Assembly: GCA_027315405.1 (NCBI GenBank)
Contig: DAHUYB010000087.1
Coordinates: 9,672-73,671, forward strand
Direction of reading: 5' to 3'
Length of the DNA stretch: 64,000 nt
Source of the DNA: Gammaproteobacteria bacterium
GTDB lineage: Bacteria > Pseudomonadota > Gammaproteobacteria > Natronospirales > REEB76
The notes under the pieces were generated by a model, which was given only the letters and a program-made list of their open reading frames with translations, had not been told where the DNA came from and ran no database searches. The position numbers were made by a program, and so were the translations under genes. Positions 1 through 64,000 of the stretch are shown here, one piece after another (within the stretch, counting starts at the first letter, position 1; the number at the start of each line of letters is the position of its first letter).

Positions 1-1261
1 GGGCGCCTTGATCGTGTTCCGCGTGGGCACGCATATTCCGGTGCCGGGCATTAACCCCGCGGCTTTGGCGCGGCTCTTCGGGCAACATTCCGGCGGCCTG
101 CTAGACATGTTCAACATGTTCTCCGGCGGGGCGCTCAAGCGCCTGTCCATTTTTGCGCTCGGCGTCATGCCGTATATCTCCGCCTCCATCATCATGCAGA
201 TGCTGGCGGTGGTAGTGCCGAGCCTGGAGAAGCTGCGCAAGGAAGGCCAATCCGGCCAACGTATCATCACCAAGTACACCCGCTGGGGGACGGTGGTGCT
301 GGCACTGTTCCAGTCCCTGGGCGCGGCCCTGGCGCTCCAGAGTCAAGGCGTGGCGGTGCAACCGGGTTTCACTTTCGTGTTCACGGCCACCGTCAGCCTG
401 GTGACCGGCACCCTGTTTCTCATGTGGATCGGCGAGCAAGTGACCGAGCGCGGCATCGGCAACGGTATTTCCATGATTATTTTCGCCGGCATTGTCGCCG
501 GTCTGCCGGCGGCCTTCGGCGGAACCCTGGACCTAGTGCGCACCGGCCAGATGAATCCGCTCATCGCCATCGTGATTTTGGTATTGGTGCTGGGCGTGAC
601 CGCTTTCGTGGTATTCGTGGAACGCGGCCAGCGGCGCATCACCGTGAATTACGCCAAACGCCAGCAGGGCCGGCGTATGTATGCGGCCCAGACCAGCCAT
701 CTGCCGCTGAAACTCAACATGGCGGGCGTGATCCCGCCGATTTTCGCCTCCTCGATCATTCTATTCCCGGCCACTGTCGGCAACTGGTTCGGACAACAGT
801 CCGGCGGCTGGCTGGCCACGGCCTTGCAGCGTTTTGCCGCGGCCATGTCGCCGGGGCAGCCGATCTACGTGGTGGTATTCGCCGGCTTGATCATCTTTTT
901 CTGTTTCTTCTACACCGCCCTGGTCTTCAATTCCAAGGAGACGGCCGAGAACCTTAAGAAATCCGGCGCCTTCATTCCCGGCATCCGCCCGGGACAGCAG
1001 ACCGCGGCCTATGTGGACAGTGTGCTGACCAAGCTGACGTTCTGGGGCGCCATCTACGTGACCGCCGTGTGCCTGCTGCCGGAATTCCTGATTTTGTACT
1101 GGAACGTGCCGTTCTATTTCGGCGGCACCTCCCTGCTGATCATCGTGGTGGTGGTCATGGACTTCATGGCGCAGTTGCAGGCGCACCTGATGTCGCACCA
1201 GTACGAAGGCTTGTTGCGCAAGGCCAATCTCAAAGGTTACGGCGGCAGCACTGTACGCTGA
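1..1261 (+). CDS. secY: preprotein translocase subunit SecY, 5'-truncated by the window edge
   Basis: The frame is open to nt 2; the track start at 8 is only the first TTG. Translation reads ...[19 protein letters not shown]... and ...[16 protein letters not shown]..., with a multi-TM hydrophobic profile. Stop is TGA 1259-1261. rpmJ follows, as at the end of spc operons. Confidence 0.95.
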
Positions 1262-1306
1262 GCGTTCTATTTGACGTGCGACGGATAAGCGTCGCGGGAG
1301 TGGAAA

Positions 1307-1420
1307 ATGAAAGTACGGACTTCGGTCAAGAAAATCTGCCGCAATTGCAAGATCGTGCGGCGCGGCGGCGTGGTACGGGTCATCTGCAGCGATGCCCGGC
1401 ATAAGCAGCGCCAAGGTTGA
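1307..1420 (+). CDS. rpmJ: 50S ribosomal protein L36
   Basis: Absent from the ORF track because it is <60 aa. ATG at 1307 opens 37 codons, [37 protein letters not shown], ending at TGA 1418-1420. It has the CxxC...C....H zinc-ribbon pattern typical of L36 and sits between secY and rpsM. Confidence 0.93.
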
Positions 1421-1510
1421 GCGGCGGTTAGAGATTGATTTAATTAGGAAATGTAGGCAAAATCACCCGTTTTGGCGCGCCCTAGGTGGCGTTCCCAGGA
1501 GAGGCAGGTA

Positions 1511-1867
<357 letters not shown>

Positions 1868-1893
1868 CCCGATCGAAGACAGCAGGATACGAC

Positions 1894-2346
1894 ATGGCGG
1901 ACGAAATCAAAGATTCCAAAGAGACCCCGGTCCCGGCCGAAGCCGAGGGCACGGCTGCCGCACCGGCGGCCGCGGCTCCGCGCAAGCGCGCCAAGAAGAC
2001 TGTGGTGGACGCCATCGCCCACGTGCATGCGTCCTTCAATAACACCATCGTCACTATCACCGACCGTCAGGGTAACGTGCTGTGCTGGGCCACTTCCGGC
2101 GGTTCCGGTTTTCGCGGTTCGCGCAAGAGCACGCCGTTTGCGGCGCAGGTGGCGGCCGAGAAAGCCGGTAACGCAGCGCAGGAATTCGGCGTCAGGAATC
2201 TGGAAGTACAGGTGAAAGGACCCGGTCCTGGCCGCGAGTCAGCGGTGCGTTCGCTGCACAACATCGGTTTCAAAATCGCGAATATCTCGGACGTGACGCC
2301 GATTCCCCACAATGGCTGCCGTCCGCCCAAGAAGCGCCGCGTCTAA
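1894..2346 (+). CDS. rpsK: 30S ribosomal protein S11 (with Ala/Pro/Glu-rich N-terminal extension)
   Basis: ATG 1894. The translation contains ...[44 protein letters not shown].... The 286-aa track ORF 1486-2346 is this gene plus a spurious upstream extension that overlaps rpsM out of frame. Confidence 0.93.
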
Positions 2347-2358
2347 GAGGTTCAGTTC

Positions 2359-2979
2359 ATGGCTCGTTATCTCGGACCCAAATGCAAACTTTCCCGGCGT
2401 GAGGGCACGGACCTGTTCCTGAAAAGCAGCGTGCGCCCGCTGGAATCCAAGTGCCGGATCGAATCCCAGCCCGGCCAGCACGGCGCCAAGCGTAATCGCC
2501 TGTCGGATTACGGAGTGCAGCTGCGCGAAAAGCAGAAGCTGCGCCGCATGTACGGCGTGCTGGAGCGTCAGTTCCGCCGTTATTACCAGGAAGCCTCACG
2601 CGGCAAAGGCGCCACCGGCCAGACACTGCTGCGGATTCTCGAGTGCCGTCTCGACAACGTGGTGTACCGCATGGGCTTCGCCGTCACCCGCGCCGAAGCG
2701 CGTCAGCTGGTGGGCCACAAGGCCATCGAGGTGAACGGCAAGATCGTCAACATCCCTTCCTATTCGGTGAAGGCCGACGACCTGATTGCGGTGCGCGAGC
2801 GCGCCAAAAAGCAGTTGCGTATCCAAGCGGCCCTCGGCATTGCCAAGCAGGTCGGCCTACCGGAATGGGTTGAGGTGGATGAGCAGAAGATGAGCGGCAA
2901 ATTCAAGACCGTGCCGGAACGCACGGACATCCTGCCCGATATCAACGAGAATCTGGTGGTCGAGCTTTACTCCAAGTAA
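2359..2979 (+). CDS. rpsD: 30S ribosomal protein S4
   Basis: 206 aa, [23 protein letters not shown]...LVVELYSK. Canonical S4 N- and C-termini in the alpha-operon position. Confidence 0.96.
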
Positions 2980-3019
2980 TCATTCAAGTCACGGTCATTA
3001 ATCGCGAGGGAACTTTCCC

Positions 3020-4006
3020 ATGCAGGGTTCAGTCACGGAATTTTTGAAGCCACGCCTGGTGGGCGTGCAGGCGCAATCGGATCATCAGGCGCGGGTGGTG
3101 CTGGAGCCGCTGGAACGTGGTTTTGGTCATACCCTCGGCAATGCGCTGCGGCGCATCCTGTTGTCCTCCATGCCCGGCTCGGCGGTGGTGGAGGCGGAAA
3201 TCGAGGGCGTGCTCCACGAGTACACCACCATCGAAGGCGTGCAGGAAGACGTGGTGGATATCCTGTTGAGCCTCAAGCAACTGGCCATCCGCATGCACAC
3301 CCGTGACGAGGCCACGCTCACGCTTGCCAAGAGGGGCCCGGGTGCGGTCACCGCCGGCGACATCCAGTTGGACCATGACGTAGAAATCGTCAACAAGGAT
3401 TTGGTGATCGCGCATCTGAACAGCGTCGGCTCTCTTAACATGAAGCTCAAAATCAAGCGCGGCCGCGGCTACCAGCCGTCCAACCAGCGCCTGAACTTCG
3501 AGGAAGAGAGCCGCCCCATTGGCCGCTTGCAACTGGACGCCTCCTTCAGCCCGGTGCGGCGTGTCTCCTACACGGTGGAAAGCGCGCGTGTCGAGCAGCG
3601 CACCGATTTGGACAAGCTGGTACTCGACATCGAGACCAACGGCACCATTGATCCGGAAGAAGCCATCCGCCGCGCGGCCACCATCTTGAGCGAGCAACTG
3701 GCCGCGTTCGTGGATCTCAAAGGCCGCGACCAGGCGCATGCCGGCGGCGAATCACGCTTCGATCCGGTGTTGCTCAAGCCGGTGGAAGAGCTGGAGTTGA
3801 CGGTGCGTTCCGCCAACTGCCTCAAGGCCGAGAACATCAATTACATCGGTGATCTGGTGTTGAAAACTGAAGTAGAACTGCTCAAGACCCCGAACCTGGG
3901 CAAAAAATCCCTCACCGAGATCAAGGATGTGCTGGCACAGCATGGCCTCACCCTCGGCATGAAGATCGAGAATTGGCCGCCGGCGAGCCTCAAGAAAACC
4001 GGCTGA
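3020..4006 (+). CDS. rpoA: DNA-directed RNA polymerase subunit alpha
   Basis: 328 aa. Contains ...[18 protein letters not shown]... and the C-terminal-domain sequence ...[21 protein letters not shown].... Confidence 0.97.
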
Positions 4007-4013
4007 TAAGAAA

Positions 4014-4041
4014 CTGGAAACGCCTTGCATGGCGTTTCCAG
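4014..4041 (+). promoter_or_regulatory. GC-rich stem-loop in the rpoA-rplQ spacer (possible attenuator/processing hairpin)
   Basis: ctggaaacgcc-ttgcat-ggcgtttccag forms an 11-bp perfect stem just after the rpoA stop. No T-run follows it. Confidence 0.3.
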
Positions 4042-4152
4042 CTTACGGGAAAGTGCGAAGTGCATTCGCGCTTTCCCGGGTCCCGAGAAATATCGGGGTG
4101 TTTTTTGAACGACGGCAAATCCATTTGCCGTTCTTATTTTGGATATTAAAGA

Positions 4153-4764
4153 ATGCGTCACCAGAATACTGGCCGGCAACTGAGCCGCAACAGTGCGCAT
4201 CGTGAAGCGCTGATGCACAACATGGCGACGGCGCTGCTGCGCTACGAGACCATCCGCACCACCCTGCCCAAGGCCAAGGAGTTGCGGCGCGTGGTGGAGC
4301 CGCTCATCACGCTCGCCAAGCAGGATAGCGTGGCCAAACGCCGTCTGGCGTTCGCGCGCCTGCGCGATAACGCCATTGTGGTCAAGCTGTTCACGGATCT
4401 CGGTCCTCACTATCAGTCGCGGCCCGGCGGTTACACGCGCATTTTGAAACACGGCTTCCGTCCCGGCGACAAAGCGCCCATGGCGGTGATGCAGCTGGTG
4501 GACCGGGAAGCCCAGATGGCCGGTGCGGCCGAGGCTCAGGCCAAAGCCAAGAAATCCAGGCCGGTGAAGCCAGAGAGCGAAGCCGCCGAGAAACCCGCCA
4601 AGGCCGTCAAGAAAGCCAAGGCGGAAAAGCCCGCCAAACCGGACAAGACTGATAAGAAAGCGGCGAAATCCGCCAAAAAGGCCAAAGCCACGGCGGAAAA
4701 AGCCGAAAAGAAAACCGCCAAGAAAAGCGCCAAGGCGGCCAAGAAAACCAAATCAAAAGACTAA
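4153..4764 (+). CDS. rplQ: 50S ribosomal protein L17 with long Lys/Ala-rich C-terminal tail
   Basis: [56 protein letters not shown] is the canonical L17 core (~118 aa). About 85 aa of AKKA/EKPAK-type low-complexity tail follow. Confidence 0.95.
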
Positions 4765-4790
4765 GCTACACGTCGAGCAGAATAACAAAA

Positions 4791-4813
4791 GCCGGGGGAA
4801 CCCCGGCTTTTTT
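4791..4813. terminator. bidirectional rho-independent terminator between convergent rplQ and the permease gene
   Basis: gccgggg-gaa-ccccggc is a 7-bp GC stem. It is followed by TTTTTT on the + strand and by TTTTGTT on the - strand. Confidence 0.7.
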
Positions 4814-4822
4814 GCCACGACA

Positions 4823-6595
4823 TTATTGCAAAGGCCAGATATGGGGAATGATCAGCATCGAAACCGTCCACATGAGCAGATTGAGCGGTATGCCGAAGCG
4901 CAAATAATCGTTGAATCGGTAGCCGCCTGGGCCATACACCATGAGGTTGGTCTGATAACCGATGGGCGTGGCGAAACTTGCCGAAGCAGCCATGGCGATG
5001 GCGATCACAAACGGCATGAAGTTCAATCCCAGTGTGTGGGTTGTTGCGAGCGCGATCGGGAACACGATCACAGCCGCGGCGCTGTGGGTGATGATCTCCG
5101 TCAGTAGCATGGTGATACCATAAATTGCAACCAATATCAGCATTGGATCATGGTGCGTGGCGGACAACAGCGTACGCGCGAGTTCGGAGGCCGCCCCGCT
5201 GACTTCGAGGGCCCGGCCGATACCGAACGAAGCCGCGATGGCCACGAGCACGGTGATATCGAAACTGTGTCTTGCGGTGGTGGCGGTGCAGCAGCGCGTG
5301 ATGATCATGAGGCCCGCGGCAAGAAAAGCGGCGGTAGAGAGCGGCAGGAGCCCCAACCCCTTGGCAAGTATCATGCCAAGCAGGATCAGCCAGGCTACCC
5401 AGCTGCGTTCGTGGCGAGGGAATACCATACCTTCGATCGAGCGCAGCAGCAGGAAATCCCGAGAATTCGCATGCCGTTTTAGGAATTCCCGGTCCGTCTC
5501 GAGCAGCAGCGTGTCGCCGGCATGCAGTTCGATATCGCCGATCTTCCGCTGGATGCGTTTGCCATCACGCGCCACAGCAATTACCACGGCGGCATAGACA
5601 GACCGGAACCTGCCGTCGCGTATGCTTTTCCCGACCATTGAACAGCTGGACGCGATCACGGCTTCAATAAGCGTGCGGGTCGAGCGGTGTGATTCCAGTT
5701 TGAACACCTGGTCAGTGGCCGGCGTCAATCCCTTTATGCGTTGCAGGTCCACGACTGATTCTATGACGCCCGCGAATACGAGACGATCTCCGCCGCGCAG
5801 ACGTTCGTCCGGGCCGATAGCGGGAATGACCTTTCCGTCGCGCTCAATCTCCACCATGAAAAGTCCCGGCAATTGGCGCAATCCGGCCGATTTGATGCTG
5901 AGATTTTCCAGAGGGCTGTGGTGCTCAACCATCATCTCGACCGTGTATTCGCGGACATCCTCCAATTGGGAGATGACCGGTATGCGGTCGGGTAGCAGCC
6001 AGCGGCTCATGCCGAGCACGTATCCGATGCCGAGCAGCGCGCAGGGCACGCCTACCCAGGCAAGTTCAAAAAGGCTCATCCCGGGCAAGTGTGCCTGGGA
6101 TGTCAGCAGACCATTCACGACAAGATTGGTGCTGGTGCCGATGAGCGTGCAGCTCCCGCCGAAGATGGCCGCGTAACTCAGCGGTATCATGAGTTTGGAG
6201 GGTGATATGCGGCAGTGTCGTGCCCAATCAGAAACCTGCGGCAGAAGTGCCGCCACCAGCGGGGTGTTGTTCATGAACGCGCCCATGAAAGTCACCGGCA
6301 ACATCATGCGTACCTGGGCTTGCGTGACGGAACGCGGCTGCCCGAACACCCGCCGGATGAGATAATTCAGGGCGCCGGTCTCCCGCAGTCCCGCAGCCAC
6401 GACATAAAGTGCCGCGATGCTGAGGACACTCTCGTTAGCGAATCCAGACAAGGCGTCTGCCGGGCTCACCACCCTGAGAAGCATCAGTAAGGTTATCCCG
6501 GCCACCATCACCAGATCGGTGCCGATCTGTGTGGTCGCCAGGGTGAGCAAGCAGAGTATGGTTACGGCCACCGTGATCCAGGCGTTGAATGGCAT
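4823..6595 (-). CDS. SLC13/DASS-type anion permease with two internal TrkA-C (RCK_C) domains
   Basis: 590 aa with hydrophobic N- and C-terminal halves. The soluble centre holds two repeats: (...GKVIPAIGPDERLRGGDRLVFAG...) and (...GKRIQRKIGDIELHAGDTLLLET...). These resemble TrkA-C domains, an architecture typical of this permease family. Confidence 0.8.
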   Translation of the reverse strand: MPFNAWITVAVTILCLLTLATTQIGTDLVMVAGITLLMLLRVVSPADALSGFANESVLSIAALYVVAAGLRETGALNYLIRRVFGQPRSVTQAQVRMMLPVTFMGAFMNNTPLVAALLPQVSDWARHCRISPSKLMIPLSYAAIFGGSCTLIGTSTNLVVNGLLTSQAHLPGMSLFELAWVGVPCALLGIGYVLGMSRWLLPDRIPVISQLEDVREYTVEMMVEHHSPLENLSIKSAGLRQLPGLFMVEIERDGKVIPAIGPDERLRGGDRLVFAGVIESVVDLQRIKGLTPATDQVFKLESHRSTRTLIEAVIASSCSMVGKSIRDGRFRSVYAAVVIAVARDGKRIQRKIGDIELHAGDTLLLETDREFLKRHANSRDFLLLRSIEGMVFPRHERSWVAWLILLGMILAKGLGLLPLSTAAFLAAGLMIITRCCTATTARHSFDITVLVAIAASFGIGRALEVSGAASELARTLLSATHHDPMLILVAIYGITMLLTEIITHSAAAVIVFPIALATTHTLGLNFMPFVIAIAMAASASFATPIGYQTNLMVYGPGGYRFNDYLRFGIPLNLLMWTVSMLIIPHIWPLQ

Positions 6596-6656
6596 TTCTG
6601 TTCCTTTGAATAGTCTTATCAGTGGCTTATAATCAACCCAGATTTTCCATTAGGAC

Positions 6657-7031
6657 CTACGCGATGGAGGATGTGGGCGTAAACCGAACCGGCAGCGAGA
6701 AGGTTTTGGATCGATCCCAGAGGCCTTCAATCCATTGTCGTTGGCGCATCGCGACACAGAGTTTGAGGATGTCCTGGCGGCCCTCGCGGGGGGGGGTGTA
6801 GCCGGCCTTGGCGAACAGTTTGTAACGCAGGGTTTTCAAGGTGTGCTGCACGTCCTGGCCGTTACCCTGAATCACACTGGCTTTGAGTACCGCCTGGCGG
6901 AACAGGCCCATCAAGTTATAAGCCAGCAACGCTGTGTTCAGGCACGCTTCCGTGGCCCAGAAATCGTTCAGACAAAAGCTGTTAGCGGCAAAGTCGTATT
7001 TCAATTGATGAGATTCTAAGGTTCTGGTCAA
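6657..7031 (-). pseudogene. C-terminal fragment of an IS1380/IS4-superfamily DDE transposase
   Basis: Only about 120 codons are present: ...DFAANSFCLNDFWATEACLNTALLAYNLMGLFRQ...TLRYKLFAKAG.... This resembles the conserved C-terminal block of IS1380-type transposases. The N-terminal catalytic part is missing. Confidence 0.6.
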
Positions 7032-8066
7032 GCCCCGATGAGCGCGGGGTCAAAGCAGGTATCGTGTTTATACAGTGCAAAGGCTACGCGCACCAGCTTG
7101 CGGGCGAGTACCACGAGAGCGATGGAGGTGGACAGGCCCTTGGCGCGCTGGCGTTCGTAGCAGGGTTTCCACGTGGCGGTCTTAGCCGCACTCATGGCGG
7201 CGTTATAGGGCAGACGGTGCAGTTCCGCGGGACCTGCGCTTGGACAGCCGGCGGCGACCGCGACGCTGGCCGGAGTCGCAGGGCCGCGGGTCGAACCCAA
7301 GGTAGGCGATGACGGCGTCACTGCGTGAGAAGGACACGCGCGAGAACAGTTCGGTGAGGGCGGCGCCCGACAGCGGTCCGATGCTGGGGATGGTGCGCAG
7401 GTGTGCCTAGCGCGAGGGGCCTTGCGGCAGCGCCCTGACGGCCTGCGGCAACGCGCGATCCAGGGCAGTGAGGAGCGCATCGAGCTGGTTCAAGGTCGCG
7501 TCCCGCTGCGCCTGCAGGATGTCCAGACCGGCGAGGCTCGCCCGCAACATACCCGGACACCACGACTTTGGCGCGGCGTTTGAGCAGTGGGGTCAGACGG
7601 TCTTGGGCCGGGGTCGGCCGGCTGCCAGGGATGCAAGCCGGTATGCTCCTGGGCCAAATAGCGCGCCAACAGGGCCGCATCCACTCGATTCGTCTTGGCG
7701 CGGCGCCCCAGCGCGGGCATAGTGGTGGACATCGTGAGGGTTGAGCACCTAGACGGTGATTCCCCGGGCGTGGGCGCGCTCGGCCAGCAAGCGGTGGTAG
7801 TCATCGGTGGATTCCACCCCCGAGGTGGACACCTCAGGCAGGGTGGCGAGCCAGGCATTCACGGCGGCGGGCGCGTTGGCGCACGTCGTCACACCGGCCT
7901 GGTCGAAGACGGCCGCCACGAGTTCGTATTTGGCCACATCGACACCGATATAACAGTACAAGCCAAGGAAGGCGCGAAGCGCCGAGGCGAAGGAACCTGC
8001 GGTAGCCGCAGCGGACGAAGCACCGCGTCTGCGTGGTGCGAAGGCCGCGCTGCGGCGTAGAGGCAT
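7028..8066 (-). pseudogene. IS110-family transposase gene, multiply frameshifted
   Basis: The N-terminal block ...YIGVDVAKYELVAAV... lies in ORF 7749-8066. The middle block ...DAALLARYLAQEHTGLHPWQP... lies in another frame (7490-7858). The C-terminal block ...GLSTSIALVVLARKLVRVAFALYKHDTCFDP... lies in a third frame (7028-7480). Stops and frame changes separate the pieces. Confidence 0.8.
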
Positions 8067-8248
8067 CGTAAGGGGACGCGCAGCGTCCCCCGACCGGCCG
8101 ACGAACGCAGGGTGGCCGCAGAGGAAGGAATAGTCGTCGCTGGCGCGAGTGGTTGGGACACTGGGACCGTACCGGCCGTCACGAGCGACGTGACGCTATC
8201 GTTCCGGGGCTTCGTGAACAAGAATGCATACTGAGGTTTGAAGGAAGA

Positions 8249-9679
8249 ATGCAGTCCGGCGACAACGATCTCATGCCCGTGATTCTGTGCGGGGGCTCCG
8301 GAACGCGGCTGTGGCCGCTGTCGCGTGAGCAGCACCCGAAACAGTTTCTGCCGCTGCTTTCTGAGCGCTCATTGTTCCAGGACACACTGCTGCGGACACG
8401 GGCCTTGCCGGGCGTGCTCACGCCGGTGATGGTGGTCAACGAAGGCCACCGCTTCCTGGTCCGGGATCAGTTGGCGGAACTTGGAGTCGAGGACGCGGAG
8501 GTCCTGCTGGAGCCCGTCGGGCGTAACACCGCGCCGGCACTGGCGCTGGCCGCGCTGCGCGTTGCCGCGAAGCATCCCGCCACCTTGTTGCTGGCGTTAC
8601 CGGCCGACCACCATATAAGGAATAGCGCCGGCTTTACGCAGGCGATCGCGCGTGGTATCCCGGCAGCTAGGGCAGGGGCCATAGTGGTGTTCGGCATTGT
8701 GCCGATGCATGCCCATACCGCATACGGCTATATTCGCAAAGGCGCGCCCGCCGGCAGCGACGGGTTGCATGCGGTGGCTGGGTTCACGGAAAAACCCGAT
8801 GCCGAACGGGCCGCGCACTACCTGCAAAGCGGCGAATTTCTGTGGAACAGCGGCATGTTTCTGGTGCGCGCGGATGTCTATCTGCGTGAGCTCAAAGCCC
8901 TCGCCCCGGACATCGCCCTGGCGGTTTCAAAGGCCATGGAAAACCCGCAACCGGATGGCGTGTTTCTGCGGCCGGACCGGGAGGCCTTCAGCGCCTGCCG
9001 CAGCCAGTCCATTGACTATGCGGTGATGGAACACACCCAAGCCGGCATGCTGGTGGAGTTGGACGCCGGCTGGAGTGATCTGGGCTCATGGGACAGTCTG
9101 CTGGCAGTGGGGGCGGATGCACAGACGGGCAACGCGACCCATGGTGACGTGGTACTGCAGGATGTTTCGGGTTCGCTGGTGCATGCTAGCGGGCGGCTGG
9201 TGACAGCCATCGGGCTGCGGGATCAGGTGGTGGTGGAGACGTCGGATGCGGTGTTCGTGGCGCCGGTGAACCGTGTGCAAGAGGTTAAGCAACTGGTGGA
9301 AACCCTGCGTCGCAGCGGCCGGGAGGTGACCGAGAACCACCTGCGCGTGCACCGTCCCTGGGGCTGGTATGAGTGTCTTGCCAAGGGCGAGCGCATGCAG
9401 GTGAAGCGCATTCAGGTGAAACCCGGCGCGAGCCTGTCCCTGCAACTGCATCATCACCGTGCGGAACATTGGGTGGTGGTGCAGGGCGAGGCGCAGGTGA
9501 TCCGCGGGGAGGACAACCTGACCTTAGAAGAAAACCAATCCACGTTTATTCCCGTTAATACTAAACACCGGCTTTTTAATCCGGGTCCACTGCCGCTGGA
9601 GATCATCGAAGTGCAAAGCGGCGAGTATCTGGGGGAGGACGACATCGTGCGGTTTGACGATGAGTACGGGCGCGTTTGA
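8249..9679 (+). CDS. manC: bifunctional mannose-1-phosphate guanylyltransferase / mannose-6-phosphate isomerase (type II PMI-GMP)
   Basis: ATG 8249 lies behind GAAGGAAG. The product starts MQSGDNDLMPVILCGGSGTRLWPLSREQHPKQFL and carries the C-terminal cupin sequence ...RPWGWYE...VKRIQVKPGASLSLQLHHHRAEHWVVV.G. The track start at 8153 is an upstream extension. Confidence 0.93.
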   Translation: MQSGDNDLMPVILCGGSGTRLWPLSREQHPKQFLPLLSERSLFQDTLLRTRALPGVLTPVMVVNEGHRFLVRDQLAELGVEDAEVLLEPVGRNTAPALALAALRVAAKHPATLLLALPADHHIRNSAGFTQAIARGIPAARAGAIVVFGIVPMHAHTAYGYIRKGAPAGSDGLHAVAGFTEKPDAERAAHYLQSGEFLWNSGMFLVRADVYLRELKALAPDIALAVSKAMENPQPDGVFLRPDREAFSACRSQSIDYAVMEHTQAGMLVELDAGWSDLGSWDSLLAVGADAQTGNATHGDVVLQDVSGSLVHASGRLVTAIGLRDQVVVETSDAVFVAPVNRVQEVKQLVETLRRSGREVTENHLRVHRPWGWYECLAKGERMQVKRIQVKPGASLSLQLHHHRAEHWVVVQGEAQVIRGEDNLTLEENQSTFIPVNTKHRLFNPGPLPLEIIEVQSGEYLGEDDIVRFDDEYGRV

Positions 9680-9701
9680 GCCGCTGCGATACAGGCAAAC
9701 A

Positions 9702-11063
9702 ATGAGCGACGCGCAGGCCCAATGTTTCAAGGCTTACGATATCCGCGGGCGGGTGCCCAGTGAGCTGGATATGGATCTGGCGGTGCGTATCGGCCGGGCG
9801 TTCGCCGAGTATCTTGATGCGCGCAGCGTGGTGGTGGGACGGGACGTGCGGCTGTCCGGTCCGTCTTTCGCCCAGGCGGTGTCGGCGGGCCTCGCCGCCG
9901 GCGGTGCCGAGGTACTGGACCTGGGGATGTGCGGCACCGAGGAGATCTATCACGCCGTCAACCATCTGCAGTGCGACGGCGGTGTCATGGTCACGGCGAG
10001 TCACAACCCGCCCGACTACAACGGCTTCAAGTTGGTGCGTGCCGGCGCGCGCCCCTTGAGTGAAGACACGGGGTTGCAGGAGATTGCCCGGCGTGCGCTC
10101 AACGACCGGCGCGGGACGCTGTCCGGCGCGGTCGCGATGCGGCCGGTGAGCACCCGCGATGCGTTTGTGGAACAGCTACTCGGTTGCCTGACGGACACCC
10201 TGCGTCCGCTGAAACTGGTAGCGAATCCGGGTAACGGCGCCGCCGGTCCGGTGCTGGAGCAACTCTTTGCACGCCTGCCCGTGCAGGTCACCTGGTTGCA
10301 CCGGGAACCGGACGGCCGTTTCCCCAACGGCGTGCCCAATCCTCTGTTGCCGGAACACCGGGAGGCAACGGCCCGGGTTGTGCAACAAACCGGGGCCGAT
10401 CTCGGCCTTGCCTGGGACGGGGATTTTGACCGCTGCTTCTTTTTCGACGAACACGGCCAGTTCATCGAGGGCTATTACCTGGTGGGATTGTTCGCCGGGA
10501 TTTTCCTGCGCAAGTATCCCGGATCGAAGATCATCCATGACCCGCGCCTGGTGTGGAACACCATCGAGATGGTGGAACGCCTGGGCGGCATCCCCATCGA
10601 GTCCAAATGCGGGCATGCCTTCATCAAGGAGCGCATGCGCACGGAGGATGCGGTCTATGGAGGCGAGATGAGCGCGCACCATTATTTCCGGGAGTTCGCT
10701 TACTGCGACAGCGGCATGATTCCATGGCTGCTGCTGCTGGAACTCCTGTCATCCGCCGATGCACCACTGTCGGAGTTGGTGCGGGCGCGTCAGGATAAAT
10801 TCCCGGTGAGCGGCGAGATCAACCGCAGTGTCGCGGACGCGGACGCCGCCTTGCGGCAGGTTCAGGAACGGTACGCGGGCGAGGCGGAACGCATCTCGTC
10901 CGTGGACGGCGTCAGCATGGAGTTCACGGATTGGCGTTTCAATCTGCGCCGCTCCAACACCGAGCCGCTGCTGCGGCTGAACGTGGAGAGCCGGGGGGAT
11001 GCACGGCTGGTAAAACGCAGGACCGATGAGATTCTGGCGTTGCTGGGCGCCCCCGCAGCCTAG
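9702..11063 (+). CDS. manB: phosphomannomutase/phosphoglucomutase
   Basis: Translation reads ...CFKAYDIRGRVP..., the active-site loop ...VMVTASHNPPDYNGFK..., and ...GLAWDGDFDRCFFFD.... The start at ATG 9702 is chosen over the track start 9654, which overlaps manC. Confidence 0.92.
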   Translation: MSDAQAQCFKAYDIRGRVPSELDMDLAVRIGRAFAEYLDARSVVVGRDVRLSGPSFAQAVSAGLAAGGAEVLDLGMCGTEEIYHAVNHLQCDGGVMVTASHNPPDYNGFKLVRAGARPLSEDTGLQEIARRALNDRRGTLSGAVAMRPVSTRDAFVEQLLGCLTDTLRPLKLVANPGNGAAGPVLEQLFARLPVQVTWLHREPDGRFPNGVPNPLLPEHREATARVVQQTGADLGLAWDGDFDRCFFFDEHGQFIEGYYLVGLFAGIFLRKYPGSKIIHDPRLVWNTIEMVERLGGIPIESKCGHAFIKERMRTEDAVYGGEMSAHHYFREFAYCDSGMIPWLLLLELLSSADAPLSELVRARQDKFPVSGEINRSVADADAALRQVQERYAGEAERISSVDGVSMEFTDWRFNLRRSNTEPLLRLNVESRGDARLVKRRTDEILALLGAPAA

Positions 11064-11283
11064 CCTCGGGAGACCGGCAGGATGGATATCCTGATTACAG
11101 GAGGGATCGGCGCGCCGGCTCGCAACACGGTTTCGTCTTCAACAACCTTGAGCCTCGACAAGAACGTCCGAGTTGCCGTTATTTATACCAATACGGACAG
11201 CGCCGACATTTTTCGGGCGGGGCGGCGATATTCGCCGAGATACATCAGGAATCGCGGCCGGGACGGCCGCTCCCACTGCCCGG

Positions 11284-14217
<2,934 letters not shown>

Positions 14218-14412
14218 TGAATACCTGAAAAAATCGCCAACCGTTAACTATACGCCGTCACGCAAGTCCGGTGCAAAACCGGGTGTCTTCGGCCCGGGGT
14301 AGGCAGATCCGATAGGAAGCACCGCATGCGCGGGGGGCAGGATGTTTTATCGGCGGGTTGTCTCAACGGGCAGGTATTTTGCTATGTTTGCATTAGTAAT
14401 ACGGAATAGCGC

Positions 14413-14652
14413 ATGGCGACAACACTCACCATCAAAGGCCAAGTCACTATTCCCAAGAACATCCGGGATGCGCTGAAACTCAAGCCCGGAACCCGCCTGG
14501 AGTTCGCAGTCAATGCTCAGGGCGACGTGGTACTGCACCAGGCGGGAGCCAAGGCCAGCCAGCGACCCAGTCGCTTCGGCCAAGCACATGGTAAGGCTCA
14601 GATAGCCTGGCGCACCGATGACCCTATGGCCTTACTGCGCGGCAATGATTAA
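14413..14652 (+). CDS. vapB: AbrB/MazE/SpoVT-type antitoxin (VapB-like)
   Basis: 79 aa. MATTLTIKGQVTIPKNIRDALKLKPGTRLEF is a swapped-hairpin AbrB-type signature. Its stop overlaps the next ATG (TAATG). Confidence 0.8.
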   Translation: MATTLTIKGQVTIPKNIRDALKLKPGTRLEFAVNAQGDVVLHQAGAKASQRPSRFGQAHGKAQIAWRTDDPMALLRGND

Positions 14653-14768
14653 TGCTGCTGGTGGATACCAATGTCCTGGTGAATGTGCTGGAAAACGATG
14701 CGCTCTGGGTTGAGTGGTCCATGCGACAACTGATGAATACGCAACCGCATTTGTGTCGAAGCATGTGA
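14652..14768 (+). pseudogene. truncated PIN-domain toxin (vapC remnant, 38 codons)
   Basis: Not in the track. ATG 14652 opens MLLVDTNVLVNVLENDALWVEWSMRQLMNTQPHLCRSM, followed by a stop. MLLVDTNVL is the classic PIN N-terminus carrying the first acidic residue. The remaining ~90 aa of a PIN domain are absent. Confidence 0.6.
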
Positions 14769-15365
14769 CCTTAATTGATCCGGCGGCCACGCTGGAAAAG
14801 ACTGTGCATTAATACCCGCCCAACCCGCAAAGCCGGCAATCCCTGAACCGGAAACCACAGTCACCCGGTCATTTTAGCGGTAGCCGGAATTTCTGCATTC
14901 GCCGTCATCATTGTAGGCGCCTGCAATCAGGACACCGGAAAGCTACTAGCACAGGAGGCAAACCTCACCCCGTCTAAGTGCATCATTGCGTAGCCCGCCT
15001 GTCTTTTTGCCCGCGCCGGCGGAATTTGGCGGCGCGTTTGGGGCACCATGCACCCCGCTGGCACTGCAACCCGGGTATCGGGAATCCGCTGATTTTTATT
15101 TTTCACTCAAAGCCTTTCCAACCGTACGAATTGTTCGCGCAGTAGCGGATGTTGAGCGACGTCAACAGGATGCAGTCATTTACCCGCCCTGACCGCTTTG
15201 AAGGTCTAGTGCAACTTGTCCGGTCTTCAGTAAGGGGGGGGCAATGCCGCGCCCGGGGTTGCGGTTTCTCACTGACTCACAGTCAGTGCAGTGCTAGTCG
15301 AAACTATGTAAAATTCACAACCTTTTTAGCGCGCAAAACCGTGCGGCGGTATTTCAAGGAGCAAT

Positions 15366-16643
15366 ATGCGCAAGATAGCGGTGATAGGCCTCGGTTATGT
15401 GGGACTCCCGGTTGCGGTGGCCTTCGGTAGAAAAGCACGGGTCATTGGATTTGACGTTAGTGCTGAGCGCCTGAACGAGCTAAAGGCCGGACATGACCGT
15501 ACCGGTGAGGTGGCTGACGCAGAGTTGGCGGCTACGAATATAGTCTATACAAGCGATATCAAGGTGCTGCGCGAGGCGGATTTCCATATCATCGCGGTGC
15601 CCACACCCGTGGATGAGGCCAACAAACCGAACCTCGGACCAATGCTCAGCGCTTCGGAGAGCGTCGGCAGGGCATTAAAGCCCGGCGGCATCGTGGTGTT
15701 TGAATCAACTGTTTATCCTGGCGCAACCGAAGAAGAGTGTGCGCCGGTTTTGGAGCGCGCCTCCGGTTTGAAATGCGGCGTGGATTTTTTCCTGGGTTAC
15801 AGTCCGGAACGCATAAATCCCGGTGACAAACAGCATACGTTCACGAAAATTCGTAAGGTAGTGTCAGGTCAGACGCCCGAGGTACTCGATATCGTGGCGT
15901 CGGTTTATAGCAGCGTTGTGGAAGCGGGTGTTTATAGGGCAGCCAGTATTAAGGTCGCGGAAGCCGCAAAGGTGATTGAGAACACACAGCGTGATCTCAA
16001 TATCGCACTCATGAATGAACTGGCGGTGATTTTCGACCGCCTGGGCATCGATACGCGCGCAGTCCTGGAAGCAGCCGGCACCAAGTGGAATTTCCTGCCC
16101 TTCACACCGGGGCTCGTAGGCGGTCACTGCATCGGCGTCGATCCTTATTACCTGACCCACAAAGCCGAGAAGATCGGCTATATCCCACAAGTCATCCTAT
16201 CGGGCCGTCGCATCAATGACAGCATGGGGCGTTTCATTGCACAGCGCACTCTGAAGGAGATGATCCGAATCGGCCACGATGTGCGCGGTGCGACGGTAAC
16301 GATATTAGGCCTCACTTTCAAAGAAGATTGTCCGGACTTACGCAACTCCAAGGTGATTGACATCATCCGCGAATTCAGGGAATTCGGTGCACAAGTGCAA
16401 GTCTGTGACCCGCTAGCTTCCCCCAGCGAGGCCCAGCACGAATACGGCGTGACTCTGATCCCTTTTAAGGATCTCAGGCCCGCTGACACATTGGTCGTGG
16501 CGGTGGCACACCACGATTATCGCGCACTGGGTATCATGGAACTGAGACGTTTGCTTAAGGATCCGCCGCTCCTGATCGATGTGAAATCGATATTCCCGCG
16601 TGACTCGCTTGAAGCCGCGGGTATCCGCGTATGGCGGTTATAA
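15366..16643 (+). CDS. nucleotide-sugar 6-dehydrogenase, WbpO/TviB-like (UDP-N-acetyl-hexosamine dehydrogenase)
   Basis: 425 aa. AAGGAG lies 4 nt upstream of the [24 protein letters not shown] is the Rossmann start, and ...[15 protein letters not shown]... carries the catalytic Cys. It is paired with a WbpP-like epimerase. Confidence 0.88.
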
Positions 16644-16654
16644 AAGTGGAAAAG

Positions 16655-17686
16655 ATGGGGATTAAAGAGTGTGAAGCCGAGCTCAAGTCCAATCCGCGCA
16701 TATGGCTGATAACGGGCGTTGCGGGTTTCATCGGCTCGAATCTACTGGAGCGGTTGCTTATCCTTGGTCAGACCGTCGTGGGTCTAGACAACTTCAGCAC
16801 CGGTAATCAAGGTAATCTTACCATAGTCCAAAGACTGGTATCCGATGCTCAATGGGCGTGTTTCAAATTCATCGAGGGTGACTTACGGGATATCGAAACA
16901 TGTAAGCGGGCGATACGCGGTGTTGACGTAGTATTGCATCAGGCTGCCATCGGATCCGTGCCAAGATCCCTGGCCGATCCGATCGCCACACATGAGAGCA
17001 ATGTTAACGGCTTTTTGAATATGCTGGTGATGGCGCGGGATGCCGGTGTGGGCCGCTTCGTCTACGCAACCTCGAGTTCAATCTACGGCGACCATCCGGG
17101 GCTGCCAAAGGTAGAACATCATATTGGTAAGCCACTGTCTCCTTATGCAGTAACCAAGTATGTGAATGAACTGTATGCCGATGTGTTCGCTCGCAATTAC
17201 AACCTGCAGGTTGTGGGCCTACGCTACTTCAATGTTTTCGGTCCGCGCCAGGACCCGGAGGGCGCCTATGCCGCCGTGATCCCCTTGTGGTTCAAAGCAT
17301 TGCTCAGGGGCGAACCGGTCTACATCAACGGCGATGGCGAAACCAGCCGTGACTTCTGCTACGTGGATAATGCCGTACAAGCGAACCTGCTGGCGGCGTG
17401 GACGCGGCGATCTGAAGCGTTGAATCAGGTCTACAATGTGGCCGTTGGGAAAAGCACAACACTGACAGGGCTGTATAACCTTATTCGCGGGGAAATTGCC
17501 CGGCGGATGGCGGTGCTTGCGGGTGAACCGACATATCGCGAGTTTCGACCCGGGGATGTCAGACATTCCCGCGCCGATATTGCCAAGGCACAACTACTGC
17601 TGGGGTACGAACCCACGGCTGGCATCGAGCAAGGACTGCATATTGCGGCCGAGTATTACATGGCGCTGTTCGGGCATAAGAATTAA
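16655..17686 (+). CDS. UDP-N-acetylglucosamine 4-epimerase, WbpP/TviC-like
   Basis: Translation reads ...[38 protein letters not shown]..., ...[19 protein letters not shown]... and ...[12 protein letters not shown]. This closely follows P. aeruginosa WbpP as I remember it. ATG 16655 gives the WbpP-like N-terminal length; the track start 16631 overlaps the upstream gene by 13 nt. Confidence 0.88.
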
Positions 17687-17715
17687 GGGATAGGTGGCGA
17701 TCTCAATGCACGGTG

Positions 17716-17835
17716 AGCGCTGCTGCATACGTCGCGAGTAGCGATTATTTCTGGAACAGTGATTTATTCTTGGTACAGGCGGATATATACCTATGCGAAC
17801 TCAGGCGGTATGCGCCGGACATCGCAAAAATGGTA
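17716..17835 (+). pseudogene. relic (~40 codons) of a second mannose-1-phosphate guanylyltransferase gene
   Basis: AAAYVASSDYFWNSDLFLVQADIYLCELRRYAPDIAKMV aligns with [39 protein letters not shown] of the intact manC at 8249-9679. By eye this is about 22/39 identities. There is no similarity on either side of the block. Confidence 0.7.
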
Positions 17836-18673
17836 TTGTGGGCGAGCCAGTTCTGTGCGCCAGCACACAGACAATCCTCGCGGCCGCCGATATTCTCACT
17901 ATATTAATTAAGCGCTCATCAGCAGTGGCTGAGTAGGTAAGCTGTGGCCGCGGCATGGCTTTTTCGACCGTCAAATCGAGGGAGCACTGATGAAAACCTA
18001 CAGGCGGCTCACTGGTGAGGGTCAGTTTTGGATGGATATCAACAAATTGAGTGCTTACATTCATCAGCACTATGAAACAGGCTCAGCTCAAGACCCGCTT
18101 ACTTGGGTCATATGGCTACGAATATGACTGTACTTCGAATTGGACTAGGTTAGCGTTTTCGATGTTGCCGTCGAGGGCAAGAAACCGATATTTAGCCATT
18201 CGCCATACCTTAAGGCTAAATTCACTGGATTTGAACTTGACAACTGTTTTTGTTATGAACATAATCTAGCTGAACATAACTTCACTTAGGCCCTGTGTTG
18301 TCGGCTGTCGTAGCTCGAATGAATAATGTGATTAGACATAATCGAGAATGATTACAAGGGAAATCAGCAGGGTTTATGACTCTTTAGGACATTTAAGGTG
18401 AGTTTTGAATCCGGGTTGCAGGAGAGTCTGAATCAGCGTCAAGAGGTCTTAAAATTTGATTGGTTAATCCCGCATCCAACCTCGACTCGCGCGGTCTTGC
18501 AGTGAGCCGAAGATGTTGATCCCGAATGACCCAGTCAACCATGCATTTAGGTCCCGAAGCGCACTCATGAAACGTCATCTGCTTGTAAATGGATTGCAAT
18601 TAAGACCGTGCCAGCATAGCACCGGGTGATCGGTGCCAGTTACCACAAGACTAAGGAATAATAGGGACGTCGC

Positions 18674-20080
18674 ATGGGCAAGATACGTTTGTTTGGCACT
18701 AATATTCCTTTGCCGTTTCTGCTACTGGCGATGGTGGAGTTATGCCTCATTTCTGGATGTGTCGTTCTTGCCGCCTCCTTACGCTTCGACGGAGATCTGC
18801 GCGAGGTCTATCGCACGCTGGGTCCTCTGCTGCATCGGGCCTTGTTCTATGCTTGTATCATGGTTCTGTCCCTGGGCGCCATGGGGCTCTACCAGATTCA
18901 CTTCCGCGAAGGTTATCTCGGCCAGTTGCTAAGAGTGTTTGCAGGTTGCTTGCTGGGCTGGGGGATCCTGGCGGTTTTGTATTACCTCATTCCATCGTTG
19001 TACGTCGGCCGCGGTGTAGCCAGCATGTCGCTGGCGTTTTCGGTAGCGATAGTCGTGTTCCTGCGCCCAGCATTTTACAGTCTGGTGGATCTGGATTCCC
19101 TGAAACCACGGGTGCTAATCCTTGGCGCGGGAGAAAAGGCGGCCTGGATCATGCGGAGCATGTACCATCGTTCCAACCGGCGCGGGTTTTGCTTGATCGG
19201 GTTCGTGGATACCGGCGGCATACGGCACGTCAATGGGGATGTACCGGTACTAAAGCTGGATGGCTCACTGAGCGATTATATTCAGCGCTGTCGCGTGGAC
19301 CAGATTGTGGTAGCAGTGGATGACAGGCGGAATAACCTGCCCATGCAGGATCTCTTGGACTGTCGGCTTGCCGGCGTGGAAGTAATTGATCTCGCGACCT
19401 TCTTCGAGCAGGAAACCAGCACCGTAGCCCTAGAATTGGTGGATGCCAGCTGGCTGGTGTTCGGCCAGGGGTTCAGGCATGGTATCTTGCTGGCTGGTAT
19501 CAAGCGTAGCCTCGATATTTTGTTGAGCGCCATGCTGCTGGTATTGTTTTGGCCCGTCATATTGCTGGCGGCAGTGGCCATCAAACTGGAAGATGGTCTG
19601 CATGTCCCTGTTTTTTACTCTCAGATCCGCGTCGGGAGGGGTAGACTGCCTTTCAAGCTTTACAAACTCCGCAGCATGCGCGTTGATGCGGAACGCACAA
19701 GCGGAGCTTGTTGGACACAGGCCAATGATAATCGTATCACTCACGTGGGAAAGGTTATTCGCAAGTGTCGGATAGATGAACTACCACAGATATTCAATGT
19801 GTTACGTGGAGATATGAGCTTTGTCGGGCCGCGTCCGGAAAGGCCAGAGTTCACCCAGGAGCTGGAAAAGCGGATCCGCTATTATCGCGAGCGCTGTGCG
19901 GTAAAACCCGGACTTACTGGTTGGGCGCAGTTGCGGTATCCATACGGCGCTTCGGATCGCGACGCCAGTGAAAAGCTTAAATACGATTTGTTCTATATCA
20001 AGAATCACAATACGTTTTTTGATCTTTTGATTCTTTTGCAGACCGTGGAAGTAGTGGTCTTTGGCAAAGGCGCTCGCTAA
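18674..20080 (+). CDS. priming polyprenyl-phosphate sugar-phosphate transferase (EpsB-like, PEP-CTERM-locus type)
   Basis: 468 aa with N-terminal TM helices. The C-terminal bacterial sugar-transferase domain reads ...YSQIRVGRGRLPFKLYKLRSM...IDELPQIFNVLRGDMSFVGPRPERPEF.... Confidence 0.9.
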   Translation: MGKIRLFGTNIPLPFLLLAMVELCLISGCVVLAASLRFDGDLREVYRTLGPLLHRALFYACIMVLSLGAMGLYQIHFREGYLGQLLRVFAGCLLGWGILAVLYYLIPSLYVGRGVASMSLAFSVAIVVFLRPAFYSLVDLDSLKPRVLILGAGEKAAWIMRSMYHRSNRRGFCLIGFVDTGGIRHVNGDVPVLKLDGSLSDYIQRCRVDQIVVAVDDRRNNLPMQDLLDCRLAGVEVIDLATFFEQETSTVALELVDASWLVFGQGFRHGILLAGIKRSLDILLSAMLLVLFWPVILLAAVAIKLEDGLHVPVFYSQIRVGRGRLPFKLYKLRSMRVDAERTSGACWTQANDNRITHVGKVIRKCRIDELPQIFNVLRGDMSFVGPRPERPEFTQELEKRIRYYRERCAVKPGLTGWAQLRYPYGASDRDASEKLKYDLFYIKNHNTFFDLLILLQTVEVVVFGKGAR

Positions 20081-20106
20081 GTATCCCCATAGTGCGGAGG
20101 AATAAA

Positions 20107-20742
20107 ATGAAGATCGCGTTGCGTGATACCGGGATTATTTGTTGGATCGGATTGTTGGCCGCTATCTTGGTGCTGAACGGCTGTGGCAGCACTATGCAGG
20201 TTGCGACACCGGCAGACCTCGCCAGTACGCCCCCCGCCGCGCACTACATTATCGGCCCGGGCGATACGCTCCAAATCTATGTGCGTGACAATCCTAGTCT
20301 CAGCATCACTGTGCCCGTGCGCCCCGATGGGCGCATTTCCATCCCGTTAGTACAGTCAATGATGGCGGCGGGTAAAACACCTGACATCCTCGCTGATAAC
20401 TTGCAATCAGCCTTGAGCCGCTATATCCGTGCCCCGCTGGTGACCGTCATCGTCACGCGTTTCGAGGGTGCCTACAGTCAACAGGTCCGAGTTGTCGGGC
20501 AGGCGGTAACCCCCAAGGCCGTACCTTACCGGAGTGGCATGACCCTTCTTGACTTGATGATCGATGTGGGAGGACTGACCAAGTTCGCGGACGGCAATGA
20601 CGCTAAAATTATCCGTCAATTGGCTGACGGCCGCGAGGTCAGTATTCCGGTGAAGCTTGGGAATCTCATGAATGGGGATATAAACTACAACGTAGTTGTA
20701 CATCCGGGCGACATTCTCATTATCCCGCAGTCCAATTTCTGA
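20107..20742 (+). CDS. polysaccharide export outer-membrane lipoprotein (Wza-like, PEP-CTERM-locus type)
   Basis: ATG 20107 lies behind GGAGG. The lipobox is LVLNGC. ...YIIGPGDTLQIYV...PVRPDGRISIPLV... is the Poly_export signature. The track start 20092 is a GTG inside the RBS. Confidence 0.88.
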   Translation: MKIALRDTGIICWIGLLAAILVLNGCGSTMQVATPADLASTPPAAHYIIGPGDTLQIYVRDNPSLSITVPVRPDGRISIPLVQSMMAAGKTPDILADNLQSALSRYIRAPLVTVIVTRFEGAYSQQVRVVGQAVTPKAVPYRSGMTLLDLMIDVGGLTKFADGNDAKIIRQLADGREVSIPVKLGNLMNGDINYNVVVHPGDILIIPQSNF

Positions 20743-20772
20743 AAATGACCTGAGTGGATGAGGTGATCATTC

Positions 20773-22338
20773 ATGCATGACCTTTTTTATCGCATTCTCG
20801 CGGAAGTACGAGCGACCTGGCGTTTTCGCTGGTACGCGTTGTTGTTTGCATGGATATTAGGCATGAGTGGGGCGTTCCTGGTCTACAGTCTACCGAACGT
20901 GTATCAATCCAGTGCGCGGGTTTATGCTGATACCGATGCCATGCTGAGCCCGCTGCTCAGAGGGCTCGCCGTGCAGCCTGATGTGCGCAGTCGTATACAA
21001 CTTATGGCACAGACTCTGTTGTCGCGCCCTAACCTGGAGACGGTGGCCGATAAGACAGGTCTTTCCTTGCGTGCCACCACCCCGGAAGCAAAGGATGATC
21101 TGTTGCTTACTCTGCAGCGTCATGTCCAGATTGCCGGCGGCGGGCCAGGTAACCTGTACACCATCACATACAGTGACCAGAATAAAAGGATGGCGAAGAA
21201 TGTGGTGCAAGCACTGCTGCAGATCCTTATGAACGACACGCTGGGCACCAACATACAGAATTCTCAATCGGCACAGAATTTCTTGCAGCAACAGGTCAAT
21301 GATTACAGTAACCGGCTCAATACGGCTGAAAAAAAGCTGGCGGAATTTGAGAAAGCCAACGTGGGGTACATTCCCAATCAAGGCGGAAGTGATTATTTCA
21401 CAAAGTTGCAGAATACTGAAACACAGTTGCAGAGCCTGCAGAACGAACTCGACACGGCCGAGGCCAGTCGCGCAACGACCGAACGACAGATGCGTGACAT
21501 GGAAAGCAACACCGGTTCTGCGAGCATAAACCCGCGCATACAGCAAATTGACAAGCAGATAGGGGATTATCAGCAGAAGCTTAATAATCTCTTGTTGCGC
21601 TATACAAACGAATACCCGGATGTGGTTTCTACCAGGCGCATGATCGAACAACTGCAAGCGCAGCGGAAGGCCATTCAGACACAACCGGTTAGTGCATCAA
21701 ATGTCGGCGTAGACTCGGATAACCCGGTCTATCAGGATATGCAGAAATCCTTGTATTCGGCTCAAGTGCATATCGGGACATTGAAGACCCAGATCGCATT
21801 ACAAAGAAAGCAGATCAGCGATCTTAAAAGCAAAGTTGACCGGATTACCGACGTGCAAGCCAACTTGCAGCAGTTGACGCGTAACTATAACGTGACACTC
21901 AAGAAATACAATGAGTTGTATGCGCGACTGGACACCGCAACTATGTCGCAGGACGCGTCCAACAGCGGTAACGATCTCAAATTCCGTATCATTGATCCAC
22001 CCGTGGTACCGCAGATTCCCGTCAGTCCGAAGCGGGATCTCCTGCTTATAGTAGTCCTGGTTATTTCTTTGGCGGCGGGTTGTGGTTTTGCGTTTTTCCT
22101 GCACCAGATCAGACCTGTATATGCCAACCTCAAGGGCCTGCGCGAGACCATTGGACTTCCGGTGCTGGGAGCTTTCACCATAATCTGGTCCGCTACGCAA
22201 CTGCGTTACCGCCGGCGAGAGGTTCTTGGCTTCAGCGCCATGGTGTGTCTGCTGTTGCTGATGTTTGTCGCCGGTCTGTCCTTCGAAAGCCATATCACCA
22301 ATCTGGTGCAACATTTCTTCGTGATGGGTGGCGCATGA
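20773..22338 (+). CDS. polysaccharide chain-length determinant (Wzz/PCP-type, PEP-CTERM-locus subfamily)
   Basis: 521 aa with an N-terminal TM helix and a C-terminal TM pair. The long coiled-coil periplasmic segment is Gln/Leu-rich, and there is no kinase domain. Confidence 0.85.
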   Translation: MHDLFYRILAEVRATWRFRWYALLFAWILGMSGAFLVYSLPNVYQSSARVYADTDAMLSPLLRGLAVQPDVRSRIQLMAQTLLSRPNLETVADKTGLSLRATTPEAKDDLLLTLQRHVQIAGGGPGNLYTITYSDQNKRMAKNVVQALLQILMNDTLGTNIQNSQSAQNFLQQQVNDYSNRLNTAEKKLAEFEKANVGYIPNQGGSDYFTKLQNTETQLQSLQNELDTAEASRATTERQMRDMESNTGSASINPRIQQIDKQIGDYQQKLNNLLLRYTNEYPDVVSTRRMIEQLQAQRKAIQTQPVSASNVGVDSDNPVYQDMQKSLYSAQVHIGTLKTQIALQRKQISDLKSKVDRITDVQANLQQLTRNYNVTLKKYNELYARLDTATMSQDASNSGNDLKFRIIDPPVVPQIPVSPKRDLLLIVVLVISLAAGCGFAFFLHQIRPVYANLKGLRETIGLPVLGAFTIIWSATQLRYRRREVLGFSAMVCLLLLMFVAGLSFESHITNLVQHFFVMGGA

Positions 22339-23249
22339 GCATCGTCGAGAAAGCCGTAGAAAAGCTCAAGAACACGCGACCGCAGGAGCCTGTCGGGTTG
22401 AAAGTGGCACCTTCTGCAGAGCCGGGGCCGCCGTACGTTACATCAAAATCGTCTGTTGAACGCTTGCAGGAGCGCATAGGTGAAATCCATGCAGCCGTAG
22501 AGAAAACGCCGGTTTGGCACGTGGATATCGAGGCTCTCAAGTGGGTGGGGGTACTGCCTTCGGAGGAAGCAGCGCCTCGGCTGGCAGACGAGTTGCGCCG
22601 CATAAAACGCCCACTGCTGGCTAATATTACTGGCAATAATGGAGCCGTGCCGGTGGACAATGGCCACCGGATCATGATCGCCAGCTCCTTGCCAGGGGAA
22701 GGTAAGACATTTACGGCGCTTAACCTGGCCTTGAGTCTTGCCATGGAACGGGATTTCGAAGTGCTGCTGGTGGATGGGGATGCCCCCAAGTGTGATCTGA
22801 CACGGCTCCTGAAGCTGGAAGATCGTCCCGGTTTGATGGAGGTGCTGGCCGATGAGCAACTCCAGCCTGCAAATGTCATAGTCCGTACTGACGTGCCTAA
22901 CCTGCTGGTAGTGCCGGTTGGAGGGCGCAATCCACTCGCCGCTGAGTTATTCAGCAGCCGGCGTATGGAATATGTGTTGCGTGAGTTCGGCGGCCAGGGT
23001 CGGCGGCGATTGCTGGTATTTGATTCACCACCGCTGTTGGCGACTTCCGAGGCCCAGGTACTGGCCCCACTCATGGGACAGATCATCTTGGTGGTTGCTG
23101 CGGGCAGCACTCAGCAACAGTCGGTGAAATCCGCCATTGATACCCTCACGGGTTGCAAGTGCATCAACCTTATTCTCAACCGTGCGCGATTGCCGGCGGG
23201 TGAGGATCATTACGGTAATTACTATAGCCGCTACTACAAGGACCGCTAG
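22335..23249 (+). CDS. exopolysaccharide tyrosine autokinase-type ATPase (separate Wzc C-terminal domain)
   Basis: ATGA overlap with the upstream gene. Walker A is SSLPGEGKTFTALNLA and Walker B-like is LLVFDSPP. The C-terminal Tyr cluster is HYGNYYSRYYKDR. Confidence 0.87.
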   Translation: MSIVEKAVEKLKNTRPQEPVGLKVAPSAEPGPPYVTSKSSVERLQERIGEIHAAVEKTPVWHVDIEALKWVGVLPSEEAAPRLADELRRIKRPLLANITGNNGAVPVDNGHRIMIASSLPGEGKTFTALNLALSLAMERDFEVLLVDGDAPKCDLTRLLKLEDRPGLMEVLADEQLQPANVIVRTDVPNLLVVPVGGRNPLAAELFSSRRMEYVLREFGGQGRRRLLVFDSPPLLATSEAQVLAPLMGQIILVVAAGSTQQQSVKSAIDTLTGCKCINLILNRARLPAGEDHYGNYYSRYYKDR

Positions 23250-23250
23250 C

Positions 23251-24834
23251 GTGGGGCGTAAATCCTGGTTATGGTGGACGGCTTGGTTAGCGATAGTCGC
23301 GCTAATAGGCTGGTGTGGACCCGCGCTGGCGGATCAGGGCGCCAGCCAGACCGCGCCAGCGACCCCGACTGGCATTCCCGACTACAGCAGCCCATCGGCT
23401 TGGAATCAGACCGCAACGTCACAGTCAGACCAAATCGGCGTTATTCCCCAGCCGACGCTTGCCGCGCCCGGATTGGTGACGGGTATCACCTTAGGAGAAC
23501 TTTACACCAACAATCTCACGTTGGCGCCGTCCGGCAAGCCTAAACAATCCGATCTCATCACCTCAATCCAGCCGTTTTTAAAGTCAGCCTATAGTGCGCC
23601 GCGGTTCTCGGGTTTGCTCGATTACAGTGTGACGGGTTATCTATATCATCAACATTCCAAAGACAATCAGCTTTCCCAAAACCTCATTGCGCTGGGGACG
23701 CTTACGTTGCTCCCCCAGCATTTCTTTTTGAATGGCACTGCGCTCTACGGCCAGCAGATCATCAACAATGCCGCGCCCGCGGGATCGGGTACATTCTTTC
23801 TGACCAACAACCGCGCGAATGCGGCTAGAGGGGTGCTGAGCCCCTATTGGGTTGAGGATTTCGGCAGCGCAGGTATAGCGACCCTGGGATACAGCCACGG
23901 GCGGGTGGTCTACAACGTCCATGGGGGTATTCCGGGAGAGTCGAGCGCCACGCTATCTGGCATACCCGATGTCACCAGCAACAGTTTGCAGTTTAGCCTC
24001 GTAAGTCCCATTGATGTTACCTGGGGTTGGAATCTTAGTTATTCTGATCAGCGCCTTGAACCGGATTTTGGCACGGGCGTGCAGTATGCGGTGGCCAAAC
24101 TGGGAACTTCGTTGCAGGTGACTCCGGACACCCATCTGCTTGCCGACATTGGCAAGGAAAATAAATTCCTGCCCAACGGCACCGTGCAGAAGCTGGGCGC
24201 CGGCTTTTGGGATGCCGGTTTTGAATGGGCAAACACTCTGGATGACTTGAAGATGCTGATTGGACATCGCTTTTATGGGCGCAGTTATCAGCTTTCCTGG
24301 ACTCATATTGCCGCCTTGCTCACGACAGATTTGAGTTATACGGAAAGTCCTACCGATTTGAACCAGCAGTTACTGGGACAAAATCCGGGGGAGCTGATTA
24401 ACTCACCGCCGGGGATACCCCGGATTCCTTCTTTAACGGAACGCCAAGTCTATCTCAGCAAGCGTGCCACTGCTTCGGCAACTTACGTGACGGCCAAAAG
24501 CAGCTTGAGCGTCACGCTATATGATGAGCTGCGCACCTATTTCATCTTGAATAGCAGTCAAGAAAGAGTCGCGAATGCGGAAATATCATGGCTATTCGAT
24601 ATTGGAGTATTCACAACGCTTACACCCACCATTGGCTGGCAGCGTTACCAGTTTCAGAGTGGTCAGATAACTTACAATACCTATGAGCAACTGGCGCTCA
24701 TCCACCAGTTCAGCGCTGATAATACCGGCAGTATTAAACTACGTAGCGATTCAAGTAACGTTTATTCCGGAACACCCGGAGCACACGGCTATCGGGTATA
24801 CGTGGTATTCGTACAGTGGACGCATCTATTCTGA
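23251..24834 (+). CDS. outer-membrane beta-barrel protein of PEP-CTERM/EPS loci
   Basis: The GTG start sits 1 nt after the preceding stop. The signal peptide is ...WLAIVALIGWCGPALA/DQG. The sequence has an alternating beta-strand-like pattern and a C-terminal aromatic ...VFVQWTHLF. Confidence 0.78.
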   Translation: MGRKSWLWWTAWLAIVALIGWCGPALADQGASQTAPATPTGIPDYSSPSAWNQTATSQSDQIGVIPQPTLAAPGLVTGITLGELYTNNLTLAPSGKPKQSDLITSIQPFLKSAYSAPRFSGLLDYSVTGYLYHQHSKDNQLSQNLIALGTLTLLPQHFFLNGTALYGQQIINNAAPAGSGTFFLTNNRANAARGVLSPYWVEDFGSAGIATLGYSHGRVVYNVHGGIPGESSATLSGIPDVTSNSLQFSLVSPIDVTWGWNLSYSDQRLEPDFGTGVQYAVAKLGTSLQVTPDTHLLADIGKENKFLPNGTVQKLGAGFWDAGFEWANTLDDLKMLIGHRFYGRSYQLSWTHIAALLTTDLSYTESPTDLNQQLLGQNPGELINSPPGIPRIPSLTERQVYLSKRATASATYVTAKSSLSVTLYDELRTYFILNSSQERVANAEISWLFDIGVFTTLTPTIGWQRYQFQSGQITYNTYEQLALIHQFSADNTGSIKLRSDSSNVYSGTPGAHGYRVYVVFVQWTHLF

Positions 24835-24841
24835 GGATCAC

Positions 24842-25906
24842 ATGTATCAAGCGTTTTACAAACTGCGCGGCAAGCCCTTCCAGCTGACCCCCGACCCGCG
24901 CCTGCTCTTCCCGAGCAATGGACATAAGCGAGCCCTGTCGTATCTGCTCTATGGCTTGGAGCAGGGTGAAGGTTTTGTGATGATCACGGGTGCGGTAGGT
25001 ACTGGCAAGACACTCCTCATCCAAACACTTTTCGATAAATTGGCCGGCCGCCGTATCGCCACCGCCAGCATGGTTTCCGCCAATCTGGATGGGCCGGATC
25101 TGTTGCCGGCCGCCGCCGCGGCTTTCAAGTTGCCCTATGAAGGCCGCAGCAAGGCAGCATTGCTCCAGGATATCAAGGCTCACCTAATCAGCATGCGTGC
25201 GCGCTATACCGGTACTCTGCTGGTGGTGGATGAGGCTCAGACACTCACTCCTGCGGCGCTGGAGCTGTTACGCATCCTGTCAAACTTCGAGATTAACGGT
25301 CAGGCGCTGCTGCAGATATTCCTTGTGGGCCAGACGGAACTCAGACGTACCGTAACCTCCCATAATATGGAGCAACTGCGTCAGCGGATCATCGCTTCCT
25401 ATCGGTTGGATCCCTTGCTGCCTGATGAAAGTCACGACTACATCTTGCATCGCTTGCATGCAGTCGGCTGGAAGAGCGATCCGGAGTTCGCACCTGACAT
25501 TTTCCCGGAAGTGCAGCGTTTCAGCGGAGGCATTCCCCGCAAAATCAACCTCATTATGGACCGGTTGTTGCTTTACGGTTACCTGGAGGAACGGCATCAG
25601 CTGGGCCGGGATGCGCTCGCCGTTGTCCTGAACGAAATTCAGGAGGAGATGTCTGGAGTACCCCCCGCGCTTGAAGCGCCGCTTGTCGGGCAACAGAGTG
25701 CAAACCTCCAGCACACGCCAGCAATCTCCGAAAAAGAGGAGCAGTTGTCATCATTGGAAAGCAAACTCAATGATATTTTGAAGCAAATGCGTGAACGGAT
25801 AAGGCTCAAAGAGATGGCACGTTCCGGTAACGCTCACGGCAGCCAACCTGATGGGCCAACAGCGCCCGGTGTGCGGCGTATAGGATCGAAACGGGAGAGC
25901 AAGTGA
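24842..25906 (+). CDS. ExeA/GspA-like AAA ATPase (PEP-CTERM-locus secretion ATPase family)
   Basis: MYQAFYKLRGKPFQLTPDPRLLF... Walker A is ITGAVGTGKT and Walker B is LLVVDEAQ. Confidence 0.85.
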   Translation: MYQAFYKLRGKPFQLTPDPRLLFPSNGHKRALSYLLYGLEQGEGFVMITGAVGTGKTLLIQTLFDKLAGRRIATASMVSANLDGPDLLPAAAAAFKLPYEGRSKAALLQDIKAHLISMRARYTGTLLVVDEAQTLTPAALELLRILSNFEINGQALLQIFLVGQTELRRTVTSHNMEQLRQRIIASYRLDPLLPDESHDYILHRLHAVGWKSDPEFAPDIFPEVQRFSGGIPRKINLIMDRLLLYGYLEERHQLGRDALAVVLNEIQEEMSGVPPALEAPLVGQQSANLQHTPAISEKEEQLSSLESKLNDILKQMRERIRLKEMARSGNAHGSQPDGPTAPGVRRIGSKRESK

Positions 25907-26820
25907 CAGGCGTATTCACGGAGGATGCCGGTATCATCAATGCCATGACGGTGGACGTAGAGGATTATTTCCAGGTATCCGCCTTTGAAAAGCATATTCC
26001 CCGCGGCGATTGGCAACGATGGCCGCAACGAGTGGAGCGTAATACCAAAGTCATATTAGAACTCTTCGAGCGCAATAAGGTAAAAGGCACTTTTTTTGTT
26101 CTTGGTTGGGTGGCGGAACATTTCCCCGCCCTGATTCGTGCTATCGCGGAGTCCGGTCATGAGGTTGCCAGCCATGGCTACGGACATGAACGGCTTGTGA
26201 ATTTGACGCATGCGCAGTTCCGGGAGGGAATCAGGTGCACCAAGAGGCTTCTCGAAGACATTACCGGCCGCGAAGTATTGGGGTACAGGGCACCCAGTTA
26301 TTCAATCGGGCCAGATACTCTCTGGGCACATGAAGAATTGCGCATGGCAGGGTACCGTTACAGTTCCAGCATTGTTCCCATACGTCATGATCTGTATGGG
26401 ATGCCACAGGCACCGAGGTTTGCTTTTTTCCCGGATCAGGTAGGGTTATTGGAGATACCCGTTACCACGGTTGCCTTGTTAGGACGCAATTGGCCATGTG
26501 GCGGAGGCGGGTTCTTCAGGCTGTTGCCGTATCTGCTGTTCAGAAAAGGACTGCGGTATGTAAACCGGCATGATAAACGTCCGGGGGTCTTTTATTTTCA
26601 CCCTTGGGAACTTGATCCCGGACAGCCGCGCGTACCGGATGTGCCTTTCAGGGACCGGGTGCGCCATTATCTGAATTTGAATCGCATGGCTACAAAATTG
26701 GGTGCGCTGCTCAGGGATTTTCGTTTTGATCGCATGGATAGGATATTTTTAGAGAAGGCTGACCAGCACTACCCGGTTGTGGTGCTTGAAAACCTGAAGT
26801 TCAGCGCCAGGGAGGCGTGA
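25903..26820 (+). CDS. polysaccharide deacetylase (NodB-like, PEP-CTERM-locus subfamily)
   Basis: ...MTVDVEDYFQVSAFE... and ...GHEVASHGYGHE.... GTGA overlap with the upstream gene. An alternative ATG start is at 25945. Confidence 0.86.
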   Translation: MTGVFTEDAGIINAMTVDVEDYFQVSAFEKHIPRGDWQRWPQRVERNTKVILELFERNKVKGTFFVLGWVAEHFPALIRAIAESGHEVASHGYGHERLVNLTHAQFREGIRCTKRLLEDITGREVLGYRAPSYSIGPDTLWAHEELRMAGYRYSSSIVPIRHDLYGMPQAPRFAFFPDQVGLLEIPVTTVALLGRNWPCGGGGFFRLLPYLLFRKGLRYVNRHDKRPGVFYFHPWELDPGQPRVPDVPFRDRVRHYLNLNRMATKLGALLRDFRFDRMDRIFLEKADQHYPVVVLENLKFSAREA

Positions 26821-26823
26821 TTC

Positions 26824-27882
26824 ATGCTGAATGGCCTGAGCACCGGCAGCTCTAAGGGTTGTCTCGTTAAACGTCTTGAATCGGCCGATGCGGGCCGGTG
26901 GGATGCCTTTGCACTGTCCTCACCCCAGGCAACCTTTTTCCATCGTTTTGGATGGTCCAGGGTCATTCAACGGGCATTTGGTCATCGCTGTCACTATCTT
27001 TATGCCGAGAACGCCGGGAAATTCGCCGGAATCCTGCCCCTGGTTGAAATCAAGAGCAGATTATTCGGCCATTCGCTGATTTCAACACCATTTTGCGTCT
27101 ATGGCGGAGTTGTGGCGGAGCATGAGAGTGTTGCGGCACTCCTCAGACAGGCTGCAAGCAGTTTGGCCGAAGAGCTGGCAGTGGATTATCTGGAGCTTCG
27201 AAACCGGAAATCCGCCGCTTCCTCCTGGCCCACCAAGGATCTGTATGTAACCTTTCGCAAGACTATCCATCTGGATCATGACGCAAATTTCAAAGACATC
27301 CCCCGCAAACAGCGGGCCATGGTTCGCAAGGGCATCGAGGCGGGTCTGGAAGCTGATGCCGATGGCGAATTGGGACAGTTCTATGGTGTTTATGCGGAAA
27401 GCGTACGCAATTTGGGTACTCCGGTCTTTGCCAAGAAATATTTTGCGCTGCTCCAAGAGGAATTTTCCGATGCCTGCGAAATCACTGTAGTTGCCCACGG
27501 CGTTAAGCCTGTGGCAGCGGTCATGAGTTTTTACTTTAGGGATGAAGTTCTGCCCTATTATGGGGGGAGCACCGCTGCTGGACGGGATATGAAAGCCAAT
27601 GACTTCATGTATTGGGCTGTTATGCAACGCGCCGTGGAAAGAGGCGTGCGGCTTTTCGATTACGGCAGGAGCAAGCGCGACACCGGTTCCTATCATTTCA
27701 AGAAGCATTGGGGTTTTGAGCCCGAACCGTTGCATTATGAATATTATCTGGCGCGAGCCAAGACCCTGCCGGATGTAAGTCCCGTTAATCCGAAATACCG
27801 CTTCTTCATCAAAGCCTGGCAACACCTGCCGCTTCCAGTCAGCCGTACAATCGGCCCCTGGATTGCACGTGGTCTCGGGTAG
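26824..27882 (+). CDS. FemAB-related/GNAT-fold protein (PEP-CTERM-system associated)
   Basis: 352 aa. ...ATFFHRFGWSRVIQRAFGH... and ...GTPVFAKKYF.... Both size and position match the FemAB-like member of XrtA loci. Confidence 0.78.
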   Translation: MLNGLSTGSSKGCLVKRLESADAGRWDAFALSSPQATFFHRFGWSRVIQRAFGHRCHYLYAENAGKFAGILPLVEIKSRLFGHSLISTPFCVYGGVVAEHESVAALLRQAASSLAEELAVDYLELRNRKSAASSWPTKDLYVTFRKTIHLDHDANFKDIPRKQRAMVRKGIEAGLEADADGELGQFYGVYAESVRNLGTPVFAKKYFALLQEEFSDACEITVVAHGVKPVAAVMSFYFRDEVLPYYGGSTAAGRDMKANDFMYWAVMQRAVERGVRLFDYGRSKRDTGSYHFKKHWGFEPEPLHYEYYLARAKTLPDVSPVNPKYRFFIKAWQHLPLPVSRTIGPWIARGLG

Positions 27883-27886
27883 CTGC

Positions 27887-29137
27887 ATGCAGGAGCTGCT
27901 GTTTCTGTGCCATCGGCTTCCGTATCCTCCCAACAAGGGCGACAAGATTCGCTCCTATCACTTATTACGGCATTTTGCCGAGAAATATCGCCTGCACCTC
28001 GGGACATTTGTGGATGACCCGGCGGATTGGCGGTATGTCGAGACGGTCAAGACGCTGTGTGCCGAGACCTGTATTCGCCCCCTGAATCCACTCTGGGCAC
28101 GTCTCAAGGTCTTGACAGCACTCGGGCGGGCAGAACCGCTCACCGTGGCTTATTACCGTGACCGGGTGATGCAACGCTGGGTGGACCGGATCCTGGCGAG
28201 GGCAACGGTGAAGGCAGTGGTAGCGTTTTCATCCGGCATGGCCCCATTCATGCTGCGAGCGGGCAGAGTGCGCCGGATAATGGATTTTGTAGATGTGGAT
28301 TCGGATAAATGGCGCCAATATACCGAAACCCATACAGGTATTGCCAGCATGATTTACCGGCGTGAAGCAAAGTGCCTCGCCGACTTTGAATTACGAGTGG
28401 CTGCCGAATCTGACGCTTGCACATTCGTGTCTGGAGCTGAAGCGGAATTTTTCCGCAAGCATGTTCCCGGCCTTGCGAGCAAGATTCACGGTATCCCCAA
28501 CGGCGTGGATACGGATTATTGGGATCCGATGCGCGATTACCCCAACCCCTACGCGCAAGGTCAGAGGACCCTGGTATTTGTCGGCGCCATGGATTACTGG
28601 GCCAATGCCCAGGGCGCGCAATGGTTTGCTAGCGCCGTCTGGCCACAGATACATAATAGATTTCCCGTTGCACGCTTTTATATTGTGGGGAGTAATCCTT
28701 CCAGGGCGGTAAGTGCGCTCGCCCGCATTGAGGGAGTGGTGATAACCGGTCGTGTCGAGGACGTTCGGCCTTACATATCCCATGCGCACGCCGTTGTCGC
28801 TCCCTTGCGCATCGCCCGCGGCATACAGAACAAGGTGCTGGAAGCGCTGGCCATGGGCAAGGTACTGTTGGCAACACCGCAGGCATACGAGGGTATTGAG
28901 GACTACAAGGAACGCCAGGGCTGTGTAAGTGACTCGGTGGACATTCTGGTGCGGGAGGCCGTGCGCTGGCTGGCGGAACCGACTCCGGCCGAGGTACCGG
29001 CAGTTCGGCAGCGGCTGCTTTCCTCTTATAGCTGGCAAAAGCTTTTTGACCGGTTTGATGTCCTGCTCAATGATGCAGCCGTGCTGGATGAAAGCCCAGC
29101 CGGATTTGCGGCTTCACCGGTTCGGGAGGCGCAGTGA
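27887..29137 (+). CDS. glycosyltransferase, 'stp1' type (PEP-CTERM/EpsH1-associated GT4-like)
   Basis: MQELLFLCHRLPYPPNKGDKIRSYHLLRH is the characteristic N-terminus. The C-terminal GT-B motif is ...APLRIARGIQNKVLEALAMGK.... It sits immediately upstream of xrtA. Confidence 0.85.
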   Translation: MQELLFLCHRLPYPPNKGDKIRSYHLLRHFAEKYRLHLGTFVDDPADWRYVETVKTLCAETCIRPLNPLWARLKVLTALGRAEPLTVAYYRDRVMQRWVDRILARATVKAVVAFSSGMAPFMLRAGRVRRIMDFVDVDSDKWRQYTETHTGIASMIYRREAKCLADFELRVAAESDACTFVSGAEAEFFRKHVPGLASKIHGIPNGVDTDYWDPMRDYPNPYAQGQRTLVFVGAMDYWANAQGAQWFASAVWPQIHNRFPVARFYIVGSNPSRAVSALARIEGVVITGRVEDVRPYISHAHAVVAPLRIARGIQNKVLEALAMGKVLLATPQAYEGIEDYKERQGCVSDSVDILVREAVRWLAEPTPAEVPAVRQRLLSSYSWQKLFDRFDVLLNDAAVLDESPAGFAASPVREAQ

Positions 29138-30711
29138 TGAGCCGGCTACTGGTGGTGAAATCCGGTAATTCAGCCCGCGTATCCGTATGGCAGGCTGCCG
29201 TCTGGGCGTTTGCAATTGTCGTGGTTATTCTCGGCGCCGGTTACTGGCGCACCATCGAATCATTGCTATGGGTATGGGGTCACGATGGAACATACCAATA
29301 TGCCTTTCTTATTTTTCCGCTGAGCATCTGGACCGCGTTCAATTTGCGTCACGAACTCCTGGCAGGCACTCCCAAGCCATGTATCTGGGGGTTGACGATA
29401 GTCGCCGGCCTGGGTTTTATCTGGCTTGTGGGCCAGCTTGTCAGTATCAATCTGGTACAGCATTTTGCCCTGGTCGCGATGTTCCCGGCATTAGTGCTGA
29501 CTTTCTGGGGTGCGCGCGCGGTTCGCGTACTGGCCTTTCCCCTGGGATATCTGGTATTTGCCATCCCATGGGGTGATTCGCTGGTGGGCCCATTACAGGA
29601 TTTCACCGCCCACTTCAGCGTGCGGGCCTTGGAATTGACCGGCACCCCGGTGATTCTCAATGGGCGTGAAATAATCACCCCCACGGCCACCTGGATGGTG
29701 GCGGATGCCTGCAGCGGCGTGAAATTCTTTATCGCCTGTACTGCATTAGGTTGCCTGTACGCATACCTTATATACCAGCGCTGGTGGAAGCGGATACTGT
29801 TTGTGCTGCTGGCGGCGGTGGTCCCCATTATTGCGAACGGCTTGAGGGTATTTTTTACCATCCTCATCGGCGACACCTGGGGCCTCAAATACGCCACCGG
29901 TACGGATCATCTGATATTTGGCTGGCAGTTTTTCGGCGGCGTGCTGGTTATCCTGTTGCTGCTGGGCTGGTTGTTTCGTGATCCTCTTGTCATAACCCGC
30001 CGTGTACCAAGCAATGGCCACAGGGCTTCCCCCTGGCATGGGGCTGTGTGGGCAATCGCCATCGTGCTGGTGATTGCCGGTCCGCTACTTGCGGCATGGA
30101 TACGATTACCCGGCGCCCCGGTTAACCAGGCGCAACTGGCGGCACCCCCAGTGCCCGGTTGGCTCGGACCAGAAAGTCCGCCGGCGAGCTGGAATCCGAG
30201 TTACCGCGGGGCCGCCGCTGAAATACAGGTGGCGTACCGTAACCGCGTCACCGGCGCCAGCATCGAGGTTTTTAATGCACTGTATCTCGGTCGCCCGCGC
30301 CGCGATCATAACCTGATTACCTACGGCAACAATGTCTATGATCCTGCTACGGCGAGAGTGTTGAGCGCTGCCACCCGAAGGATCCCCCTGGCCAGCGGGC
30401 ACTCAGCCCGAGTGCGGGAGCTGCGTCTGTCAACCGCGAACGGTCCGCGCATCGTCTGGTACTGGTACTGTGTCAATGGCCACTGCACAGCTTCCGCCAT
30501 ATTGGTGAAGCTGATGCAGGGTTTTTATGCACTGACAGGACGTGACTCCCGCTCCTCGGTATGGGCGGTCTCGGCAGTTGAAAATGCGGGTGGACTCCAG
30601 GCGTTGCGCACGAGCATGGCGGCTTTCGTACGTGCGGTCCCCGGCATTATCGGACAGGGACCACACCCGGATGAATCAGTTTGGGTGCATTCAGCGGCAA
30701 GCCGGCCATGA
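29134..30711 (+). CDS. xrtA: exosortase A fused to an EpsI-family domain
   Basis: 525 aa with about 8 TM segments. The exosortase motifs are read directly: ...VADACSGVKFFIA... (Cys), ...IANGLRVFFTILIG... (Arg) and ...TDHLIFGWQFFGG... (His). A ~200-aa C-terminal soluble part, ...VWYWYCVNGHCTASAILVKL..., resembles EpsI. The start is either GTG 29134 or ATG 29137. Confidence 0.92.
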   Translation: MMSRLLVVKSGNSARVSVWQAAVWAFAIVVVILGAGYWRTIESLLWVWGHDGTYQYAFLIFPLSIWTAFNLRHELLAGTPKPCIWGLTIVAGLGFIWLVGQLVSINLVQHFALVAMFPALVLTFWGARAVRVLAFPLGYLVFAIPWGDSLVGPLQDFTAHFSVRALELTGTPVILNGREIITPTATWMVADACSGVKFFIACTALGCLYAYLIYQRWWKRILFVLLAAVVPIIANGLRVFFTILIGDTWGLKYATGTDHLIFGWQFFGGVLVILLLLGWLFRDPLVITRRVPSNGHRASPWHGAVWAIAIVLVIAGPLLAAWIRLPGAPVNQAQLAAPPVPGWLGPESPPASWNPSYRGAAAEIQVAYRNRVTGASIEVFNALYLGRPRRDHNLITYGNNVYDPATARVLSAATRRIPLASGHSARVRELRLSTANGPRIVWYWYCVNGHCTASAILVKLMQGFYALTGRDSRSSVWAVSAVENAGGLQALRTSMAAFVRAVPGIIGQGPHPDESVWVHSAASRP

Positions 30712-31904
30712 ATGAGAAACCCCGTATTACCCACGTGTTATATCGTCTGGATACCGGCGGTATGGAACAGATCGTCGTGACGCTGATAAACCAAACGTGT
30801 CAGCGTTACCATCATGCTGTGATTTGTCTGGAGGGATTCAGCGCTTTCCGGGAACGGATTGAGGATCCAGACGTACCTTGCGTGGCACTGCACAAGCAAC
30901 CCGGCAAGGATTGGGGTTGTTATATCAGGCTGTTTAAAGCACTAAAGGACTGCAAACCGGATCTGGTGCAGACCTACAACATTGGTGCCATTGACGCCGT
31001 AGCCATTGCGCGATTGGCGGGCGTGCGCCGCATAGTGCATGCAGAACGTGGGCGCGATGCCTCGGATCCGCGTGGCGAGAGCCGCAAGTATCGCTACTTG
31101 CGCCGCTGGCTTGCGCCGTGGATTGACCGATATCTGGCGGTGTCCGGGGAACTGGAAGGCTGGTTGACTGGGAAAGTGGGCATTGATCCGTCGCGGGTTG
31201 TGCGCATTCCCAACGGTGTTGATGTCAGCCGTTTTATACCGGCTCTGCGCAAAAAGACGGTGCGCCCCCTGCTGGGGACCTTCGCACCTCCGGGCACGGT
31301 GCTGGTCGGGACCGTCGGGCGGCTGGACCCGGTGAAAGATCAGCTGGGTCTGCTGTCCGCATTTCACCGTCTGCGCGACTTACTTCCCATGGAGCGGGAA
31401 CGCTTGCGCCTGGTCATCATCGGGGAGGGTAAGCAACGCCCGGAACTCGAGGCACGAATCTCACATCTCGGGCTTGGCGGACAAGTAGGTATGTTAGGTA
31501 ACCGCAGTGACGTAGCCGCCCTGCTCGCTGAATTCGATATCTTTGCGCTCTCATCCGTGGCAGAAGGTATGCCTGGCGTTTTGTTGGAAGCAATGGCGAC
31601 CAGTCTCCCGGTAGTGGCTACGGCAGTGGGTGGTACCAGCGAAGTGGTATTACCTGGTGAGACCGGCATACTGGTGCCTGCGAGTAATCCGCAAGAGCTG
31701 GCCCAAGCACTCGCCGGCTATGTCACGGATGAGACCCTGCGCGTGCGCCATGGCGTCGCAGGGCGGTTGCGCGTGGAGACACAATTCAGCCTGTCTGCCA
31801 TGGTCGCGGCTTACACCGCTCTTTATGATGAGCTTCTGAGCGATGCAACGCGGTATCCGCAAACGGCCGTGGATCCGCGCGTGGCCGGGCACAGGGAGCG
31901 CTAA
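30708..31904 (+). CDS. glycosyltransferase, 'stp2' type (GT4, PEP-CTERM/EpsH1-associated)
   Basis: ATGA overlap with xrtA. MNEKPRITHVLYRLDTGGMEQIVV.... The GT-B C-terminal motif is ...SSVAEGMPGVLLEAMATSLPVVATAVGG..E. Confidence 0.86.
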   Translation: MNEKPRITHVLYRLDTGGMEQIVVTLINQTCQRYHHAVICLEGFSAFRERIEDPDVPCVALHKQPGKDWGCYIRLFKALKDCKPDLVQTYNIGAIDAVAIARLAGVRRIVHAERGRDASDPRGESRKYRYLRRWLAPWIDRYLAVSGELEGWLTGKVGIDPSRVVRIPNGVDVSRFIPALRKKTVRPLLGTFAPPGTVLVGTVGRLDPVKDQLGLLSAFHRLRDLLPMERERLRLVIIGEGKQRPELEARISHLGLGGQVGMLGNRSDVAALLAEFDIFALSSVAEGMPGVLLEAMATSLPVVATAVGGTSEVVLPGETGILVPASNPQELAQALAGYVTDETLRVRHGVAGRLRVETQFSLSAMVAAYTALYDELLSDATRYPQTAVDPRVAGHRER

Positions 31905-31907
31905 TCC

Positions 31908-33863
31908 ATGTGTGGCATAGCCGGCATCGTGCTGTCGCACAAGGGCAGTCATGTGGATGAGGGAGTGCTGCGCGCCATGCGCGACGCGCAAATCCATCGT
32001 GGACCGGATCAGGCGGGACTTTACTTATCCAGCGGTATCGGTTTGGCGCACCGCCGCTTATCCATCATCGATCTGGCACATGGACAACAGCCCATGGTGG
32101 ATGAAGCAGCGGGACTGGCGCTGATCTACAACGGCGAACTGTATAACTTCCAGGTTCTCAAATCGGAACTTGAAGGCGAAGGCATTGGTTTCACCAGCCA
32201 TTGCGATACCGAAGTGCTGCTGCGGGCGTGGCAGTGCTGGGGTGAGTCCTGCCTCCAGCGGCTGCGGGGCATGTTTGCGTTTGCGGTGTGGGATTTCAGA
32301 ACCCGGCGTATTCATCTGGCGCGGGATCACCTCGGTATCAAGCCACTTTACTACGCGGTCACCCGCCCGGGTGATCTGGTATTTGCCTCCGAACTCAAGG
32401 GGCTGCTGGCACACCCGCGTGTGGATCGCGTTCTTGATCCGCAGGCGCTGGAGGAGTATCTCGCCTTCGGCTACGTGCCCGATCCGAAAAGTATCTACCA
32501 GGGCATCTTTAAGTTGCCGCCTGGGCATCATTTGAGCTGGCGCGCAGACGAGCGGCCGCCGGTTCCGCGCGCCTATTGGGATGTACCATTTCGGGTGAAT
32601 AGCCAATGGGATCTGAGCGCGGCTTCCACGCAACTCCGCGAGCTGCTCGATGATGCGGTGGCGAGCCAGCTCATATCCGATGTGCCCTTGGGCGCATTTC
32701 TCTCCGGCGGGGTGGATTCAAGCGCCGTGGTGGCCAGCATGAGCCGGGTGACGCGCGAGCCGGTCAGCACCTGTGCCATTGGCTTCGACCATAGCGAATT
32801 TGATGAGACAATTTATGCAAGACGCGTAGCCAACCACCTGCATACACGGCACTTTGAGGAGCGCGTCAGTTCGCAAGATTATTCGTTGGTGGATACCCTG
32901 GCGGGAATCTACGATGAGCCCTTCGCCGACAGTTCCGCGCTGCCCACCTATCGGGTCTGCGAGCTGGCGCGCAGGCATGTCACGGTCGCACTTTCCGGTG
33001 ATGGCGGTGATGAGAATTTCGCCGGTTACCGCCGCTACCGCTGGCATGCGTTTGAAAGCCGCATCCGCGACAGCATGCCGCTTTCCGTTCGGCGACCGGT
33101 TTTTGGCTTACTGGGCCGGTGCTATCCAAAGGCGGATTGGGCACCGCGCGTGCTGCGCGCCAAAACCACCCTTCAGGCCCTGGGGCGTGACCACGTGGAA
33201 GCTTATTTCCATAGCGTCAGCGTGATACCTGCCTCGCTGCGGCACGGGCTGTACAGTGCCGCATTCAGGCGCGAGCTTCAGGGATACACTGCCCTGGAAG
33301 TATTCCGCGCCCACGCCGAACATGCACCGGATGATCCGCTGCTGCTGGCTCAATATCTCGACTTCAAGACCTATTTGCCGGGCGATATTCTGACTAAAGT
33401 GGATCGAGCCAGTATGGCCCACAGCCTGGAAGTCCGTGTGCCGCTGCTCGATCACCGCCTGGTGGAATGGGCCTCGGGTTTGCCGCCGGCATTGAAGCTG
33501 AAGCGTGGCACGGGCAAATATATTCTCAAGAAGACCCTTGAAGCGGATTTGCCCAAGGAGGTGTTATACCGGCCCAAGATGGGCTTCAGCGTGCCGCTGG
33601 CATCGTGGCTGCGGGGGGGGCCGCTCGCCGGACGTGTCCGGGAAGCGCTCATGACCGGTGCCGTCGCTCAATGCGGTTACTTCAAGCATTCTGTACTGAA
33701 TGATCTAGTCAATCAGCATGTTGCAGGCCGGAGTGATCACAGTACTGTGTTGTGGAGTCTGCTTATGCTGGACGCGTTTGTGCGCAGGGACTCAGCCTTT
33801 ACGGCGGTCAAAGGGGATACAACATCTGGCATTCGCAGGATGGTTGGTAAAGGTGTGGCATGA
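31908..33863 (+). CDS. asparagine synthase-like glutamine amidotransferase (exosortase-A-associated amidotransferase 1 type)
   Basis: MCGIAGIV provides the N-terminal nucleophile Cys. ...SDVPLGAFLSGGVDSS... is the PP-loop. 651 aa. Confidence 0.9.
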   Translation: MCGIAGIVLSHKGSHVDEGVLRAMRDAQIHRGPDQAGLYLSSGIGLAHRRLSIIDLAHGQQPMVDEAAGLALIYNGELYNFQVLKSELEGEGIGFTSHCDTEVLLRAWQCWGESCLQRLRGMFAFAVWDFRTRRIHLARDHLGIKPLYYAVTRPGDLVFASELKGLLAHPRVDRVLDPQALEEYLAFGYVPDPKSIYQGIFKLPPGHHLSWRADERPPVPRAYWDVPFRVNSQWDLSAASTQLRELLDDAVASQLISDVPLGAFLSGGVDSSAVVASMSRVTREPVSTCAIGFDHSEFDETIYARRVANHLHTRHFEERVSSQDYSLVDTLAGIYDEPFADSSALPTYRVCELARRHVTVALSGDGGDENFAGYRRYRWHAFESRIRDSMPLSVRRPVFGLLGRCYPKADWAPRVLRAKTTLQALGRDHVEAYFHSVSVIPASLRHGLYSAAFRRELQGYTALEVFRAHAEHAPDDPLLLAQYLDFKTYLPGDILTKVDRASMAHSLEVRVPLLDHRLVEWASGLPPALKLKRGTGKYILKKTLEADLPKEVLYRPKMGFSVPLASWLRGGPLAGRVREALMTGAVAQCGYFKHSVLNDLVNQHVAGRSDHSTVLWSLLMLDAFVRRDSAFTAVKGDTTSGIRRMVGKGVA

Positions 33864-34858
33864 ATGGGCCCATCCTGCTATTCGGCCTGCCGCGTTCCGG
33901 CACCACCTGGATTGGAAAACTGTTTGACAGCCATCCGGATACCCTTTATCGCCATGAGCCGGACAGTGTTTACCGGCTTGCCATGCCGCTGTTTCCGGAG
34001 ATCAGTGAAGCCGGCCGTTATCGGCAGGAAATCGAGGACTATGTCATCGCTTTACCCGGTATGCAGGCCGCCAAAATAGCGGGAAAACAGCCGCTGTTCC
34101 CTAAAAATTATCATTCAAGTCTGGCGCTGACCGCCTACCGTGCAGGTGTTACGTTCGCCAAATTCTCGAGCCGCGTCTTTCCGGCCATGCCCTTACCATA
34201 CCGCCCCACGGGGGTGGGTTATGAGCATCTGCGCGTGGTATGGAAATCCATTGAATCGCTGGGTCGGCAGGGACTATGTGTTGAGGTATTGCCCGATGCA
34301 CAGGCGGTACATATCCTGCGTCATCCTTGCGGTTATGTAGCTTCTGTATTGAGGGGCGAAGCCGCCAGTCGCTTCGTGGACCGTACACCCAGCAGCGAGG
34401 ACTATGGCATCTTTGAGATGCTGCTGGCCACCGCACCCGCTGGGAACCGCGGTCTGATGCTAGCTGATTTTAAAAAGCTCACATCAGAGGAACGATTGGC
34501 ATGGCGCTGGGTGCTTACCCATGAAAAAGTGCTTGCCGATACGCAACATTCAAATCGCGTGCTCCGGGTGCGCTACGAGGATGTGTGCGCCAGTCCGTTG
34601 ACCGAAACACGCCGTATGTTTGAGTTTACCGGACTGACTTGGCAACCACCAACCGAGGCTTTTATCTCGGCAAGCACCCGCCAGTCACAGGGCGATTATT
34701 ATAGCGTGTTCAAGAATCCCGAAGTATCTGCGCAACGCTGGCGTTCAGAACTAACATCGGAAGTAGTCGACAGGGTATTAAAGATATTGAAAGGCAGCGA
34801 GATGCAGCAATTTTACGACAGTGAGCTGACGGCAACCCAACAGATAACTGGATCTTAA
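33860..34858 (+). CDS. sulfotransferase family protein (ST1)
   Basis: ATGA overlap with the upstream gene. The 5'-PSB loop is ILLFGLPRSGTTWIGKLF and the 3'-PB-like segment is VHILRHPCGYVASVLRG. 332 aa. Confidence 0.8.
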   Translation: MNGPILLFGLPRSGTTWIGKLFDSHPDTLYRHEPDSVYRLAMPLFPEISEAGRYRQEIEDYVIALPGMQAAKIAGKQPLFPKNYHSSLALTAYRAGVTFAKFSSRVFPAMPLPYRPTGVGYEHLRVVWKSIESLGRQGLCVEVLPDAQAVHILRHPCGYVASVLRGEAASRFVDRTPSSEDYGIFEMLLATAPAGNRGLMLADFKKLTSEERLAWRWVLTHEKVLADTQHSNRVLRVRYEDVCASPLTETRRMFEFTGLTWQPPTEAFISASTRQSQGDYYSVFKNPEVSAQRWRSELTSEVVDRVLKILKGSEMQQFYDSELTATQQITGS

Positions 34859-34859
34859 G

Positions 34860-35870
34860 ATGAAAACCGTACTTGTAACCGGGGCTGCAGGATTTATTGG
34901 ATTTCATACTTGTATGAGACTTCTGCATGATGGATATCATGTCATTGGGCTTGATAGTCTTAATAGCTATTATGATGTTAATCTTAAATTGGATAGATTA
35001 AGGCAAATCAGTGGCAACTCGTCATTCCAGTTTTTTAAAATGGATATCTCTGACAGAGAAGCAGTTAAAGATTTATTCAGGACAACGCGCCCACAATTCG
35101 TGATCAACCTCGCTGCACAAGCCGGAGTTCGTTACTCAATACAAAACCCCTATCCTTATGTGGACAGCAATCTGGTCGGTTTTATGAACGTTCTCGAAGG
35201 CTGTCGGTGGGGTAATGCTCAACACCTGGTTTTTGCATCCTCCAGTTCAGTATATGGGGCCAATACGAGCATGCCTTTCTCTGTGGATCAGAACGTTGAT
35301 CACCCATTGTCATTATATGCGGCAACAAAAAAAGCGAATGAATTGATGGCGCATGCTTATAGCAATCTTTACAAACTACCCTGTACTGGGCTGAGATTCT
35401 TTACCGTTTATGGCCCGTGGGGCCGTCCAGATATGTCATATTTCACATTCACCCGTTCGATATTGGAAGGGAAGCCAATCGAAGTATTCAACCATGGTGA
35501 TATGAAGAGGGATTTTACTTACATAGATGATATTGTCGCGGGCACAGCTCAGATCTTACAGAAGATTCCACAAGGTGATTCCGGGTGGGATTCCGACATA
35601 CCTGATCCTGATTCAAGTTATGCTCCTTACAAGATATATAACATCGGTAATAATACGCCAGTAGCACTTATGAAAATGATAGAAGTTCTCGAGCGTGCCC
35701 TGGGAAAGAAGGCAATAATCAATTATTTACCTCTGCAGGATGGAGATGTAAAAACAACTTTTGCCAACATAGATGATCTGATTGCCGATGTGGGTTTTAA
35801 ACCGAGTATTGCGATAGAAGAGGGGGTATTGCGATTCGTCAGATGGTACAGAGATTATTATCGTATCTGA
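34860..35870 (+). CDS. NAD-dependent UDP-glucuronate 4-epimerase-like SDR
   Basis: MKTVLVTGAAGFIGFH...LDSLNSYYDVNLK..RL, then ...SLYAATKKANELMAHAYS... (YxxxK) and ...LRFFTVYGPWGRPDM.... GC content drops noticeably from this gene onward. Confidence 0.85.
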   Translation: MKTVLVTGAAGFIGFHTCMRLLHDGYHVIGLDSLNSYYDVNLKLDRLRQISGNSSFQFFKMDISDREAVKDLFRTTRPQFVINLAAQAGVRYSIQNPYPYVDSNLVGFMNVLEGCRWGNAQHLVFASSSSVYGANTSMPFSVDQNVDHPLSLYAATKKANELMAHAYSNLYKLPCTGLRFFTVYGPWGRPDMSYFTFTRSILEGKPIEVFNHGDMKRDFTYIDDIVAGTAQILQKIPQGDSGWDSDIPDPDSSYAPYKIYNIGNNTPVALMKMIEVLERALGKKAIINYLPLQDGDVKTTFANIDDLIADVGFKPSIAIEEGVLRFVRWYRDYYRI

Positions 35871-35894
35871 TTCCATTTTGTATTCAAAGATACT

Positions 35895-37109
35895 ATGACC
35901 AGACTGCTCACATTCACCAGTCTCTATCCGAATGCGGCCCAGCCGCGACACGGTGTTTTCGTTGAGGAAAGGCTACGCCATCTGGTTGCTTCCGGTAACG
36001 TCACCGCCAAGGTAGTGGCGCCGGTACCCTGGTTTCCGTTCAGGCATCCCCGTTTTGGCAGATATGCGATACATGCTTCAATACCAGAGCGCGAAAAGCG
36101 CTACGGTATTCAAATCGAACATCCGCGATATCCAGTGATGCCGAAAGTGGGCATGGGAATAGCACCGGGTTTGATGTACCGGGCACTCTTGCCAGTATTC
36201 CGCAGGCTGGAAGCCCAGGGTCAGGATTATGATCTGATTGATGCGCATTACTTTTATCCCGACGGTGTGACGGCGGTAAAGTTGGGACAACGTTTGGGCA
36301 AACCTGTGGTGATAACTGCTCGCGGAACTGACGTAACCTTGATTCCCCATTATCGCCTGCCCAGGCGGCAGATACTTTGGGCGGCTGAGCATGCGGCGGC
36401 CATCGTGACGGTCTCGCAGTCGCTCAAGAAGACTCTGGTCGCTTTAGGTGTGGCTCCAGACAAGATTATGGCCCTGCGCAATGGGGTGGATTTGGAGCGC
36501 TTTCGGCCGATGGACCAAACCGTGATTCGGGCCAGGCTTGGGCTGACCGGCCTAGTTTGGCTTTCGGTGGGTCATCTCATAGAACGGAAAGGCCTGCACA
36601 TTATTATTGCGGCACTCGCACAGGTTTCTGATGTAACCCTGCTGATTGTGGGGGACGGACCTGAAGAGGGGCACCTGCGCCAATTAGCCAACAACTTGGG
36701 TGTCAGTGGGCGCATTCGTTTTCTCGGTGCCGTTAAGCATGCCGACTTGTGTGAATATTACAACACGTCAGATGTGCTGGTTCTCGCCTCAAGCCGGGAA
36801 GGGATGCCCAACGTGGTGTTGGAAGCCATGGCCTGTGGCACTCCGGTGATCGCCACAGAAGTTGACGGTACACCGGAGTTGATTACCTCGCCCGAGGCGG
36901 GAGAACTGATGCGAGAGCGCACCCCTGCCGCCTTGGTGGAGGCTTGGTACAGATTGTGTGCACGCAAACCTGAACGCCTGGCAACCCGCAAGTTCGCCGA
37001 GCGCTTCGGATGGCAGCCGACCGTTGACGCACAACAAGCGCTATACACGCGCGTGCTGTCCAGTTTCGGCAATGTGATATCCATTCAACCGGGATTAAAA
37101 GAATCATGA
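35895..37109 (+). CDS. glycosyltransferase family 4
   Basis: 404 aa. MTRLLTFTSLYPNAAQPRHGVFVEERL.... The GT-B motif is ...ASSREGMPNVVLEAMACGTPVIATEVDGTPE. Confidence 0.85.
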   Translation: MTRLLTFTSLYPNAAQPRHGVFVEERLRHLVASGNVTAKVVAPVPWFPFRHPRFGRYAIHASIPEREKRYGIQIEHPRYPVMPKVGMGIAPGLMYRALLPVFRRLEAQGQDYDLIDAHYFYPDGVTAVKLGQRLGKPVVITARGTDVTLIPHYRLPRRQILWAAEHAAAIVTVSQSLKKTLVALGVAPDKIMALRNGVDLERFRPMDQTVIRARLGLTGLVWLSVGHLIERKGLHIIIAALAQVSDVTLLIVGDGPEEGHLRQLANNLGVSGRIRFLGAVKHADLCEYYNTSDVLVLASSREGMPNVVLEAMACGTPVIATEVDGTPELITSPEAGELMRERTPAALVEAWYRLCARKPERLATRKFAERFGWQPTVDAQQALYTRVLSSFGNVISIQPGLKES

Positions 37110-38404
37110 GAAATGCTGCCTCAGTCCCGGCAAGTGAAACACAGTTGCAAACCCCGGATAGCAAGCCGCTGCGCATCCTGCATATCCTGGATCATTCCGT
37201 GCCTCTGCACAGCGGCTATGCATTTCGGACATTGGCTATTCTAGCCGGTCAGCGTGATTTGGGATGGGAAACATTTCAGTTGACAAGTCCAAAACAGGGG
37301 CAGGCGAGTGAGTTACAGGAGCAAGTAGGTGAGTGGATATTTAACCGCACCCCGCTCGCAACGAGTTTTGTATCCAGAGTTCCGGTCGTAAAACACTGGC
37401 GGCTTATCCAGGCTCTTAAAGCACGGCTCCGGGATGTGGTGAACGCAACTCATCCGCATATCCTGCATGCACATTCACCGCTGCTGAATGCCTCCCCTGC
37501 ACTCACTGTTGGCCGGGAGATGGGCCTGCCGGTGGTGTATGAAATACGCGCCTTCTGGGAAGACGCGGCCGCCGATCACGGTACCGCAACTGAGTGGGGT
37601 CTGCGCTACCGGCTGACCCGGGCGTTGGAAACCCATGTCATACGTCGTGCCGATGCGGTGACTACCCTCTGCGAGGGGCTGCGTACCGATCTGATCGCGC
37701 GGGGTATTGCTGGCGAGAAAGTGACGGTGATTCCCAATGCGGTGGACATCAATCAATTTCGGGTAGGTACAACCCCTGACCGTGATCTGATGGAAAAATA
37801 CGGTATGCAAAGCGGGTTTACCTTGGGGTTTGCCGGCTCGTTCTACGCGTATGAAGGACTGGATGTGCTACTCAGGGCCATGCCGTATATTGCTGAAGCC
37901 ATTCCACAAGTACGGTTGCTGCTGGTAGGAGGCGGACCACAGGAGTCTGGGCTGAGGACACTGGCGGCAGAATTGGGCCTGAACGATATTGTGCATTTTG
38001 CCGGACGGGTGCCGCACGACGATATTGCACGCTATTACAGCGTGATGGATATCATGGTGTATCCACGACTGCCGCGCCGTCTCACAGAACTGGTCACGCC
38101 CCTGAAGCCGCTCGAGGCCATGGCACTTGGCAAGCCGGTGGTGGCCTCCGATGTGGGCGGCCACCGGGAGCTGATTTGTGACGGTAAAAATGGCTATCTT
38201 TTCCCGGCAGGGTCAACAGAGGCGCTGGCACAGTGTCTCGTCAGCTTGCTCAAAACTGGCTCGGCCTCTTGGGAAACGGCAGTGCATGCCGGAAGGAATT
38301 ATGTGGAACGCGAACGCAACTGGCCCACGAGTGTGTCGCGTTATCGTTCTGTTTATGCGCGCGTCCTGGATCGGTCAGAGCACACCGTAGAGGACCGTCG
38401 GTGA
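37106..38404 (+). CDS. glycosyltransferase family 4
   Basis: ATGA overlap with the upstream gene. ...LRILHILDHSVPLHSGYAFR... and ...TPLKPLEAMALGKPVVASDVGGHRE.... Confidence 0.85.
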   Translation: MRNAASVPASETQLQTPDSKPLRILHILDHSVPLHSGYAFRTLAILAGQRDLGWETFQLTSPKQGQASELQEQVGEWIFNRTPLATSFVSRVPVVKHWRLIQALKARLRDVVNATHPHILHAHSPLLNASPALTVGREMGLPVVYEIRAFWEDAAADHGTATEWGLRYRLTRALETHVIRRADAVTTLCEGLRTDLIARGIAGEKVTVIPNAVDINQFRVGTTPDRDLMEKYGMQSGFTLGFAGSFYAYEGLDVLLRAMPYIAEAIPQVRLLLVGGGPQESGLRTLAAELGLNDIVHFAGRVPHDDIARYYSVMDIMVYPRLPRRLTELVTPLKPLEAMALGKPVVASDVGGHRELICDGKNGYLFPAGSTEALAQCLVSLLKTGSASWETAVHAGRNYVERERNWPTSVSRYRSVYARVLDRSEHTVEDRR

Positions 38405-39606
38405 ACATGCGAGCTCCAGCGGTGGTTGTCGGGGCGGGCATCAATGGTCTGGGTGTAGCGCGCAGTCTGGCGCGTGAACGAGTACCTGCCTGGATCGTGG
38501 ATTCCGATTCTCGACAGCCGGGGATGCATACCAACGCTGCGCGGCCTTTGGTAATGCCCGCCATGCAGGGAGAGGCTTTGATTGATGGGCTCTTGGCGTT
38601 GGGGTTATCTCAATTCCATGATTTACACCCGGTGCTGATCCTGACTCAGGAAGAAAGTGTCAAGGCGGTCTCGCAATACCGCGAGGTCCTGTCACCTCAT
38701 TACCGTTTCACTCTTCCTGAGCAGTCGGTTGTGGATTCATTGCTGCACAAGGAAATGTTCCAGCGTGTGGCGGAACGGCTGGGCGCACCTATTCCGCCAC
38801 TGGTTCATATCCGCTCAATTCAGGATTTGTCTCTGTTGAATTCCGTTCAGTATCCGGTAGTGATCAAGCCGGGTGAGCGTCACGCTGGTTACAGTCATAT
38901 GTTTAAGAAGGCATACCGTATCGGCGACGTGGCCGAAGCCGAGTATCTGGTCCGGAGGATTTTGCCGGTCATGCCGGATGTGGTCGTGCAGGAATGGATC
39001 GAGGGAGCGGATTCGGACATATTCTTTTGTTTGCAATATATCGGCCACAATGGGTCTGCCGTGACATCATTCACGGGCCGCAAAATTCGTTCCTGGCCGC
39101 CACAGGTGGGCGGTACCGCTAGTTGTATGGCCGCATCCGAAGCAGCCTGTGATCTTGCCACGTTAAGCACCCAGTTTTTCCGCGCAGCAGGCGTTGCGGG
39201 TTTAGCCGGGATGGAATACAAGCACGATACCCGTACCGGCGAATTCAAAATGGTGGAACCGACCATTGGACGCACGGACTACCAGGAAGAAGTGGCGACA
39301 TTGAGCGGGGTCAACCTTCCGTATACCGCCTATTGTGCCGAGCTTGGCATACCTGGGTTGCAACCGGTGCCAACAAAGCGGCCGGTGGTATGGCGGGATC
39401 GCTTGGCAGATTCACAGTCCGCGGCAGCCCAGGGCCAAGGTGCCAAGCAAGGCTTCCCGCGCGGCTGTGTTGTTGCAGAGGCCTTGTGGCGACCGAATGA
39501 TCCCATGCCATTTCTGATGCACATGACGAGGCGTTTGAGCCGTGCATTGCATGCCCGGACCTCAAGGATGCTGAAGATACCTAAAAATGCCAAGGGCGAG
39601 TCATGA
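38401..39606 (+). CDS. ATP-grasp family ligase
   Basis: The start is GTG 38401 (GTGA overlap) or ATG 38407. ...VVVGAGINGLGVARSLA... is the pre-ATP-grasp part. ...YPVVIKPGERH..., ...VVVQEWIEGADSD... and ...EFKMVEPTIGRTD... match ATP-grasp nucleotide/Mg motifs. The track start 38233 lies inside the previous gene. Confidence 0.75.
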   Translation: MNMRAPAVVVGAGINGLGVARSLARERVPAWIVDSDSRQPGMHTNAARPLVMPAMQGEALIDGLLALGLSQFHDLHPVLILTQEESVKAVSQYREVLSPHYRFTLPEQSVVDSLLHKEMFQRVAERLGAPIPPLVHIRSIQDLSLLNSVQYPVVIKPGERHAGYSHMFKKAYRIGDVAEAEYLVRRILPVMPDVVVQEWIEGADSDIFFCLQYIGHNGSAVTSFTGRKIRSWPPQVGGTASCMAASEAACDLATLSTQFFRAAGVAGLAGMEYKHDTRTGEFKMVEPTIGRTDYQEEVATLSGVNLPYTAYCAELGIPGLQPVPTKRPVVWRDRLADSQSAAAQGQGAKQGFPRGCVVAEALWRPNDPMPFLMHMTRRLSRALHARTSRMLKIPKNAKGES

Positions 39607-40721
39607 TCGGGGTCTTAAGCACGCTGACGAAGCGGGTCAAACGGAACAAAATCGCGGCCTTGGATGCACGTGCCGCGATGGTGGCGGCGGCTGAGTGGCT
39701 GACGCGCGCCCAGGATGCCACCGGTACGGGCGGAGTCAGTGCTTACTATGACCTGAAATCACATAAGTGGGCCGCCGCTTATCCCGAAACTACCGGTTAC
39801 ATCATTCCGACATTTTTCCGTTATGCGGAGTTCTCGGGGCAAACTGAATATCGCGAGCGTGCCCTACGCATGGCCGCCTGGGAATCTGATATCCAGCTTC
39901 CTGAAGGCGGCGTTCGTGCGGGTACCATGGATGCCACTCAGGTTGTGCCCACCATATTCAATACCGGCCAAGTCATGTTTGGTTGGTTAGCCGCCTGGGA
40001 GCAGACCGGGGAACCGCGGTTCCGTGATTCACTGGTACACGCGGCGCAATGGCTGCTGGCAGCGCAGGATGCGGATGGGGCCTGGCGGCGCTTTGCCTCG
40101 CCGTTTGCCGCACATAAAGTCAATACTTATAACACCCGCGTAGCCTTCGCACTTGCCCAGGCCGGAAAAATACTGAAGAAGCTTGAATACACCGAAGCAG
40201 CAATTCGTAACATCAACTGGGCACTGACACAAATGCGGAGCAACGGCTGGCTGGAAAACAACGACCTGGAGGACAATGCGCGACCCTTGACGCATACCAT
40301 TGCCTATGCGGCTCGCGGCATACTTGAGGTGGGTCTGATCGCGAAGAATTCGGCTTTTGTGGATGCCGCCGCTCGCATCGCGCGGGCGGTCGCCGGGACA
40401 CAGCGCCGGGATGGAGCATTGCCAGGTCGTCTGGATGCCCAATGGCGGTCTGCGGCCCGCTGGAGCTGTGTCACCGGCAATGCACAGATGGCCATCATCT
40501 GGCGGCGTTTGGCACGGGAAACCGGAGATCATTTCTGGAAGGCGCACGCCGAGCAGGCAACCCGCTTCAATATTTCCGTGCAGGCGCTGTCCGTTGCCGA
40601 TGCTGGGATACGGGGGGGCATCCCTGGATCCCATCCTCTGCGAGGCGGGTACATGTCCTACCGGTTCCCGAACTGGGCCGCCAAGTTCTTCATAGATGCC
40701 GTGTTGTTGCAACTGACATAG
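39603..40721 (+). CDS. uncharacterised protein with prenyltransferase/terpene-cyclase-like (alpha/alpha) repeats
   Basis: ATGA overlap with the ATP-grasp gene. QW-like repeats recur: WLTRAQDATGTGG, WLLAAQDADGAWRRF, LTQMRSNGWLE, VAGTQRRDGALPG. No signal peptide is evident. Confidence 0.6.
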   Translation: MIGVLSTLTKRVKRNKIAALDARAAMVAAAEWLTRAQDATGTGGVSAYYDLKSHKWAAAYPETTGYIIPTFFRYAEFSGQTEYRERALRMAAWESDIQLPEGGVRAGTMDATQVVPTIFNTGQVMFGWLAAWEQTGEPRFRDSLVHAAQWLLAAQDADGAWRRFASPFAAHKVNTYNTRVAFALAQAGKILKKLEYTEAAIRNINWALTQMRSNGWLENNDLEDNARPLTHTIAYAARGILEVGLIAKNSAFVDAAARIARAVAGTQRRDGALPGRLDAQWRSAARWSCVTGNAQMAIIWRRLARETGDHFWKAHAEQATRFNISVQALSVADAGIRGGIPGSHPLRGGYMSYRFPNWAAKFFIDAVLLQLT

Positions 40722-40732
40722 CGTGTAGCAGA

Positions 40733-42031
40733 ATGCGTGATCTTCTCATTGCCTTGATTGTATTCGGATCCATTCCATTCATTCTGATGCGCCCGTATCT
40801 AGGTTTGCTGATGTGGTCCTGGTTGGGCTATATGAATCCGTATCGGTTGGCCTATGGATTTGCCTACAACTTTCCCTGGGTTGAAATCATTGCCATTGTC
40901 ACGCTCGTCGCCCTTATCTTCAGCAAGGAGAGCAAAAAGATTTCGGTTTCATCAATCAGCGTACTGTTATTCCTTTTCTTAGTCTGGACAGGTATTTCCA
41001 CAATCTTTGCGGTCAAATCGGACTCAGCCCTGCTCACAGGGGAAGAGTTTTGGAAAACTCTAACCATGGTCTTTGTTACGCTGATGCTGATAAAAAATCG
41101 TCAGCGCATGCACTGGCTGGTGTGGGTAATCGTGATTTCTCTGGGATTTTATGGCCTCAAGGGTGGGGTATTCACGGTGTTGAAGGGGGGCGCATACCAC
41201 ATATATGGGCCACCCAAGAGCTTCATTGCTGACAATAATGACTTGGCCCTGGCTCTTTGCATGACTTTGCCGCTTATAAGATATTTGCAAATTAATTCAA
41301 CATATAAAGCGGTACGTCTAGCCATGGCCCTCACCTTGATCCTTACTGGCGTAGCAATTCTTGGCACGTATTCACGTGGCGGTTTGGTTGCCTTAGTGGT
41401 TGTGAGCGGAGCTTTACTACTTAAAACTCGCCGCCGCCTCGTAATCATGATGGCAATCGTGATGGTTGGACTCACAGCCTATACTTTTATGCCGGCACAA
41501 TGGAAGGAACGTATGGATACACTCCATCATGCTGAGGAGACTGATTCCGCTCAGGAACGCATTCAGTCGTGGGAGTTCGCTGTGAACGTGGCTATCCATC
41601 ACCCGTTGGTGGGCGGCGGCTTCAACGTTTATCAAAGTGATTCCATGTGGAAGAAGTATGGACCGCAGGGTGCCATTCCACGCGCGATCCACAGCGTATA
41701 TTTCCGCGTGCTGGGCGAGCAAGGATTTCCCGGACTTATCATCTTCATAGGGCTTCTTTTCGCAAGCTGGCGGAGCTGCAGTCGTGTGAGGAAAAAAACA
41801 CGGGATTCACCTGGATGGAAATGGGCGTATGACCTCAGTTCCATGCTGCAAGTGAGCCTGGTTGCCTATGCGACGGCTGGTCTGGCCACGACATCAAGCT
41901 ATTTTGATCTTACATATCAATTAATTGCGATGTGTATTCTATTAGAAGATATCGTCATAAGTCAGATAAAAGAACCCATTGCTGATAAAGGGGTTGGTCA
42001 TGCGCCAGCTGATTTTCCCCAAAGGAGATAA
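40733..42031 (+). CDS. O-antigen-ligase/Wzy-like polymerase (exosortase-A-associated O-glycosylation ligase type)
   Basis: ATG 40733. The product starts MRDLLIALIVFGSIPFILMRPYLGLLMWSWLGYMNP and has about 10-12 TM segments. A Wzy_C-like loop reads ...GTYSRGGLVALVV.... The track ORF start 40442 overlaps the previous gene. Confidence 0.85.
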   Translation: MRDLLIALIVFGSIPFILMRPYLGLLMWSWLGYMNPYRLAYGFAYNFPWVEIIAIVTLVALIFSKESKKISVSSISVLLFLFLVWTGISTIFAVKSDSALLTGEEFWKTLTMVFVTLMLIKNRQRMHWLVWVIVISLGFYGLKGGVFTVLKGGAYHIYGPPKSFIADNNDLALALCMTLPLIRYLQINSTYKAVRLAMALTLILTGVAILGTYSRGGLVALVVVSGALLLKTRRRLVIMMAIVMVGLTAYTFMPAQWKERMDTLHHAEETDSAQERIQSWEFAVNVAIHHPLVGGGFNVYQSDSMWKKYGPQGAIPRAIHSVYFRVLGEQGFPGLIIFIGLLFASWRSCSRVRKKTRDSPGWKWAYDLSSMLQVSLVAYATAGLATTSSYFDLTYQLIAMCILLEDIVISQIKEPIADKGVGHAPADFPQRR

Positions 42032-42068
42032 TTGTTATACCTCGGAAAGGAAGGTTCTAGGTCCCAGG

Positions 42069-43319
42069 ATGGATAAACATATCCTCATGGTTGCGTTTCA
42101 TGTTCCTCCGGCTACCATCGGCAGTGGGCATCTACGTCCCTTGGGGTTTGCGAAACATTTGCCATCATTTGGTTGGTCACCGATTGTATTAGCCGCCAAT
42201 GAGCGTGCATATCACCGCACCGACCCCTCAAGTATCAATCTATTGCCCAAAAGCTGCCGTGTGTATCGAGCCTTTGCCCTGGATACGAGACGACACTTCG
42301 GCATTCGCGGGAAATATCCCGCAATATTGGCGCAACCTGATCGCTGGATATCCTGGTGGCCAGCGGCGGTATATCTCGGGTTGCGCCTCATACGTCGGTA
42401 CCAGGTACGCGTCATCTGGTCCACGTATCCGATCATGACCGCGCACTGTATTGCTTACACCTTGAGCCGATTGACCGGGCTGCCCTGGATCGCGGACTTC
42501 AGGGATCCGGTTACCAGTTCTGTTGCTACCCAGAGCCGGCTGACCGTATCCACGCAAATGCGCTGGGAGCACCGTGTCTTATCCCGTGCCACGTATTCTG
42601 TATTCACGACACCCGGGGCCATGCAATCCTATGCTGAACGTTACCCACAAATCTATCGTGAAGGCCGGATGATCGTAATTCCTAACGGATTTGATGAGGA
42701 GGCCTTTTCAGCATTGCCGGTGGCCAGATCGTCTCAACAGGAGCGGCCACTTAGGCTGGTGCACAGTGGCATCCTGTACCGTTCCGGCCGCAACCCCGTG
42801 CCTTTCTTCACAGCCCTTGCACACCTCAAAGCGTCGGGAATGGTGAGCGCCAATGATTTGCAAGTGACTCTGCGCGCGAGTAGTTCCGAGGCTGAATACG
42901 CCACCGAGATACAGCGTCTCGGCCTTAATGATTTGGTAACACTTGCTGCGCCGATATCGTACCAGGAGGCATTGGCCGAGCAGGCGGATGCCGACGCTTT
43001 GTTGCTGTTCCAAGGAAGTCAATATGATCGTCAGGTTCCGGCGAAATTATATGAGTACTTGCGCATCGGGAGGCCGATATTTGCGCTTGTGGGTGAGCAT
43101 GGCGATACGGCAGCGGTGCTGCGTGATACCGGAGGCGCAGTGATCGTGCCTCTGGATAACACTTCTGTAATCGAGAAGCGGCTCGGAGAATTTATTCGCG
43201 CACTGCGGGAAGGGCGGGCACCGAAAGCGGATGAAGGTATAGTGCAGAAATATTCCAGACGCCAGACTGCTGTAATACTCGCCGGGCTTTTGAATCAGAT
43301 TATCCTTCAGAAGGCATAA
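42069..43319 (+). CDS. glycosyltransferase (GT-B fold, GT4-like)
   Basis: MDKHILMVAFHVPPATIGSGHLRPLGFAKHL.... Its length and N-terminal pattern are typical of GT-B enzymes, but the EX7E-type motif is not clear. Alternative start at 42000. Confidence 0.7.
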   Translation: MDKHILMVAFHVPPATIGSGHLRPLGFAKHLPSFGWSPIVLAANERAYHRTDPSSINLLPKSCRVYRAFALDTRRHFGIRGKYPAILAQPDRWISWWPAAVYLGLRLIRRYQVRVIWSTYPIMTAHCIAYTLSRLTGLPWIADFRDPVTSSVATQSRLTVSTQMRWEHRVLSRATYSVFTTPGAMQSYAERYPQIYREGRMIVIPNGFDEEAFSALPVARSSQQERPLRLVHSGILYRSGRNPVPFFTALAHLKASGMVSANDLQVTLRASSSEAEYATEIQRLGLNDLVTLAAPISYQEALAEQADADALLLFQGSQYDRQVPAKLYEYLRIGRPIFALVGEHGDTAAVLRDTGGAVIVPLDNTSVIEKRLGEFIRALREGRAPKADEGIVQKYSRRQTAVILAGLLNQIILQKA

Positions 43320-43324
43320 CCAAG

Positions 43325-44305
43325 ATGGAAAATGGATTAAGTGATTCTGGGTATTATCCGGCAGAGCATTTTATTTCCAAATCCATGGATTCTGATGCAC
43401 CCATCTTTCTTACAGGTTTTGCCCGCTCCGGAACCACTTGGGTGAATCATCTGTTTCGTGATTATTTTGATGCCGGATTTGTCAACGAAGGTCAATTCAT
43501 CGTTTCCTTCGGTTTGCGCCTGCATCGTTATGAGAATCTTAAAGAGCCCGGCAACCATAGACGGCTGATGCGGGATCTAGCCAAAGATGGATTTTTTTCA
43601 ATCTTGAGGAGAAACTACGCAATTGAAATTGACTGGGGAAGAGTTGGGGCAGTTAAACCGGAGTTTTCCGCTATCGTCCGGGAGGTGCTGCGGCAAATTG
43701 CCGAGGGATTGGGCAAACACAGAATTGGCTCCAAGTATCCCGTGTTCGGACGTTATATGGACCTTATGAATACGCTGTTTCCGGATTGCCGGGTTGTACA
43801 TGTGATACGTGACGGGCGTGACTGCGCACTGTCACATAAAAGGATGACCTGGGGTCATCAGAATACCTATTCCGCAGCCGTTCATTGGCGCGATTATTTA
43901 CGTACGCTGCGAAGTAGTGCGGAAAAGTTGCCAGGCAGATATCTGGAGATTCGTTATGAAGATCTGCTTCTAAATCCAGAGTCAACCATGCGAATTCTTG
44001 AGTATTTTGTAACCGGTACACATCAGGATTCTGCAACCAGACACTTTCTTGAGAAGCGGGGCGCACTGAAACCTAACAAGGTTGGTCAATGGCGCCGTGC
44101 AATGTCTCCACATTCACAGGCTGTTTTTGAAGCAGTTGCCGGTGATACGTTACGCGAGTATGGCTACGCACTGGTTGGTGAAAAGCATTATCTGTCGTCC
44201 TTGTCCAGAGCCGGATGCATCATACATGACAGGGTAAGCCGCGAAGCTTGGTACTGGGCAAGAAAAATCGTTCCGAAGATTCCGGAACACAAGCCATGGT
44301 CGTGA
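43325..44305 (+). CDS. sulfotransferase family protein (ST2)
   Basis: The 5'-PSB loop is IFLTGFARSGTTWVNHLF and the 3'-PB segment is VVHVIRDGRDCALSH. 326 aa. Confidence 0.8.
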   Translation: MENGLSDSGYYPAEHFISKSMDSDAPIFLTGFARSGTTWVNHLFRDYFDAGFVNEGQFIVSFGLRLHRYENLKEPGNHRRLMRDLAKDGFFSILRRNYAIEIDWGRVGAVKPEFSAIVREVLRQIAEGLGKHRIGSKYPVFGRYMDLMNTLFPDCRVVHVIRDGRDCALSHKRMTWGHQNTYSAAVHWRDYLRTLRSSAEKLPGRYLEIRYEDLLLNPESTMRILEYFVTGTHQDSATRHFLEKRGALKPNKVGQWRRAMSPHSQAVFEAVAGDTLREYGYALVGEKHYLSSLSRAGCIIHDRVSREAWYWARKIVPKIPEHKPWS

Positions 44306-44343
44306 GAGCGACAAATGTCAAGTTAGACATAGGAGAGATCACT

Positions 44344-46470
44344 GTGATAAATCGTGTAATCTGGCTTATATTGCGCCAGTTTGGATATGTGGCAGTGTTG
44401 TGTGTATTAACGAGCTGTGTGCAGACTGCTGCTGTGACGCAAACCGTAAACTCGGTTTCTGCCGGATCGAGTGATGTACCCATGGTGAAGGCGATTAACC
44501 TTTCCAACCAAAGGTTGCAGCAGGTTCCTGTTACCTTTGGGCAGCCTTTCCGTGCTGGTGCTGTACCGCGTGGTCATACGATAGTGGCTTATGCAGACGG
44601 TAAGGAGTTACCGACCCAGGCAAATATCAAGGCACGCAACCCTGACGGTTCGGCGCGTCATGCAATTCTGACTGTGCTATTGCCGACTCTGGACTCTCGA
44701 GCATCAGAAAATGTGAGTCTGCGCTCAGTCCCAGATACCGCGGTGGCAAGATCAAAAGCTCTGACGATTGAAGATGTCCTACACACCAAGTTTGATGCCG
44801 ATGTCCAATTTCAAATTGGCGGCGAACCTTGGCATCTCGATGCGAGAGTGCTACTGCAGCGCGCTTTGCGGGACGGGTCATGCAAGCCATATGGGCGTGA
44901 GTGCAATCAGTGGCTATCCGGACCATTGGTTTCAGAGTGGGTAGTCGGCGGACCTTTACTTGACGAGCAGGGCAAACCGCACCCCCATCTAGCCGTGTAC
45001 TTTGCGGTACGAGCCTATGGCCCGGTACCCGTGAGTCGCGTGCGTGTGGATGTGATCGTGGAAAACGACTGGGCCTATGCGCCGGATCCACATAATGAGC
45101 GTTACGACGGCACTATCAAAATAGGAGACCAAACGGTAGCTGCCGTCAAAGATCTCGAACACTATCGGCAGGCCCGCTGGCACAAAACGTTCCGCTGGGG
45201 CGCACCCGATCCTGTTTATGCGGAATTGAGTTCGCACTATCTGCAATATTCCCGCGCTGTTCCACGCTATGAAGATGTATACCCCTCAGAAGCGGTTTTG
45301 CGTAGGGTGCGGCAGACTTGCGCACCAATGCAGAATTGCGACCAGACCCGTTACATGGCGAATACCGGCGCACAGGACGCGATTGGCCCGTTGGCCCGCT
45401 GGAGTAGCGTCTATGTGATTGATCCGACCTACCGTGCCTATCGCTGGATGCTGGCGAACGATGATGCGCTTGGTGCCTACGGCATTCACTATCGCGATCA
45501 ACTTTCCGGTCAGCCGGTATCCGTTGAAGCGCACCCCTGTATGACGCTGTACGGTCCCGCGGAAGTCGCGCGTTGCCCTGTTCCACCCTACAAGAATGAC
45601 ATTTTCCCTCGTTGCAAGAATCAATGTAAAACGCCACTGTACCCGGATGAAGCGCATCATCCTGAACCAGCCTACGTGGCTTACCTTGTAACCGGGGATT
45701 GGTACTACCTTGAAGAATTGAAATTCTGGGCTGATTGGGTGGTATTCCATCAGAATCCAGCTTATCGGGATTACACCAAGGGGTTGATAGAAGACACCCA
45801 ACTTCGGGGCCAAGCCTGGGCATTGCGGACCTTGGGTTACGCTGCGTATATTCTTCCGGAAAATGATCCCCTGAAAAGTTATTTTAAGCGCGTGGTCGAG
45901 AATAATATTCAGTGGTATAACCAGAATTACACCGACAATCCTCGTGCGAATGCCTTGCACATTATCATCAATGGATATGCCACAGACTATACGTTTCGCG
46001 GCAAACCCCACACGGGGATGTCAACTTGGCAACAATCATACTTCAACTGGGCTGTGGGGAATCTGGCAGACCTGGGTTTTCCCGGTGCCGACAGATTGCG
46101 TAATTGGTTCGCCGTATTTCAGATCAACCTCATGACCAGTCCGGATTTTTGCTGGACTATGGCGACAACGTATATTTTGCAGGTGAGGGATTCAGCCAAA
46201 GGTCCTCTCTACGATTCACTGCATAGGGTCTATGCCAGAACGTTTCCCCAATTCGATCATGTAGCCTGCAATAGCAGGGGTGTGATGGTTGGACACCCGA
46301 AATCCCCAACCGGATATCCAGCCAGTTTCCAGGTCGGACTGGCCGCGGCTGCCGATTCCAATTTGCCTGAAGCCCGCAAGGCGTGGGCAAAATTCGCTCA
46401 AAGACTAGTTAAGCCGGATTATGCCAATGCCCCGCAATTTGCGATTATTCCGAGACACAGATCGGATTGA
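44344..46470 (+). CDS. large secreted protein of unrecognised family, predicted lipoprotein ('LpA'); paralog of 54428-57073
   Basis: GTG 44344 lies 6 nt after AGGAGA. The signal/lipobox is (M)INRVIWLILRQFGYVAVLCVLTSC. The alternative ATG 44296 overlaps ST2. Long blocks are shared with the 881-aa protein (see findings). Confidence 0.75.
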   Translation: MINRVIWLILRQFGYVAVLCVLTSCVQTAAVTQTVNSVSAGSSDVPMVKAINLSNQRLQQVPVTFGQPFRAGAVPRGHTIVAYADGKELPTQANIKARNPDGSARHAILTVLLPTLDSRASENVSLRSVPDTAVARSKALTIEDVLHTKFDADVQFQIGGEPWHLDARVLLQRALRDGSCKPYGRECNQWLSGPLVSEWVVGGPLLDEQGKPHPHLAVYFAVRAYGPVPVSRVRVDVIVENDWAYAPDPHNERYDGTIKIGDQTVAAVKDLEHYRQARWHKTFRWGAPDPVYAELSSHYLQYSRAVPRYEDVYPSEAVLRRVRQTCAPMQNCDQTRYMANTGAQDAIGPLARWSSVYVIDPTYRAYRWMLANDDALGAYGIHYRDQLSGQPVSVEAHPCMTLYGPAEVARCPVPPYKNDIFPRCKNQCKTPLYPDEAHHPEPAYVAYLVTGDWYYLEELKFWADWVVFHQNPAYRDYTKGLIEDTQLRGQAWALRTLGYAAYILPENDPLKSYFKRVVENNIQWYNQNYTDNPRANALHIIINGYATDYTFRGKPHTGMSTWQQSYFNWAVGNLADLGFPGADRLRNWFAVFQINLMTSPDFCWTMATTYILQVRDSAKGPLYDSLHRVYARTFPQFDHVACNSRGVMVGHPKSPTGYPASFQVGLAAAADSNLPEARKAWAKFAQRLVKPDYANAPQFAIIPRHRSD

Positions 46471-46551
46471 CCCCGGAATGAGAGCTGATCTTTATGGGAG
46501 AATCAGTATTACGGTAGGCATAACATGGCGGTTGATTCGCTTGGTAAACGC

Positions 46552-47559
46552 ATGAAAACCATGTTTGTGTTTACTGTAGATGTGGAATCACGCGCTCATG
46601 GTGATCCGCGCTCCGACATATTGGGGATACTTCCGGATTACGAAGAGCGCTATGGCATCGAAAAAATCATGAGTATGCTGGAAGCCTACCAGGTGCGTGG
46701 CACGTTTTTCCTGAATGTGTATGAGGCGGCAAAACATGGTGAGGTTGCCGTTGCCGGTGCTGCAAGACTGATTCATTCCCGGGGACATGATCTCGAGCTG
46801 CATAGCCATCCTCAACCCATGTACCCTCATTATGGGATGTGCCATGCACCACTTGTAAATCAGATAGCAATTCTCAACAAGGGAATATCACTACTGGAAT
46901 CATGGACAGGAAAAACCGTACTGGCCCATAGGGCGGGCGCTTTTGCCGCCAACGTCGATACCCTGCGTGCCTGCGAATCAGTCGGTCTTCTAGCGGATTG
47001 CTCGCTCTCACCGGGCAGCCTGGTTTCCGTCCCGCTCGTCCATGAGCTGGGGGTTTCGAACCTGGTTCGGCGCATCGGCAAGGTCTGGGAGATTCCTGTG
47101 ACCTATTACCATCAACTGCGCGTGGGTCGCTGGCACTCGAAGCGTATCCTGGATATCGAGGGGAGTTCACTACCTGAGATCAAGCGAGTTACACGCTGGG
47201 CGCTCCGACAAAGTCTGCCGACGGTGTGTGTTCTTATGCACAGTTTCAGCCTTTCCCGGCATGGCAAACCTAATCGGCGTGTCATCCGGCGATTGTCCGC
47301 CTTGCTCACATGGCTGCACAAATGTGATGGGATTGAGATCGGCACCATCGAGCAGGCTTGTCATCGCTTGGATCAGAATGCGATACCGAAGGTAATTTCC
47401 GGAGAACCCTCAACGGGACTCCTATTGACGTGGGGCCGGGCCTTGCTGGCATGGAACGACGGCTGGAGAAACAGGCTGGTAGCTATGACAGGAATGACCG
47501 GATTGGCGGTACTGACGCTGGTTCTTGTATATCTTTGCCTTACCCTGCTTAAGCATTAG
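46552..47559 (+). CDS. NodB-like polysaccharide deacetylase with C-terminal TM anchor
   Basis: MKTMFVFTVDVESRAHGDP..., ...RGHDLELHSHP... (a His-His metal motif), and the C-terminal hydrophobic helix LVAMTGMTGLAVLTLVLVYLCLTLL. The track start is 46525. Confidence 0.72.
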   Translation: MKTMFVFTVDVESRAHGDPRSDILGILPDYEERYGIEKIMSMLEAYQVRGTFFLNVYEAAKHGEVAVAGAARLIHSRGHDLELHSHPQPMYPHYGMCHAPLVNQIAILNKGISLLESWTGKTVLAHRAGAFAANVDTLRACESVGLLADCSLSPGSLVSVPLVHELGVSNLVRRIGKVWEIPVTYYHQLRVGRWHSKRILDIEGSSLPEIKRVTRWALRQSLPTVCVLMHSFSLSRHGKPNRRVIRRLSALLTWLHKCDGIEIGTIEQACHRLDQNAIPKVISGEPSTGLLLTWGRALLAWNDGWRNRLVAMTGMTGLAVLTLVLVYLCLTLLKH

Positions 47560-47781
47560 CAGCTAGATACAAAATGCTTGTAATGGTCTCGATAGCAACA
47601 TTCTGTAAACGCACGAGCATTATAAGGATATGAATTTGTAAGAATCCATAAATCGGGGATCTACTGATTCGGTTTGTATAAACGGCGCAAACTAGTTTCG
47701 CGTAAAATTGCCAGATAATTCACCATTGAACTTGTAAGTTACAGCCGCCTGAACTGCAGCATGAACGGGCTTACCTAGAAC

Positions 47782-49266
47782 ATGACGAAAATAAAAAGTA
47801 ACCTGCGAAGAGCCCTCATTCTGTCGTTCGCACAGAAATATACAAGTCTTGCTTTCAACCTTCTCACGGTAATTATTGTGAGCCGGTTACTTACGCCCAA
47901 ACAGATCGGCGTATTTTCGGTAGCGGCTGGCCTAACCGCGCTTGCGTCAATGTTACGTACCTTTGGAGTAAGTGAGTACTTGGTGCAGGAAAAAGCATTA
48001 GATGAGGCGACAATCAACACGGCGTTTACAGTCAATCTGGTCCTCGCTTGGATCGTAGCCGGCGTACTTTTTGCAGTAAGCGGTTTGATTGGTGGCTTCT
48101 ACGGTGATCCTGGAGTTGGACAGGTCTTAAGAGTGATGAGCGTCACATTTATTCTATCTCCGTTTGGCACCACCGCATTGGCACTGTTACAGCGTGATAT
48201 GGCATTCGGTACGCTCTACAAGATTCGCCTGGGTGAAGTTTTGGTTAGGGCTGGCGTGACGATCGGTTTGGCTTTCGCCGGATTTGGTTACATGAGCATG
48301 GCCTGGGCGTCACTTGCGGCCATTATTGCCTGGATTGCAGGTTGCACTGTGTGGGGACATGCATACCGAGCACGGGGTTTAAGTTTGTCAGAATGGCGGC
48401 GCATGGTTCCATTCGGTGTCAACCGGACAGTTACAGATATTGTCATCCAGCTCGGGATGCAATCAGCGAATATCGTCGTGGGCAAGATGCTGGGATTGAC
48501 CGCGGCGGGTTTTTATTCGCGGGGTAATAGTATTGTGCAAATGTTCCGTGAAAAGGTAGTCAGTGCGATCGGTGCGGTTGCTTATCCCGCCTTTGCCAAG
48601 GAGCACCGAGAGCGGGAAGCGGCTCCTGAGCTCTTTATACGTTCTCTTGTTTATCTAACCGGCATCAGTTGGCCATTTTTTGGTTTTGCGACGCTCATGG
48701 CATTCCCGATTATCCGTACTCTTTTCGGAGACCAGTGGGACGCCGCTGTACCAGTGATGCGGTGGCTTTGTGGTGCAGCGATTGTCGGTACGCTGATATA
48801 TCAATGCAATTATTTTTTCACGGCGATTGGCCGTGTTGGGGTCGTGACGGCTGTGGAGATACAGTATCAGCTTATGAGATTGGGGCTCGCTATTCTGGCG
48901 GCTGTATATAGCATTGAAGCAGTCGCGGCTTCCCAGATATTGGTCTATGCCATCGCAGCAGTACTTTATTATCGGAAACTGACACGCTACGAATCGTTAA
49001 CTATCACCAAACTCATCACAGCACTATTTCCGAGCGGCGTGGTAACACTAACAACATGCATTATACCTGCAGTCGTTATTTTGTGGCCTGGCTTCAGATC
49101 CGGGCATTATCTTCTAGCCCTAATTGTTGCTGCTATCGGTGCGGGTCTTGGTTGGCTGATGGGGTTGATCTTGACAAACCATCCTTTGATGAGTGAAATC
49201 AAGCGTGGTGTAATTAATTCCTGCCGTTATATTCGCGGTATCAGGGCTAAGGCGACCTCAGAATGA
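47782..49266 (+). CDS. Wzx-type polysaccharide flippase (MOP superfamily)
   Basis: 494 aa with about 12-14 TM segments. The N-terminus ...LRRALILSFAQKYTSLAFNLLTVIIVSRLLTPKQIGVFSVA... is typical of PST-family flippases. Confidence 0.85.
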   Translation: MTKIKSNLRRALILSFAQKYTSLAFNLLTVIIVSRLLTPKQIGVFSVAAGLTALASMLRTFGVSEYLVQEKALDEATINTAFTVNLVLAWIVAGVLFAVSGLIGGFYGDPGVGQVLRVMSVTFILSPFGTTALALLQRDMAFGTLYKIRLGEVLVRAGVTIGLAFAGFGYMSMAWASLAAIIAWIAGCTVWGHAYRARGLSLSEWRRMVPFGVNRTVTDIVIQLGMQSANIVVGKMLGLTAAGFYSRGNSIVQMFREKVVSAIGAVAYPAFAKEHREREAAPELFIRSLVYLTGISWPFFGFATLMAFPIIRTLFGDQWDAAVPVMRWLCGAAIVGTLIYQCNYFFTAIGRVGVVTAVEIQYQLMRLGLAILAAVYSIEAVAASQILVYAIAAVLYYRKLTRYESLTITKLITALFPSGVVTLTTCIIPAVVILWPGFRSGHYLLALIVAAIGAGLGWLMGLILTNHPLMSEIKRGVINSCRYIRGIRAKATSE

Positions 49267-50150
49267 TGCTTACTATAGATGTAATAGTACGCACACTTGC
49301 GGATTCATTCAGATCCGAAATGCTGTTTCGCGCGCTGGATAGCATTCAAAATCAACACGGCATCACTGCTCGACCCATCGTCGTAGTCAATGGTGAAAGT
49401 TATGATCAGCGGACGCTGAATGCACTGAGAAACCGTCCAGGTATTCGATTTCATTATCAGCAACTGGCTTCGGCTGGTCTGGCATTTAAAGCGGGCTGTC
49501 GTCTTGTTACCGCTCCCTTTTTTGCTTTTCTGGATGACGATGATGTTTTTGTTGAAGATGTATTGCTAAAGCCCGTCATGTGGTTCGAGAACAATCCACA
49601 GTGCGATGTAGTGATCACCAACAGGTACTATGTTAAAGATAACGGCCCGGTGATTGAATTTGCCTGTCTTGCTGATCATGCTGTTCAGCCAGTATTGAGT
49701 TTGTTAGATGAGAATTGGCTTTCTGCAGGCACTGGGTTTTTCCGCACAAGCACCACTATTCCTGCTTTCATGAGCGTGGACAAAGGTCATCAAGAGTGGA
49801 CCCATCTTGCTTATCGGTTGTGTACCGAGGGCAGGCAGCTGCACTTTATGGATGTACCCACGGCACTTGTCTATGACACCCCCGGTTCCATGTCCAAGAA
49901 GATGGTGCACCAAGAGGCAGCATTGGATCTGCTGCAACTTATTAGACATGATTCCAGAATGGATATTCTGGTACACAAGAAAGCCGAGTTCAAATACCGA
50001 AACGCGCTACATGTACTGGCTATGAACTACTGGAGACTTGGGGACCACAAGCGTGCATGGTGCTGTCATCTGGCTAGCTTGCGTCCGCCCCATACCTTCA
50101 AATATATTTTTTTCACACGCAAACTGCTCTGGCCTTTTGGCACAAGCTGA
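49263..50150 (+). CDS. glycosyltransferase family 2
   Basis: ATGA overlap with wzx. ...IDVIVRTL... and ...FFAFLDDDDVF... (DxD) indicate a GT-A fold. Confidence 0.75.
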   Translation: MMLTIDVIVRTLADSFRSEMLFRALDSIQNQHGITARPIVVVNGESYDQRTLNALRNRPGIRFHYQQLASAGLAFKAGCRLVTAPFFAFLDDDDVFVEDVLLKPVMWFENNPQCDVVITNRYYVKDNGPVIEFACLADHAVQPVLSLLDENWLSAGTGFFRTSTTIPAFMSVDKGHQEWTHLAYRLCTEGRQLHFMDVPTALVYDTPGSMSKKMVHQEAALDLLQLIRHDSRMDILVHKKAEFKYRNALHVLAMNYWRLGDHKRAWCCHLASLRPPHTFKYIFFTRKLLWPFGTS

Positions 50151-50160
50151 GTCGTAATAA

Positions 50161-51393
50161 TCATGATGCATCAATTCGAGATGATGAAGACCTCATAAGG
50201 GCGTGTGAAAAGCTCCCTGCGTTCAACAGCACCGCCAGACACAACATCGCTGCGGAACGCATTGCTGCACGCCATTGATGGGTGTGCAGTGATCGCTGTA
50301 ATGTCCAAAAGATGCCACGCGCTATTGAAGGTGCTAACGATTTTGCACCGGTAGCTTTAAGTGTAAAGCTAAGATTTATGATCAGGGAGTATGGACGCGG
50401 TAGCCTCCAGGGGCCAATATCCAAGGCCTTCGATAAGATGGATTTAACCTGGCTTGTAGGTTGTTCAATTTCGTTCAGGCGATCGAGCCCGTCTTTCATA
50501 TCCATCATTGCCTCATTCGTAAGTCCTTGCCGAAACATGATGCAGCTTCTTTGAAGTAAAGCCAGCCCATGCTCAGTTTCAGTCAGGACTGGTAGGTCTG
50601 TTCCTGGTTCATGGGGAAGATAAATTGCCAGGGGACACTCATCTCTTACCAAACGAAATATCCGTTGCTGATACTGTAATTGTATCGCTGATCTTTGATG
50701 GACGCTGTGAACCTTCATCGTTGGTCCTCGAGGGCCTGGATGGTCACGTAATACAAATGTCGGTTTTTGAATATTAAGCGCTTTGAAGCGCCGTGCCAGC
50801 CTAAGTAGCATTTCACTATCCTGGGCCCTCAGCAACGTTGGGTTGAAAGGTCCTGCTTCAGCGAAACAGCGTTTTGGAATTAACATGCCCTGGAACAAGG
50901 TATTGATGCCTTCCATGCTTCGGATTAGAAACAAATCCACGGGCCACGCAGGTATAGTTTTTAAACTCCATTTGTCCTGCTGCCAGATGTCGCTCGTACC
51001 CGAATATACATAGTTAGTGCTATAAGAAAAGTCTGTCTCTGAATGGGCGGTAAGGAAATCTATGTGGCTTTGAAGGGCATCCGGCAACGCCACGTCATCG
51101 TCATCGAATATCCAGATATGGGAACTCTGAGCCAGTGGGATTCCTAAATTTAGTGCAGAGGATTTACCACGATTTTCGGTCCTGTAATAACGAATCTGTT
51201 TGTTGTAGTGTTCCGCAACTTCGGCAGTTTCATCAGTCGAACCATCATCCACGACGATGATTTCATCGGGGGGGCGAGTCTGATGCAAGAGGCTATCCAA
51301 TGCCTGCGGCAGATAGTGAGCGCGGTTGTAGGTCGCGATAACAACCGACACGCTGATAGCAATTGTTTTTGGGCTTGAGCGATTAGCCATCAT
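50161..51393 (-). CDS. glycosyltransferase family 2 (only minus-strand gene of the locus)
   Basis: ...VSVVIATYNRAHYLPQALDSLLHQTRPPDEIIVVDDGSTDET... and ...IWIFDDDDV.... It is convergent with the preceding GT2, leaving a 10-nt gap. Confidence 0.88.
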   Translation of the reverse strand: MMANRSSPKTIAISVSVVIATYNRAHYLPQALDSLLHQTRPPDEIIVVDDGSTDETAEVAEHYNKQIRYYRTENRGKSSALNLGIPLAQSSHIWIFDDDDVALPDALQSHIDFLTAHSETDFSYSTNYVYSGTSDIWQQDKWSLKTIPAWPVDLFLIRSMEGINTLFQGMLIPKRCFAEAGPFNPTLLRAQDSEMLLRLARRFKALNIQKPTFVLRDHPGPRGPTMKVHSVHQRSAIQLQYQQRIFRLVRDECPLAIYLPHEPGTDLPVLTETEHGLALLQRSCIMFRQGLTNEAMMDMKDGLDRLNEIEQPTSQVKSILSKALDIGPWRLPRPYSLIINLSFTLKATGAKSLAPSIARGIFWTLQRSLHTHQWRAAMRSAAMLCLAVLLNAGSFSHALMRSSSSRIDAS

Positions 51394-51566
51394 TGCGTAT
51401 TAAATTGTAGCGGTAGCTTATGCTAACGTATGATTATAATGTACATTAGCAGTTACTGACTCAGCACAAGATTACAGGAATGGAACTGCATTACATGTTG
51501 TGTAAACAACAGTTGCCGCCCTATGAAAGGGCATCGTTTAATTGATATTCAATCAAGCCCGATATT

Positions 51567-52427
51567 ATGATCCCTGCTATCCAATATTTTAACCTTCCAG
51601 CCGAACTCTTAACATCAGAAATTGAGGAAGAATTCTTTTCTTCGTTGAAATTACGCAATGGGACGTATAAAACGACTTTTCAGAAACGCTTCTCAGATAT
51701 AAATAAGCAGATCCTAGTACTGCTGAAAACTACTGATATAAAAGTAGATAATATACTGGATATTGGCATCTCTTCAGGGATAAGTACACTTGAACTGGTT
51801 GAGGACTTAAATTCAGCGGGCTATACAAATCATATCGTCGGTACGGATTTGCTAATGGACGCTTATATCGTGCATATATTTCCAGGTTGTTATGCACTTG
51901 TAGATAACACCGGCTATCCACTAAGATTTGATTTGTTCAAATGGAGTATCAAACCCTGGATTATAAGAACAGACTATCATAATGGTTTCTTCATTTTCCG
52001 TAAATTCATCAATCTTATATTTGTATATCGCGCAAAGAATCTGATTGCCAAATCCAAGCATGCGGATGTCCAGAAGGTGAAACTTATCACACCAAAGCTA
52101 TTAAGTCACACTAATGTGGTTATTCAGATGGGTGATATAACTAAATTTAATTATTCGTATAGAGAAAAGTTCAATTTCATAAGGGCTGCAAATATATTGA
52201 ACGTGAGTTATTTTACGAAGGCGGAATTAGTCGCAATAATTAACAATATTAAACATTATTTTACGAAGCCAAGTGGAACTTTATTGGTAGTGCGCACCCA
52301 TGAAGACGGGAGCAACCATGGCAGCTTGTTTAATATTGCTAACCATAGCAAGTGTGAAGTTATTGGGCGATTTGGAGCGGGTTCAGAGATAGAAGATATT
52401 GTACTTGCGTCAATAAATAAGCACTGA
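51567..52427 (+). CDS. putative class I SAM-dependent methyltransferase
   Basis: 286 aa in very AT-rich DNA. Motif I-like is NILDIGISSGISTLEL, the acidic end of beta-2 is IVGTDL, and later blocks are FIRAANILNV and GTLLVV. The assignment rests on motif resemblance only. Confidence 0.55.
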   Translation: MIPAIQYFNLPAELLTSEIEEEFFSSLKLRNGTYKTTFQKRFSDINKQILVLLKTTDIKVDNILDIGISSGISTLELVEDLNSAGYTNHIVGTDLLMDAYIVHIFPGCYALVDNTGYPLRFDLFKWSIKPWIIRTDYHNGFFIFRKFINLIFVYRAKNLIAKSKHADVQKVKLITPKLLSHTNVVIQMGDITKFNYSYREKFNFIRAANILNVSYFTKAELVAIINNIKHYFTKPSGTLLVVRTHEDGSNHGSLFNIANHSKCEVIGRFGAGSEIEDIVLASINKH

Positions 52428-52548
52428 CAAATTTTATTTAACCTTACATTCCCAAGGTGAATATGAACGGATTGGAAGCGCGGATTATAGATTCCCTTGG
52501 TTAAAGCCGGTGGAATCTATAAAGATGCATTAGTATTCGGAGACTGAA

Positions 52549-53199
52549 ATGCAAGCAGATGTCCATTCTAGGCAACTGATTATCGGATGTGGAACAGGTA
52601 GATGTGGCACTGTATCTTTGATGCAGTTTTTGAATAGCCAAGTGGATGTTTCCATACTCCATGAAGGGCTGACCGCCGATAAAATCCACCACCTCATCCC
52701 ATGGTATAAAGGGGAAACTCAGCTGTGGTCTTGGATGATTGAACTTGAGAAATTGTCAAACGGAGCAAGATGGTACGGGGATATCGGTTTTTACTATCTC
52801 CCTTATCTTCCGAAGATATTTGACCGTTATCCAAAATCACGTGCCATCTGCCTCGAACGGCGCAAGAAGGCAGTGATCCAAAGTTTCCTTAAAAAAACGA
52901 CTGGAAGGAATCACTGGTACATGCATAAGGGCGTAGGTTGGAAAGAGGATGATGAATGGGATAACACTTTTCCTTACTATGCAGAGCTGAACAAATCCAA
53001 GGCCATTGGTTTATATTGGGAGCAATATCACAGTACAGCTTTGGAATATTGCGCACTGTTTCCGGATCAGTTTATGTTGGTGCCTACATCGGCACTGAAT
53101 ACGACAAAGGGCCGACTGAAGATATTAGGGTTTATCGGCTACGATAGAGAAGCCATGCTTGATGGGCAGTTCCGAGCGAATAACATCCGCCCTAAATGA
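52549..53199 (+). CDS. hypothetical protein, possibly a divergent sulfotransferase-fold enzyme (ST3-like)
   Basis: 216 aa. The N-terminal P-loop-like segment LIIGCGTGRCGTVSLMQFL sits where the PSB loop would be. AICLERRKKAVIQSF resembles an R-x7-S 3'-PB segment. The similarity is weak and motif-level only. Confidence 0.45.
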   Translation: MQADVHSRQLIIGCGTGRCGTVSLMQFLNSQVDVSILHEGLTADKIHHLIPWYKGETQLWSWMIELEKLSNGARWYGDIGFYYLPYLPKIFDRYPKSRAICLERRKKAVIQSFLKKTTGRNHWYMHKGVGWKEDDEWDNTFPYYAELNKSKAIGLYWEQYHSTALEYCALFPDQFMLVPTSALNTTKGRLKILGFIGYDREAMLDGQFRANNIRPK

Positions 53200-53306
53200 T
53201 GGGGCTTGATTGTTTATGGTCTTGAAGATTACGGAATTCTTAAGGTGGTCCACCTGATATCTGATCGTGGTGCTATGTCAGATTTGATACTCATTCGGGA
53301 TATGAA

Positions 53307-53996
53307 ATGATATTGCTGATCACGCAAGTGATGATATTGTGTTTTCTAATTATTTCTGTAGCGCTTTGGGGAGGGTATTTTCCTCATCCTTCCCCCTTAA
53401 TTCGACGTTGGTTGCCGCCACGTAAGCGCTGGCCTGAAGCGCAGATTCGGCGATGGCTGAAGACGGGGAAATTTCAGCGGGCATTTCTGAATTATTTTTA
53501 TCGTGATCCAGAGCGCACACCACCTCTCGGCAACAGCATTCTCGCTCCCGCTGACGGGGCGGTAACTAGTGTTGAGGTGCGCGACGGAGTGCGCTATCTG
53601 GTGATTGCACTCAGTTTCTGGGACATGCATGTACAACGCAGCCCCGTGTCCGGCAGAGTGGTCAAAGTGGAGTCACATGGAAGTGATTTTATGGACGGCG
53701 AAGGACGGAAATTCGCTTTTCTCAGAGAGAAACCCTGCCCGGTACAGAAGCGTGTGGTTATTGCCACGAGTGTGGGAGAAATTGCGGTGCGGCTGATTAC
53801 CAGTCTTGCAGCGCGTCGTATTGAAGTCTGGGTGCGGGAAGGGGGGAGACTTGTGCGTGGACAGAGAATCGGCCGGATTTTGCTGGGCAGCACCGTGGTG
53901 CTTGAGCTACCTGCAACCATAAACCTTAGCGTACAAGTGGGTGAGCGTGTTAAAGCGGGTGAAACCGTTGTTGCACAGGAAATGATCTCAGTATGA
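53307..53996 (+). CDS. phosphatidylserine decarboxylase family protein (short, membrane-anchored type)
   Basis: 229 aa with an N-terminal TM segment. ...ILAPADGAVTSVE..., ...WDMHVQRSPVSGRV... and ...GQRIGRILLGSTVVLELP... are present. The last contains the LGST self-cleavage motif of pyruvoyl PSDs. Confidence 0.75.
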   Translation: MILLITQVMILCFLIISVALWGGYFPHPSPLIRRWLPPRKRWPEAQIRRWLKTGKFQRAFLNYFYRDPERTPPLGNSILAPADGAVTSVEVRDGVRYLVIALSFWDMHVQRSPVSGRVVKVESHGSDFMDGEGRKFAFLREKPCPVQKRVVIATSVGEIAVRLITSLAARRIEVWVREGGRLVRGQRIGRILLGSTVVLELPATINLSVQVGERVKAGETVVAQEMISV

Positions 53997-54196
53997 ACGC
54001 ATTCTGGTGGACATCCGGGCATCTGGGTTGGGGCATTTTTGCACTGATCGCGTTTACGGGAATATGGTGGTTGTTGTTCGATTTGTGCTGGCGCTTGGTT
54101 ACCATCAGGATAAACCGGCTCTTGACCGTGATGGGCATAGGATGGTTGGTTGGCGTTGCCTGTATTTTACTGGGTTTCTATGTGGCTGGCTGGTAA
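53993..54196 (+). CDS. small two-TM membrane protein, translationally coupled to the PSD-like gene
   Basis: ATGA overlap with the upstream gene. 67 aa, Trp-rich, with two hydrophobic helices: GWGIFALIAFTGIWWLLF and VMGIGWLVGVACILLGFYVAGW. Confidence 0.6.
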   Translation: MNAFWWTSGHLGWGIFALIAFTGIWWLLFDLCWRLVTIRINRLLTVMGIGWLVGVACILLGFYVAGW

Positions 54197-54427
54197 AACC
54201 GGAAGTTCAGCAAGCCCGGTAAACCGGATTTCCCTGAATTAAAAAACCGCGCTCTGGCGGCAATCAGTCAGTGCGACCGCCCATCGTGAAAAATACGCCG
54301 TTCATCCATTCAAATGCAAAACCTTTAGTGTAGAAACTATACTCCAGCCTCGATACGCGGATTAAATAACAACGATTATCTGTAATTCATTGGTTTATCA
54401 ATATGTATATGCTGTCAGGAGATAACG

Positions 54428-57073
54428 TTGAAGTCAGCACTGTGTCTACCGTTCGATTTCGCCTGGCTGTCTTGGCGAGCCCTGGGTCGGGACAGCCTGA
54501 TACACGGCAAGAGGGCTGGCGGAAATTCTCTTGATTTCCCCAAAATAGCCAGGTTGCCGTTGACGGGGTTATCCATTGTATGTGTGTGTGCTGGCGCGGC
54601 GCTCACGATAGGTGTTGCGCAAGCCGGCACGCTGCTAGTCACCAATAACCTCATCAATGAGGGCTCACAAGCGCAGGCTAATGTTCCGGTTACCTTCGGG
54701 CAGATTTTCAAGGGCGGTGATGTGCCTGCCGGCGAGACACTCAGTGCGACATTAGGCGGTCAGCCTATCCAGTTGCAGATTGATACCAAAGCCACCAACC
54801 CGGACGGCAGTCTGCGCCATGCGGTATTGACGGCGCTAGTTCCCTCGATCTCCGGTAATTCCACCGCGCCGCTTGCCTTGTCCACCGCAGCACCTTCGAC
54901 GCCAGGCTCTCCAGTTACGCTTACCCAATTGCTTGCCACCTCGTTTGACGCCACCGTGGATATCAATATCGGCGGGACGGATTACACTGCAAGTGCGAAA
55001 CAGTTGCTACAGGCGAACCAAGCTGCCTGTGCTCCCTGGAACACCGCTTGCAATGTGTGGCTCTCCGGCCCCTTGGTCAGCGAGTGGATTGTGGGCGGGC
55101 CGGTGAAAAGCTCGGGAGGCACAGCGAACCCCAACCTCCAGGTCTATTTTGATGTACGAGCTTATGCGGGGAACCCCATCAATCGGGTGCGTGTGAATGT
55201 GGTCATCGAGAACGACTGGGCGTATACGCCGCAGACAAGTATTACTTATAACGCTACCCTGACATCAGGGTCGGATACCTACACCATCAGCAACCTCACC
55301 CACTATGCCTATGCCCGCTGGCATCACGTGCTGTGGTGGAACGGCAGCAATCCTGACATTTATGTCCAGCAGGACACCCAGTACATTCAATCCACCGGGG
55401 CAGTTTCGCGCTACGAGGTGCTGACTCCGGACAACTCTTTCCTGAGCAATCGTATCCAGTCGTGCTTACCTATGCAGCATTGTGACCAGACCTTGACCAT
55501 GGGTAATACCGGCGCGCAGGACGGCATTGGACCTCTGCCGCGCTGGACCTCGACCTATATCGTTGATCCGGATTATCGCGCCTATAATTGGATGCTCGCC
55601 GACGACGATGCCATTGGAGCCTATTCCGTGCATTACCGGGATCAGGCAACAGGGTTGCCGCTCAGCATTATCAAACATCCGTATGTGACTACCGCTGCCT
55701 GGAACTATGCCAATTCCGTAGCGAAACAAAATCCCACTACTTGGGGTAAAGATCTGCTGCCGAATTGCAACAGTAGTAGTGCGAATTACTGCGTGAACAA
55801 TCCCGACCAGTTCGACAACGCCCATCACCCCTCAGTTGCGTTTGTTTCTTACATGGTTACCGGGGATTACTACTATCTTGAAGAAATGCAATATGTAGCT
55901 TCCTACCTGGAGCTGTGGGCCAACCCACCCTATCGTGGCTATTCACAGGGGTTGGTTTATGCCGCCGAGGAACAGACTCGCGGTAAGGCGTGGACAATGC
56001 GCAGCATCGGCGATGCCGCTTACCTTACCCCGGACGCTGACCCCATGAAAGCCGAGTTCACCGCGGATATCAACAATGCGGTTGCGGATTTCATTGCGCA
56101 GACGGCTAACAATCCAAACGCCAATCCACTTGGCCTGGTGTCGAATTATTTCTACTCCGTTAACGGAGGCACCAATAATGGTGCGGCGCCCTGGCAGGAC
56201 GATTTCTTGACTTGGGCGGCTGGCCATTTGGCGGAACAAGGTGTTCCGGGCGCCAGTACCCTGCTGAATTGGAAGGCGCAATTCCAGATTGGCCTGATGA
56301 CTGACTGGTTCAATAATCCGACTCAGGGATATTGCTGGTTGGAGGCTTCCGCCTATTCACCACAGTTCAAGGATTCGTCGGGGAATTTCTTACCAACATT
56401 TACGGCTGTGTACCAGGTCAATTTCCCGACCTTGTATGGACTGACATGCAACAGTCCGCAAATGGTGACCGCCATGGGCTTACTCGAACATGCTACATGG
56501 CAGGCGGGAGAGATGCACGGCTATCCTAATTCAGCTACCGGATTCCCGGCCAACCTGCAGATCGGACTAGCCGCGGCTGCGGCCAGCAATTTGCCGAACG
56601 CTCAGCAGGCCTGGCAGACTTTCCAGGGCCGGAGCATCCAGCCGACCCCTCCCAACAGCTATAACGACTACCCTAATTTTGCCGTCCTACCCCGTTACTT
56701 GCCGGCGGTCCCCATCGTAAATCTCTATGCCAGCCCCAATCCGGTGGCGGCGGCGGGAGATACCACTACCCTGTACTGGAATGCCAGCAATGCCACCAGT
56801 TGTTCGGCCCCCTGGACCGGCAGTACCGCGACTTCGGGTCAGATGACCGTGACGGTTAGCGCGAATGCTGCCTTCCCGATCACCTGCACCGGACCGAATG
56901 GCTCCACCAACGACCCCGTGAGCGTTTCCATTGGCAGCGGCACGACGACGACGCCCCCCCCACCTCCGGCCACGTCCCCACCCGCGGCAGGGGCGGGAGG
57001 CGGCGCCATGAGTTGGTTGGCCCTGGTGTTCCTGATGACCGTGGCTGGGTGGGCAAGGGCAAAGCGCCGCTGA
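54428..57073 (+). CDS. large secreted protein of unrecognised family ('LpB'), paralog of 44344-46470, with extra Ig-like domain, Pro/Thr linker and C-terminal sorting signal
   Basis: TTG 54428 lies 7 nt after AGGAG. The signal-like segment is ...LPLTGLSIVCVCAGAALTIGVAQA/GT. The C-terminus reads ...TTTTPPPPPATSPPAAGAGGGAMSWLALVFLMTVAGWARAKRR. The start codon is uncertain. Confidence 0.8.
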   Translation: MKSALCLPFDFAWLSWRALGRDSLIHGKRAGGNSLDFPKIARLPLTGLSIVCVCAGAALTIGVAQAGTLLVTNNLINEGSQAQANVPVTFGQIFKGGDVPAGETLSATLGGQPIQLQIDTKATNPDGSLRHAVLTALVPSISGNSTAPLALSTAAPSTPGSPVTLTQLLATSFDATVDINIGGTDYTASAKQLLQANQAACAPWNTACNVWLSGPLVSEWIVGGPVKSSGGTANPNLQVYFDVRAYAGNPINRVRVNVVIENDWAYTPQTSITYNATLTSGSDTYTISNLTHYAYARWHHVLWWNGSNPDIYVQQDTQYIQSTGAVSRYEVLTPDNSFLSNRIQSCLPMQHCDQTLTMGNTGAQDGIGPLPRWTSTYIVDPDYRAYNWMLADDDAIGAYSVHYRDQATGLPLSIIKHPYVTTAAWNYANSVAKQNPTTWGKDLLPNCNSSSANYCVNNPDQFDNAHHPSVAFVSYMVTGDYYYLEEMQYVASYLELWANPPYRGYSQGLVYAAEEQTRGKAWTMRSIGDAAYLTPDADPMKAEFTADINNAVADFIAQTANNPNANPLGLVSNYFYSVNGGTNNGAAPWQDDFLTWAAGHLAEQGVPGASTLLNWKAQFQIGLMTDWFNNPTQGYCWLEASAYSPQFKDSSGNFLPTFTAVYQVNFPTLYGLTCNSPQMVTAMGLLEHATWQAGEMHGYPNSATGFPANLQIGLAAAAASNLPNAQQAWQTFQGRSIQPTPPNSYNDYPNFAVLPRYLPAVPIVNLYASPNPVAAAGDTTTLYWNASNATSCSAPWTGSTATSGQMTVTVSANAAFPITCTGPNGSTNDPVSVSIGSGTTTTPPPPPATSPPAAGAGGGAMSWLALVFLMTVAGWARAKRR

Positions 57074-57622
57074 ATCCGCCCGTTTGCGTTACCTGAACTG
57101 GCACAAATTAGCGGTTCATTTCCTTGGCGAGGTTGTGGTATGGCATGAAATACCCGCTCAGTCCCGCTGAAATAAGCAGGCACCGCGTGCAAACTGCCGG
57201 CCCATCATAACAACCTGCTGGAAGGGCAATCCCGACTTGCCGTCACGGCCTTAAGCTCATACGGATACCTTACGCAGCGATACTGCTTCCGGCAGGACGC
57301 AACGCTATCGTCGCATCCTCCATACCAACCTCCGTTAAAGTGCACCTTGCACCGCAGACTCGGTGCTGCTTACGCCCGCCGCGGCTACCGCGAGCGATCC
57401 TTGGAGTTCCTAAAGGAGACTCCTCGCCTCGGGCTTGCCCTTCCTTAGAAGACCCCTCATTTTTTGGCCTGTATCGTGAACTGGATCCGCTTCCTGAACC
57501 CCGCCTCACCAGCCGGGCTCCAGGTCTCGCGGGCTCCACGCGTCCGGGAGCGGTAATCCATAATATGTTTGGGTACCTCTGGTACACTGAACATAATATC
57601 TACCAAGGTGAAACACATCGCC

Positions 57623-58795
57623 ATGGAAAAGCGGCTCAGGATTGACCTGATTGCGGCGGCCCGGCCCAATTTCATGAAAATTGCACCCTTGTTTCACGCC
57701 CTGCGCGAAGAACCCTGGTGCAATTTGCGGCTGGTACATACAGGCCAGCATTATGACCACAATATGTCGGATACCTTTTTCAAGGATCTGAACTTGCCAC
57801 CTCCCGATCTGCATCTGGGGGTCGGAAGCGGCAGCCACGCCGAACAGACAGCCAGGGTTATGCTGGCGTATGCACAAGCCTGCACCGGGACTCGTCCTGA
57901 TCTGATTGTGGTGGTTGGCGACGTCAATTCAACGCTAGCTTGTGCGCTGGTAGGCGCAAAAGTATGTATCCCGGTCGCGCACCTGGAGGCCGGATTGCGC
58001 AGCAATGATCGCACCATGCCTGAGGAAATCAATCGCCTGGCAACTGACACCATCGCCGATATCCTCTGGACTCCGTCGCCCGACGCGGACGAAAATCTGG
58101 CTCGCGAAGGTGTGGCGACGGCAAAAATTACCCGGGTGGGTAATATCATGATTGACTCCTATGAACTCATGCGGGACCTGATTCAGGCCAGCGGGATGCG
58201 GCGAAGTTTGGGATTGGAAGGCAAGGATTACGGCGTGGTGACATTGCACCGCCCATCCAATGTCGATGTCCCCGTGCTTCTGGGGAAGCTAGTGGGTCAG
58301 CTGGTGAAGATTTCAGAAAAAATTCCAATCATCTTTCCGGTCCATCCACGCACCCGCAAAAACCTGGAACGCTTTGATCTTTGGCAACAACTCACGGTTG
58401 CTCCGGGCATACAAGTCATCGAACCCCTGGGATATGTGGATTTCATGAATCTGGTCTGCGGAGCACGGCTGACCGTAACGGATTCCGGGGGTGTCCAGGA
58501 GGAAACCACCTACCTCGGCATACCCTGTCTTACCTTGCGCGACACTACCGAAAGACCCATCACTGTCACACAGGGCACCAACCGTTTGGTTACAGCGGAT
58601 AATCTTTTGCCGGCAATCAACGACATTCTGGCCGGTCATTGGCCGCGGGGGCGCAAACCGGGACTGTGGGATGGGAGTACGGCCGCACGCGTGGTTGCTG
58701 ACATCACAAAACGCATGAAAATCCCGCAGCCAGCCGTTGTTCAGGATGACAGGAATAGTAATGTATCCGGCAAGAGAATGTTCAGTAATATTTGA
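57623..58795 (+). CDS. wecB: UDP-N-acetylglucosamine 2-epimerase (non-hydrolysing)
   Basis: ATG 57623. MEKRLRIDLIAAARPNFMKIAPLFHAL..., then ...HTGQHYD..., ...VVVGDVNSTLA..., ...HLEAGLRS... and ...DSGGVQEETTYLGIPCLTLRDTTERP.... The track start 57569 is an extension. Confidence 0.92.
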   Translation: MEKRLRIDLIAAARPNFMKIAPLFHALREEPWCNLRLVHTGQHYDHNMSDTFFKDLNLPPPDLHLGVGSGSHAEQTARVMLAYAQACTGTRPDLIVVVGDVNSTLACALVGAKVCIPVAHLEAGLRSNDRTMPEEINRLATDTIADILWTPSPDADENLAREGVATAKITRVGNIMIDSYELMRDLIQASGMRRSLGLEGKDYGVVTLHRPSNVDVPVLLGKLVGQLVKISEKIPIIFPVHPRTRKNLERFDLWQQLTVAPGIQVIEPLGYVDFMNLVCGARLTVTDSGGVQEETTYLGIPCLTLRDTTERPITVTQGTNRLVTADNLLPAINDILAGHWPRGRKPGLWDGSTAARVVADITKRMKIPQPAVVQDDRNSNVSGKRMFSNI

Positions 58796-58854
58796 ACTAC
58801 GTGTAGTCCCGTCAAGTGTAAAAAGTCATGCTATCTGTGATGAATGCCGCGTAA

Positions 58855-60936
58855 ATGCACATTATCGTAATTGTTGGCTATCTTATTGGAACCATTGCTT
58901 TCCTGGCATGCAGTTTGTTGCTTGTCAGCAGTTGGCGTGGCCAACGCACTGGCGCCTTGCTGATACTGGCAACCGCGGTATCCGCACTGTGGTGCGCCTT
59001 TCTGGCCTATGCCGCGTGGCAAGAAACAATTCCGGTAGCCTGGGTCTTTATTGCTGAAATCCTGCGCTATGGAGCGTGGCTCGGCTTTGTGACGGCATTA
59101 TTTGGGTCATGGAAGATGCCGGGTTTGCTCAGAGGATTACGCTGGTGCGTTCACATCCTGTGGGTTGCGCTCGCGCTTTACTGTCTGTGGCCGCTTACGG
59201 GACTTCCACAGCATACCGCCATACGCTTCGTAATCAGCGTGCCGGTTATTGGCATGCTGATTCTTCCCTTGGCCGGATTGGTTTTTCTGGAACAGCTTTA
59301 CCGCAATGTCCAGCCAGAACAGCGCTGGGCTCTTAAATTTCTGATGATTGGTCTTGGCAGTATATTTGCCTACGATATCTTTCTGTATTCTTACGCGGCG
59401 TTATATAAAGAAATCAGCCTGAGCGCATGGGCCGCGCGCGGGTTCGTCAATGCCCTGGTGGTGCCATTACTCGTAGTAGCTGCTGCGCGTAATGCGCAAT
59501 GGTCCTTACAGGTCGCGGTTTCCCGTCGTGTGGTCTTTTATTCCAGCAGCTTATTTGCGGTTTCAATTTATATTATTGCCACTGCGATTGGCGGATATTA
59601 CGTCCGCATGTATGGCGGTGATTGGGGGCGGGTTGCGGAAATAACACTTGCCTGTTGCGCTGTACTGATTCTGTTCCTGATCGCGTTTTCAGGGCACGCA
59701 AGGTCACGGTTGAAAATGTTTTTGCACAAGAACTTCTTCAATTATCGGCATGATTATCGCCAGGAATGGCTGCTCCTCACTGCAACATTATCCAGTGGAA
59801 ACGGAGAACTAAGCCTGCATGCGATTCAGGCCCTGGGTCAGATCATGGACAGCCCAGCGGGGATCTTGTTTCTTGGAAATGAATCCGGTGAATTCGTTTC
59901 GGTCGCCAATTGGAACATGCCCGATCCGGCGGATCTGAAATTCAATTCGACCTTACCACTATTTGAGCGCATGCGTGAACGGCAGTGGATCTATGATTTT
60001 GGCCAACAGCCGCCGTTGGGAGAGGAAAAGCTCGCGGCACCGATTGAATTGAGCGTGCTGCCAAATGCTTGGCTGATGGTGCCGCTGATTCTGGATGCGC
60101 AACTCATGGGTTTTGTGGTGTTGGCTCAGGCCCGGGCGCGGCGCAAACTTGATTGGGAAGATATAGATCTATTGCGAACCGCCGGTCACCAGGTGGCCAG
60201 TACCCTGGCACAGGCGATCAATGCCCGGCGTTTGACGGAGACGCGACAGTTCGAGGGCTTCAACCGGCTCACCGCGTTTGTAATGCACGACATAAAGAAT
60301 CTGGTTGCGCAGCAGTCTTTATTGATCAAAAACGCGGAACGCCACAAGCATAACCAGGTGTTTGTGGACGATATGCTGGCAACTGTCGAAAATTCCGTTC
60401 AACGGATGACAGGGCTGCTCGATCAATTGCGTGGTGACACAACATCGAAGCCGCGCAACCGTGTGCACCTCAATGCCGTTATTGAACGGCTGATTAAGGA
60501 GCGCGGATTACAGTCACCAAAACCAGTATATGTGGCAACAGCCGAGGATCTGTGTGTATTGGCAGATACCGAGCAGCTGATAACAGTACTTGGCCATATC
60601 ATTCGCAATGCCCAGGAGGCAACGCCGAGTGACGGACACGTGCAAGTCCGCGTGCGCCGCGATAAGGATCGCGTGTGCATCGAGGTTGAAGATGACGGGG
60701 AAGGCATGGATGAGGGGTTTGTCCGTAACCGTCTGTTTGAACCTTTTTTTACCACCAAATCCAGCAAGGGCATGGGTATAGGCGCTTATCAAGCAAGGGA
60801 ATATGCTAGGTCACTGGGCGGGAACGTGCGTGTCAACAGCACGCCTGGCCACGGTACGGTATTTACCATGCTGCTGCCGTTGGATATTTCACCCCATGAG
60901 ACTTTCGAGGATGGCTGGAAGAGGGCATCATCTTGA
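58855..60936 (+). CDS. prsK: PEP-CTERM-system sensor histidine kinase
   Basis: 693 aa. The N-terminal ~300 aa are polytopic membrane, followed by a GAF-like middle. The H-box is ...FNRLTAFVMHDIKNL... and the HATPase part is ...EVEDDGEGMD..., ...FFTTKSSKGMGIGAY.... It sits directly upstream of prsR. Confidence 0.88.
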   Translation: MHIIVIVGYLIGTIAFLACSLLLVSSWRGQRTGALLILATAVSALWCAFLAYAAWQETIPVAWVFIAEILRYGAWLGFVTALFGSWKMPGLLRGLRWCVHILWVALALYCLWPLTGLPQHTAIRFVISVPVIGMLILPLAGLVFLEQLYRNVQPEQRWALKFLMIGLGSIFAYDIFLYSYAALYKEISLSAWAARGFVNALVVPLLVVAAARNAQWSLQVAVSRRVVFYSSSLFAVSIYIIATAIGGYYVRMYGGDWGRVAEITLACCAVLILFLIAFSGHARSRLKMFLHKNFFNYRHDYRQEWLLLTATLSSGNGELSLHAIQALGQIMDSPAGILFLGNESGEFVSVANWNMPDPADLKFNSTLPLFERMRERQWIYDFGQQPPLGEEKLAAPIELSVLPNAWLMVPLILDAQLMGFVVLAQARARRKLDWEDIDLLRTAGHQVASTLAQAINARRLTETRQFEGFNRLTAFVMHDIKNLVAQQSLLIKNAERHKHNQVFVDDMLATVENSVQRMTGLLDQLRGDTTSKPRNRVHLNAVIERLIKERGLQSPKPVYVATAEDLCVLADTEQLITVLGHIIRNAQEATPSDGHVQVRVRRDKDRVCIEVEDDGEGMDEGFVRNRLFEPFFTTKSSKGMGIGAYQAREYARSLGGNVRVNSTPGHGTVFTMLLPLDISPHETFEDGWKRASS

Positions 60937-62300
60937 CCGAATCCGCACGCACGTTACTAATCGTAGAGGATGACCCCGGCTTGCAAAGCCAATTACGCTG
61001 GAGTTTTGATAGTTACAACGTCATCATTGCCGGGGACCAAGCTGCTGCGCTTGCTGAAGTGCGCCGTCATGAGCCAGCTGTGGTATTGCAGGACCTGGGC
61101 CTTCCGCCGGACCCCACTGGTACGAGCGAAGGCTTTGCTTCACTCTTGGAGATTCTTCGTCAGGCGCCTTATACCAAAATTATCGTGATCACTGGCAACG
61201 GTGACCGGGATAATGCCTTGCGATCCATAGAACTGGGGGCCTATGATTTCTGCTCCAAGCCTTTGGACGTGGAGGTTCTGCGCATCATAGCGGCACGCGC
61301 TTTCCAATTGCACGAGCTGGAAGTGGAAAACCACAGTTTCAAGGGCCTGTCGGCCTCACTGCTGGATGGCATTATAGCCAAAAGCGAGTCAATGCTGAGC
61401 CTCTGCCGGCTTATCGAGAAGGTTAGCAACACCAACGCAACTGTGCTGCTGCTCGGAGAAACAGGTACCGGCAAAGAACTGTTTGCGCGCGCGTTACATC
61501 GTCTCAGCCCGCGCCGTGATGCGACATTCACCGCCATCAATTGCGCCGCCATACCTGAAAACCTGTTGGAATCGGAATTATTCGGCTACGAGAAGGGCGC
61601 TTACACCGGAGCCAGCAAGCAGACAAAGGGGAAAATAGAGCTTGCACAAGGAGGCACACTGCTGTTGGATGAGATCGGCGACATGCCGCTTGCATTACAG
61701 GCAAAGCTCTTGCGTTTCCTCCAGGAGCGGGTGCTGGAACGTGTCGGAGGACGCGAGGAAATACCGGTGGATGTGCGAATAGTCTGTGCCACGCATCAGG
61801 ACCTTCAGGCGCTCATTCATGCGGGGCGATTTCGTGAAGACTTATATTACCGCATCAGCGAGGTCGTCATGACGATTCCGCCGTTGCGAGAAAGGAACGG
61901 CGACGCGGTGCTGCTTGCACGGCATTTTCTTGAGCTGGCAGTCAAGCGTCATGGTCGGCCCATACGCAGTTTTACTCCCGAAGCATTGCGGGCGATTGAC
62001 AAACATCATTGGAAAGGGAATGTCCGTGAACTCGAGAATGCGATAAATAGTGCAGTAATCATGACCGATGGAAGCCAGATTACACCTAATGATTTGGGTC
62101 TGGCAGCGGTCCCGGGTGACGAGAATATACCGACTTTGCGTCAAGCGCGTATGGCGGCTGAAAAGCGGGCGATACAACAGGCACTGGCAAGAACAGAAGG
62201 AAACCTGTCAAGGGTAGCGGATTTGCTCGGCATAACCCGGCCAACACTTTACGATCTATTGGAAAAATTGGGATTTGATAAACCCGGCGATGCACGTTGA
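60933..62300 (+). CDS. prsR: sigma-54-dependent response regulator of the PEP-CTERM system
   Basis: The TTG start overlaps the prsK stop (TTGA). The receiver is LLIVEDDPGL...D. The AAA+ part has Walker A LLGETGTGKE, a GAYTGA loop and Walker B LLLDEIGD. The C-terminal Fis-type HTH is ...NLSRVADLLGITRPTLYDLL.... Confidence 0.9.
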   Translation: MTESARTLLIVEDDPGLQSQLRWSFDSYNVIIAGDQAAALAEVRRHEPAVVLQDLGLPPDPTGTSEGFASLLEILRQAPYTKIIVITGNGDRDNALRSIELGAYDFCSKPLDVEVLRIIAARAFQLHELEVENHSFKGLSASLLDGIIAKSESMLSLCRLIEKVSNTNATVLLLGETGTGKELFARALHRLSPRRDATFTAINCAAIPENLLESELFGYEKGAYTGASKQTKGKIELAQGGTLLLDEIGDMPLALQAKLLRFLQERVLERVGGREEIPVDVRIVCATHQDLQALIHAGRFREDLYYRISEVVMTIPPLRERNGDAVLLARHFLELAVKRHGRPIRSFTPEALRAIDKHHWKGNVRELENAINSAVIMTDGSQITPNDLGLAAVPGDENIPTLRQARMAAEKRAIQQALARTEGNLSRVADLLGITRPTLYDLLEKLGFDKPGDAR

Positions 62301-62373
62301 CATTGGATTACCTTTGGAACGCGATACCGGGAGGTCCACGGAGATTCACTGGTGGGATCATAGAGAAATCATT

Positions 62374-64000
62374 ATGCTAAACATGAGTATATCAATGACA
62401 CGACGCTGGCTGCCTGCGGTTTGGATCGCTGTCGCTCTGGGCGGCTGTGGCCAGGCCGGCAACCAGGGCAATCTCGCTGTTGGCGAAACTTACGAAGCCA
62501 ATGGACAATACCGTGCCGCATACATTGAGGCCAAGAAGGTTCTGCAGCATGACGCCAGGAATGGCAAGGCATGGCTGCTGCTCGGCAGAGCCTCCCTCAG
62601 GCTTGGTAATCCACTGGATGCTTTCAATGACCTGCAGGAAGCAAAAAATAACGGCATCCCTGAATCCCAGTGGGCGATTCCCATGGGAAATGCGCTGCTG
62701 GTCATGCAGAAGTATGCCGATCTTTTGAAAACGATCTCGCCGGCCAATGTTACATCTCTCGAAGATAGAGCCAATGTATTGGCGCTGCGAGGCGATGCCT
62801 ATCGCGACCTCAAGCAATCTGACTCCGCCAAACAGTCATATCAATCGGCGATTGCGCTGGATGCCAATAATCCCAATGCTCTTGTGGGGCTCGCCAGGTT
62901 AGCGGCAGCCGAGAATGATCTTGATGCCGCCAACAACTATGCGAAGCAGGCACTAATCTCTGCGCCGCATGACGCAAGAATCTGGATTCTGAAGGGCGAT
63001 CTCGCTTTCGACGCGCAGGATTATTCAACCGCGGACGCGGATTATGACATGGCTATGCGCCCTGAAAGCCGGGATCTATTACCTCAATACAAATTCTACG
63101 CACTGGCACGCCTTGCGGATTCCCAGGTTCAACAGGGTGATCTTGAAAAGGCATTAATCGCTATACGTACACTACAAGAGATGGCTCCTGAGCAGCCATA
63201 CCCTCACTATCTGCGCGCCCTGGTTGACTACAAACAGAACCATTTCAGCGATGCCACATCCCAACTTCAGCAGGTACTTAAAGTGGCGCCCGATAACGAG
63301 CCTGCTCAAGTGCTTATGGGCGCGGTGAGTTATGCCCAAGGCAACTTCAGTCAGACCCAGATGTATCTGAGTAATGTGATTGGTATCAATCCGCAAAACA
63401 GTACAGCACGCAAACTGCTGGCCATAACCCTGTATCGAGAAGGGCAGTCCAAGCAGGCACTTAGTGTATTGCGTCCGATTGTGCCAGGTCATTTGTCCGA
63501 TGCCGAACTGCTGGCTCTTATACAGAATGAAACCGCAGAAATCTCCCCGCAGACCGGACATACGATTTCCAACCAGAGCAATCTGCTCAATTCGCAACTG
63601 ACTGTCGCCAGCAAGGCTATCGCTGCGGGTAATGAGGAAGAAGCCATCCAGCTATTGCAAGAGTTTCCAGCGGGGAATCGTTCGTTAGAGTCAAACCGCT
63701 ACAGCATGATGGTGATGGCTTATGTGAGGGAAAAGCGTCCGGATGAAGCCGTCCGCGTGGCGGCCGAATATGTGCATAAAGACCCAGAAAATAGCGCGGC
63801 CTATCTGCTCTATGGCACCGCGTTCATTATTGCAGGCAATCGCGCTCAGGCGCGCGCGGAATACACCAAGGCTTACCAACTGGATCCCCACAATCTCGCG
63901 GCACTGATGAGTCTGGGCAGCCTGGATGCACTCGAACAGCGTTATGGAGACGCAACCAATCGCTATAAGATGGTGTTGAAAGCGAATCCTGATAATGCTT
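62374..64000 (+). CDS. prsT: PEP-CTERM-system TPR-repeat lipoprotein, 3'-truncated by the window edge
   Basis: Not in the track because there is no stop before the window end. My translation is MLNMSISMTRRWLPAVWIAVALGGCGQAG..., with lipobox LGGC. TPR-like repeats then run uninterrupted to nt 64000 (...AWLLLGRASLRLGNPLDA..., ...ALVGLARLAAAENDLDAA...). Possible starts are 62374, 62383 and 62395. Confidence 0.85.
   Translation, partial: MLNMSISMTRRWLPAVWIAVALGGCGQAGNQGNLAVGETYEANGQYRAAYIEAKKVLQHDARNGKAWLLLGRASLRLGNPLDAFNDLQEAKNNGIPESQWAIPMGNALLVMQKYADLLKTISPANVTSLEDRANVLALRGDAYRDLKQSDSAKQSYQSAIALDANNPNALVGLARLAAAENDLDAANNYAKQALISAPHDARIWILKGDLAFDAQDYSTADADYDMAMRPESRDLLPQYKFYALARLADSQVQQGDLEKALIAIRTLQEMAPEQPYPHYLRALVDYKQNHFSDATSQLQQVLKVAPDNEPAQVLMGAVSYAQGNFSQTQMYLSNVIGINPQNSTARKLLAITLYREGQSKQALSVLRPIVPGHLSDAELLALIQNETAEISPQTGHTISNQSNLLNSQLTVASKAIAAGNEEEAIQLLQEFPAGNRSLESNRYSMMVMAYVREKRPDEAVRVAAEYVHKDPENSAAYLLYGTAFIIAGNRAQARAEYTKAYQLDPHNLAALMSLGSLDALEQRYGDATNRYKMVLKANPDNA

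Follow-up and report, generated by a model that had tools for sequence, protein, structure and literature searches.

Gene content and base composition of the locus

The window (the whole 64,000-nt stretch of DNA that was analysed) derives from an uncultured, soil-type gammaproteobacterium, kin of the Rhodanobacteraceae, and carries housekeeping genes up to ~14.3 kb, where a polysaccharide locus begins; markers of the XrtA system were found over 18.7-42 kb and 58.9-64 kb. The features from 33860 onwards are as follows (VR1 and VR2, the two variable spots of the locus; core, its conserved part):

33860..34858, plus: sulfotransferase, first VR1 gene, between amidotransferase and GT4 (PF13469 71.9, PF00685 40.3 bits)
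34860..35870, plus: NAD-dependent sugar epimerase/dehydratase (SDR), VR1 (PF01370 194 bits)
35895..37109, plus: GT4 glycosyltransferase, core (PF13692 and PF00534; GC 0.559)
37106..38404, plus: stp3, XrtA-system glycosyltransferase, core (TIGR04063 598.7 bits, cut-off 442)
38401..39606 (longest ORF from 38233), plus: ATP-grasp-like ligase, core (weak match, 38 bits, to the carbamoyl-phosphate-synthase-like ATP-grasp model NF009402)
39603..40721, plus: alpha/alpha-repeat (toroid-like) protein, core (weak Pec_lyase and SQHop_cyclase_C matches)
40733..42031, plus: Wzy_C/DUF5935 membrane protein, core (TIGR03097 488.6 bits, cut-off 188)
42054..43319 (longest ORF from 41979), plus: GT4-like glycosyltransferase, last core gene (PF13579 33 bits)
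43325..44305, plus: sulfotransferase, first VR2 gene (PF13469 85.4 bits; GC 0.478)
44296..46470, plus: large secreted polysaccharide lyase/hydrolase-like protein (AlphaFold2 and Foldseek)
46525..47559, plus: polysaccharide deacetylase-like, second in the locus (weak, PF01522 26.8 bits, cut-off 23.1)
47560-47781: AT-rich spacer 5' of wzx (GC 0.405)
47782..49266, plus: Wzx (MOP) flippase (PF13440 207 bits)
49263..50150, plus: GT2, first of a pair (PF00535)
50161..51393, minus: GT2, second of the pair (PF00535)
51394..53306, plus: cassette of the 51567 gene and the sulfotransferase-like 52549 gene, bounded by AT-rich spacers
51394-51566: AT-rich spacer (GC 0.376)
51567..52427, plus: gene with a methyltransferase-motif-I-like stretch, no family assigned (GC 0.364)
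52549..53199, plus: sulfotransferase-like gene, borderline (PF17784 23.8 bits)
53307..53996, plus: phosphatidylserine-decarboxylase(PSD)-family (pyruvoyl) enzyme (PF02666 107.5 bits)
53997-54427 (ORF limits): third spacer (GC 0.469)
54428..57073, plus: second large protein, paralogous to 44296-46470, with an additional Ser/Thr/Pro-rich domain at the C-terminus and a GlyGly-CTERM tail
57569..64000, plus: wecB, prsK, prsR and prsT (prsT cut by the window end), regulatory flank (TIGRFAM matches)

Regional GC amounts to 0.617 (1-14300), 0.550 (14300-34859), 0.511 (34860-57073) and 0.534 (57074-64000), the largest compositional step being that at ~14.3 kb, and the whole locus (conserved core included) lies below the GC3 of the housekeeping genes (0.758). 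A sequence-only reading had placed a change of character at 34.86 kb, on the strength of G+C counts of single 60-nt lines (33, 19, 15 and 15) that are exact; what changes at this point is merely one low-GC gene (34860-35870, GC 0.42), and GC is back at 0.56-0.59 over 35895-40721. By gene-level GC3, VR2 (43325-53199) alone departs from the core (mean 0.478 vs 0.611, Mann-Whitney p=2e-4), with no difference for the genes of 35.9-43.3 kb (0.586, p=0.19) or for the right part (0.573, p=0.11; GC 0.568 over 54428-57073). Open reading frames are closely spaced and uninterrupted, and the gene at 50161-51393 is, as had been stated, the sole minus-strand gene of the locus. Two of the three AT-rich gaps listed earlier stand (47560-47781 and 51394-51566), and the third, given as 54197-54427, begins at 53997. 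Promoter and terminator enrichment in the spacer 47560-47781 was not significant, the spacers at breakpoints showed neither sequence conservation nor a recombination signal, and no integrase, transposase or other mobility gene, tRNA or flanking repeat was found at the locus.

Most of the gene inventory drawn up in that reading was recovered: five glycosyltransferases (35895, 37106, 41979/42054, 49263 and, on the minus strand, 50161), the second deacetylase, the ATP-grasp-like (38233/38401) and alpha/alpha (39603) pair, the PSD-like enzyme and the two large paralogous proteins (41% identity, 728 aa). Its sulfotransferases comprise a clear one at 43325 and a borderline one at 52549, with another clear one (33860) having been left in the core, and the supposedly methyltransferase-like 51567 gene had no significant family match (best hit of a PDB profile search, a SAM methyltransferase, E=0.43).

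A conserved framework on both sides of the variable part

We compared the locus with 160 related loci, counting gene presence over 24 species-level, fully covered relatives (fetched loci span 10 kb each side of the anchor, and a gene scored absent may lie beyond). The framework runs from tviB/tviC (15.4 kb) via XrtA to the end of the GT4-like gene at 43319, and resumes at the PSD-like gene (53307), followed by the lyase-like protein, wecB and prsKRT. Loci L001-L039 keep the order xrtA-stp2-asnB-(sulfotransferase)-GT4-stp3-ATPgrasp-alpha/alpha-ligase-GT4like, and the genes of 35895-43319, which had been counted as part of a variable arm, are present and syntenic in 22-24 of the 24 relatives. 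Five of them occur in all 24: GT4 (same position, median identity 66%), the ATP-grasp-like gene (orthologue of 401 aa on the 69.9-kb contig Ga0307374_10000579, hereafter REL), the alpha/alpha gene (median identity 73%; betaproteobacterial XrtA loci have homologues at ~40%), the Wzy_C gene (58-75% identity across relatives with differing downstream genes) and the GT4-like gene (invariably straight after the ligase); stp3 is found in 22/24, and at 52-57% in Thiobacillus-type loci as well. Given this synteny and the curated XrtA-system cut-offs that are passed, the "own Wzy-like polymerase" ascribed to the arm is a core XrtA component (TIGR03097 is named 'putative O-glycosylation ligase, exosortase A system-associated'): both genes of the claimed polymerase/flippase pair exist, but only the flippase belongs to the variable part. 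In contrast to classical O-antigen loci, VR2 yielded no Wzy of its own, the only Wzy_C-family gene being the conserved one.

Since the PSD-like and lyase-like genes recur beside wecB-prsKRT in relatives, 53307-57073 is conserved too, and the right end of the arm (drawn at 57073) does not hold as variable DNA. Homologues of the PSD-like protein are 67-88% identical, its LGST self-cleavage and WDxHxxxxP motifs are invariant in 10 of them, 62 of 64 loci with sufficient flank hold other genes of the present locus, and the downstream neighbour is a homologue of the 54428 gene, prsT or wecB in 20/25 loci. Homologues of the 54428 gene adjoin the PSD gene commonly on the opposite strand, and in many Rhodanobacter loci the wecB-prsKRT module (here TIGR00236 295.6, TIGR02916 709.7 and TIGR02915 680.2 bits, and TIGR02917 278 bits on the partial protein at the window end) is inverted relative to the PSD gene. 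The 54428 gene probably starts near 54530, and the tail of its product (GAGGGAMSWLALVFLMTVAGWARAKRR) matches the GlyGly-CTERM sorting model TIGR03501 (20.0 bits, cut-off 15.5). As side leads we record the XrtA-linked PSD-like gene, the three sulfotransferases and this GlyGly-CTERM tail.

Two hot spots and cassette differences among relatives

The variable part consists of VR2 and the small second spot VR1 (33860-35870), two recombination hot spots, and amounts to less than half of the 22-kb arm marked earlier. VR1 holds 0, 1 or 2 genes depending on the relative. Its sulfotransferase occurs in 17/24 (asnB adjoins GT4 in the remaining 7) and is cut to a 125-aa fragment in REL; its SDR, the strongest codon-usage deviant (GC3 0.395), is a single-gene low-GC insertion seen in 0/24 species-level relatives and found only in L001 (81% aa identity) and REL (89%); there its conservation exceeds that of the adjoining genes.

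The genes of VR2 are present in 0-13 of the 24 relatives. The sulfotransferase at 43325 lies within range in 2/24 and shares 56% identity with REL (vs ~70% for its neighbours). The product of the 44296 gene, probably a lipoprotein judging by an LTSC lipobox-like motif, belongs to a family annotated throughout as 'hypothetical' (5/24 relatives); its AlphaFold2 model (pLDDT 87) combines a beta-sandwich with an alpha/alpha domain, the best Foldseek match being the PL26 exo-rhamnogalacturonan lyase 5xqj (E 6e-6, TM 0.34), followed by GH88/GH105-type toroids. The deacetylase-like gene is in range in 1/24 (59-73% homologues in L003, L121, L127 and REL), and Wzx has 54-66% homologues in 13/24, in varying position and orientation.

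Whole cassettes differ between near relatives, with breakpoints in the AT-rich spacers. L085 lacks the 51.4-53.3 kb cassette, and L084 lacks the GT2 pair (49263-51393) as a unit and the 52549 gene; the pair is present in L081, L085 and REL. At ~70-80% amino-acid identity, REL retains most of VR2 in unchanged order, has three extra genes 3' of the GT4-like gene and, in place of 51567-53199, encodes a PP-loop protein of 578 aa, which is absent from the window but turns up in 45 related loci. L081, a separate contig from another data set, is collinear with 43305-55115 (11.8 kb, 94.6% nucleotide identity) through all VR2 junctions; together with REL it removes the expectation of a strain-specific arm. 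In the cultured relative Rhodanobacter denitrificans, the variable region instead encodes methyltransferases, an AT3-SGNH acyltransferase and an APH-like kinase. As homologues of each gene of 43325-53199 occur in other XrtA loci of the Rhodanobacteraceae, in differing combinations, we argue for cassette shuffling in a family-wide gene pool and against import of a foreign block.

Taken together, these observations make it probable (roughly 0.8) that the region forms the variable, type-specific portion of a Wzx-dependent XrtA/PEP-CTERM exopolysaccharide (EPS) locus, inside a larger conserved framework than had been assumed. Selection could also shape such a mosaic, if AT-rich codons and spacers were maintained (for instance to keep these genes weakly expressed or silent, or by the amino-acid make-up that membrane and decoration enzymes need) and relatives differed by lineage-specific loss. 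Low GC does persist in diverged orthologues (0.40 for the SDR in REL, 0.45-0.50 for VR2 genes), the core shares the low GC3 of the locus, and GC drops below the core 3' of the GT4-like gene in 33/33 relatives; the low GC of VR2 could in part reflect selection and not history. As a full account we nevertheless regard it as unlikely: the same genes recur in varied orders, orientations and combinations, several positions show replacement and not loss (the 578-aa gene, the three extra REL genes), and adjacent genes are unequally similar to REL, with identities between 56% and 89%.

That the whole of 34860-57073 was assembled laterally as a single module, complete with a polymerase and a flippase, and grafted between the XrtA core and wecB-prsKRT would fit its mean GC (below that of the upstream core) and the AT-rich gaps and minus-strand gene that fall within it, yet is very improbable, being contradicted by the synteny and core-like GC3 of 35895-43319, the model scores of stp3 and the Wzy_C protein, the recurrent PSD-54428 flank and the lack of mobility genes, tRNA and flanking repeats at the locus. 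What survives of that proposal is a mosaic, low-GC set of decoration genes that varies from relative to relative; neither the proposed boundaries nor the single 22-kb graft is supported. A chimeric metagenome contig joining different populations is least credible of all, for although every one of the closest matches is a metagenome contig or MAG and the window's proteins are recorded on one assembled 98-kb contig, the junctions recur on the independent L081, the gene order recurs in REL, and the closely packed reading frames are intact.

Relation to known systems

O-antigen and K loci (Enterobacteriaceae, Acinetobacter) have conserved export and regulatory flanks and a lower-GC centre with wzx, glycosyltransferases and modification enzymes, which differs between relatives via cassette exchange. 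The present stretch, with conserved flanks and a lower-GC exchangeable centre holding wzx, is an ordinary serotype-type variable region of this familiar layout. Unlike in those loci, its Wzy_C-family gene is conserved across types (and not the one that varies most), variable DNA lies at two separate spots, and the locus is tied to the XrtA protein-sorting system.

In this last respect it resembles the XrtA/PEP-CTERM EPS clusters of Zoogloea resiniphila ('zooglan'), Aquincola tertiaricarbonis RN12 and Methylobacillus sp. 12S (methanolan eps), with which, as with the TIGRFAM/NCBIfam XrtA-system marker set, it shares exosortase A with an EpsI domain, an EpsB_2 priming transferase, export protein, chain-length determinant, tyrosine kinase, the TIGR03016 outer-membrane protein, ATPase, deacetylase, FemAB, stp1/2/3, amidotransferase, the TIGR03097 ligase and PrsK/PrsR/PrsT. 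These clusters are reported to be required for floc formation, with PrsK/PrsR and RpoN controlling PEP-CTERM genes (PMC9850573; bioRxiv 10.64898/2025.12.21.693542). The present family differs by the ATP-grasp and alpha/alpha pair and the GT4-like gene in its core, the PSD-family gene and lyase-like paralogues in its right flank, and as many as three sulfotransferases. The 64-kb window contains no PEP-CTERM gene, although in one relative such a gene separates the lyase-like gene from wecB.

A genomic link between a PSD-family gene and sortase-like C-terminal processing is shared with the ArtA archaeosortase and PssA/PssD of Haloferax volcanii, where it was shown genetically and PssA is needed as well (PMC7157517). 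Unlike Haloferax, the present locus has no PssA-type gene, and its PSD-like protein scores below the NF038088 cut-off (105.6 vs 240 bits); the PSD-XrtA linkage is seen in Rhodanobacteraceae and two other gammaproteobacterial loci, and is lacking from those betaproteobacterial XrtA loci that were examined. PF13469/PF00685 sulfotransferases beside glycosyltransferases in a Wzx/Wzy-type EPS cluster recall xss (synechan) of Synechocystis PCC 6803 (PMC8205485), which differs in its cyanobacterial host; here the genes are XrtA-linked and gammaproteobacterial, and sulfation is predicted only. Since that study states that no sulfotransferase genes were known from other bacterial EPS clusters, the present loci would broaden the picture of sulfated EPS.

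Proposed function and diversification of the locus

All enzyme roles proposed here are family-based, some on weak matches (the deacetylase, ATP-grasp and 52549 genes). The core would make, polymerise or ligate, and export a common acidic amino-sugar backbone, as suggested by predicted enzymes for UDP-GalNAcA (TviB/TviC-like) and ManNAc (WecB) and by the amidotransferase, FemAB, ATP-grasp and deacetylase genes. VR1 and VR2 would add side-chain sugars (by the two GT2s, and an SDR-made sugar), sulfate (by three predicted sulfotransferases) and de-N/O-acetylation, and VR2 may furthermore provide a flippase suited to the completed repeat unit, as well as a lyase/hydrolase by which the polymer is trimmed or released. 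Within the family, cassettes may be exchanged through a combination of homologous recombination, acting on the conserved flanks, and illegitimate joining within AT-rich spacers, and such exchange would diversify the surface polymer, by analogy with O-antigen and capsule loci.

Conserved framework and variable regions

Two sets of related loci were compared with the window, 80 genome loci centred on the Wzy_C/TIGR03097 ligase (40733-42031) and 80 metagenome loci centred on the phosphatidylserine decarboxylase (PSD)-like gene (53307-53996); every protein of the window was mapped onto both sets, and presence counts were taken from the 24 loci with full flanks. The stretch 34860-57073, which the sequence-only reading had regarded as one variable arm inserted between the XrtA core and wecB-prsKRT, resolved together with its left margin into four segments.

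Segments of the locus as delimited by comparison with relatives
33860-35870: VR1, small hot spot with 0, 1 or 2 genes depending on the relative
35895-43319: core extension, conserved core
43325-53199: VR2, main variable region
53307-57073: right flank, conserved flank

Rhodanobacteraceae and unclassified gammaproteobacterial MAGs contain many homologues of the ligase (58-75% identity), and all 39 family-level loci (39/39) carry, in this order, xrtA, stp2, the amidotransferase, (the sulfotransferase), GT4, stp3, the ATP-grasp gene, the alpha/alpha gene, the ligase and the GT4-like gene (stp3 being an XrtA-system glycosyltransferase). Genes of this conserved block, those of 35895-43319 included, are kept in 22-24 of the 24 fully flanked loci, and the sulfotransferase of the 33860 type in 17/24. 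The pair formed by the ATP-grasp-like and alpha/alpha-repeat genes (38401-40721) occurs in every one of the 24 relatives, and the alpha/alpha protein is found (at ~40% identity) in betaproteobacterial XrtA loci as well; neither gene matches a curated XrtA-system model. The segment 35895-43319 is an extension of the conserved core, and the ATP-grasp-like, alpha/alpha, GT4-like (42054-43319) and PSD-like genes are un-modelled members of the conserved framework.

Within VR1, the SDR gene (34860-35870) is present in 0/24 fully flanked relatives. It is shared with the metagenomic contig Ga0307374_10000579 (hereafter REL; locus L088 of the comparison) at 89% identity, as against 73-81% for its neighbours, and has a GC of 0.40 there, which fits with a comparatively recent spread within the subclade of the window and REL. 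The genes of VR2 recur in 0-13 of the 24 relatives, in shifting positions and orientations, and the closest loci form a series in which whole cassettes come and go.

Cassette differences in relatives of the window
L081: 94.6% nucleotide identity, collinear with 43305-55115; no difference from the window
L085: 72-81% nucleotide identity in aligned blocks; without 51.4-53.3 kb
L084: 71-79% nucleotide identity in aligned blocks; without the GT2 pair and the 52549 gene
REL: ~70-80% amino-acid identity, overall order kept; three extra genes after the GT4-like gene

In REL, furthermore, a 578-aa PP-loop protein takes the place of 51567-53199. All breakpoints of this series fall in AT-rich spacers, in which alignments among the relatives revealed no conserved junction sequence. 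The equivalent region of Rhodanobacter denitrificans holds methyltransferases, an APH-like kinase and an AT3-SGNH acyltransferase. Since homologues (~45-70%) of all VR2 genes exist in other XrtA loci of Rhodanobacteraceae, we argue that the cassettes circulate in a family-level pool and do not stem from distant donors. As a side observation, a soluble protein of ~577 aa that lacks a Pfam match and has an SGGFDSR PP-loop motif is encoded in 45 related loci and absent from the window, its gene usually lying immediately upstream of the PSD gene (e.g. 8150-9886 in REL, 15921-17654 in locus L009); considered as a hidden Wzy, it was rejected on its lack of membrane segments and its PP-loop motif.

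Taken together, VR1 and VR2 display the conserved flanks, the relative-specific content and the cassette-wise exchange of a serotype-type variable region. Conserved flanks around a low-GC, cassette-exchanging centre are the classical layout known from O-antigen and capsule loci; unlike in these, the Wzy_C gene of the window locus lies within the conserved part. The surface-polysaccharide architecture is here as expected and follows a well-known design. The sequence-only reading is thereby borne out in part: the variable module is a real mosaic and AT-rich, with an extent of ~10 kb plus a 2-kb side spot instead of 22 kb, and the comparison with relatives shows it to be clade-level, not strain-specific.

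Base composition

The four G+C counts of single 60-nt lines reported before (33, 19, 15 and 15) were reproduced exactly on recounting. The change of character claimed at 34.86 kb comes down to the single gene 34860-35870 (GC 0.42), after which GC is back at 0.56-0.59 in the following five genes; the stretch 35895-40721 has values in this range.

GC content of parts of the window
1-14300: housekeeping flank, 0.617
14300-34859: upstream locus part, 0.550
34860-57073: arm of the sequence-only reading, 0.511
wecB-prsKRT part: 0.534
47560-47781: AT-rich spacer, 0.405
51394-51566: AT-rich spacer, 0.376

Measured against the upstream core (GC3 0.611), VR2 is the sole deviant part (mean GC3 0.478, p=2e-4); neither 35.9-43.3 kb (0.586, p=0.19) nor the right part (0.573, p=0.11) differs, and the gene 54428-57073 is core-like (GC 0.568). 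The largest step in GC3 and codon usage lies at ~14.3 kb, between uvrA and the first polysaccharide-locus gene (0.758 vs 0.611, p=5e-4). As GC3 is ~0.56-0.65 throughout the polysaccharide locus (14218-15365 and all of 15.4-64 kb, XrtA core and prsKRT included) and 0.72-0.83 in uvrA, manB and manC, the housekeeping genes beside the locus, we place the main compositional boundary of the window at ~14.3 kb. The ranking of GC3 (VR2 0.478 < core 0.611 < housekeeping 0.758) gives VR2 the low G+C of a serotype-type variable region, and the DNA downstream of the GT4-like gene is lower in GC than the core in 33/33 relatives. Apart from this, the XrtA-system genes, of which epsB2 comes first, are set off from the tviB/tviC-like genes by 987 nt without a long ORF (17687-18673, GC 0.473). 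This gap may be a long leader or have a regulatory role, and it yielded no Rfam match.

Test of a single grafted island

The alternative that 34860-57073 arrived as one mobile island was rejected after tests of composition, conservation and mobility. Its composition is not uniformly deviant (35895-40721 and 54428-57073 resemble the core), and it is not absent as a unit from relatives that keep the flanks, 35895-43319 being present in 22-24/24 and the right flank recurring by prsKRT. The stretch gave no integrase or transposase matches in Pfam or NCBIfam and showed only short repeats at chance level; no tRNA or Rfam family was found in the window, and the repeats of 33-58.5 kb amount to paralogue similarity and short matches. 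The 51567-53199 cassette is bracketed exactly by an imperfect inverted repeat of 19 nt (51545-51563/53199-53217), which we ascribe to chance: its arms are less complementary in L081 (94.6% identical), and the region has nine further pairs of this sort.

Scans of 42-59 kb for sigma-70 promoters (18 sites vs 20.5 expected) and terminators (21 vs 16.5) revealed no enrichment, nor did the sigma-54 -24/-12 pattern (46 matches vs 44 expected), so that transcription units are not definable from sequence scans. The 51.4-kb spacer contains the best sigma-70-like site (51542-51571, 10/12), which is no proof of a promoter. The sole ops-like GGCGGTAG is located at 5330, outside the polysaccharide locus.

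XrtA/PEP-CTERM framework

By NCBIfam models, the window holds a complete XrtA/PEP-CTERM exopolysaccharide locus, with exosortase A with EpsI followed by stp2 and the amidotransferase on the near side, and wecB, PrsK, PrsR and PrsT on the far side.

Framework proteins and their model scores
29134-30711: exosortase A, TIGR03109 289.8 bits (cut-off 208); EpsI, TIGR02914 76 bits
37106-38404: stp3, 598.7 bits (cut-off 442); inside the claimed arm
40733-42031: TIGR03097 ligase, 488.6 bits (cut-off 188); inside the claimed arm
PrsK: TIGR02916 709.7 bits
PrsR: partner of PrsK in a two-component system, TIGR02915 680.2 bits
PrsT: TPR lipoprotein truncated in the window, TIGR02917 278 bits, below the full-length cut-off of 312

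Curated cut-offs were likewise passed by the priming transferase EpsB_2, the export protein, chain length determinant, deacetylase, FemAB, stp1/2/3, amidotransferase and O-glycosylation ligase; the tyrosine kinase (202 vs 231 bits) and the ATPase (319 vs 324.5 bits) scored slightly under theirs. Other members are the TviB/TviC-like UDP-GlcNAc dehydrogenase and epimerase, a TIGR03016 outer-membrane protein and wecB. The framework is of the kind studied in the XrtA/PEP-CTERM exopolysaccharide loci of Zoogloea, Aquincola and Methylobacillus (PMC9850573; bioRxiv 10.64898/2025.12.21.693542); a literature search on Rhodanobacter and exosortase returned no paper on the present locus.

Among the ORFs of 50 aa or more in the 64-kb window, none has a PEP-CTERM-like tail. 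In REL, a 305-aa PEP-CTERM protein (PF07589, DUF4114) is encoded between the lyase-like gene and wecB (14212-15129 of L088); its counterpart in the window is a 495-nt non-coding gap (57074-57568), in which tblastn found no remnant of such a gene. Regarding orientation, wecB-prsK-prsR-prsT is inverted relative to the PSD gene in many Rhodanobacter-type loci (L090, L091, L097, L098, L102, L112, L125 and L152), where prsT then converges on the PSD gene; the two are co-directional in the window and REL.

Proposed pathway and gene inventory

The inventory read from the sequence was essentially correct: the arm encodes five glycosyltransferases, a Wzy_C-family protein (40733), a Wzx flippase (47782), the ATP-grasp-like gene with its alpha/alpha partner, a PSD-family gene (53307), a deacetylase (46525, a weak match) and two large paralogous proteins (41% identity over 728 aa), with a single minus-strand gene (50161-51393) and the spacers 47560-47781 and 51394-51566 as AT-rich as described. 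Among its supposed sulfotransferases, the one at 43325 is clear and the one at 52549 borderline. The label 'methyltransferase-like' for the gene at 51567 is unproven, since a PDB query gave nothing useful and the best match of a 13-sequence profile, a SAM methyltransferase, reached only E=0.43.

The locus encodes a full set of components for a Wzx-dependent, XrtA-coupled pathway, with a candidate only for the polymerase; among them are the priming phosphoglycosyltransferase, PCP and OPX components (TIGR03013 518 bits, TIGR03027 214 bits, TIGR03007 467 bits) and the flippase (PF13440 207 bits). The TIGR03097 protein, named a putative ligase in NCBIfam, is the only Wzy_C-family protein, and 34-57 kb encodes no further multi-pass membrane protein besides Wzx. 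Its conservation (58-75%) across differing variable regions implies a conserved substrate; it is either a ligase or the polymerase of a conserved backbone linkage. Judging from family membership, the conserved genes would serve the synthesis and export of a backbone in which N-acetylated amino-uronic sugars abound (TviB/TviC-like, WecB) and which the amidotransferase, FemAB, ATP-grasp protein and deacetylase may modify; VR1 and VR2 would add side-chain sugars (via two GT2s and the SDR product), sulfate (via three sulfotransferases) and a deacetylation, and would supply the matched flippase.

The AlphaFold2 model of the first large paralogue (44296-46470, pLDDT 87) comprises a beta-sandwich plus an alpha/alpha domain; by structure it matches the PL26 exo-rhamnogalacturonan lyase best (E 6e-6, though with a TM of just 0.34), ahead of toroids of the GH88/GH105 type. 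Our best guess from this model is that the paralogues are polymer-trimming lyases or hydrolases; PDB sequence searches with the second paralogue (54428-57073) and with the alpha/alpha protein returned nothing useful. The C-terminus of the second (window 56950-57073) consists of a Pro/Thr-rich linker followed by GAGGGAMSWLALVFLMTVAGWARAKRR. Scanned alone, its last 63 residues match the TIGR03501 GlyGly-CTERM model (20.0 bits, cut-off 15.5); with the whole protein as query, the model did not come up at E<=0.001. A tail of this type occurs in only 7/57 complete homologues, all from the window's subclade. This GlyGly-CTERM (rhombosortase) tail apparently represents a sorting signal of another type within an exosortase locus.

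A decarboxylase-family gene on the right flank

The PSD-like gene (53307-53996; PF02666 107.5 bits, cut-off 22) encodes 229 aa with an N-terminal membrane helix and an LGST self-processing site, the G194-S195-T196 and D106/H108 motifs being invariant in 10 homologues. No equivalog PSD model was passed (best NF003685, 143.5 vs 183 bits; archaeal PssD NF038088, 105.6 vs 240), and its codon usage is like that of the locus, unlike that of housekeeping genes. The gene is a conserved right-flank gene of Rhodanobacteraceae XrtA loci (67-88% identity), is accompanied by other genes of this locus in 62/64 sufficiently flanked cases, and is followed by a 54428-57073 homologue, prsT or wecB in 20/25. It recurs, moreover, in XrtA loci of a Thiohalobacter MAG and of another gammaproteobacterial MAG. 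In all, the loci with the gene are the window, L005, L015, L021, L028, L030, L037-L040, L045 and L081-L160.

It is a long shot that the enzyme is a dedicated XrtA partner, distinct from a housekeeping Psd, which makes the exosortase acceptor amine or modifies the polymer. In the first variant, it would make an ethanolamine-type amine that serves as acceptor when exosortase A cleaves PEP-CTERM proteins, as a bacterial counterpart of haloarchaeal ArtA with PssD (PMC7157517); in the second, its substrate would be a serine substituent of the polymer, turned into ethanolamine. Literature searches on exosortase and phosphatidylserine decarboxylase returned nothing beyond that haloarchaeal work. Either role, if true, would open a first biochemical approach to the question of what exosortase joins its substrates to.

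Predicted sulfation and significance

Three sulfotransferase-family genes lie in the locus (33860-34858, 43325-44305 and 52549-53199). As the first is found in 17/24 related species, a sulfated exopolysaccharide is predicted in a gammaproteobacterial family. Sulfotransferases within an exopolysaccharide cluster are likewise found in the synechan cluster, according to whose authors no other bacterial cluster of this kind was known to have them (PMC8205485). Sulfated exopolysaccharides may occur outside cyanobacteria.

The analysis provides an evidence-based map of an XrtA exopolysaccharide locus for a poorly studied soil and groundwater lineage, and offers as leads a PSD-family enzyme linked to an exosortase locus and a GlyGly-CTERM-tagged lyase-like protein inside one. 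By separating the family-wide framework genes from the exchangeable, type-determining ones, the map shows where diversity sits, for the typing or engineering of floc and biofilm polymers in Rhodanobacter-like bacteria.

Follow-up and report, generated by a model that had tools for sequence, protein, structure and literature searches.

Many environmental and wastewater bacteria form flocs and biofilms by means of XrtA/PEP-CTERM loci, and little is known about the chemical nature of the polysaccharides of these loci or about how they are processed. One such locus lies in the window analysed here, a stretch of 64,000 nucleotides from a gammaproteobacterium (contig DAHUYB010000087.1), and it encodes a large protein with an export signal, LpA, which a preliminary description made from the sequence had been unable to place in any family. 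What, then, does LpA do in an exopolysaccharide (EPS) locus? We favour, with moderate confidence, the view that it is an exported, lipid-anchored enzyme that would cut the acidic EPS of its own locus, with a lyase as the favoured chemistry. LpA appears to be a conserved component of XrtA/PEP-CTERM loci that is exported and probably catalytic, and its enzyme family would be a new one of a known functional kind, the EPS depolymerases.

The lpA gene, its export signal and its locus

The lpA reading frame spans positions 44248..46470 of the + strand and would encode 740 residues if counted from its first TTG. The public annotation (P0001) starts at an ATG at 44296, giving 724 residues, and a GTG at 44344 gives a product of 708 residues (44344-46470). 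The Shine-Dalgarno-supported GTG start and the LTSC lipobox put forward in the preliminary description are both present (Table 1). Translated from this GTG, LpA begins with MINRVIWLILRQFGYVAVLCVLTS-C25, in which two basic residues are followed by a hydrophobic core and by the lipobox L-T-S-C, and the segment MINRVIWLILRQFGYVAVLCV-LTSC25 agrees with the pattern of a lipoprotein signal ([LVI][ASTVI][GAS]C, a basic n-region and a hydrophobic core). The motif L[TAS][SGA]C is found in the N-terminal signal region of nearly all close orthologs, with its Cys around residues 25-50 of the proteins as called. In an AlphaFold2 model of LpA, residues 2-23 form a helix and residues 22-41 a disordered linker. 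By its predicted signal, LpA is an exported, lipid-anchored protein, and it is probably located on the outer membrane, because the +2 residue after the lipobox Cys is Val and not Asp. The C-terminus, which ends ...QFAIIPRHRSD, lacks the tail of an XrtA substrate (PEP motif, transmembrane helix and basic cluster). Searches for a promoter or terminator belonging to lpA itself returned site counts at or below shuffle expectation, with no excess that would set the gene apart from its neighbours.

Table 1. Features of the lpA gene and of its surroundings in the window
Feature	Position	Strand	Basis or remark
Exosortase A (XrtA, fused EpsI domain)	29134..30711	+	TIGR03109 289.8 bits (cut-off 208), TIGR02914
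Sulfotransferase gene, flanks lpA	43325-44305		
Shine-Dalgarno-like AGGAG	44331..44335	+	8 nt 5' of the LpA GTG; sequence reading
LpA predicted lipoprotein signal peptide, residues 1-25	44344..44418	+	lipobox L22-T23-S24-C25; +2 residue Val; translation
LpA N-terminal RIFT-barrel domain, ~residues 47-130	44482..44733	+	VTFGQ and NPDGSxRHA motifs; AlphaFold2 strands 47-130; PF19501
LpA central all-beta (sandwich-like) domain, ~residues 131-295	44734..45228	+	AlphaFold2 strands 152-295, pLDDT >90
LpA C-terminal helical toroid-like domain, residues 296-708	45229..46467	+	AlphaFold2 helices; presumed catalytic domain
Polysacc_deac_1 protein, flanks lpA	46525-47559		
Copy 2, 881 aa	54428..57073	+	LpA-type three-domain module plus extra C-terminal region; BLASTP 41% identity, 547 bits
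PrsK histidine kinase and PrsR sigma-54 response regulator	58855..62300	+	TIGR02916 709.7 bits, TIGR02915 680.2 bits

The gene belongs to a canonical XrtA/PEP-CTERM exopolysaccharide locus, in which it lies downstream of xrtA and upstream of prsK and prsR, and its immediate neighbours are, as had been described, a sulfotransferase and a deacetylase gene. XrtA, EpsB_2, the export protein, ChnLen, FemAB, polyde, stp1/2/3, PEP_O_lig_1, the amidotransferase, PrsK and PrsR all scored above their cut-offs, and the TyrKin and ATPase homologs slightly under theirs. Wzy-like, flippase and export genes are near lpA. The locus encodes TviB/TviC-like synthesis of UDP-GlcNAcA and UDP-GalNAcA, an AsnB-type amidotransferase and three sulfotransferases; therefore, its polysaccharide should be acidic, with amino-uronic acids and sulfate among the predicted constituents. 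Together with the three sulfotransferases and the amidotransferase, two deacetylases make up the tailoring genes. The XrtA/PEP-CTERM synteny around lpA is kept across gamma- and betaproteobacteria. Moreover, a linkage with xrtA, whose co-occurrence the preliminary description had proposed as a check, was seen: when the 10-kb flanks of related loci that were 12 kb or longer were examined, an XrtA-system marker lay no more than 10 kb away in 48 of 69.

A paralogous pair and its structural relatives

A second gene of the window encodes copy 2, a protein that had been said to share long blocks of sequence with LpA. BLASTP aligned the two with 299 identities in 728 positions (E = 0.0), so that the similarity holds on proper alignment. 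The alignment contains all the blocks named in the preliminary description: VTFGQ.F, NPDGS.RHA.LT, CN.WLSGPLVSEW.VGGP and VRV.V..ENDWAY, as well as NTGAQD.IGPL.RW..., AHHP......Y.VTGD.YYLEE, RG.AW..R..G.AAY and GLAAAA.SNLP.A..AW..F. As judged by sequence, LpA and copy 2 are true paralogs of one uncharacterised family. The extra C-terminal region of copy 2 consists of a Thr/Ser-rich segment, a Pro-rich linker and a tail (residues 857-881) that resembles GlyGly-CTERM and not PEP-CTERM; this tail scored 15.2 bits with TIGR03501 (GlyGly_CTERM), under the cut-off of 15.5. LpA has no transmembrane tail. The two paralogs, which differ in anchoring, are retained together in at least nine genomes.

The AlphaFold2 model of LpA (pLDDT 90.5, pTM 0.89) shows a RIFT barrel followed by a beta-sandwich and a helical toroid, an order in which the beta-rich N-terminal half and the helical C-terminal half expected in the preliminary description can be recognised. 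The sole Pfam match of LpA was to PF19501 (PcRGLX_1st), over residues 55-105 and with 23.1 bits, above the cut-off of 22.1; copy 2 scored 20.0 bits, under that cut-off. PF19501 was matched by 48 of 56 aligned family members (best E 4.1e-8), and at E <= 0.1 the scan of these 56 returned PF19501 alone and no lyase, hydrolase or epimerase family. Assignments of LpA to heparinase II/III-like, alginate-lyase or PL8-type families are therefore unsupported. Pfam coverage of the family does not extend beyond some 50 N-terminal residues, and the presumed catalytic domain has no sequence match in Pfam, NCBIfam or the PDB. No NCBIfam model matched LpA, the single near-threshold match being that of the copy 2 tail motif, and PHROGs held no family matching LpA, copy 2 or the copy found in a phage context. 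Searches of PDB sequences with phmmer and with two profiles (E <= 10) found no relative of LpA among the entries, which include 5XQ3, 5XQG and 5XQJ; matches to a chemotaxis transducer, an RNA polymerase subunit and a ferritin were at chance level (E 1.3-1.9) and were dismissed. A literature search on PF19501, PcRGLX-like proteins or the RIFT barrel returned nothing relevant. The family stands as uncharacterised, in line with the preliminary description.

With Foldseek, the best PDB fold match of LpA was the PL26 lyase 5xqj/5xqg/5xq3 over the whole length (E 5e-6, probability 1.0), a weak match with TM 0.22-0.31, about 10% identity and an rmsd of about 20 Å over the whole chain. PcRGLX of Penicillium chrysogenum is an exo-rhamnogalacturonan lyase of PL26 (EC 4.2.2.24; PDB 5XQ3/5XQG/5XQJ), according to PMC13501991, which cites Kunishige et al. 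2018. Like LpA, PcRGLX is secreted and combines beta domains with a helical toroid, and its N-terminal RIFT barrel is recognisably homologous to that of LpA, with PF19501 above threshold. Unlike LpA, which is encoded in an EPS-biosynthesis locus, the PL26 enzymes are catabolic pectin enzymes of fungi and saprophytic bacteria, and phmmer and the two profile searches (E <= 10) found no sequence similarity of LpA to the PL26 chains. As far as the model can tell, the closest characterised structural relative of LpA is this fungal pectin-cleaving lyase, and it is only a distant one.

When the toroid domain was searched alone, the leading matches were all six-hairpin enzymes, namely the lyase 5noa, GH88, GH105, GH76 and cellobiose 2-epimerase, and all were weak (E 9.5e-3 to about 1e-1, TM 0.3-0.43, 10-14% identity). 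The domain-only model behind this search, built in order to sharpen the fold match, was poorer (pLDDT 72), and its matches were generic six-hairpin ones only. The top matches of this domain act on uronic-acid glycosides: 5NOA (BACCELL_00875), which we take to be a PL27 lyase, and the GH88/GH105 entries 1VD5, 4Q88, 3WIW, 4WU0 and 1NC5. They were also matched in the whole-chain search but, unlike LpA, they are single-domain proteins of about 350-400 residues without RIFT barrel and beta-sandwich. The proposal that beta domains plus a toroid make LpA resemble a carbohydrate-active enzyme agrees with its nearest folds (PL26 lyase, 5noa, GH88/GH105 and cellobiose 2-epimerase), all of them weak matches with TM 0.22-0.43.

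About 20 positions are invariant in the family across 31-54% identity. In a broad alignment, the strictly invariant polar set comprises five Arg, one His, two Tyr, one Glu, one Gln and one Ser. Invariant residues are R223, E240, Y254 and R278 in the central domain of LpA, where C180/C187 form a conserved pair, and R384, H438, Y447, R488, W492, R495, C603 and C642 in the toroid domain. No acidic residue of the toroid is strictly invariant in this alignment; D362, D385, D452, E457, E458 and D506 are at least 90% conserved. Such a His/Tyr/Arg pattern is expected of toroid-fold lyases (e.g., PL5 and PL8) with an anionic substrate and His/Tyr catalysis. The conserved cysteines (C180, C187, C424, C603 and C642) fit a protein that would be extracytoplasmic and disulfide-bonded.

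Relatives beyond XrtA loci and in phages

At 50% identity the family falls into about 4,800 clusters, and its range exceeds XrtA loci, with orphan copies away from EPS loci. By predicted signals it is always exported, the elements among the relatives being a lipobox, an ordinary Sec signal, a GlyGly-CTERM-like tail or a T9SS tail. Frequent fusion partners of the module are Ig, Kelch, PKD and T9SS domains; Laminin_G_3, fn3 and CHB_HEX_C_1 occur as well and, like Kelch and PKD, are typical of secreted glycan-active proteins. In some secreted multidomain proteins the LpA module is the sole large domain. An activity assignment would allow annotation of a large block of 'hypothetical' proteins across phyla, and the family could define a new CAZy family of use in floc and biofilm dispersal.

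Phages also encode full-length members. The gp39 protein of EBPR siphovirus 1 matched the family with hhalign (probability 100, E 2e-42) and has retained the core invariant residues; its gene, which is not discussed in the EBPR phage paper, adjoins one annotated as a glycosyl hydrolase. Another family copy (P0267) lies beside terminase, portal and capsid genes, and two phage proteins in BFVD matched the family with E 3.8e-18 and 1.3e-9. In this respect the family recalls the tailspike and tail-fibre polysaccharide depolymerases of phages. Among the phage depolymerases known so far, beta-helix trimers predominate. Unlike these, the phage copies of the LpA family are unannotated and have no PHROGs family. 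The PcRGLX-like RIFT barrel, the size of the family beyond XrtA loci and its phage members are three points absent from the preliminary description.

Possible activities of LpA

The depolymerase reading is supported by the export signals, the XrtA-locus context, the phage and orphan copies, and the glycan-type fusions. LpA would cleave the acidic exopolysaccharide produced by the surrounding locus and, in the periplasm or at the surface, may trim chains, limit chain length or clear stray polymer. Its chemistry may be beta-elimination at a uronic acid, with the invariant pair H438/Y447 acting as base and acid, and R223, R278, R384, R488 and R495 would hold and neutralise carboxylate or sulfate groups. 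A lyase is suggested because a lyase family is indicated both by the top fold match of the whole chain and by the single Pfam match, because the toroid alone best matches enzymes acting on uronic-acid glycosides, and because the invariant Arg/His/Tyr set suits an anionic substrate. Catalysis, the choice of the locus's own EPS as substrate and the lyase-type mechanism are what we infer from this evidence.

The same depolymerase could instead be a glycoside hydrolase with carboxylate catalysts. A hydrolase is conceivable because six acidic residues of the toroid (listed above) are highly conserved, and it would suit the (alpha/alpha)6 six-hairpin fold, which is mainly a glycoside-hydrolase fold, with GH88, GH105, GH76, GH116 and GH78 all among the matches; the glycosyl hydrolase gene next to that of gp39 points the same way. 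Against it, none of those acidic residues shares the strict invariance of the His, Tyr and five Arg, and the lyase-family matches to the whole chain and the RIFT barrel speak for the other chemistry, so that we consider a hydrolase unlikely. It also seems unlikely, to a slightly greater degree, that the module defines a new, very large carbohydrate-active enzyme family with catalytic machinery of its own, related to PL26 via the N-terminal barrel only. The paralogs of XrtA loci would then be obligatory processing enzymes (epimerase or transglycosylating/trimming) and not simple depolymerases, the lipoprotein and its GlyGly-CTERM-type partner would shape a sulfated amino-uronic floc polysaccharide, and phages would have acquired the module as a means of breaching that matrix.

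Two further readings dispense with chain cutting. LpA might modify the polymer, for example as a C5-epimerase of uronic or amino-uronic residues in which a lyase-like proton abstraction would be followed by re-protonation, the two paralogs carrying out different steps. Their joint retention suggests separate functions, the locus is rich in tailoring enzymes, AGE and cellobiose 2-epimerase types appear among the toroid matches (3wkf, 5zhb; TM 0.37-0.44), and the invariant His, Tyr and Arg suit an epimerase as well as a lyase. We nevertheless regard this activity as quite improbable: full-length phage copies and orphans away from any biosynthetic gene are hard to reconcile with biosynthetic tailoring, and so are fusions to T9SS tails and lectin-type domains, which typify degradative enzymes that are secreted. 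A lipoprotein of the export or assembly machinery that binds polysaccharide or serves as a scaffold but does not catalyse, with a degenerate enzyme fold, would account for the weak similarity of LpA to every characterised enzyme and for the proximity of its gene to Wzy-like, flippase and export genes. Such a role is highly improbable, given the many invariant positions at low overall identity, the His/Tyr/Arg cluster kept in phage homologs, and the use of the module as the sole large domain of secreted proteins and in phages, which an enzyme fits better.

The depolymerase that we prefer would have counterparts elsewhere. In other exopolysaccharide systems, AlgL, PslG, BcsZ and PelA trim, shorten or clear polymer. 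AlgL (alginate), PslG, BcsZ, PelA, PgaB and ExoK/ExsH are exported enzymes encoded by EPS-locus genes, as LpA would be, and PgaB is an outer-membrane lipoprotein, as predicted for LpA. None has a sequence relationship to LpA or appears among its fold matches, and the LpA system, unlike the AlgL-type glycanases, has two differently anchored paralogs conserved together. It counts against a depolymerase that a glycanase is not strictly required by Wzx/Wzy-type pathways.

We also considered a conserved pairing of LpA with the downstream deacetylase, of the PelA/PgaB kind. It was rejected, since a clear ortholog of the deacetylase follows in only one of 75 loci; a second locus has a weaker (31%) match, and the deacetylase carries no N-terminal signal. 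Distant members of the LpA family adjoin DUF5935+Wzy_C and deacetylase genes, and one of them is also near GT4s, a flippase and AsnB.

The LpA gene, its paralog and their locus

The preliminary description had read LpA, the predicted lipoprotein, from a Shine-Dalgarno-supported GTG. Both this start and the lipobox were found: an AGGAG precedes the GTG, and the protein begins with MINRVIWLILRQFGYVAVLCVLTS-C25-VQT, in which two basic residues lead into a hydrophobic core and then the lipobox LTSC, ending at C25. Residue +2 after the lipobox Cys is Val, which under the E. coli Lol rule would anchor LpA in the outer membrane. Motif blocks had also been listed as common to LpA and its 881-residue paralog, copy 2, and the family had been staked on the two copies aligning. 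BLASTP gave 299/728 identities (41%; 547 bits, E = 0.0), and every listed block is present in this alignment; the similarity far exceeds chance, and the two are genuine paralogs.

By gene content, LpA sits in a textbook XrtA/PEP-CTERM exopolysaccharide (EPS) locus, and, as described earlier, its neighbors encode a sulfotransferase and a Polysacc_deac_1 protein. The flanking gaps are of 38 and 54 nt and no enrichment of promoter- or terminator-like sites was found around LpA, so that co-transcription with its neighbors is likely. From the enzyme families of the locus, its polymer would be acidic and N-acetylamino-uronic, partly amidated, deacetylated and sulfated.

Three sulfotransferases are encoded, together with TviB/TviC-like synthesis of UDP-GlcNAcA and UDP-GalNAcA (15366-17686) and an AsnB-type amidotransferase; the sulfated amino-uronic EPS predicted for the locus would be unusual for proteobacteria. 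The G+C content is 0.45-0.49 at 34001-36000 and 48001-54000, against 0.57-0.64 both at the window's 5' end and in the conserved XrtA-core segments, suggesting that the glycosyltransferase/tailoring part is a cassette that varies and may be exchanged horizontally. The mechanically called PEP_O_lig_1 frame overlaps the upstream gene by about 280 nt; since the family model matches only from residue 99, translation probably begins near 40736. The 372-aa protein encoded upstream has no signal peptide, and its features suggest a cytoplasmic helical-toroid protein. The phosphatidylserine-decarboxylase-like product scores 105.6 bits against the NCBIfam model "protein sorting system archaetidylserine decarboxylase" (cut-off 240), and might help to make a lipid anchor for sorted proteins.

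Features of the locus and of the LpA model (nucleotide positions in the window unless residues are indicated)
Feature	Position	Remark
TviB- and TviC-like genes	starts 15366, 16631	
EpsB_2 priming transferase	start 18674	
Export protein	start 20092	
Chain-length determinant	start 20773	
Tyrosine kinase	start 22080	
Outer-membrane protein	start 23137	
ATPase	start 24683	
XrtA-system deacetylase	start 25903	
FemAB	start 26824	
stp1	start 27863	
XrtA with EpsI domain	start 29134	289.8 bits
stp2	start 30681	
XrtA amidotransferase (AsnB-type)	start 31908	
Sulfotransferase	33860-34858	
Epimerase	start 34860	
GT4	start 35895	
stp3	start 37106	
Conserved protein, no assigned family	38233-39606	weak ATP-grasp/carbamoyl-phosphate-synthase-like match
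372-aa protein, no assigned family	39603-40721	weak Pec_lyase (PL10) and squalene-hopene cyclase C-terminal domain matches
PEP_O_lig_1 (Wzy_C + DUF5935)	40442-42031	
GT4	start 41979	
Sulfotransferase	43325-44305	
LpA ORF	44248-46470 (+)	longest reading, from first TTG
LpA start option TTG	44248	740 aa
LpA start option ATG	44296	724 aa; used in public gene calls (P0001)
LpA start option GTG	44344	708 aa; AGGAG at 44331-44335, 8 nt upstream
Deacetylase (Polysacc_deac_1)	start 46525	
MOP flippase	start 47782	
Two GT2s	starts 49263, 50161	
Sulfotransferase	52549-53199	
Phosphatidylserine-decarboxylase-like gene	53307-53996	
Copy 2 (paralog)	54428-57073	second long ORF in the window
WecB	start 57569	
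PrsK	start 58855	709.7 bits
PrsR	start 60933	680.2 bits
LpA signal helix	residues 2-23	AlphaFold2 model
LpA disordered linker	residues 22-41	AlphaFold2 model
LpA beta barrel	residues about 47-130	AlphaFold2 model
LpA second all-beta domain	up to about residue 295	AlphaFold2 model
LpA mostly helical domain	residues 296-708	AlphaFold2 model

Predicted fold and conserved residues

The only Pfam match of LpA was PF19501, which models the N-terminal RIFT barrel of the exo-rhamnogalacturonan lyase PcRGLX of CAZy family PL26 (residues 55-105; 23.1 bits, cut-off 22.1); copy 2 scored 20.0 bits against the same cut-off, and an NCBIfam scan returned no model matching LpA. PF19501 was matched by 48 of the 56 members of the family alignment A1 (best E 4.1e-8), among which the Pfam scan found no other recurring domain family. 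Sequence and profile searches across all PDB chains found no relatives.

An AlphaFold2 model of LpA was built on A1 (mean pLDDT 90.5, pTM 0.89). In a Foldseek search of the PDB, the PL26 lyase chains 5xqj, 5xqg and 5xq3 ranked first (E 5e-6, prob 1.0), with alignments that span both proteins, yet with TM of only 0.22-0.31 and identity of about 10%. Next came GH38 beta domains and several toroid enzymes (GH78, GH88 (1vd5), GH105, cellobiose 2-epimerase and lyase 5noa). The C-terminal domain modelled in isolation (pLDDT 72) matched six-hairpin enzymes only, led by 5noa and GH88 unsaturated glucuronyl hydrolases (E about 1e-2, TM 0.35-0.43). In view of the modelled domains and the toroid matches, the carbohydrate-active enzyme of beta-sandwich plus (alpha/alpha)-toroid type suggested earlier is structurally reasonable, but membership of a characterised family by sequence did not extend beyond the N-terminal barrel. 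The demonstrable tie of descent to PL26 is the PcRGLX-type RIFT barrel only, plus a weak whole-chain fold resemblance; by sequence LpA fell outside PL26 and is therefore not to be filed there.

Identity to LpA ranges over 41-83% in A1, where about 45 positions are invariant. In A3, in which A1 was broadened with representatives of 50%-identity clusters (31-54% identity), F69, Q92, S103, L191, G193, R223, E240, Y254, R278, G342, R384, H438, Y447, G451, R488, W492, R495, P505, C603, C642 and P703 are strictly invariant, a set that includes five Arg, one His, two Tyr, one Glu and a conserved Cys pair. For the acidic toroid residues D362, D385, D452, E457, E458 and D506, conservation in A3 is at least 90% but not strict. 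In toroid-fold lyases (e.g., PL5, PL8), Arg-rich invariants with His/Tyr are expected for beta-elimination on an anionic substrate, a reaction that the Arg, His and Tyr invariants of the LpA family would fit.

Phage-borne copies and predicted activity

A whole-module match, P0267 (803 aa; L081 5532-7943), is encoded directly 3' of genes for terminase, portal, protease and major capsid protein. A tblastn search of a phage collection found gp39 of EBPR siphovirus 1 (JF412302.1; L082 7152-9491), which hhalign aligned with A1 over 600 columns (probability 100, E 2e-42) and which retains Q92, S103, R223, E240, Y254, R278, R384, H438, Y447, G451, R488, W492 and R495. Both are annotated as hypothetical, and no PHROGs family was found for the phage-borne members; the gene after gp39 is annotated as a glycosyl hydrolase, where Pfam finds only fn3. 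Foldseek also matched two uncharacterised phage proteins in BFVD (E 3.8e-18, TM 0.69 on target; and E 1.3e-9). As a general point, phages carry polysaccharide-degrading enzymes to pass extracellular polysaccharide (EBPR phage paper, PMC3097231), and capture of the intact module by phages would thus favor a degradative activity.

We put slightly better than even chances on LpA being an exported, lipid-anchored depolymerase, by prediction, of the acidic EPS of its own locus, cleaving probably by beta-elimination. A depolymerase could also use a glycoside-hydrolase mechanism, and hydrolases recur among the fold matches; within the depolymerase reading we lean, at least modestly, to a lyase. Alternatively, LpA might modify the polymer without cleaving it, for example as a C5-epimerase, or serve as a non-catalytic scaffold, and capture of the intact module by phages would speak against a biosynthetic tailoring role as well as against scaffolding. 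As a depolymerase, LpA would resemble the glycanases and lyases of other EPS loci (AlgL, PslG, BcsZ, PelA, PgaB). The family is best described as new, large and uncharacterised, of a functional kind already known: a useful, testable lead for a CAZyme or biofilm specialist, but no surprise.

Family spread, export and genomic context

An exhaustive HMMER search with A1 of 1.84 billion representative proteins returned 4,790 relatives at E 1e-3, 3,618 at 1e-10 and 1,999 at 1e-30. The best 150 of the 4,790 all score above 535 bits, most covering nearly the whole module, and many of these 150 are multidomain proteins of 1,000-2,500 aa. The fused domains (Ig-like/He_PIG, Kelch propellers, PKD, Big_9, Laminin_G_3, fn3, CHB_HEX_C_1, Fn3_assoc, PG_binding_1, beta-helix, T9SS tail) are typical additions to secreted glycan-active proteins.

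Almost all close copy-1 orthologs carry L[TAS][SGA]C in the N-terminal signal region (Cys at about residue 25-50 in the protein calls); other clades show the ordinary kind of Sec signal peptide instead. The members about 900 aa long, copy 2 among them, have a C-terminal Gly-rich stretch, transmembrane helix and Arg cluster; the copy 2 tail (window 56996-57070) scored 15.2 bits against the NCBIfam GlyGly-CTERM model (cut-off 15.5). One distant member carries a sorting domain of the T9SS type. Together, the lipoboxes, Sec signals, GlyGly-CTERM-like tails and T9SS domain predict a consistently extracytoplasmic module.

Copy 2 terminates in GAGGGAMSWLALVFLMTVAGWARAKRR, preceded by a Thr/Ser-rich segment and a Pro-rich linker. 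Despite its location in an XrtA locus, this tail resembles GlyGly-CTERM, the rhombosortase signal, and not PEP-CTERM; a tail like it ends many of the relatives about 900 aa long (P0079, P0085, P0086, P0092, P0120).

With each GTDB species represented by one genome, a scan found 228 stretches that encode relatives, from which 75 loci were taken for comparison. They belong to Rhodanobacter and other Rhodanobacteraceae, Salinisphaera, Oleiagrimonas, Dokdonella, Acidiferrobacteraceae, Massilia, Telluria, Noviherbaspirillum, Rhizobacter and one Polyangiaceae MAG. The window's locus proteins were searched by tblastn against the 75 loci. Upstream of copy-1 orthologs (17 loci), the string stp3, homologs of the genes at 38233 and 39603, PEP_O_lig_1 and GT4 is conserved, and a flippase usually lies downstream; the 38233 and 39603 homologs are syntenic in 14-15 loci. 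Copy-2 orthologs (44 loci) typically adjoin WecB, PrsK/PrsR and the phosphatidylserine-decarboxylase-like gene, the last found at or near them in 28 loci (mostly 58-76% identity, three at 45-53%). In Massilia-type loci, the family gene adjoins TviB/TviC and EpsB_2. Both paralogs occur in at least nine genomes (e.g., L001/L022, L003/L024), in seven of them on one contig (e.g., L006/L047, L008/L046, L010/L012).

Linkage with the XrtA system was seen in most loci: among the 69 that reach 12 kb or more, 48 have an XrtA-system marker within 10 kb, 7 have other EPS genes and 14 have neither. Two distant members were examined for context. Downstream of P0136 come a deacetylase and a DUF5935+Wzy_C protein; P0194 neighbors a flippase, DUF5935+Wzy_C, GT4s, an AsnB-type amidotransferase, a sulfatase and a deacetylase. 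Thus, the link with a Wzx/Wzy-type EPS cassette reaches well beyond XrtA-bearing proteobacteria.

Two of the 14 marker-less loci were inspected, L017 (Salinisphaera aquimarina) and L068 (Massilia terrae), and hold orphan copies among housekeeping genes. Neighbors of such copies, away from any EPS locus, include a DEAD-box helicase, fumarase, LysR regulators and an MFS transporter; in some genomes the orphans are additional copies.

Follow-up and report, generated by a model that had tools for sequence, protein, structure and literature searches.

Gene content of the locus

The window, i.e., the whole stretch of 64,000 nucleotides that was analysed, belongs to a gammaproteobacterial genome assembly (GCA_027315405.1). 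It encodes exosortase A, the mark of a polysaccharide locus of the XrtA/PEP-CTERM type, and a Wzx-type flippase together with a Wzy_C-family gene, which indicate that lipid-linked repeat units are made on the cytoplasmic face (Table 1). The island also encodes a FemAB-like protein, an AsnB-like amidotransferase, sulfotransferases, a deacetylase and genes of the PrsK/PrsR/PrsT type; by inspection, uronate donors also appear to be provided for, by a nucleotide-sugar dehydrogenase and by epimerases. Within this locus lies a gene for a 229-aa protein of the phosphatidylserine decarboxylase (PSD) family, the stop codon of which overlaps (ATGA) the start of a small ORF encoding 67 aa. The original prediction had placed this pair in a polysaccharide locus, and the exosortase, flippase and Wzy_C genes bear this out.

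Table 1. Features of the window, with positions counted from its first nucleotide
Feature	Position	Strand	Evidence and remarks
Exosortase A	29134..30711	+	TIGR03109, 289.8 bits vs cut-off 208; context, not a dedicated partner
ATP-grasp carboxylate-amine ligase, putative pathway partner	38401..39606	+	Fusion identity, profile matches, co-occurrence; start at 38401 (GTG) or 38407 (ATG)
(alpha/alpha)-barrel protein, coupled to ligase	39603..40721	+	51%-identical homologue in distant fusion locus L074
Wzy_C-family gene	~40733-42031
Wzx-type flippase	47782..49266	+
Pyruvoyl proenzyme of the PSD family (accessory, short type; 229 aa)	53307..53996	+	Pfam, NCBIfam, AlphaFold model, fold matches, residue table, tree; TM helix at 2-24, then a basic amphipathic segment (25-64); catalytic domain at 59-225
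Two-helix Trp-rich membrane protein, 67 aa	53993..54196	+	47/47 loci, alignments
Secreted PcRGLX-like protein, GlyGly-CTERM-like tail	54428..57073	+	Downstream of the psd pair

The island had also been described as AT-rich, which was overstated: the GC content is 52.5% for the psd-like gene, 50.5% for the small ORF and 53% for the island vs 57.9% for the genome, so that the AT shift of the pair is only mild. The two genes upstream of psd (36–45% GC) are the only truly AT-rich ones. A 286-aa gene at 51567-52427 (36% GC) carries a methyltransferase-like LDIG motif, found no match in Pfam or NCBIfam and has an apparent homologue in a Rhodanobacter locus (L055:4369-5232). The product of a 216-aa gene at 52549-53199 matches Sulfotransfer_4 weakly (23.8 bits, cut-off 22.8); the gene also lies 5′ of psd in three related loci (L007, L015, L067) and is followed here by a terminator-like hairpin (53189-53205). 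Upstream of psd, no sigma-54 box was matched in 27 loci, visual inspection showed no shared motif, and a sigma-70 scan returned chance level.

Further away, a GT2 glycosyltransferase gene (50161-51393) runs on the minus strand amid the plus-strand cluster and has a 34%-identical homologue in locus L074. A minus-strand ORF at 7028-7480, in a GC-rich stretch ahead of manC/manB-like genes, has a C terminus resembling the end of IS110-type transposases and is presumably a remnant. Of 34 homologues of the PcRGLX-like neighbour in related loci, only two carry its GlyGly-CTERM-like tail, and a link between the psd pair and a GlyGly-CTERM neighbour was therefore rejected. A rhombosortase gene scoring above the cut-off exists elsewhere in the genome (C79:10028-10483). 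Just beyond the window, a further GlyGly-tailed ORF lies on the minus strand near position 76807 of contig C76, and the only VPEP-tailed (PEP-CTERM) protein found by pattern scan lies near position 77244, past the window end; the latter was missed by the genome search with PF07589.

An accessory branch of the phosphatidylserine decarboxylase family

The 229-aa protein belongs to the PSD family but falls outside the housekeeping PSD equivalogs. PF02666 matched residues 59–222 (E 9.1e-31, 107.5 bits vs a cut-off of 22), and the LGST motif occupies residues 193–196. A single N-terminal hydrophobic helix (Kyte-Doolittle 2.7) appears as helix 2–24 in the AlphaFold model (pLDDT 90), followed by short helices up to residue 64 and then by a beta domain. 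No lysine or arginine precedes the helix and nine K/R residues follow it; the helix is predicted to be N-out/C-in and would anchor the protein so that its catalytic domain faces the cytoplasm. A structure search with the model retrieved E. coli PSD (7cnz; Z 10.1; 118 aligned residues, rmsd 3.0), PsiD and the Aspergillus oryzae arginine decarboxylase. PTS IIA chains, which share this fold, ranked slightly above E. coli PSD. Sequence searches of the PDB with the psd product or the ATP-grasp ligase alone gave no match.

In E. coli PSD, the self-cleavage set and cleavage site comprise D90, D142, H144, G253 and S254 (PMC7952604). The equivalent residues D83, D106, H108, G194 and S195 are all present in the 229-aa protein (forming an intact Asp/Asp-His-Ser set, D83/D106-H108-S195) and invariant in 41 aligned relatives; thus, this clade probably retains both self-cleavage and amino-acid decarboxylation chemistry. 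The proenzyme is predicted to cut itself between G194 and S195, which would give a 22.2 kDa beta and a 3.7 kDa alpha chain and a pyruvoyl enzyme. A membrane-anchored pyruvoyl proenzyme with an LGST site had been foreseen in the original prediction, and the family, motif and helix were all recovered.

Short-type PSDs are the nearest resemblance of the protein, yet it scores below every curated equivalog cut-off of NCBIfam, with NF003685 the best (143.5 vs 183) and TIGR00164 at 123.3 vs 230; the model for the PssD of protein-sorting systems, NF038088, gave 105.6 vs 240. It shares with the bacterial and archaeal short-type phosphatidylserine (archaetidylserine) decarboxylases (PF02666; PRK05305; TIGR00164) the domain, length class, N-terminal membrane segment and the RDPxR, PADG, DxH and GS motifs, including F64-x-R66-D67-x-x-R70. 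It differs from them in belonging to a separate clade with substitutions at F101 (to A), N-E (to V-Q), G166 (to S) and GSR (to GST), in having a single TM segment plus a basic helix and a constant small membrane partner, in the lack of an adjoining pssA, and in being a second copy found in polysaccharide loci. With the long-type E. coli Psd (PDB 7CNW-7CNZ, 6L06) it has the fold (Z ~10, TM 0.46) and the D/D-H-S set with LGST in common, but only ~17–24% identity; the phosphate-binding Y137 is replaced by Ala, a TM anchor takes the place of three amphipathic helices, and the window protein is not the sole source of phosphatidylethanolamine (PE).

A housekeeping pathway is encoded elsewhere in the same genome. 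A canonical 290-aa psd lies on contig C53 (TIGR00163, 256 vs 111.75) and pssA on contig C60 (above the TIGR00473 cut-off). Together with the equivalog scores below cut-off, this rules out the 229-aa protein as the housekeeping enzyme, in agreement with the original prediction. Likewise, all five named Rhodanobacter, Salinisphaera and Oleiagrimonas genomes carry a canonical psd in addition to the clade copy. Further PF02666 copies outside the clade occur as a weak third copy in Salinisphaera orenii (G065 C12:9113-9574) and as second copies in two ligase-positive genomes (G145 C54:122652-123338; G335 C1:3130327-3130971). No PssA homologue was found in the window, as had been predicted, or in 47 related loci; the sole match came from a canonical control locus (L054). 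PF00884, the sulfatase/phosphoethanolamine (pEtN)-transferase fold, had no match in the 98%-complete genome, whereas the E. coli control was positive. The earlier idea that the enzyme supplies PE locally for a pEtN-type modification is therefore unsupported.

A homologue search with the 229-aa protein yielded 760 matches at E 1e-20 or better; the best 120 of these are mostly ~229 aa long and 70–99% identical. In GTDB genomes, 47 loci carrying the clade were found among Rhodanobacteraceae, Salinisphaera and uncultured Gammaproteobacteria. A quick maximum-likelihood tree, rooted at its midpoint only and calculated without fragments and half of the canonical sequences, separated 41 clade members from 52 canonical short PSDs (SH-aLRT 99), and a core clade including the window protein received 97. 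Position 101, equivalent to the phosphate ligand Y137 in E. coli, is F in 90 of 102 canonical sequences and A, G or S in 16 of 17 core sequences. Further pocket changes from canonical to clade sequences are E146 to V, G166 to S and R/Q196 to T. These changes suggest another substrate, although they neither prove it nor decide on activity; since canonical short PSDs themselves carry F rather than Y at position 101, loss of the aromatic residue there is no proof of lost phosphate binding. In some distant clade members the N-terminus is basic, and these may be oriented outward. In one member of the wider clade, P0254 (L089:56-2062), a signal-peptide-like N-terminus and a sulfatase domain precede the PSD domain, suggesting an exported sub-branch with another role.

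A constant two-helix membrane partner

Directly after psd, the small ORF was found in 47 of 47 related loci, while the remaining neighbours and their orientation vary freely. The junction is a 4-nt overlap in 37 loci, an 8-nt overlap in four, abutting or overlapping by 1 nt in five, and frameshifted in one error-prone record. Between the window ORF and 17 orthologues, mismatches by codon position amount to 368/300/560; with this coding-type divergence and a closed family of 104 homologues, the ORF is a real gene. Its product has eight tryptophans and two hydrophobic segments, so that the coupled two-helix, Trp-rich protein described in the original prediction is well founded. In the alignments, D30, W33, R34 and W51 are invariant and G9-H10-x-x-W13 nearly so. 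The protein corresponds to no family in Pfam, NCBIfam or the ESM Atlas (best score 0.88, unnamed). A shortened homologue of ~52 aa in genome G390 (L083:12200-12360) lacks the G-H-x-x-W start and keeps D-x-x-W-R.

The small protein also follows distant clade members. In P0230 it is fused N-terminally, ahead of the PSD helix (HMM E 7.6e-11), and the path of this fusion, with a basic loop, a Gly/Asp linker and a basic stretch after the third helix, is consistent with an N-out protein of three helices and a cytoplasmic catalytic domain. In P0228, too, PSD continues into the small ORF, but this record looks frameshifted throughout and was left out of the fusion count. The possibility that the 67-aa protein is a detached N-terminal hairpin of canonical short PSDs was rejected, as its HMM matched none of ~100 such sequences. 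In a complex prediction, the PSD-like and the 67-aa proteins reached a score of 0.34 vs 0.00 for the best control, with contacts agreeing to at least 94% between runs and a partner pLDDT of at least 78; the mark applied is reached by 58 of 80 solved and 2 of 110 mismatched pairs, though at scores up to 0.60 by only seven of the 80 and by both mismatches, so that the model supports the pairing weakly. Taking gene order, fusion and prediction together, the hairpin is quite likely a membrane subunit of the 229-aa enzyme.

Association with an ATP-grasp ligase

About 15 kb upstream of the psd pair, the window encodes an ATP-grasp ligase that the original prediction had overlooked and that is a probable partner of the PSD-like enzyme. 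It has the ATP-grasp fold, matches the CarB and Ddl profiles (E 3e-9 to 5e-9) and shares 38% identity (E 9e-69) with the N-terminal domain of P0377, a natural fusion of an ATP-grasp domain with a PSD domain. Five such fusions occur within the wider clade (P0375-P0378 and P0252), none of them in the core clade of the 229-aa protein. A sixth protein, P0379 (ENA ERZ1758598), has the reverse order, with a membrane PSD of the canonical short type ahead of the ATP-grasp domain; the two families have thus probably been joined twice. The locus of P0379 also contains glycosyltransferases, AsnB, YdjC and a second ATP-grasp gene. Both fusions on long contigs lie among glycosyltransferases. One of the fusion loci, the glycosyltransferase-rich L074, shares the (alpha/alpha)-barrel protein with the window, and in the distant locus L088 the ligase is encoded 1.5 kb from psd. 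The small membrane protein is absent from the two readable ATP-grasp-fusion loci, where the PSD domains have no TM helix.

The ligase was present in all 20 clade-bearing genomes tested, but it travels together with XrtA in close relatives, so that this figure mostly reflects co-inheritance of one island. In a class-wide sample of 401 genomes, XrtA occurred in 76, the close ligase family in six and the clade in two, both ligase-positive. The only sharp test of co-occurrence is a single genome, G390, one of the four that have the ligase among the 75 other XrtA genomes. As 74 of the 76 XrtA genomes lack the clade, it is not a general XrtA accessory. Conversely, eight genomes, including four that are 98–100% complete, have the ligase but lack the clade, which fits decarboxylation as an optional downstream step.

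The label "D-aspartate ligase" is attached by JGI to P0378 only, and NCBIfam contains no specific model for the window ligase. Two genes of the Asp/Glu racemase family lie on contigs other than that of the island; the second (C72:27386-27976) could be a source of D-amino acids for the ligase.

Proposed reaction and alternatives

These results lead us to propose that the PSD-like enzyme tailors the polysaccharide of the locus, downstream of the ATP-grasp ligase. The ligase would couple an amino acid by its side chain to a sugar repeat, e.g., as beta-aspartyl on an amino sugar or, alternatively, as the side-chain amide of lysine or ornithine on a uronate. The alpha-amino and alpha-carboxyl groups would thereby stay free, arranged as they are in phosphatidylserine, and a pyruvoyl enzyme requires just such a free alpha-amino acid group. 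The membrane anchor suggests that the substrate is the lipid-linked repeat unit. The PSD-like enzyme would form a Schiff base with it and remove the alpha-carboxyl group before the repeat is flipped, so that a zwitterionic arm would become a cationic one that carries an amine, e.g., beta-alanyl. We regard the odds as evenly balanced that the ligase loads the repeat by a side chain and the PSD-like enzyme then decarboxylates the product to an amine-ended arm. The complete reading, a two-subunit, membrane-bound PSD-fold decarboxylase acting on an undecaprenyl-linked repeat to convert a ligase-installed amino-acid arm, has in our estimate a probability of about 45%. It corresponds to one branch of the original prediction, a glycan intermediate as substrate; nothing in the evidence is specific to the serine or ethanolamine named there.

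The individual steps have precedents. AslA activates the beta-carboxyl group of aspartate via beta-aspartyl phosphate (PMC4155827), aspartate, lysine and ornithine substituents occur on bacterial glycans (PMC10609480), and PsiD is a PSD-fold enzyme acting on a non-lipid amino acid (PMC11929908). Like AslA/Aslfm, which together with AsnH amidation builds the peptidoglycan side chain, the ATP-grasp ligase would leave free alpha-amino and alpha-carboxyl groups, and an AsnB-like amidotransferase is encoded nearby. Unlike AslA/Aslfm, it lies in a Wzx/Wzy polysaccharide context with no linked racemase and its second step would be decarboxylation. PsiD (a Trp decarboxylase) and the A. oryzae arginine decarboxylase (Z 8–9) show that PSD-fold pyruvoyl enzymes were redeployed to non-lipid amino acids, but these are soluble fungal proteins acting on free amino acids, whereas the window protein is bacterial, linked to a glycan locus and predicted to be membrane-bound.

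A role in lipid metabolism, as a decarboxylase of a phospholipid or another aminoacyl-lipid, would take the form either of a second, co-regulated activity from phosphatidylserine (PS) to PE or of an activity on serine-phosphate head groups, carried by a lipid or a glycan; the product would feed an ethanolamine-type substituent, as in the options of the original prediction. PSDs are the best family and fold matches, the protein has a membrane anchor and the F64–R70 motif of canonical short PSDs, PS could be supplied from the unlinked pssA, and the wider-clade P0254 is fused to a sulfatase-fold domain. All the same, every PSD equivalog score stays below its cut-off, a housekeeping psd is always present, none of the 47 loci has a linked pssA and the genome no PF00884 gene, and a lipid substrate would not explain why fusions to an ATP-grasp ligase recur. 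Such a role appears unlikely.

The two steps could also run in the reverse order, with a free amino acid decarboxylated as by PsiD to beta-alanine, ethanolamine or a diamine, and the ligase then amidating a uronic-acid carboxyl group with this amine. The fusions do not fix the sequence of steps, and the fused forms, having neither TM helix nor small partner, may be soluble. The locus appears equipped for uronate donors, and uronamides with amino compounds are known (PMC10609480). A membrane anchor and a dedicated membrane partner are hard to justify for a free substrate, and the ligase works without the clade in the near-complete genomes G335 and G608, which makes this order rather improbable.

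Finally, the provision of an ethanolamine lipid for C-terminal anchoring of PEP-CTERM/GlyGly-CTERM proteins is very unlikely: the Haloferax PssA/PssD-archaeosortase system (NF038088; PMC7157517) is a precedent for a PSD homologue with a sortase-type system, XrtA, a GlyGly tail on the next gene and a rhombosortase are present, and P0230 and P0227 lie near PEP-CTERM genes, but the clade is absent from most XrtA genomes, the tail is rare among the PcRGLX-like neighbours, the score stays far below the NF038088 cut-off and there is no dedicated PssA.

Implications

In the literature searched, which left subscription journals largely outside its coverage, we found no description of a module of ligase and PSD-like enzyme, or of a post-ligation decarboxylation in polysaccharide biosynthesis, a step which this clade would mark. 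By default, PSD-family genes of bacteria are annotated as lipid enzymes, and the clade, comprising hundreds of proteins, would thus be mis-annotated. If the proposal is true, it would add an undescribed glycan-tailoring reaction, extend the PSD family to a new class of substrates and make the 67-aa protein a required subunit in the membrane. It would also give direct access to the way in which the polysaccharides of XrtA loci receive substituents that derive from amino acids and change the charge. The same gene pair is carried by cultured strains of Rhodanobacter, Oleiagrimonas and Salinisphaera. For these and related Gammaproteobacteria of acid and salt habitats, the reaction would constitute a charge switch on their slime.

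Follow-up and report, generated by a model that had tools for sequence, protein, structure and literature searches.

Here, we describe LpB as a genuine gene that encodes a secreted, carbohydrate-processing enzyme. It is located in an exopolysaccharide (EPS) gene cluster of an uncultured gammaproteobacterial lineage and is equipped with a C-terminal tail whose sequence is best explained by a surface-anchoring cassette of the GlyGly-CTERM (rhombosortase) type and not by a PEP-CTERM signal. The gene occupies positions 54428..57073 of the window, i.e. the entire 64,000-nucleotide stretch of DNA analysed, and all features reported here lie on its forward strand. The most likely role of LpB would be that of a surface-tethered enzyme that cleaves or trims exopolysaccharide and is paired with a lipoprotein paralog, LpA. 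The reading that we favour, to which we assign a probability of about one half, is that LpB is a Sec-exported glycan-active enzyme of an XrtA-type EPS locus, composed of a PL26-like core and a VesB-type display cassette and handled by a rhombosortase/type II secretion route. Gene integrity, domain layout, tail class, fold resemblance and synteny are documented below.

The LpB frame is unbroken and comprises 881 codons and a stop, giving a protein of 881 amino acids. It opens with a TTG preceded by AGGAG at a distance of 6 nt, and this TTG is probably the start, but the assignment is uncertain since codons 1-40 (54428..54547) display a dS of 0.089 compared to 1.58 in the core and a dN/dS of 2.1. 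These codons belong to an unusually conserved DNA stretch (54194-54547); they are more conserved than the body of the coding region, have no bias by codon position, and may constitute a leader at the N-terminus of the protein or else a conserved region that is not translated. Rfam yielded no match in the conserved DNA upstream of LpB, no convincing site was seen there for the sigma-54 promoter (-24/-12) expected under PrsR control, and sigma-70 and terminator scans at LpB were uninformative. The predicted signal peptide spans residues 41-66 (54548..54625; KIARLPLTGLSIVCVCAGAALTIGVAQA|GT), is modelled as a helix at residues 42-61 and ends in an AXA signal peptidase I site (AQA|G) without a lipobox. 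In alignment A2, A-x-A followed by TVVT is conserved at this cleavage region.

Homology to LpA stops at LpB residue 757, which corresponds to LpA residue 737, and the C-terminal extension is therefore 124 amino acids long (residues 758-881) and shorter than the approximately 170 amino acids given in the first-pass annotation, on which this work follows up. The Ig-like module, TTTTPPPPP linker and tail quoted there (GAGGGAMSWLALVFLMTVAGWARAKRR) were all found exactly so in the LpB translation. That annotation had also considered that the extension might turn out to be a separate ORF or a frameshift artefact. We regard this explanation, or one by misassembly, as already refuted and its residual probability as negligible, since the frame is continuous, the same architecture is present in many independent assemblies and the Ig module and tail are under purifying selection. 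The architecture is retained in 17 orthologs of 59-96% identity, and a near-identical LpB copy was found on an independent assembly (L006) and an intact ortholog in L042. In comparison with the 72% identical ortholog in locus L001, dN/dS was 0.128 in the core and 0.126 in the Ig module, and the tail had a value of 0.196; together with the conserved architecture, these values show that the extension is translated and selected. Nothing was found in favour of an artefact in LpB itself; the tail of a single ortholog (P0008) is scrambled, which is consistent with a frameshift in that contig. A seemingly split ortholog (P0314) was resolved as an intact gene with a duplicated 3′ fragment beside it.

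The AlphaFold2 model resolves the extension into three parts. Residues 763-833 (56714..56926) fold into a beta module of six strands (pLDDT 78-91 by block), interpreted as an Ig-like beta-sandwich with two conserved Cys. The Ser/Thr/Pro linker at residues 834-854 (56927..56989) is predicted to be disordered, and the model is without order (pLDDT <50) at residues 839-862. The tripartite tail occupies the extreme C-terminus (residues 855-881 of 881; 56990..57070) of a protein with an N-terminal signal peptide, and runs from a Gly-rich GAGGGA through a transmembrane helix (MSWLALVFLMTVAGWA; residues 863-879 in the model) to a basic end, RAKRR. Pfam did not match the Ig module alone to any family, the VesB-like Ig family included, and a search with the Ig module and tail for other cassette-bearing proteins returned only fragments of LpB orthologs.

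The class of the tail was assessed with models of known sorting signals. The GlyGly_CTERM model TIGR03501 scored 20.3-20.8 bits on the LpB tail alone and 15.2 bits on the full-length protein, the cutoff being 15.5, and matched 11 of the 12 ortholog tails at E up to 10 (best E 1e-4). The PEP-CTERM model TIGR02595 gave no match to LpB at E up to 10, PEP_CTERM matched two of the 12 ortholog tails at E 0.21, and a Pro-Glu-Pro motif is absent from LpB and from all 17 orthologs. The PEP-CTERM models did recognise the tails of the PEP-CTERM genes that neighbour the orthologs in L001 and L004, which served as controls; those from L001 scored 25.4 bits against a cutoff of 16. It must be noted that short tail models cross-react, as seen by the weak match of MYXO-CTERM to five of the 12 tails, and that low scores were obtained for the Gly-rich tails found in distant members of the family. 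In both L001 and L004, canonical PEP-CTERM proteins (IPEPGVLGMFGLGL and VPEPQVLGMFGIGLL) adjoin LpB orthologs that retain the Gly-rich tail, and hence the lineage uses two distinct signals.

These observations bear directly on whether the tail is a degenerate PEP-CTERM variant cleaved by the exosortase encoded 24 kb upstream, which would make LpB the sorted cargo of its own locus. LpB does reside within a complete XrtA/PrsK/PrsR locus, the window is devoid of a canonical PEP-CTERM gene, and exosortase subfamilies accept variant motifs (the VPLPA-, VPDSG- and IPTL-CTERM models of NCBIfam). The presence of an exosortase is, however, necessary but not sufficient for a protein to be PEP-CTERM cargo, and the missing Pro-Glu-Pro motif, the silence of TIGR02595 and the co-occurrence of genuine PEP-CTERM proteins with Gly-tailed orthologs render this explanation improbable. 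XrtA-sorted PEP-CTERM proteins, such as PepA of the floc-forming Zoogloea and Aquincola, share with LpB the tripartite signal and the XrtA/PrsK/PrsR locus (PMC1569441, PMC9850573), but unlike these LpB has neither the PEP motif nor a match to the PEP-CTERM model. The exosortase A of the window, fused to an EpsI domain (29134..30711; 289.8 bits against a cutoff of 208), is the sorting enzyme of the locus itself and probably not the one that handles LpB. The proposal that LpB is the only candidate sorted cargo in the window thus holds in that it is the sole ORF with a tripartite C-terminal tail, while the implied exosortase does not fit a tail of GlyGly-CTERM class. From its tail, LpB would probably be a substrate of rhombosortase and type II secretion, and not cargo of the XrtA in the window.

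NCBIfam annotation identified no rhombosortase among the genes of the window, and when the six-frame ORFs of the window and of 42 loci were all scanned for motifs and transmembrane segments, none was rhomboid-like. In genomes with several targets, rhombosortase and target genes are located far apart (PMC3237569), and cleavage by rhombosortase with attachment of glycerophosphoethanolamine has been demonstrated (PMC6219818). The failure to find the enzyme in the window or the scanned loci would also be expected if the tail were a plain stop-transfer anchor and LpB a bitopic inner-membrane protein, subject to neither cleavage nor lipid attachment, with a Pro/Thr stalk that keeps its enzyme domain in the periplasm, near the Wzx/Wzy machinery for polymerisation and export. 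The sequence offers a signal peptide and one C-terminal helix followed by basic residues, and nothing more, and the GlyGly model is borderline on full-length LpB. Yet orthologs even at 59% identity have kept a K-G-G-G-A-M-x-W motif directly ahead of the helix, whereas their linker varies, and neither such a motif nor an Ig module is needed by a plain anchor. The matches of the GlyGly-CTERM model to nearly all tails, and the arrangement of Ig module, linker and tail that reproduces the cassette of VesB, further argue for a dedicated signal, and we therefore consider simple anchoring doubtful.

The surface-display cassette of Vibrio cholerae VesB, which joins an Ig fold through an unstructured linker to a GlyGly-CTERM, has been established experimentally. 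Substrates of the GlyGly-CTERM/rhombosortase system comprise VesB, VesA, VesC and Xds of V. cholerae and ExeM of Shewanella. LpB resembles the VesB-type proteins in being a putative secreted enzyme of hydrolytic type, with a signal peptide at its N-terminus, and in its C-terminal layout, where an Ig fold is followed by an unstructured linker, a Gly-rich motif, a transmembrane helix and finally a basic tail. It differs from them in its passenger, which is a PL26-like glycan enzyme instead of a protease or nuclease, in its location inside an exosortase (XrtA) EPS locus, and in its host, an uncultured gammaproteobacterial lineage with no rhombosortase seen in the window or loci scanned; unlike that of VesB, its Ig module is without a Pfam match. 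Tail-less positional orthologs exist, which shows that the Ig/linker/GlyGly-CTERM cassette is a lineage-specific suffix. The presence of a GlyGly-CTERM suffix in some members of a family and its absence from others was likewise described by Haft (PMC3237569).

LpB had initially been assigned to an uncharacterised family, which remains accurate with regard to function but not to fold. In the modelled core (residues 67-757), a RIFT barrel at the N-terminus (PF19501) is combined with a beta-sandwich and an (alpha/alpha)6 barrel, an architecture that can be recognised, and PL26 is its closest relative among solved structures. The N-terminal beta domains, a PcRGLX-like RIFT barrel and the beta-sandwich, cover residues 67-314 (54626..55369; Pfam match at 81-132). 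They precede a strongly conserved Cys-containing loop at residues 340-381 (55445..55570), which was delineated by alignment and modelled with low confidence, and in which C346, C352, Q354, G362, Q364, G368, P369 and W373 are invariant. A twelve-helix (alpha/alpha)6-type barrel follows at residues 383-733 (55574..56626), as defined by the model, Foldseek and the family alignment. PF19501 scored 23 bits on LpA, above the gathering score of 22.1, and 20 bits on LpB, below it; it was also recovered in seven out of seven distant members of the family that were examined (E 6.6e-7 to 1e-2; three above the gathering score) and among precomputed matches, while the other PcRGLX Pfam domains matched neither LpA nor LpB. 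Independent Foldseek searches with the LpA and LpB models both returned PL26 structures (5xqj/5xqg) as the best match (E 1.6e-6 to 3.5e-6, probability 1.0), a match that is remote in terms of TM-score (0.23-0.36), rmsd (12-20 A) and identity (8-10%). Next in rank came other carbohydrate-active enzymes that combine a beta-sandwich with an (alpha/alpha)6 barrel. When PDB sequences were searched with a profile built from the family alignment, no PL26 chain was recovered, and the sole match, to an antifreeze protein, was due to chance.

PL26 is represented by the exo-rhamnogalacturonan lyase PcRGLX of Penicillium chrysogenum (PDB 5XQ3, 5XQG, 5XQJ), which has a RIFT barrel, beta-sandwich and (alpha/alpha)6 barrel of the kind predicted for LpB. 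PcRGLX is a fungal enzyme for pectin degradation, whereas LpB is bacterial and encoded in an EPS locus, and the likeness between them is one of overall fold. Across 150 diverse representatives of the family, 50 residues are near-invariant (at least 93% identical); about half of these are charged or polar, and Gly, Pro and aromatic residues make up most of the remainder. Within the barrel they include H402, R404, H466, Y475, D480, E486, R518, W522, R525, D536 and K541. Conserved Cys pairs are also present, which would fit an extracytoplasmic protein. The family amounts to 4138 representative clusters and is without functional annotation and without a solved relative detectable by sequence.

The substrate and reaction type of LpB are predictions from this fold and from the genomic context. 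The core could instead act as a modifier at the polymer level, e.g. an epimerase, or as a non-catalytic EPS-binding or scaffold protein, given that the matches to the (alpha/alpha)6 barrel include cellobiose 2-epimerases, AGE-family epimerases and phosphorylases and that the similarity to PL26 is remote. Against this stand the top rank of a PL26 lyase with both models, the N-terminal RIFT barrel shared with PL26 at the sequence level, and the near-invariant His, Tyr, Arg, Asp and Glu, which argue for catalysis over binding. In addition, EPS loci commonly encode a cleaving enzyme, such as AlgL, PslG, BcsZ or ExoK, and a core that does not cut polymer thus appears unlikely.

LpA (44248..46470) consists of the core only, with a likely ATG start at 44296. 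Both an alignment of the two paralogs and a dN/dS estimate had been proposed; the former was informative, with 41% identity over 728 amino acids by BLASTP (E = 0), while the latter failed as synonymous sites are saturated (pS 0.70), and dN/dS was consequently taken from ortholog pairs. LpA compared to its L001 ortholog gave a dN/dS of 0.117, indicative of purifying selection, and both paralogs have kept the near-invariant family residues. The suggestion of a common enzyme-like core is thereby borne out, LpA and LpB being ancient paralogs. At the end of its signal peptide LpA carries the plausible lipobox VAVLCVLTS|C57 (LTS|C, Cys57 of the ORF), which agrees with [LVI][ASTVI][GAS]C, and lipoboxes recur in the family, in 24 of the 258 sequences with an M start. 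The two localisation formats described earlier are likewise apparent, with LpA as a predicted lipoprotein and LpB with an Ig-like module, stalk and C-terminal tripartite signal. A division of labour between periplasm and surface is a reasonable interpretation of these formats. Pairs of EPS-locus glycanases or lyases with different export routes are known, as in ExoK/ExsH of Sinorhizobium; LpA and LpB are two homologous copies that bear different localisation signals. As with ExoK/ExsH, AlgL, PslG and BcsZ, an enzyme encoded in a biosynthetic locus would be expected to cut the polymer of that locus. LpA and LpB belong to other fold families than these glycanases, however, and differ further in the N-terminal lipidation of LpA, the C-terminal GlyGly-CTERM of LpB and in that their activity is predicted.

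The XrtA EPS locus in the window is complete and includes TviB/TviC-like genes, WecB and three sulfotransferases. The TviB/TviC-like enzymes provide a uronic acid sugar precursor, and their presence is compatible, but only compatible, with a lyase substrate. WecB, PrsK and PrsR (57569..62300) are conserved downstream neighbours of the family gene, which also adjoins WecB-PrsK-PrsR in Salinisphaera and Rhodanobacteraceae; in Massilia, PrsK, a priming glycosyltransferase and TviB/TviC are located approximately 4-10 kb from the family gene, with no WecB match in that locus. In XrtA exopolysaccharide loci, the family gene is repeatedly found beside WecB-PrsK-PrsR. Immediately upstream of LpB are a phosphatidylserine-decarboxylase-like gene (53307-53996) and an ORF for a membrane protein of 67 amino acids (53993-54193), and this pair still adjoins family genes in other lineages. 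The decarboxylase-like gene was considered as a source of lipid for the GlyGly anchor, an idea weakened by Rhodanobacteraceae and Oleiagrimonas, in which the pair accompanies family genes that lack the tail.

Based on the layout of LpB and on the known VesB system, one may propose the following sequence of events, in which rhombosortase processing and type II export are what we infer for LpB. The signal peptide would be removed at AQA|G, and the C-terminal helix would hold the protein in the inner membrane until a rhombosortase encoded elsewhere cuts after the Gly-rich motif and adds a phosphatidylethanolamine-type lipid. The Ig module would then enable transport to the cell surface by the type II secretion system, where LpB may cut or trim the acidic, probably sulfated, uronic-acid-containing EPS of the locus. 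LpA would perform the same chemistry as an N-terminally lipidated, periplasm-facing enzyme. A broader reading is offered tentatively, as possible but not favoured: the core may represent a new family of carbohydrate-active enzymes, a remote sister group of PL26 that is dedicated to XrtA/PrsK-PrsR loci, and the locus of this lineage may be wired both to an exosortase, for PEP-CTERM matrix proteins, and to rhombosortase and type II secretion, for an enzyme that cuts the matrix. The Ig/linker/GlyGly-CTERM unit would then be a portable display cassette grafted onto a previously soluble enzyme.

PEP-CTERM/XrtA loci drive the formation of flocs and biofilm matrix in many environmental and wastewater bacteria, and we know of no enzymes that shape the polymers of these loci. 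The LpB family is a concrete and testable candidate for this task, and possibly a new family of lyases or hydrolases. For annotation, LpB calls for caution, as a tripartite tail in an exosortase locus does not necessarily identify exosortase cargo. The positional orthologs with and without the Ig/linker/GlyGly-CTERM cassette amount to a natural experiment on what surface tethering adds. If the proposed handling of LpB is true, the GlyGly-CTERM/rhombosortase route would extend beyond proteases and nucleases to an EPS-processing enzyme, and would reach into an uncultured gammaproteobacterial lineage.

LpB (54428-57073, plus strand) is a single ORF of 881 codons with a TTG start 6 nt downstream of AGGAG, and LpA (44248-46470, plus strand) comprises 740 codons. 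The shared core described in the first-pass annotation is borne out by BLASTP, in which the two proteins are 41% identical across 728 residues (E = 0), and at the sequence level LpA is a true paralog of LpB. LpB does continue past this core, but since the homology ends at LpB residue 757 the extension measures 124 residues and not about 170; the ~80-residue module, the TTTTPPPPP stretch and the tail GAGGGAMSWLALVFLMTVAGWARAKRR ascribed to it are all found. The signal peptide of LpB is of the signal peptidase I type (…AGAALTIGVAQA|GT) and has no lipobox, while LpA carries the lipobox VLTS|C. The stretch 54194-54640, covering intergenic DNA and the first ~70 codons of LpB, is about 85-90% identical to the related locus L001, and codons 1-40 show a dS of 0.09 and a dN/dS of about 2 against the L001 ortholog, compared to a core dS of 1.58, which is near saturation. 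This unusual conservation makes the start codon uncertain. The stretch could have a conserved role in regulation or as a leader, and no Rfam family, sigma-54 -24/-12 site or sigma-70 site was found in it.

A homology search with LpB yielded 832 relatives, and the Ig-like module, a Ser/Thr/Pro linker whose sequence varies freely and the tail are common to all 17 of the closest ones (59-96% identity), whose tails follow the pattern K-G-G-G-A-M-x-W-L-x-L-V-x-L…RR. L006, an independent assembly, carries a near-identical copy of LpB, and L042 an intact ortholog. In comparison with the 72%-identical L001 ortholog, dN/dS (Nei-Gojobori) is 0.128 in the core, 0.126 in the Ig module and 0.196 in the tail. 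The latter two values rule out that the extension is a frameshift product or a separate ORF, and this objection to LpB therefore falls. In L042 (GCA_054638455.1, 5288-10606), a close relative, the intact ortholog is followed by a minus-strand gene of 507 aa with an SGGxDS PP-loop-like motif. Beyond it the final ~500 nt of LpB occur a second time, under the annotation of a 201-aa protein (P0314), as if the 3′ end of the gene had been rearranged locally.

The sole NCBIfam match of LpB is GlyGly_CTERM (TIGR03501), at 15.2 bits in the full-length protein (cutoff 15.5) and at 20.3-20.8 bits when the tail is scored by itself. Of 12 ortholog tails, 11 matched this model and two matched PEP_CTERM, the latter at E 0.21. 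Canonical PEP-CTERM genes of sister loci (…IPEPGVLGMFGLGL…, …VPEPQVLGMFGIGLL…) adjoin LpB orthologs that retain the Gly-rich tail, and control tails from these genes match the PEP-CTERM and PepA models. Because such neighbours match different models, the lineage is predicted to use two distinct C-terminal signals, LpB having the rhombosortase-type one; that LpB is instead an XrtA cargo with a degenerate signal is improbable. LpB alone among the ORFs of the window ends in a tripartite tail, and none of them encodes a canonical PEP-CTERM protein, so the proposal that LpB is the only candidate sorted cargo stands as regards the tail count, but its tail is of the GlyGly-CTERM type. In L001 a canonical PEP-CTERM protein gene (13154-14041, 295 aa) lies between the LpB ortholog and WecB. 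The corresponding ~500-bp gap in the window (57074-57568) holds no tblastn trace of this gene, and the window is thus an exosortase locus without PEP-CTERM cargo. Two family members of far greater size, one from a gammaproteobacterial and one from a Thiohalobacter MAG, likewise finish in Gly-rich tripartite tails, which score weakly against the curated models.

The extension of LpB has the same three parts in the same order as Vibrio cholerae VesB: Ig module, linker and GlyGly-CTERM. Rhombosortase cuts VesB after Gly-Gly, and to bring a reporter to the surface, the Ig fold of VesB is needed as well as its GlyGly-CTERM and the unstructured linker that goes with it (PMC13393428). Neither the window nor the 42 fetched loci contain a rhomboid-like ORF; a rhombosortase for LpB would have to be encoded elsewhere, the chief weak point of this reading. 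Haft's survey found targets next to their protease chiefly in genomes with one target (PMC3237569). A tail serving as a plain inner-membrane anchor without processing is unlikely, though less so than the degenerate XrtA signal. The small Ig-like module, for which Pfam has no model, is also seen elsewhere in the family, with the pattern …L-x-W-x-(A/S)-S-(N/D)-A-x-S-C-x-A…SG…, near the N-terminus of an ORF in locus L023 and at the extreme C-terminus of the tail-less relative P0074.

In the core, Pfam detects only the PcRGLX-like N-terminal RIFT barrel (PF19501; E 7e-5 in LpA, 6e-4 in LpB), found again in distant family members. AlphaFold2 models of LpB (pLDDT 79.7, pTM 0.82) and LpA (pLDDT 91.5, pTM 0.91) consist of beta domains and then a barrel of twelve helices, and the best Foldseek match of both in the PDB is PL26 exo-rhamnogalacturonan lyase (E 3.5e-6 and 1.6e-6, probability 1.0). 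The models thus support a PL26-like fold, which is kept apart from PL26 membership since the similarity is remote (TM-score 0.23-0.36, 8-10% identity) and a profile search of PDB sequences with the family gave no match. Next come beta-sandwich plus (alpha/alpha)6 carbohydrate-active enzymes (GH15-like, GH78, GH94, GH88/GH105, PL27 and epimerases); a non-depolymerising activity of the core, a matter separate from sorting, is rather unlikely. A profile search of 1.84 billion representatives places 4138 clusters in the family, 1472 of them below 1e-30, and many members are giant multidomain proteins with fused Ig, FN3, Kelch or LamG modules. Near-invariant polar residues among 150 representatives include H131, R244, E261, R297, H402, R404, H466, Y475, R518 and R525 (LpB numbering), and nearly all such positions are also invariant in the family alignment with LpA and LpB, a comparison that for LpA covers all but E219, D480, E486, D536 and K541.

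Three Salinisphaera genomes have the family gene directly upstream of WecB, priming glycosyltransferase, PrsK and PrsR, Rhodanobacteraceae and Oleiagrimonas MAGs between WecB-PrsK-PrsR and a phosphatidylserine-decarboxylase-like/orf67 pair, and a Massilia genome about 4-10 kb from TviB/TviC, priming glycosyltransferase and PrsK. These positional relatives are about 740 aa long and tail-less, and judging from the sequences compared the LpB branch carries the Ig-linker-GlyGly cassette as a lineage-specific suffix. An LpA-like copy (60% identity) and an LpB-like one (56%) occur together in one Rhodanobacteraceae locus, so the two paralogs go back to an old duplication and have both been kept. In the window the decarboxylase-like gene and its overlapping 67-aa hydrophobic ORF (53307-54193, plus strand; decarboxylase-model matches below cutoffs) lie immediately upstream of LpB, and the pair adjoins family genes, tail-less ones included, in L001, L004, L008, L011-L013 and L015. 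One possibility, weakened by the tail-less neighbours, is that the pair provides the ethanolamine-type lipid or head group used in C-terminal anchoring, as in archaeosortase systems.

The window comes from the MAG of an uncultured gammaproteobacterium and amounts to a complete exopolysaccharide (EPS) locus of the XrtA/PEP-CTERM type. It encodes TviB/TviC-like enzymes making a uronic acid sugar precursor, priming glycosyltransferase, export protein, chain-length determinant, tyrosine kinase, outer-membrane protein, ATPase, deacetylase, FemAB-like protein, the glycosyltransferases stp1 and stp2, XrtA fused to EpsI, amidotransferase, Wzy-like ligase, flippase, three sulfotransferases, WecB, PrsK and PrsR. 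Decoration genes (33860-34858, 43325-44305, 52549-53199 and 15366-17686) comprise three sulfotransferase-family genes, two deacetylases and the amidotransferase, FemAB-like, TviB/TviC-like and WecB genes, and the gene content suggests a heavily decorated, sulfated, uronic-acid-containing EPS, unusual for bacteria. A 372-aa ORF (39603-40721, plus strand) weakly matches pectate lyase (PF09492/TIGR02474) and the C-terminal domain of squalene-hopene cyclase, pointing to an alpha/alpha toroid and possibly to a second enzyme of the locus that cleaves glycans; its conservation in the Oleiagrimonas locus L013 is 68%. Segment 48000-54000 (GT2, orf286, sulfotransferase and decarboxylase-like genes) has a G+C of 0.45-0.49 versus 0.52-0.64 elsewhere and differs in gene content between L001 and the window; it appears to be where the locus varies, perhaps through horizontal exchange.

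The best-supported reading makes LpB a PL26-like glycan enzyme that belongs to the locus, is exported by Sec and has gained a VesB-type display cassette in this lineage. Its task at the cell surface would be to cut or trim the EPS, which is acidic and probably sulfated, and LpA would work as a lipoprotein on the periplasmic side. As such, LpB is a variation on known themes, namely polymer-cutting enzymes of EPS loci and GlyGly-CTERM enzymes. It is a warning not to credit the exosortase with every tail found in its locus, and its main value is as an entry point into a large unannotated enzyme family.
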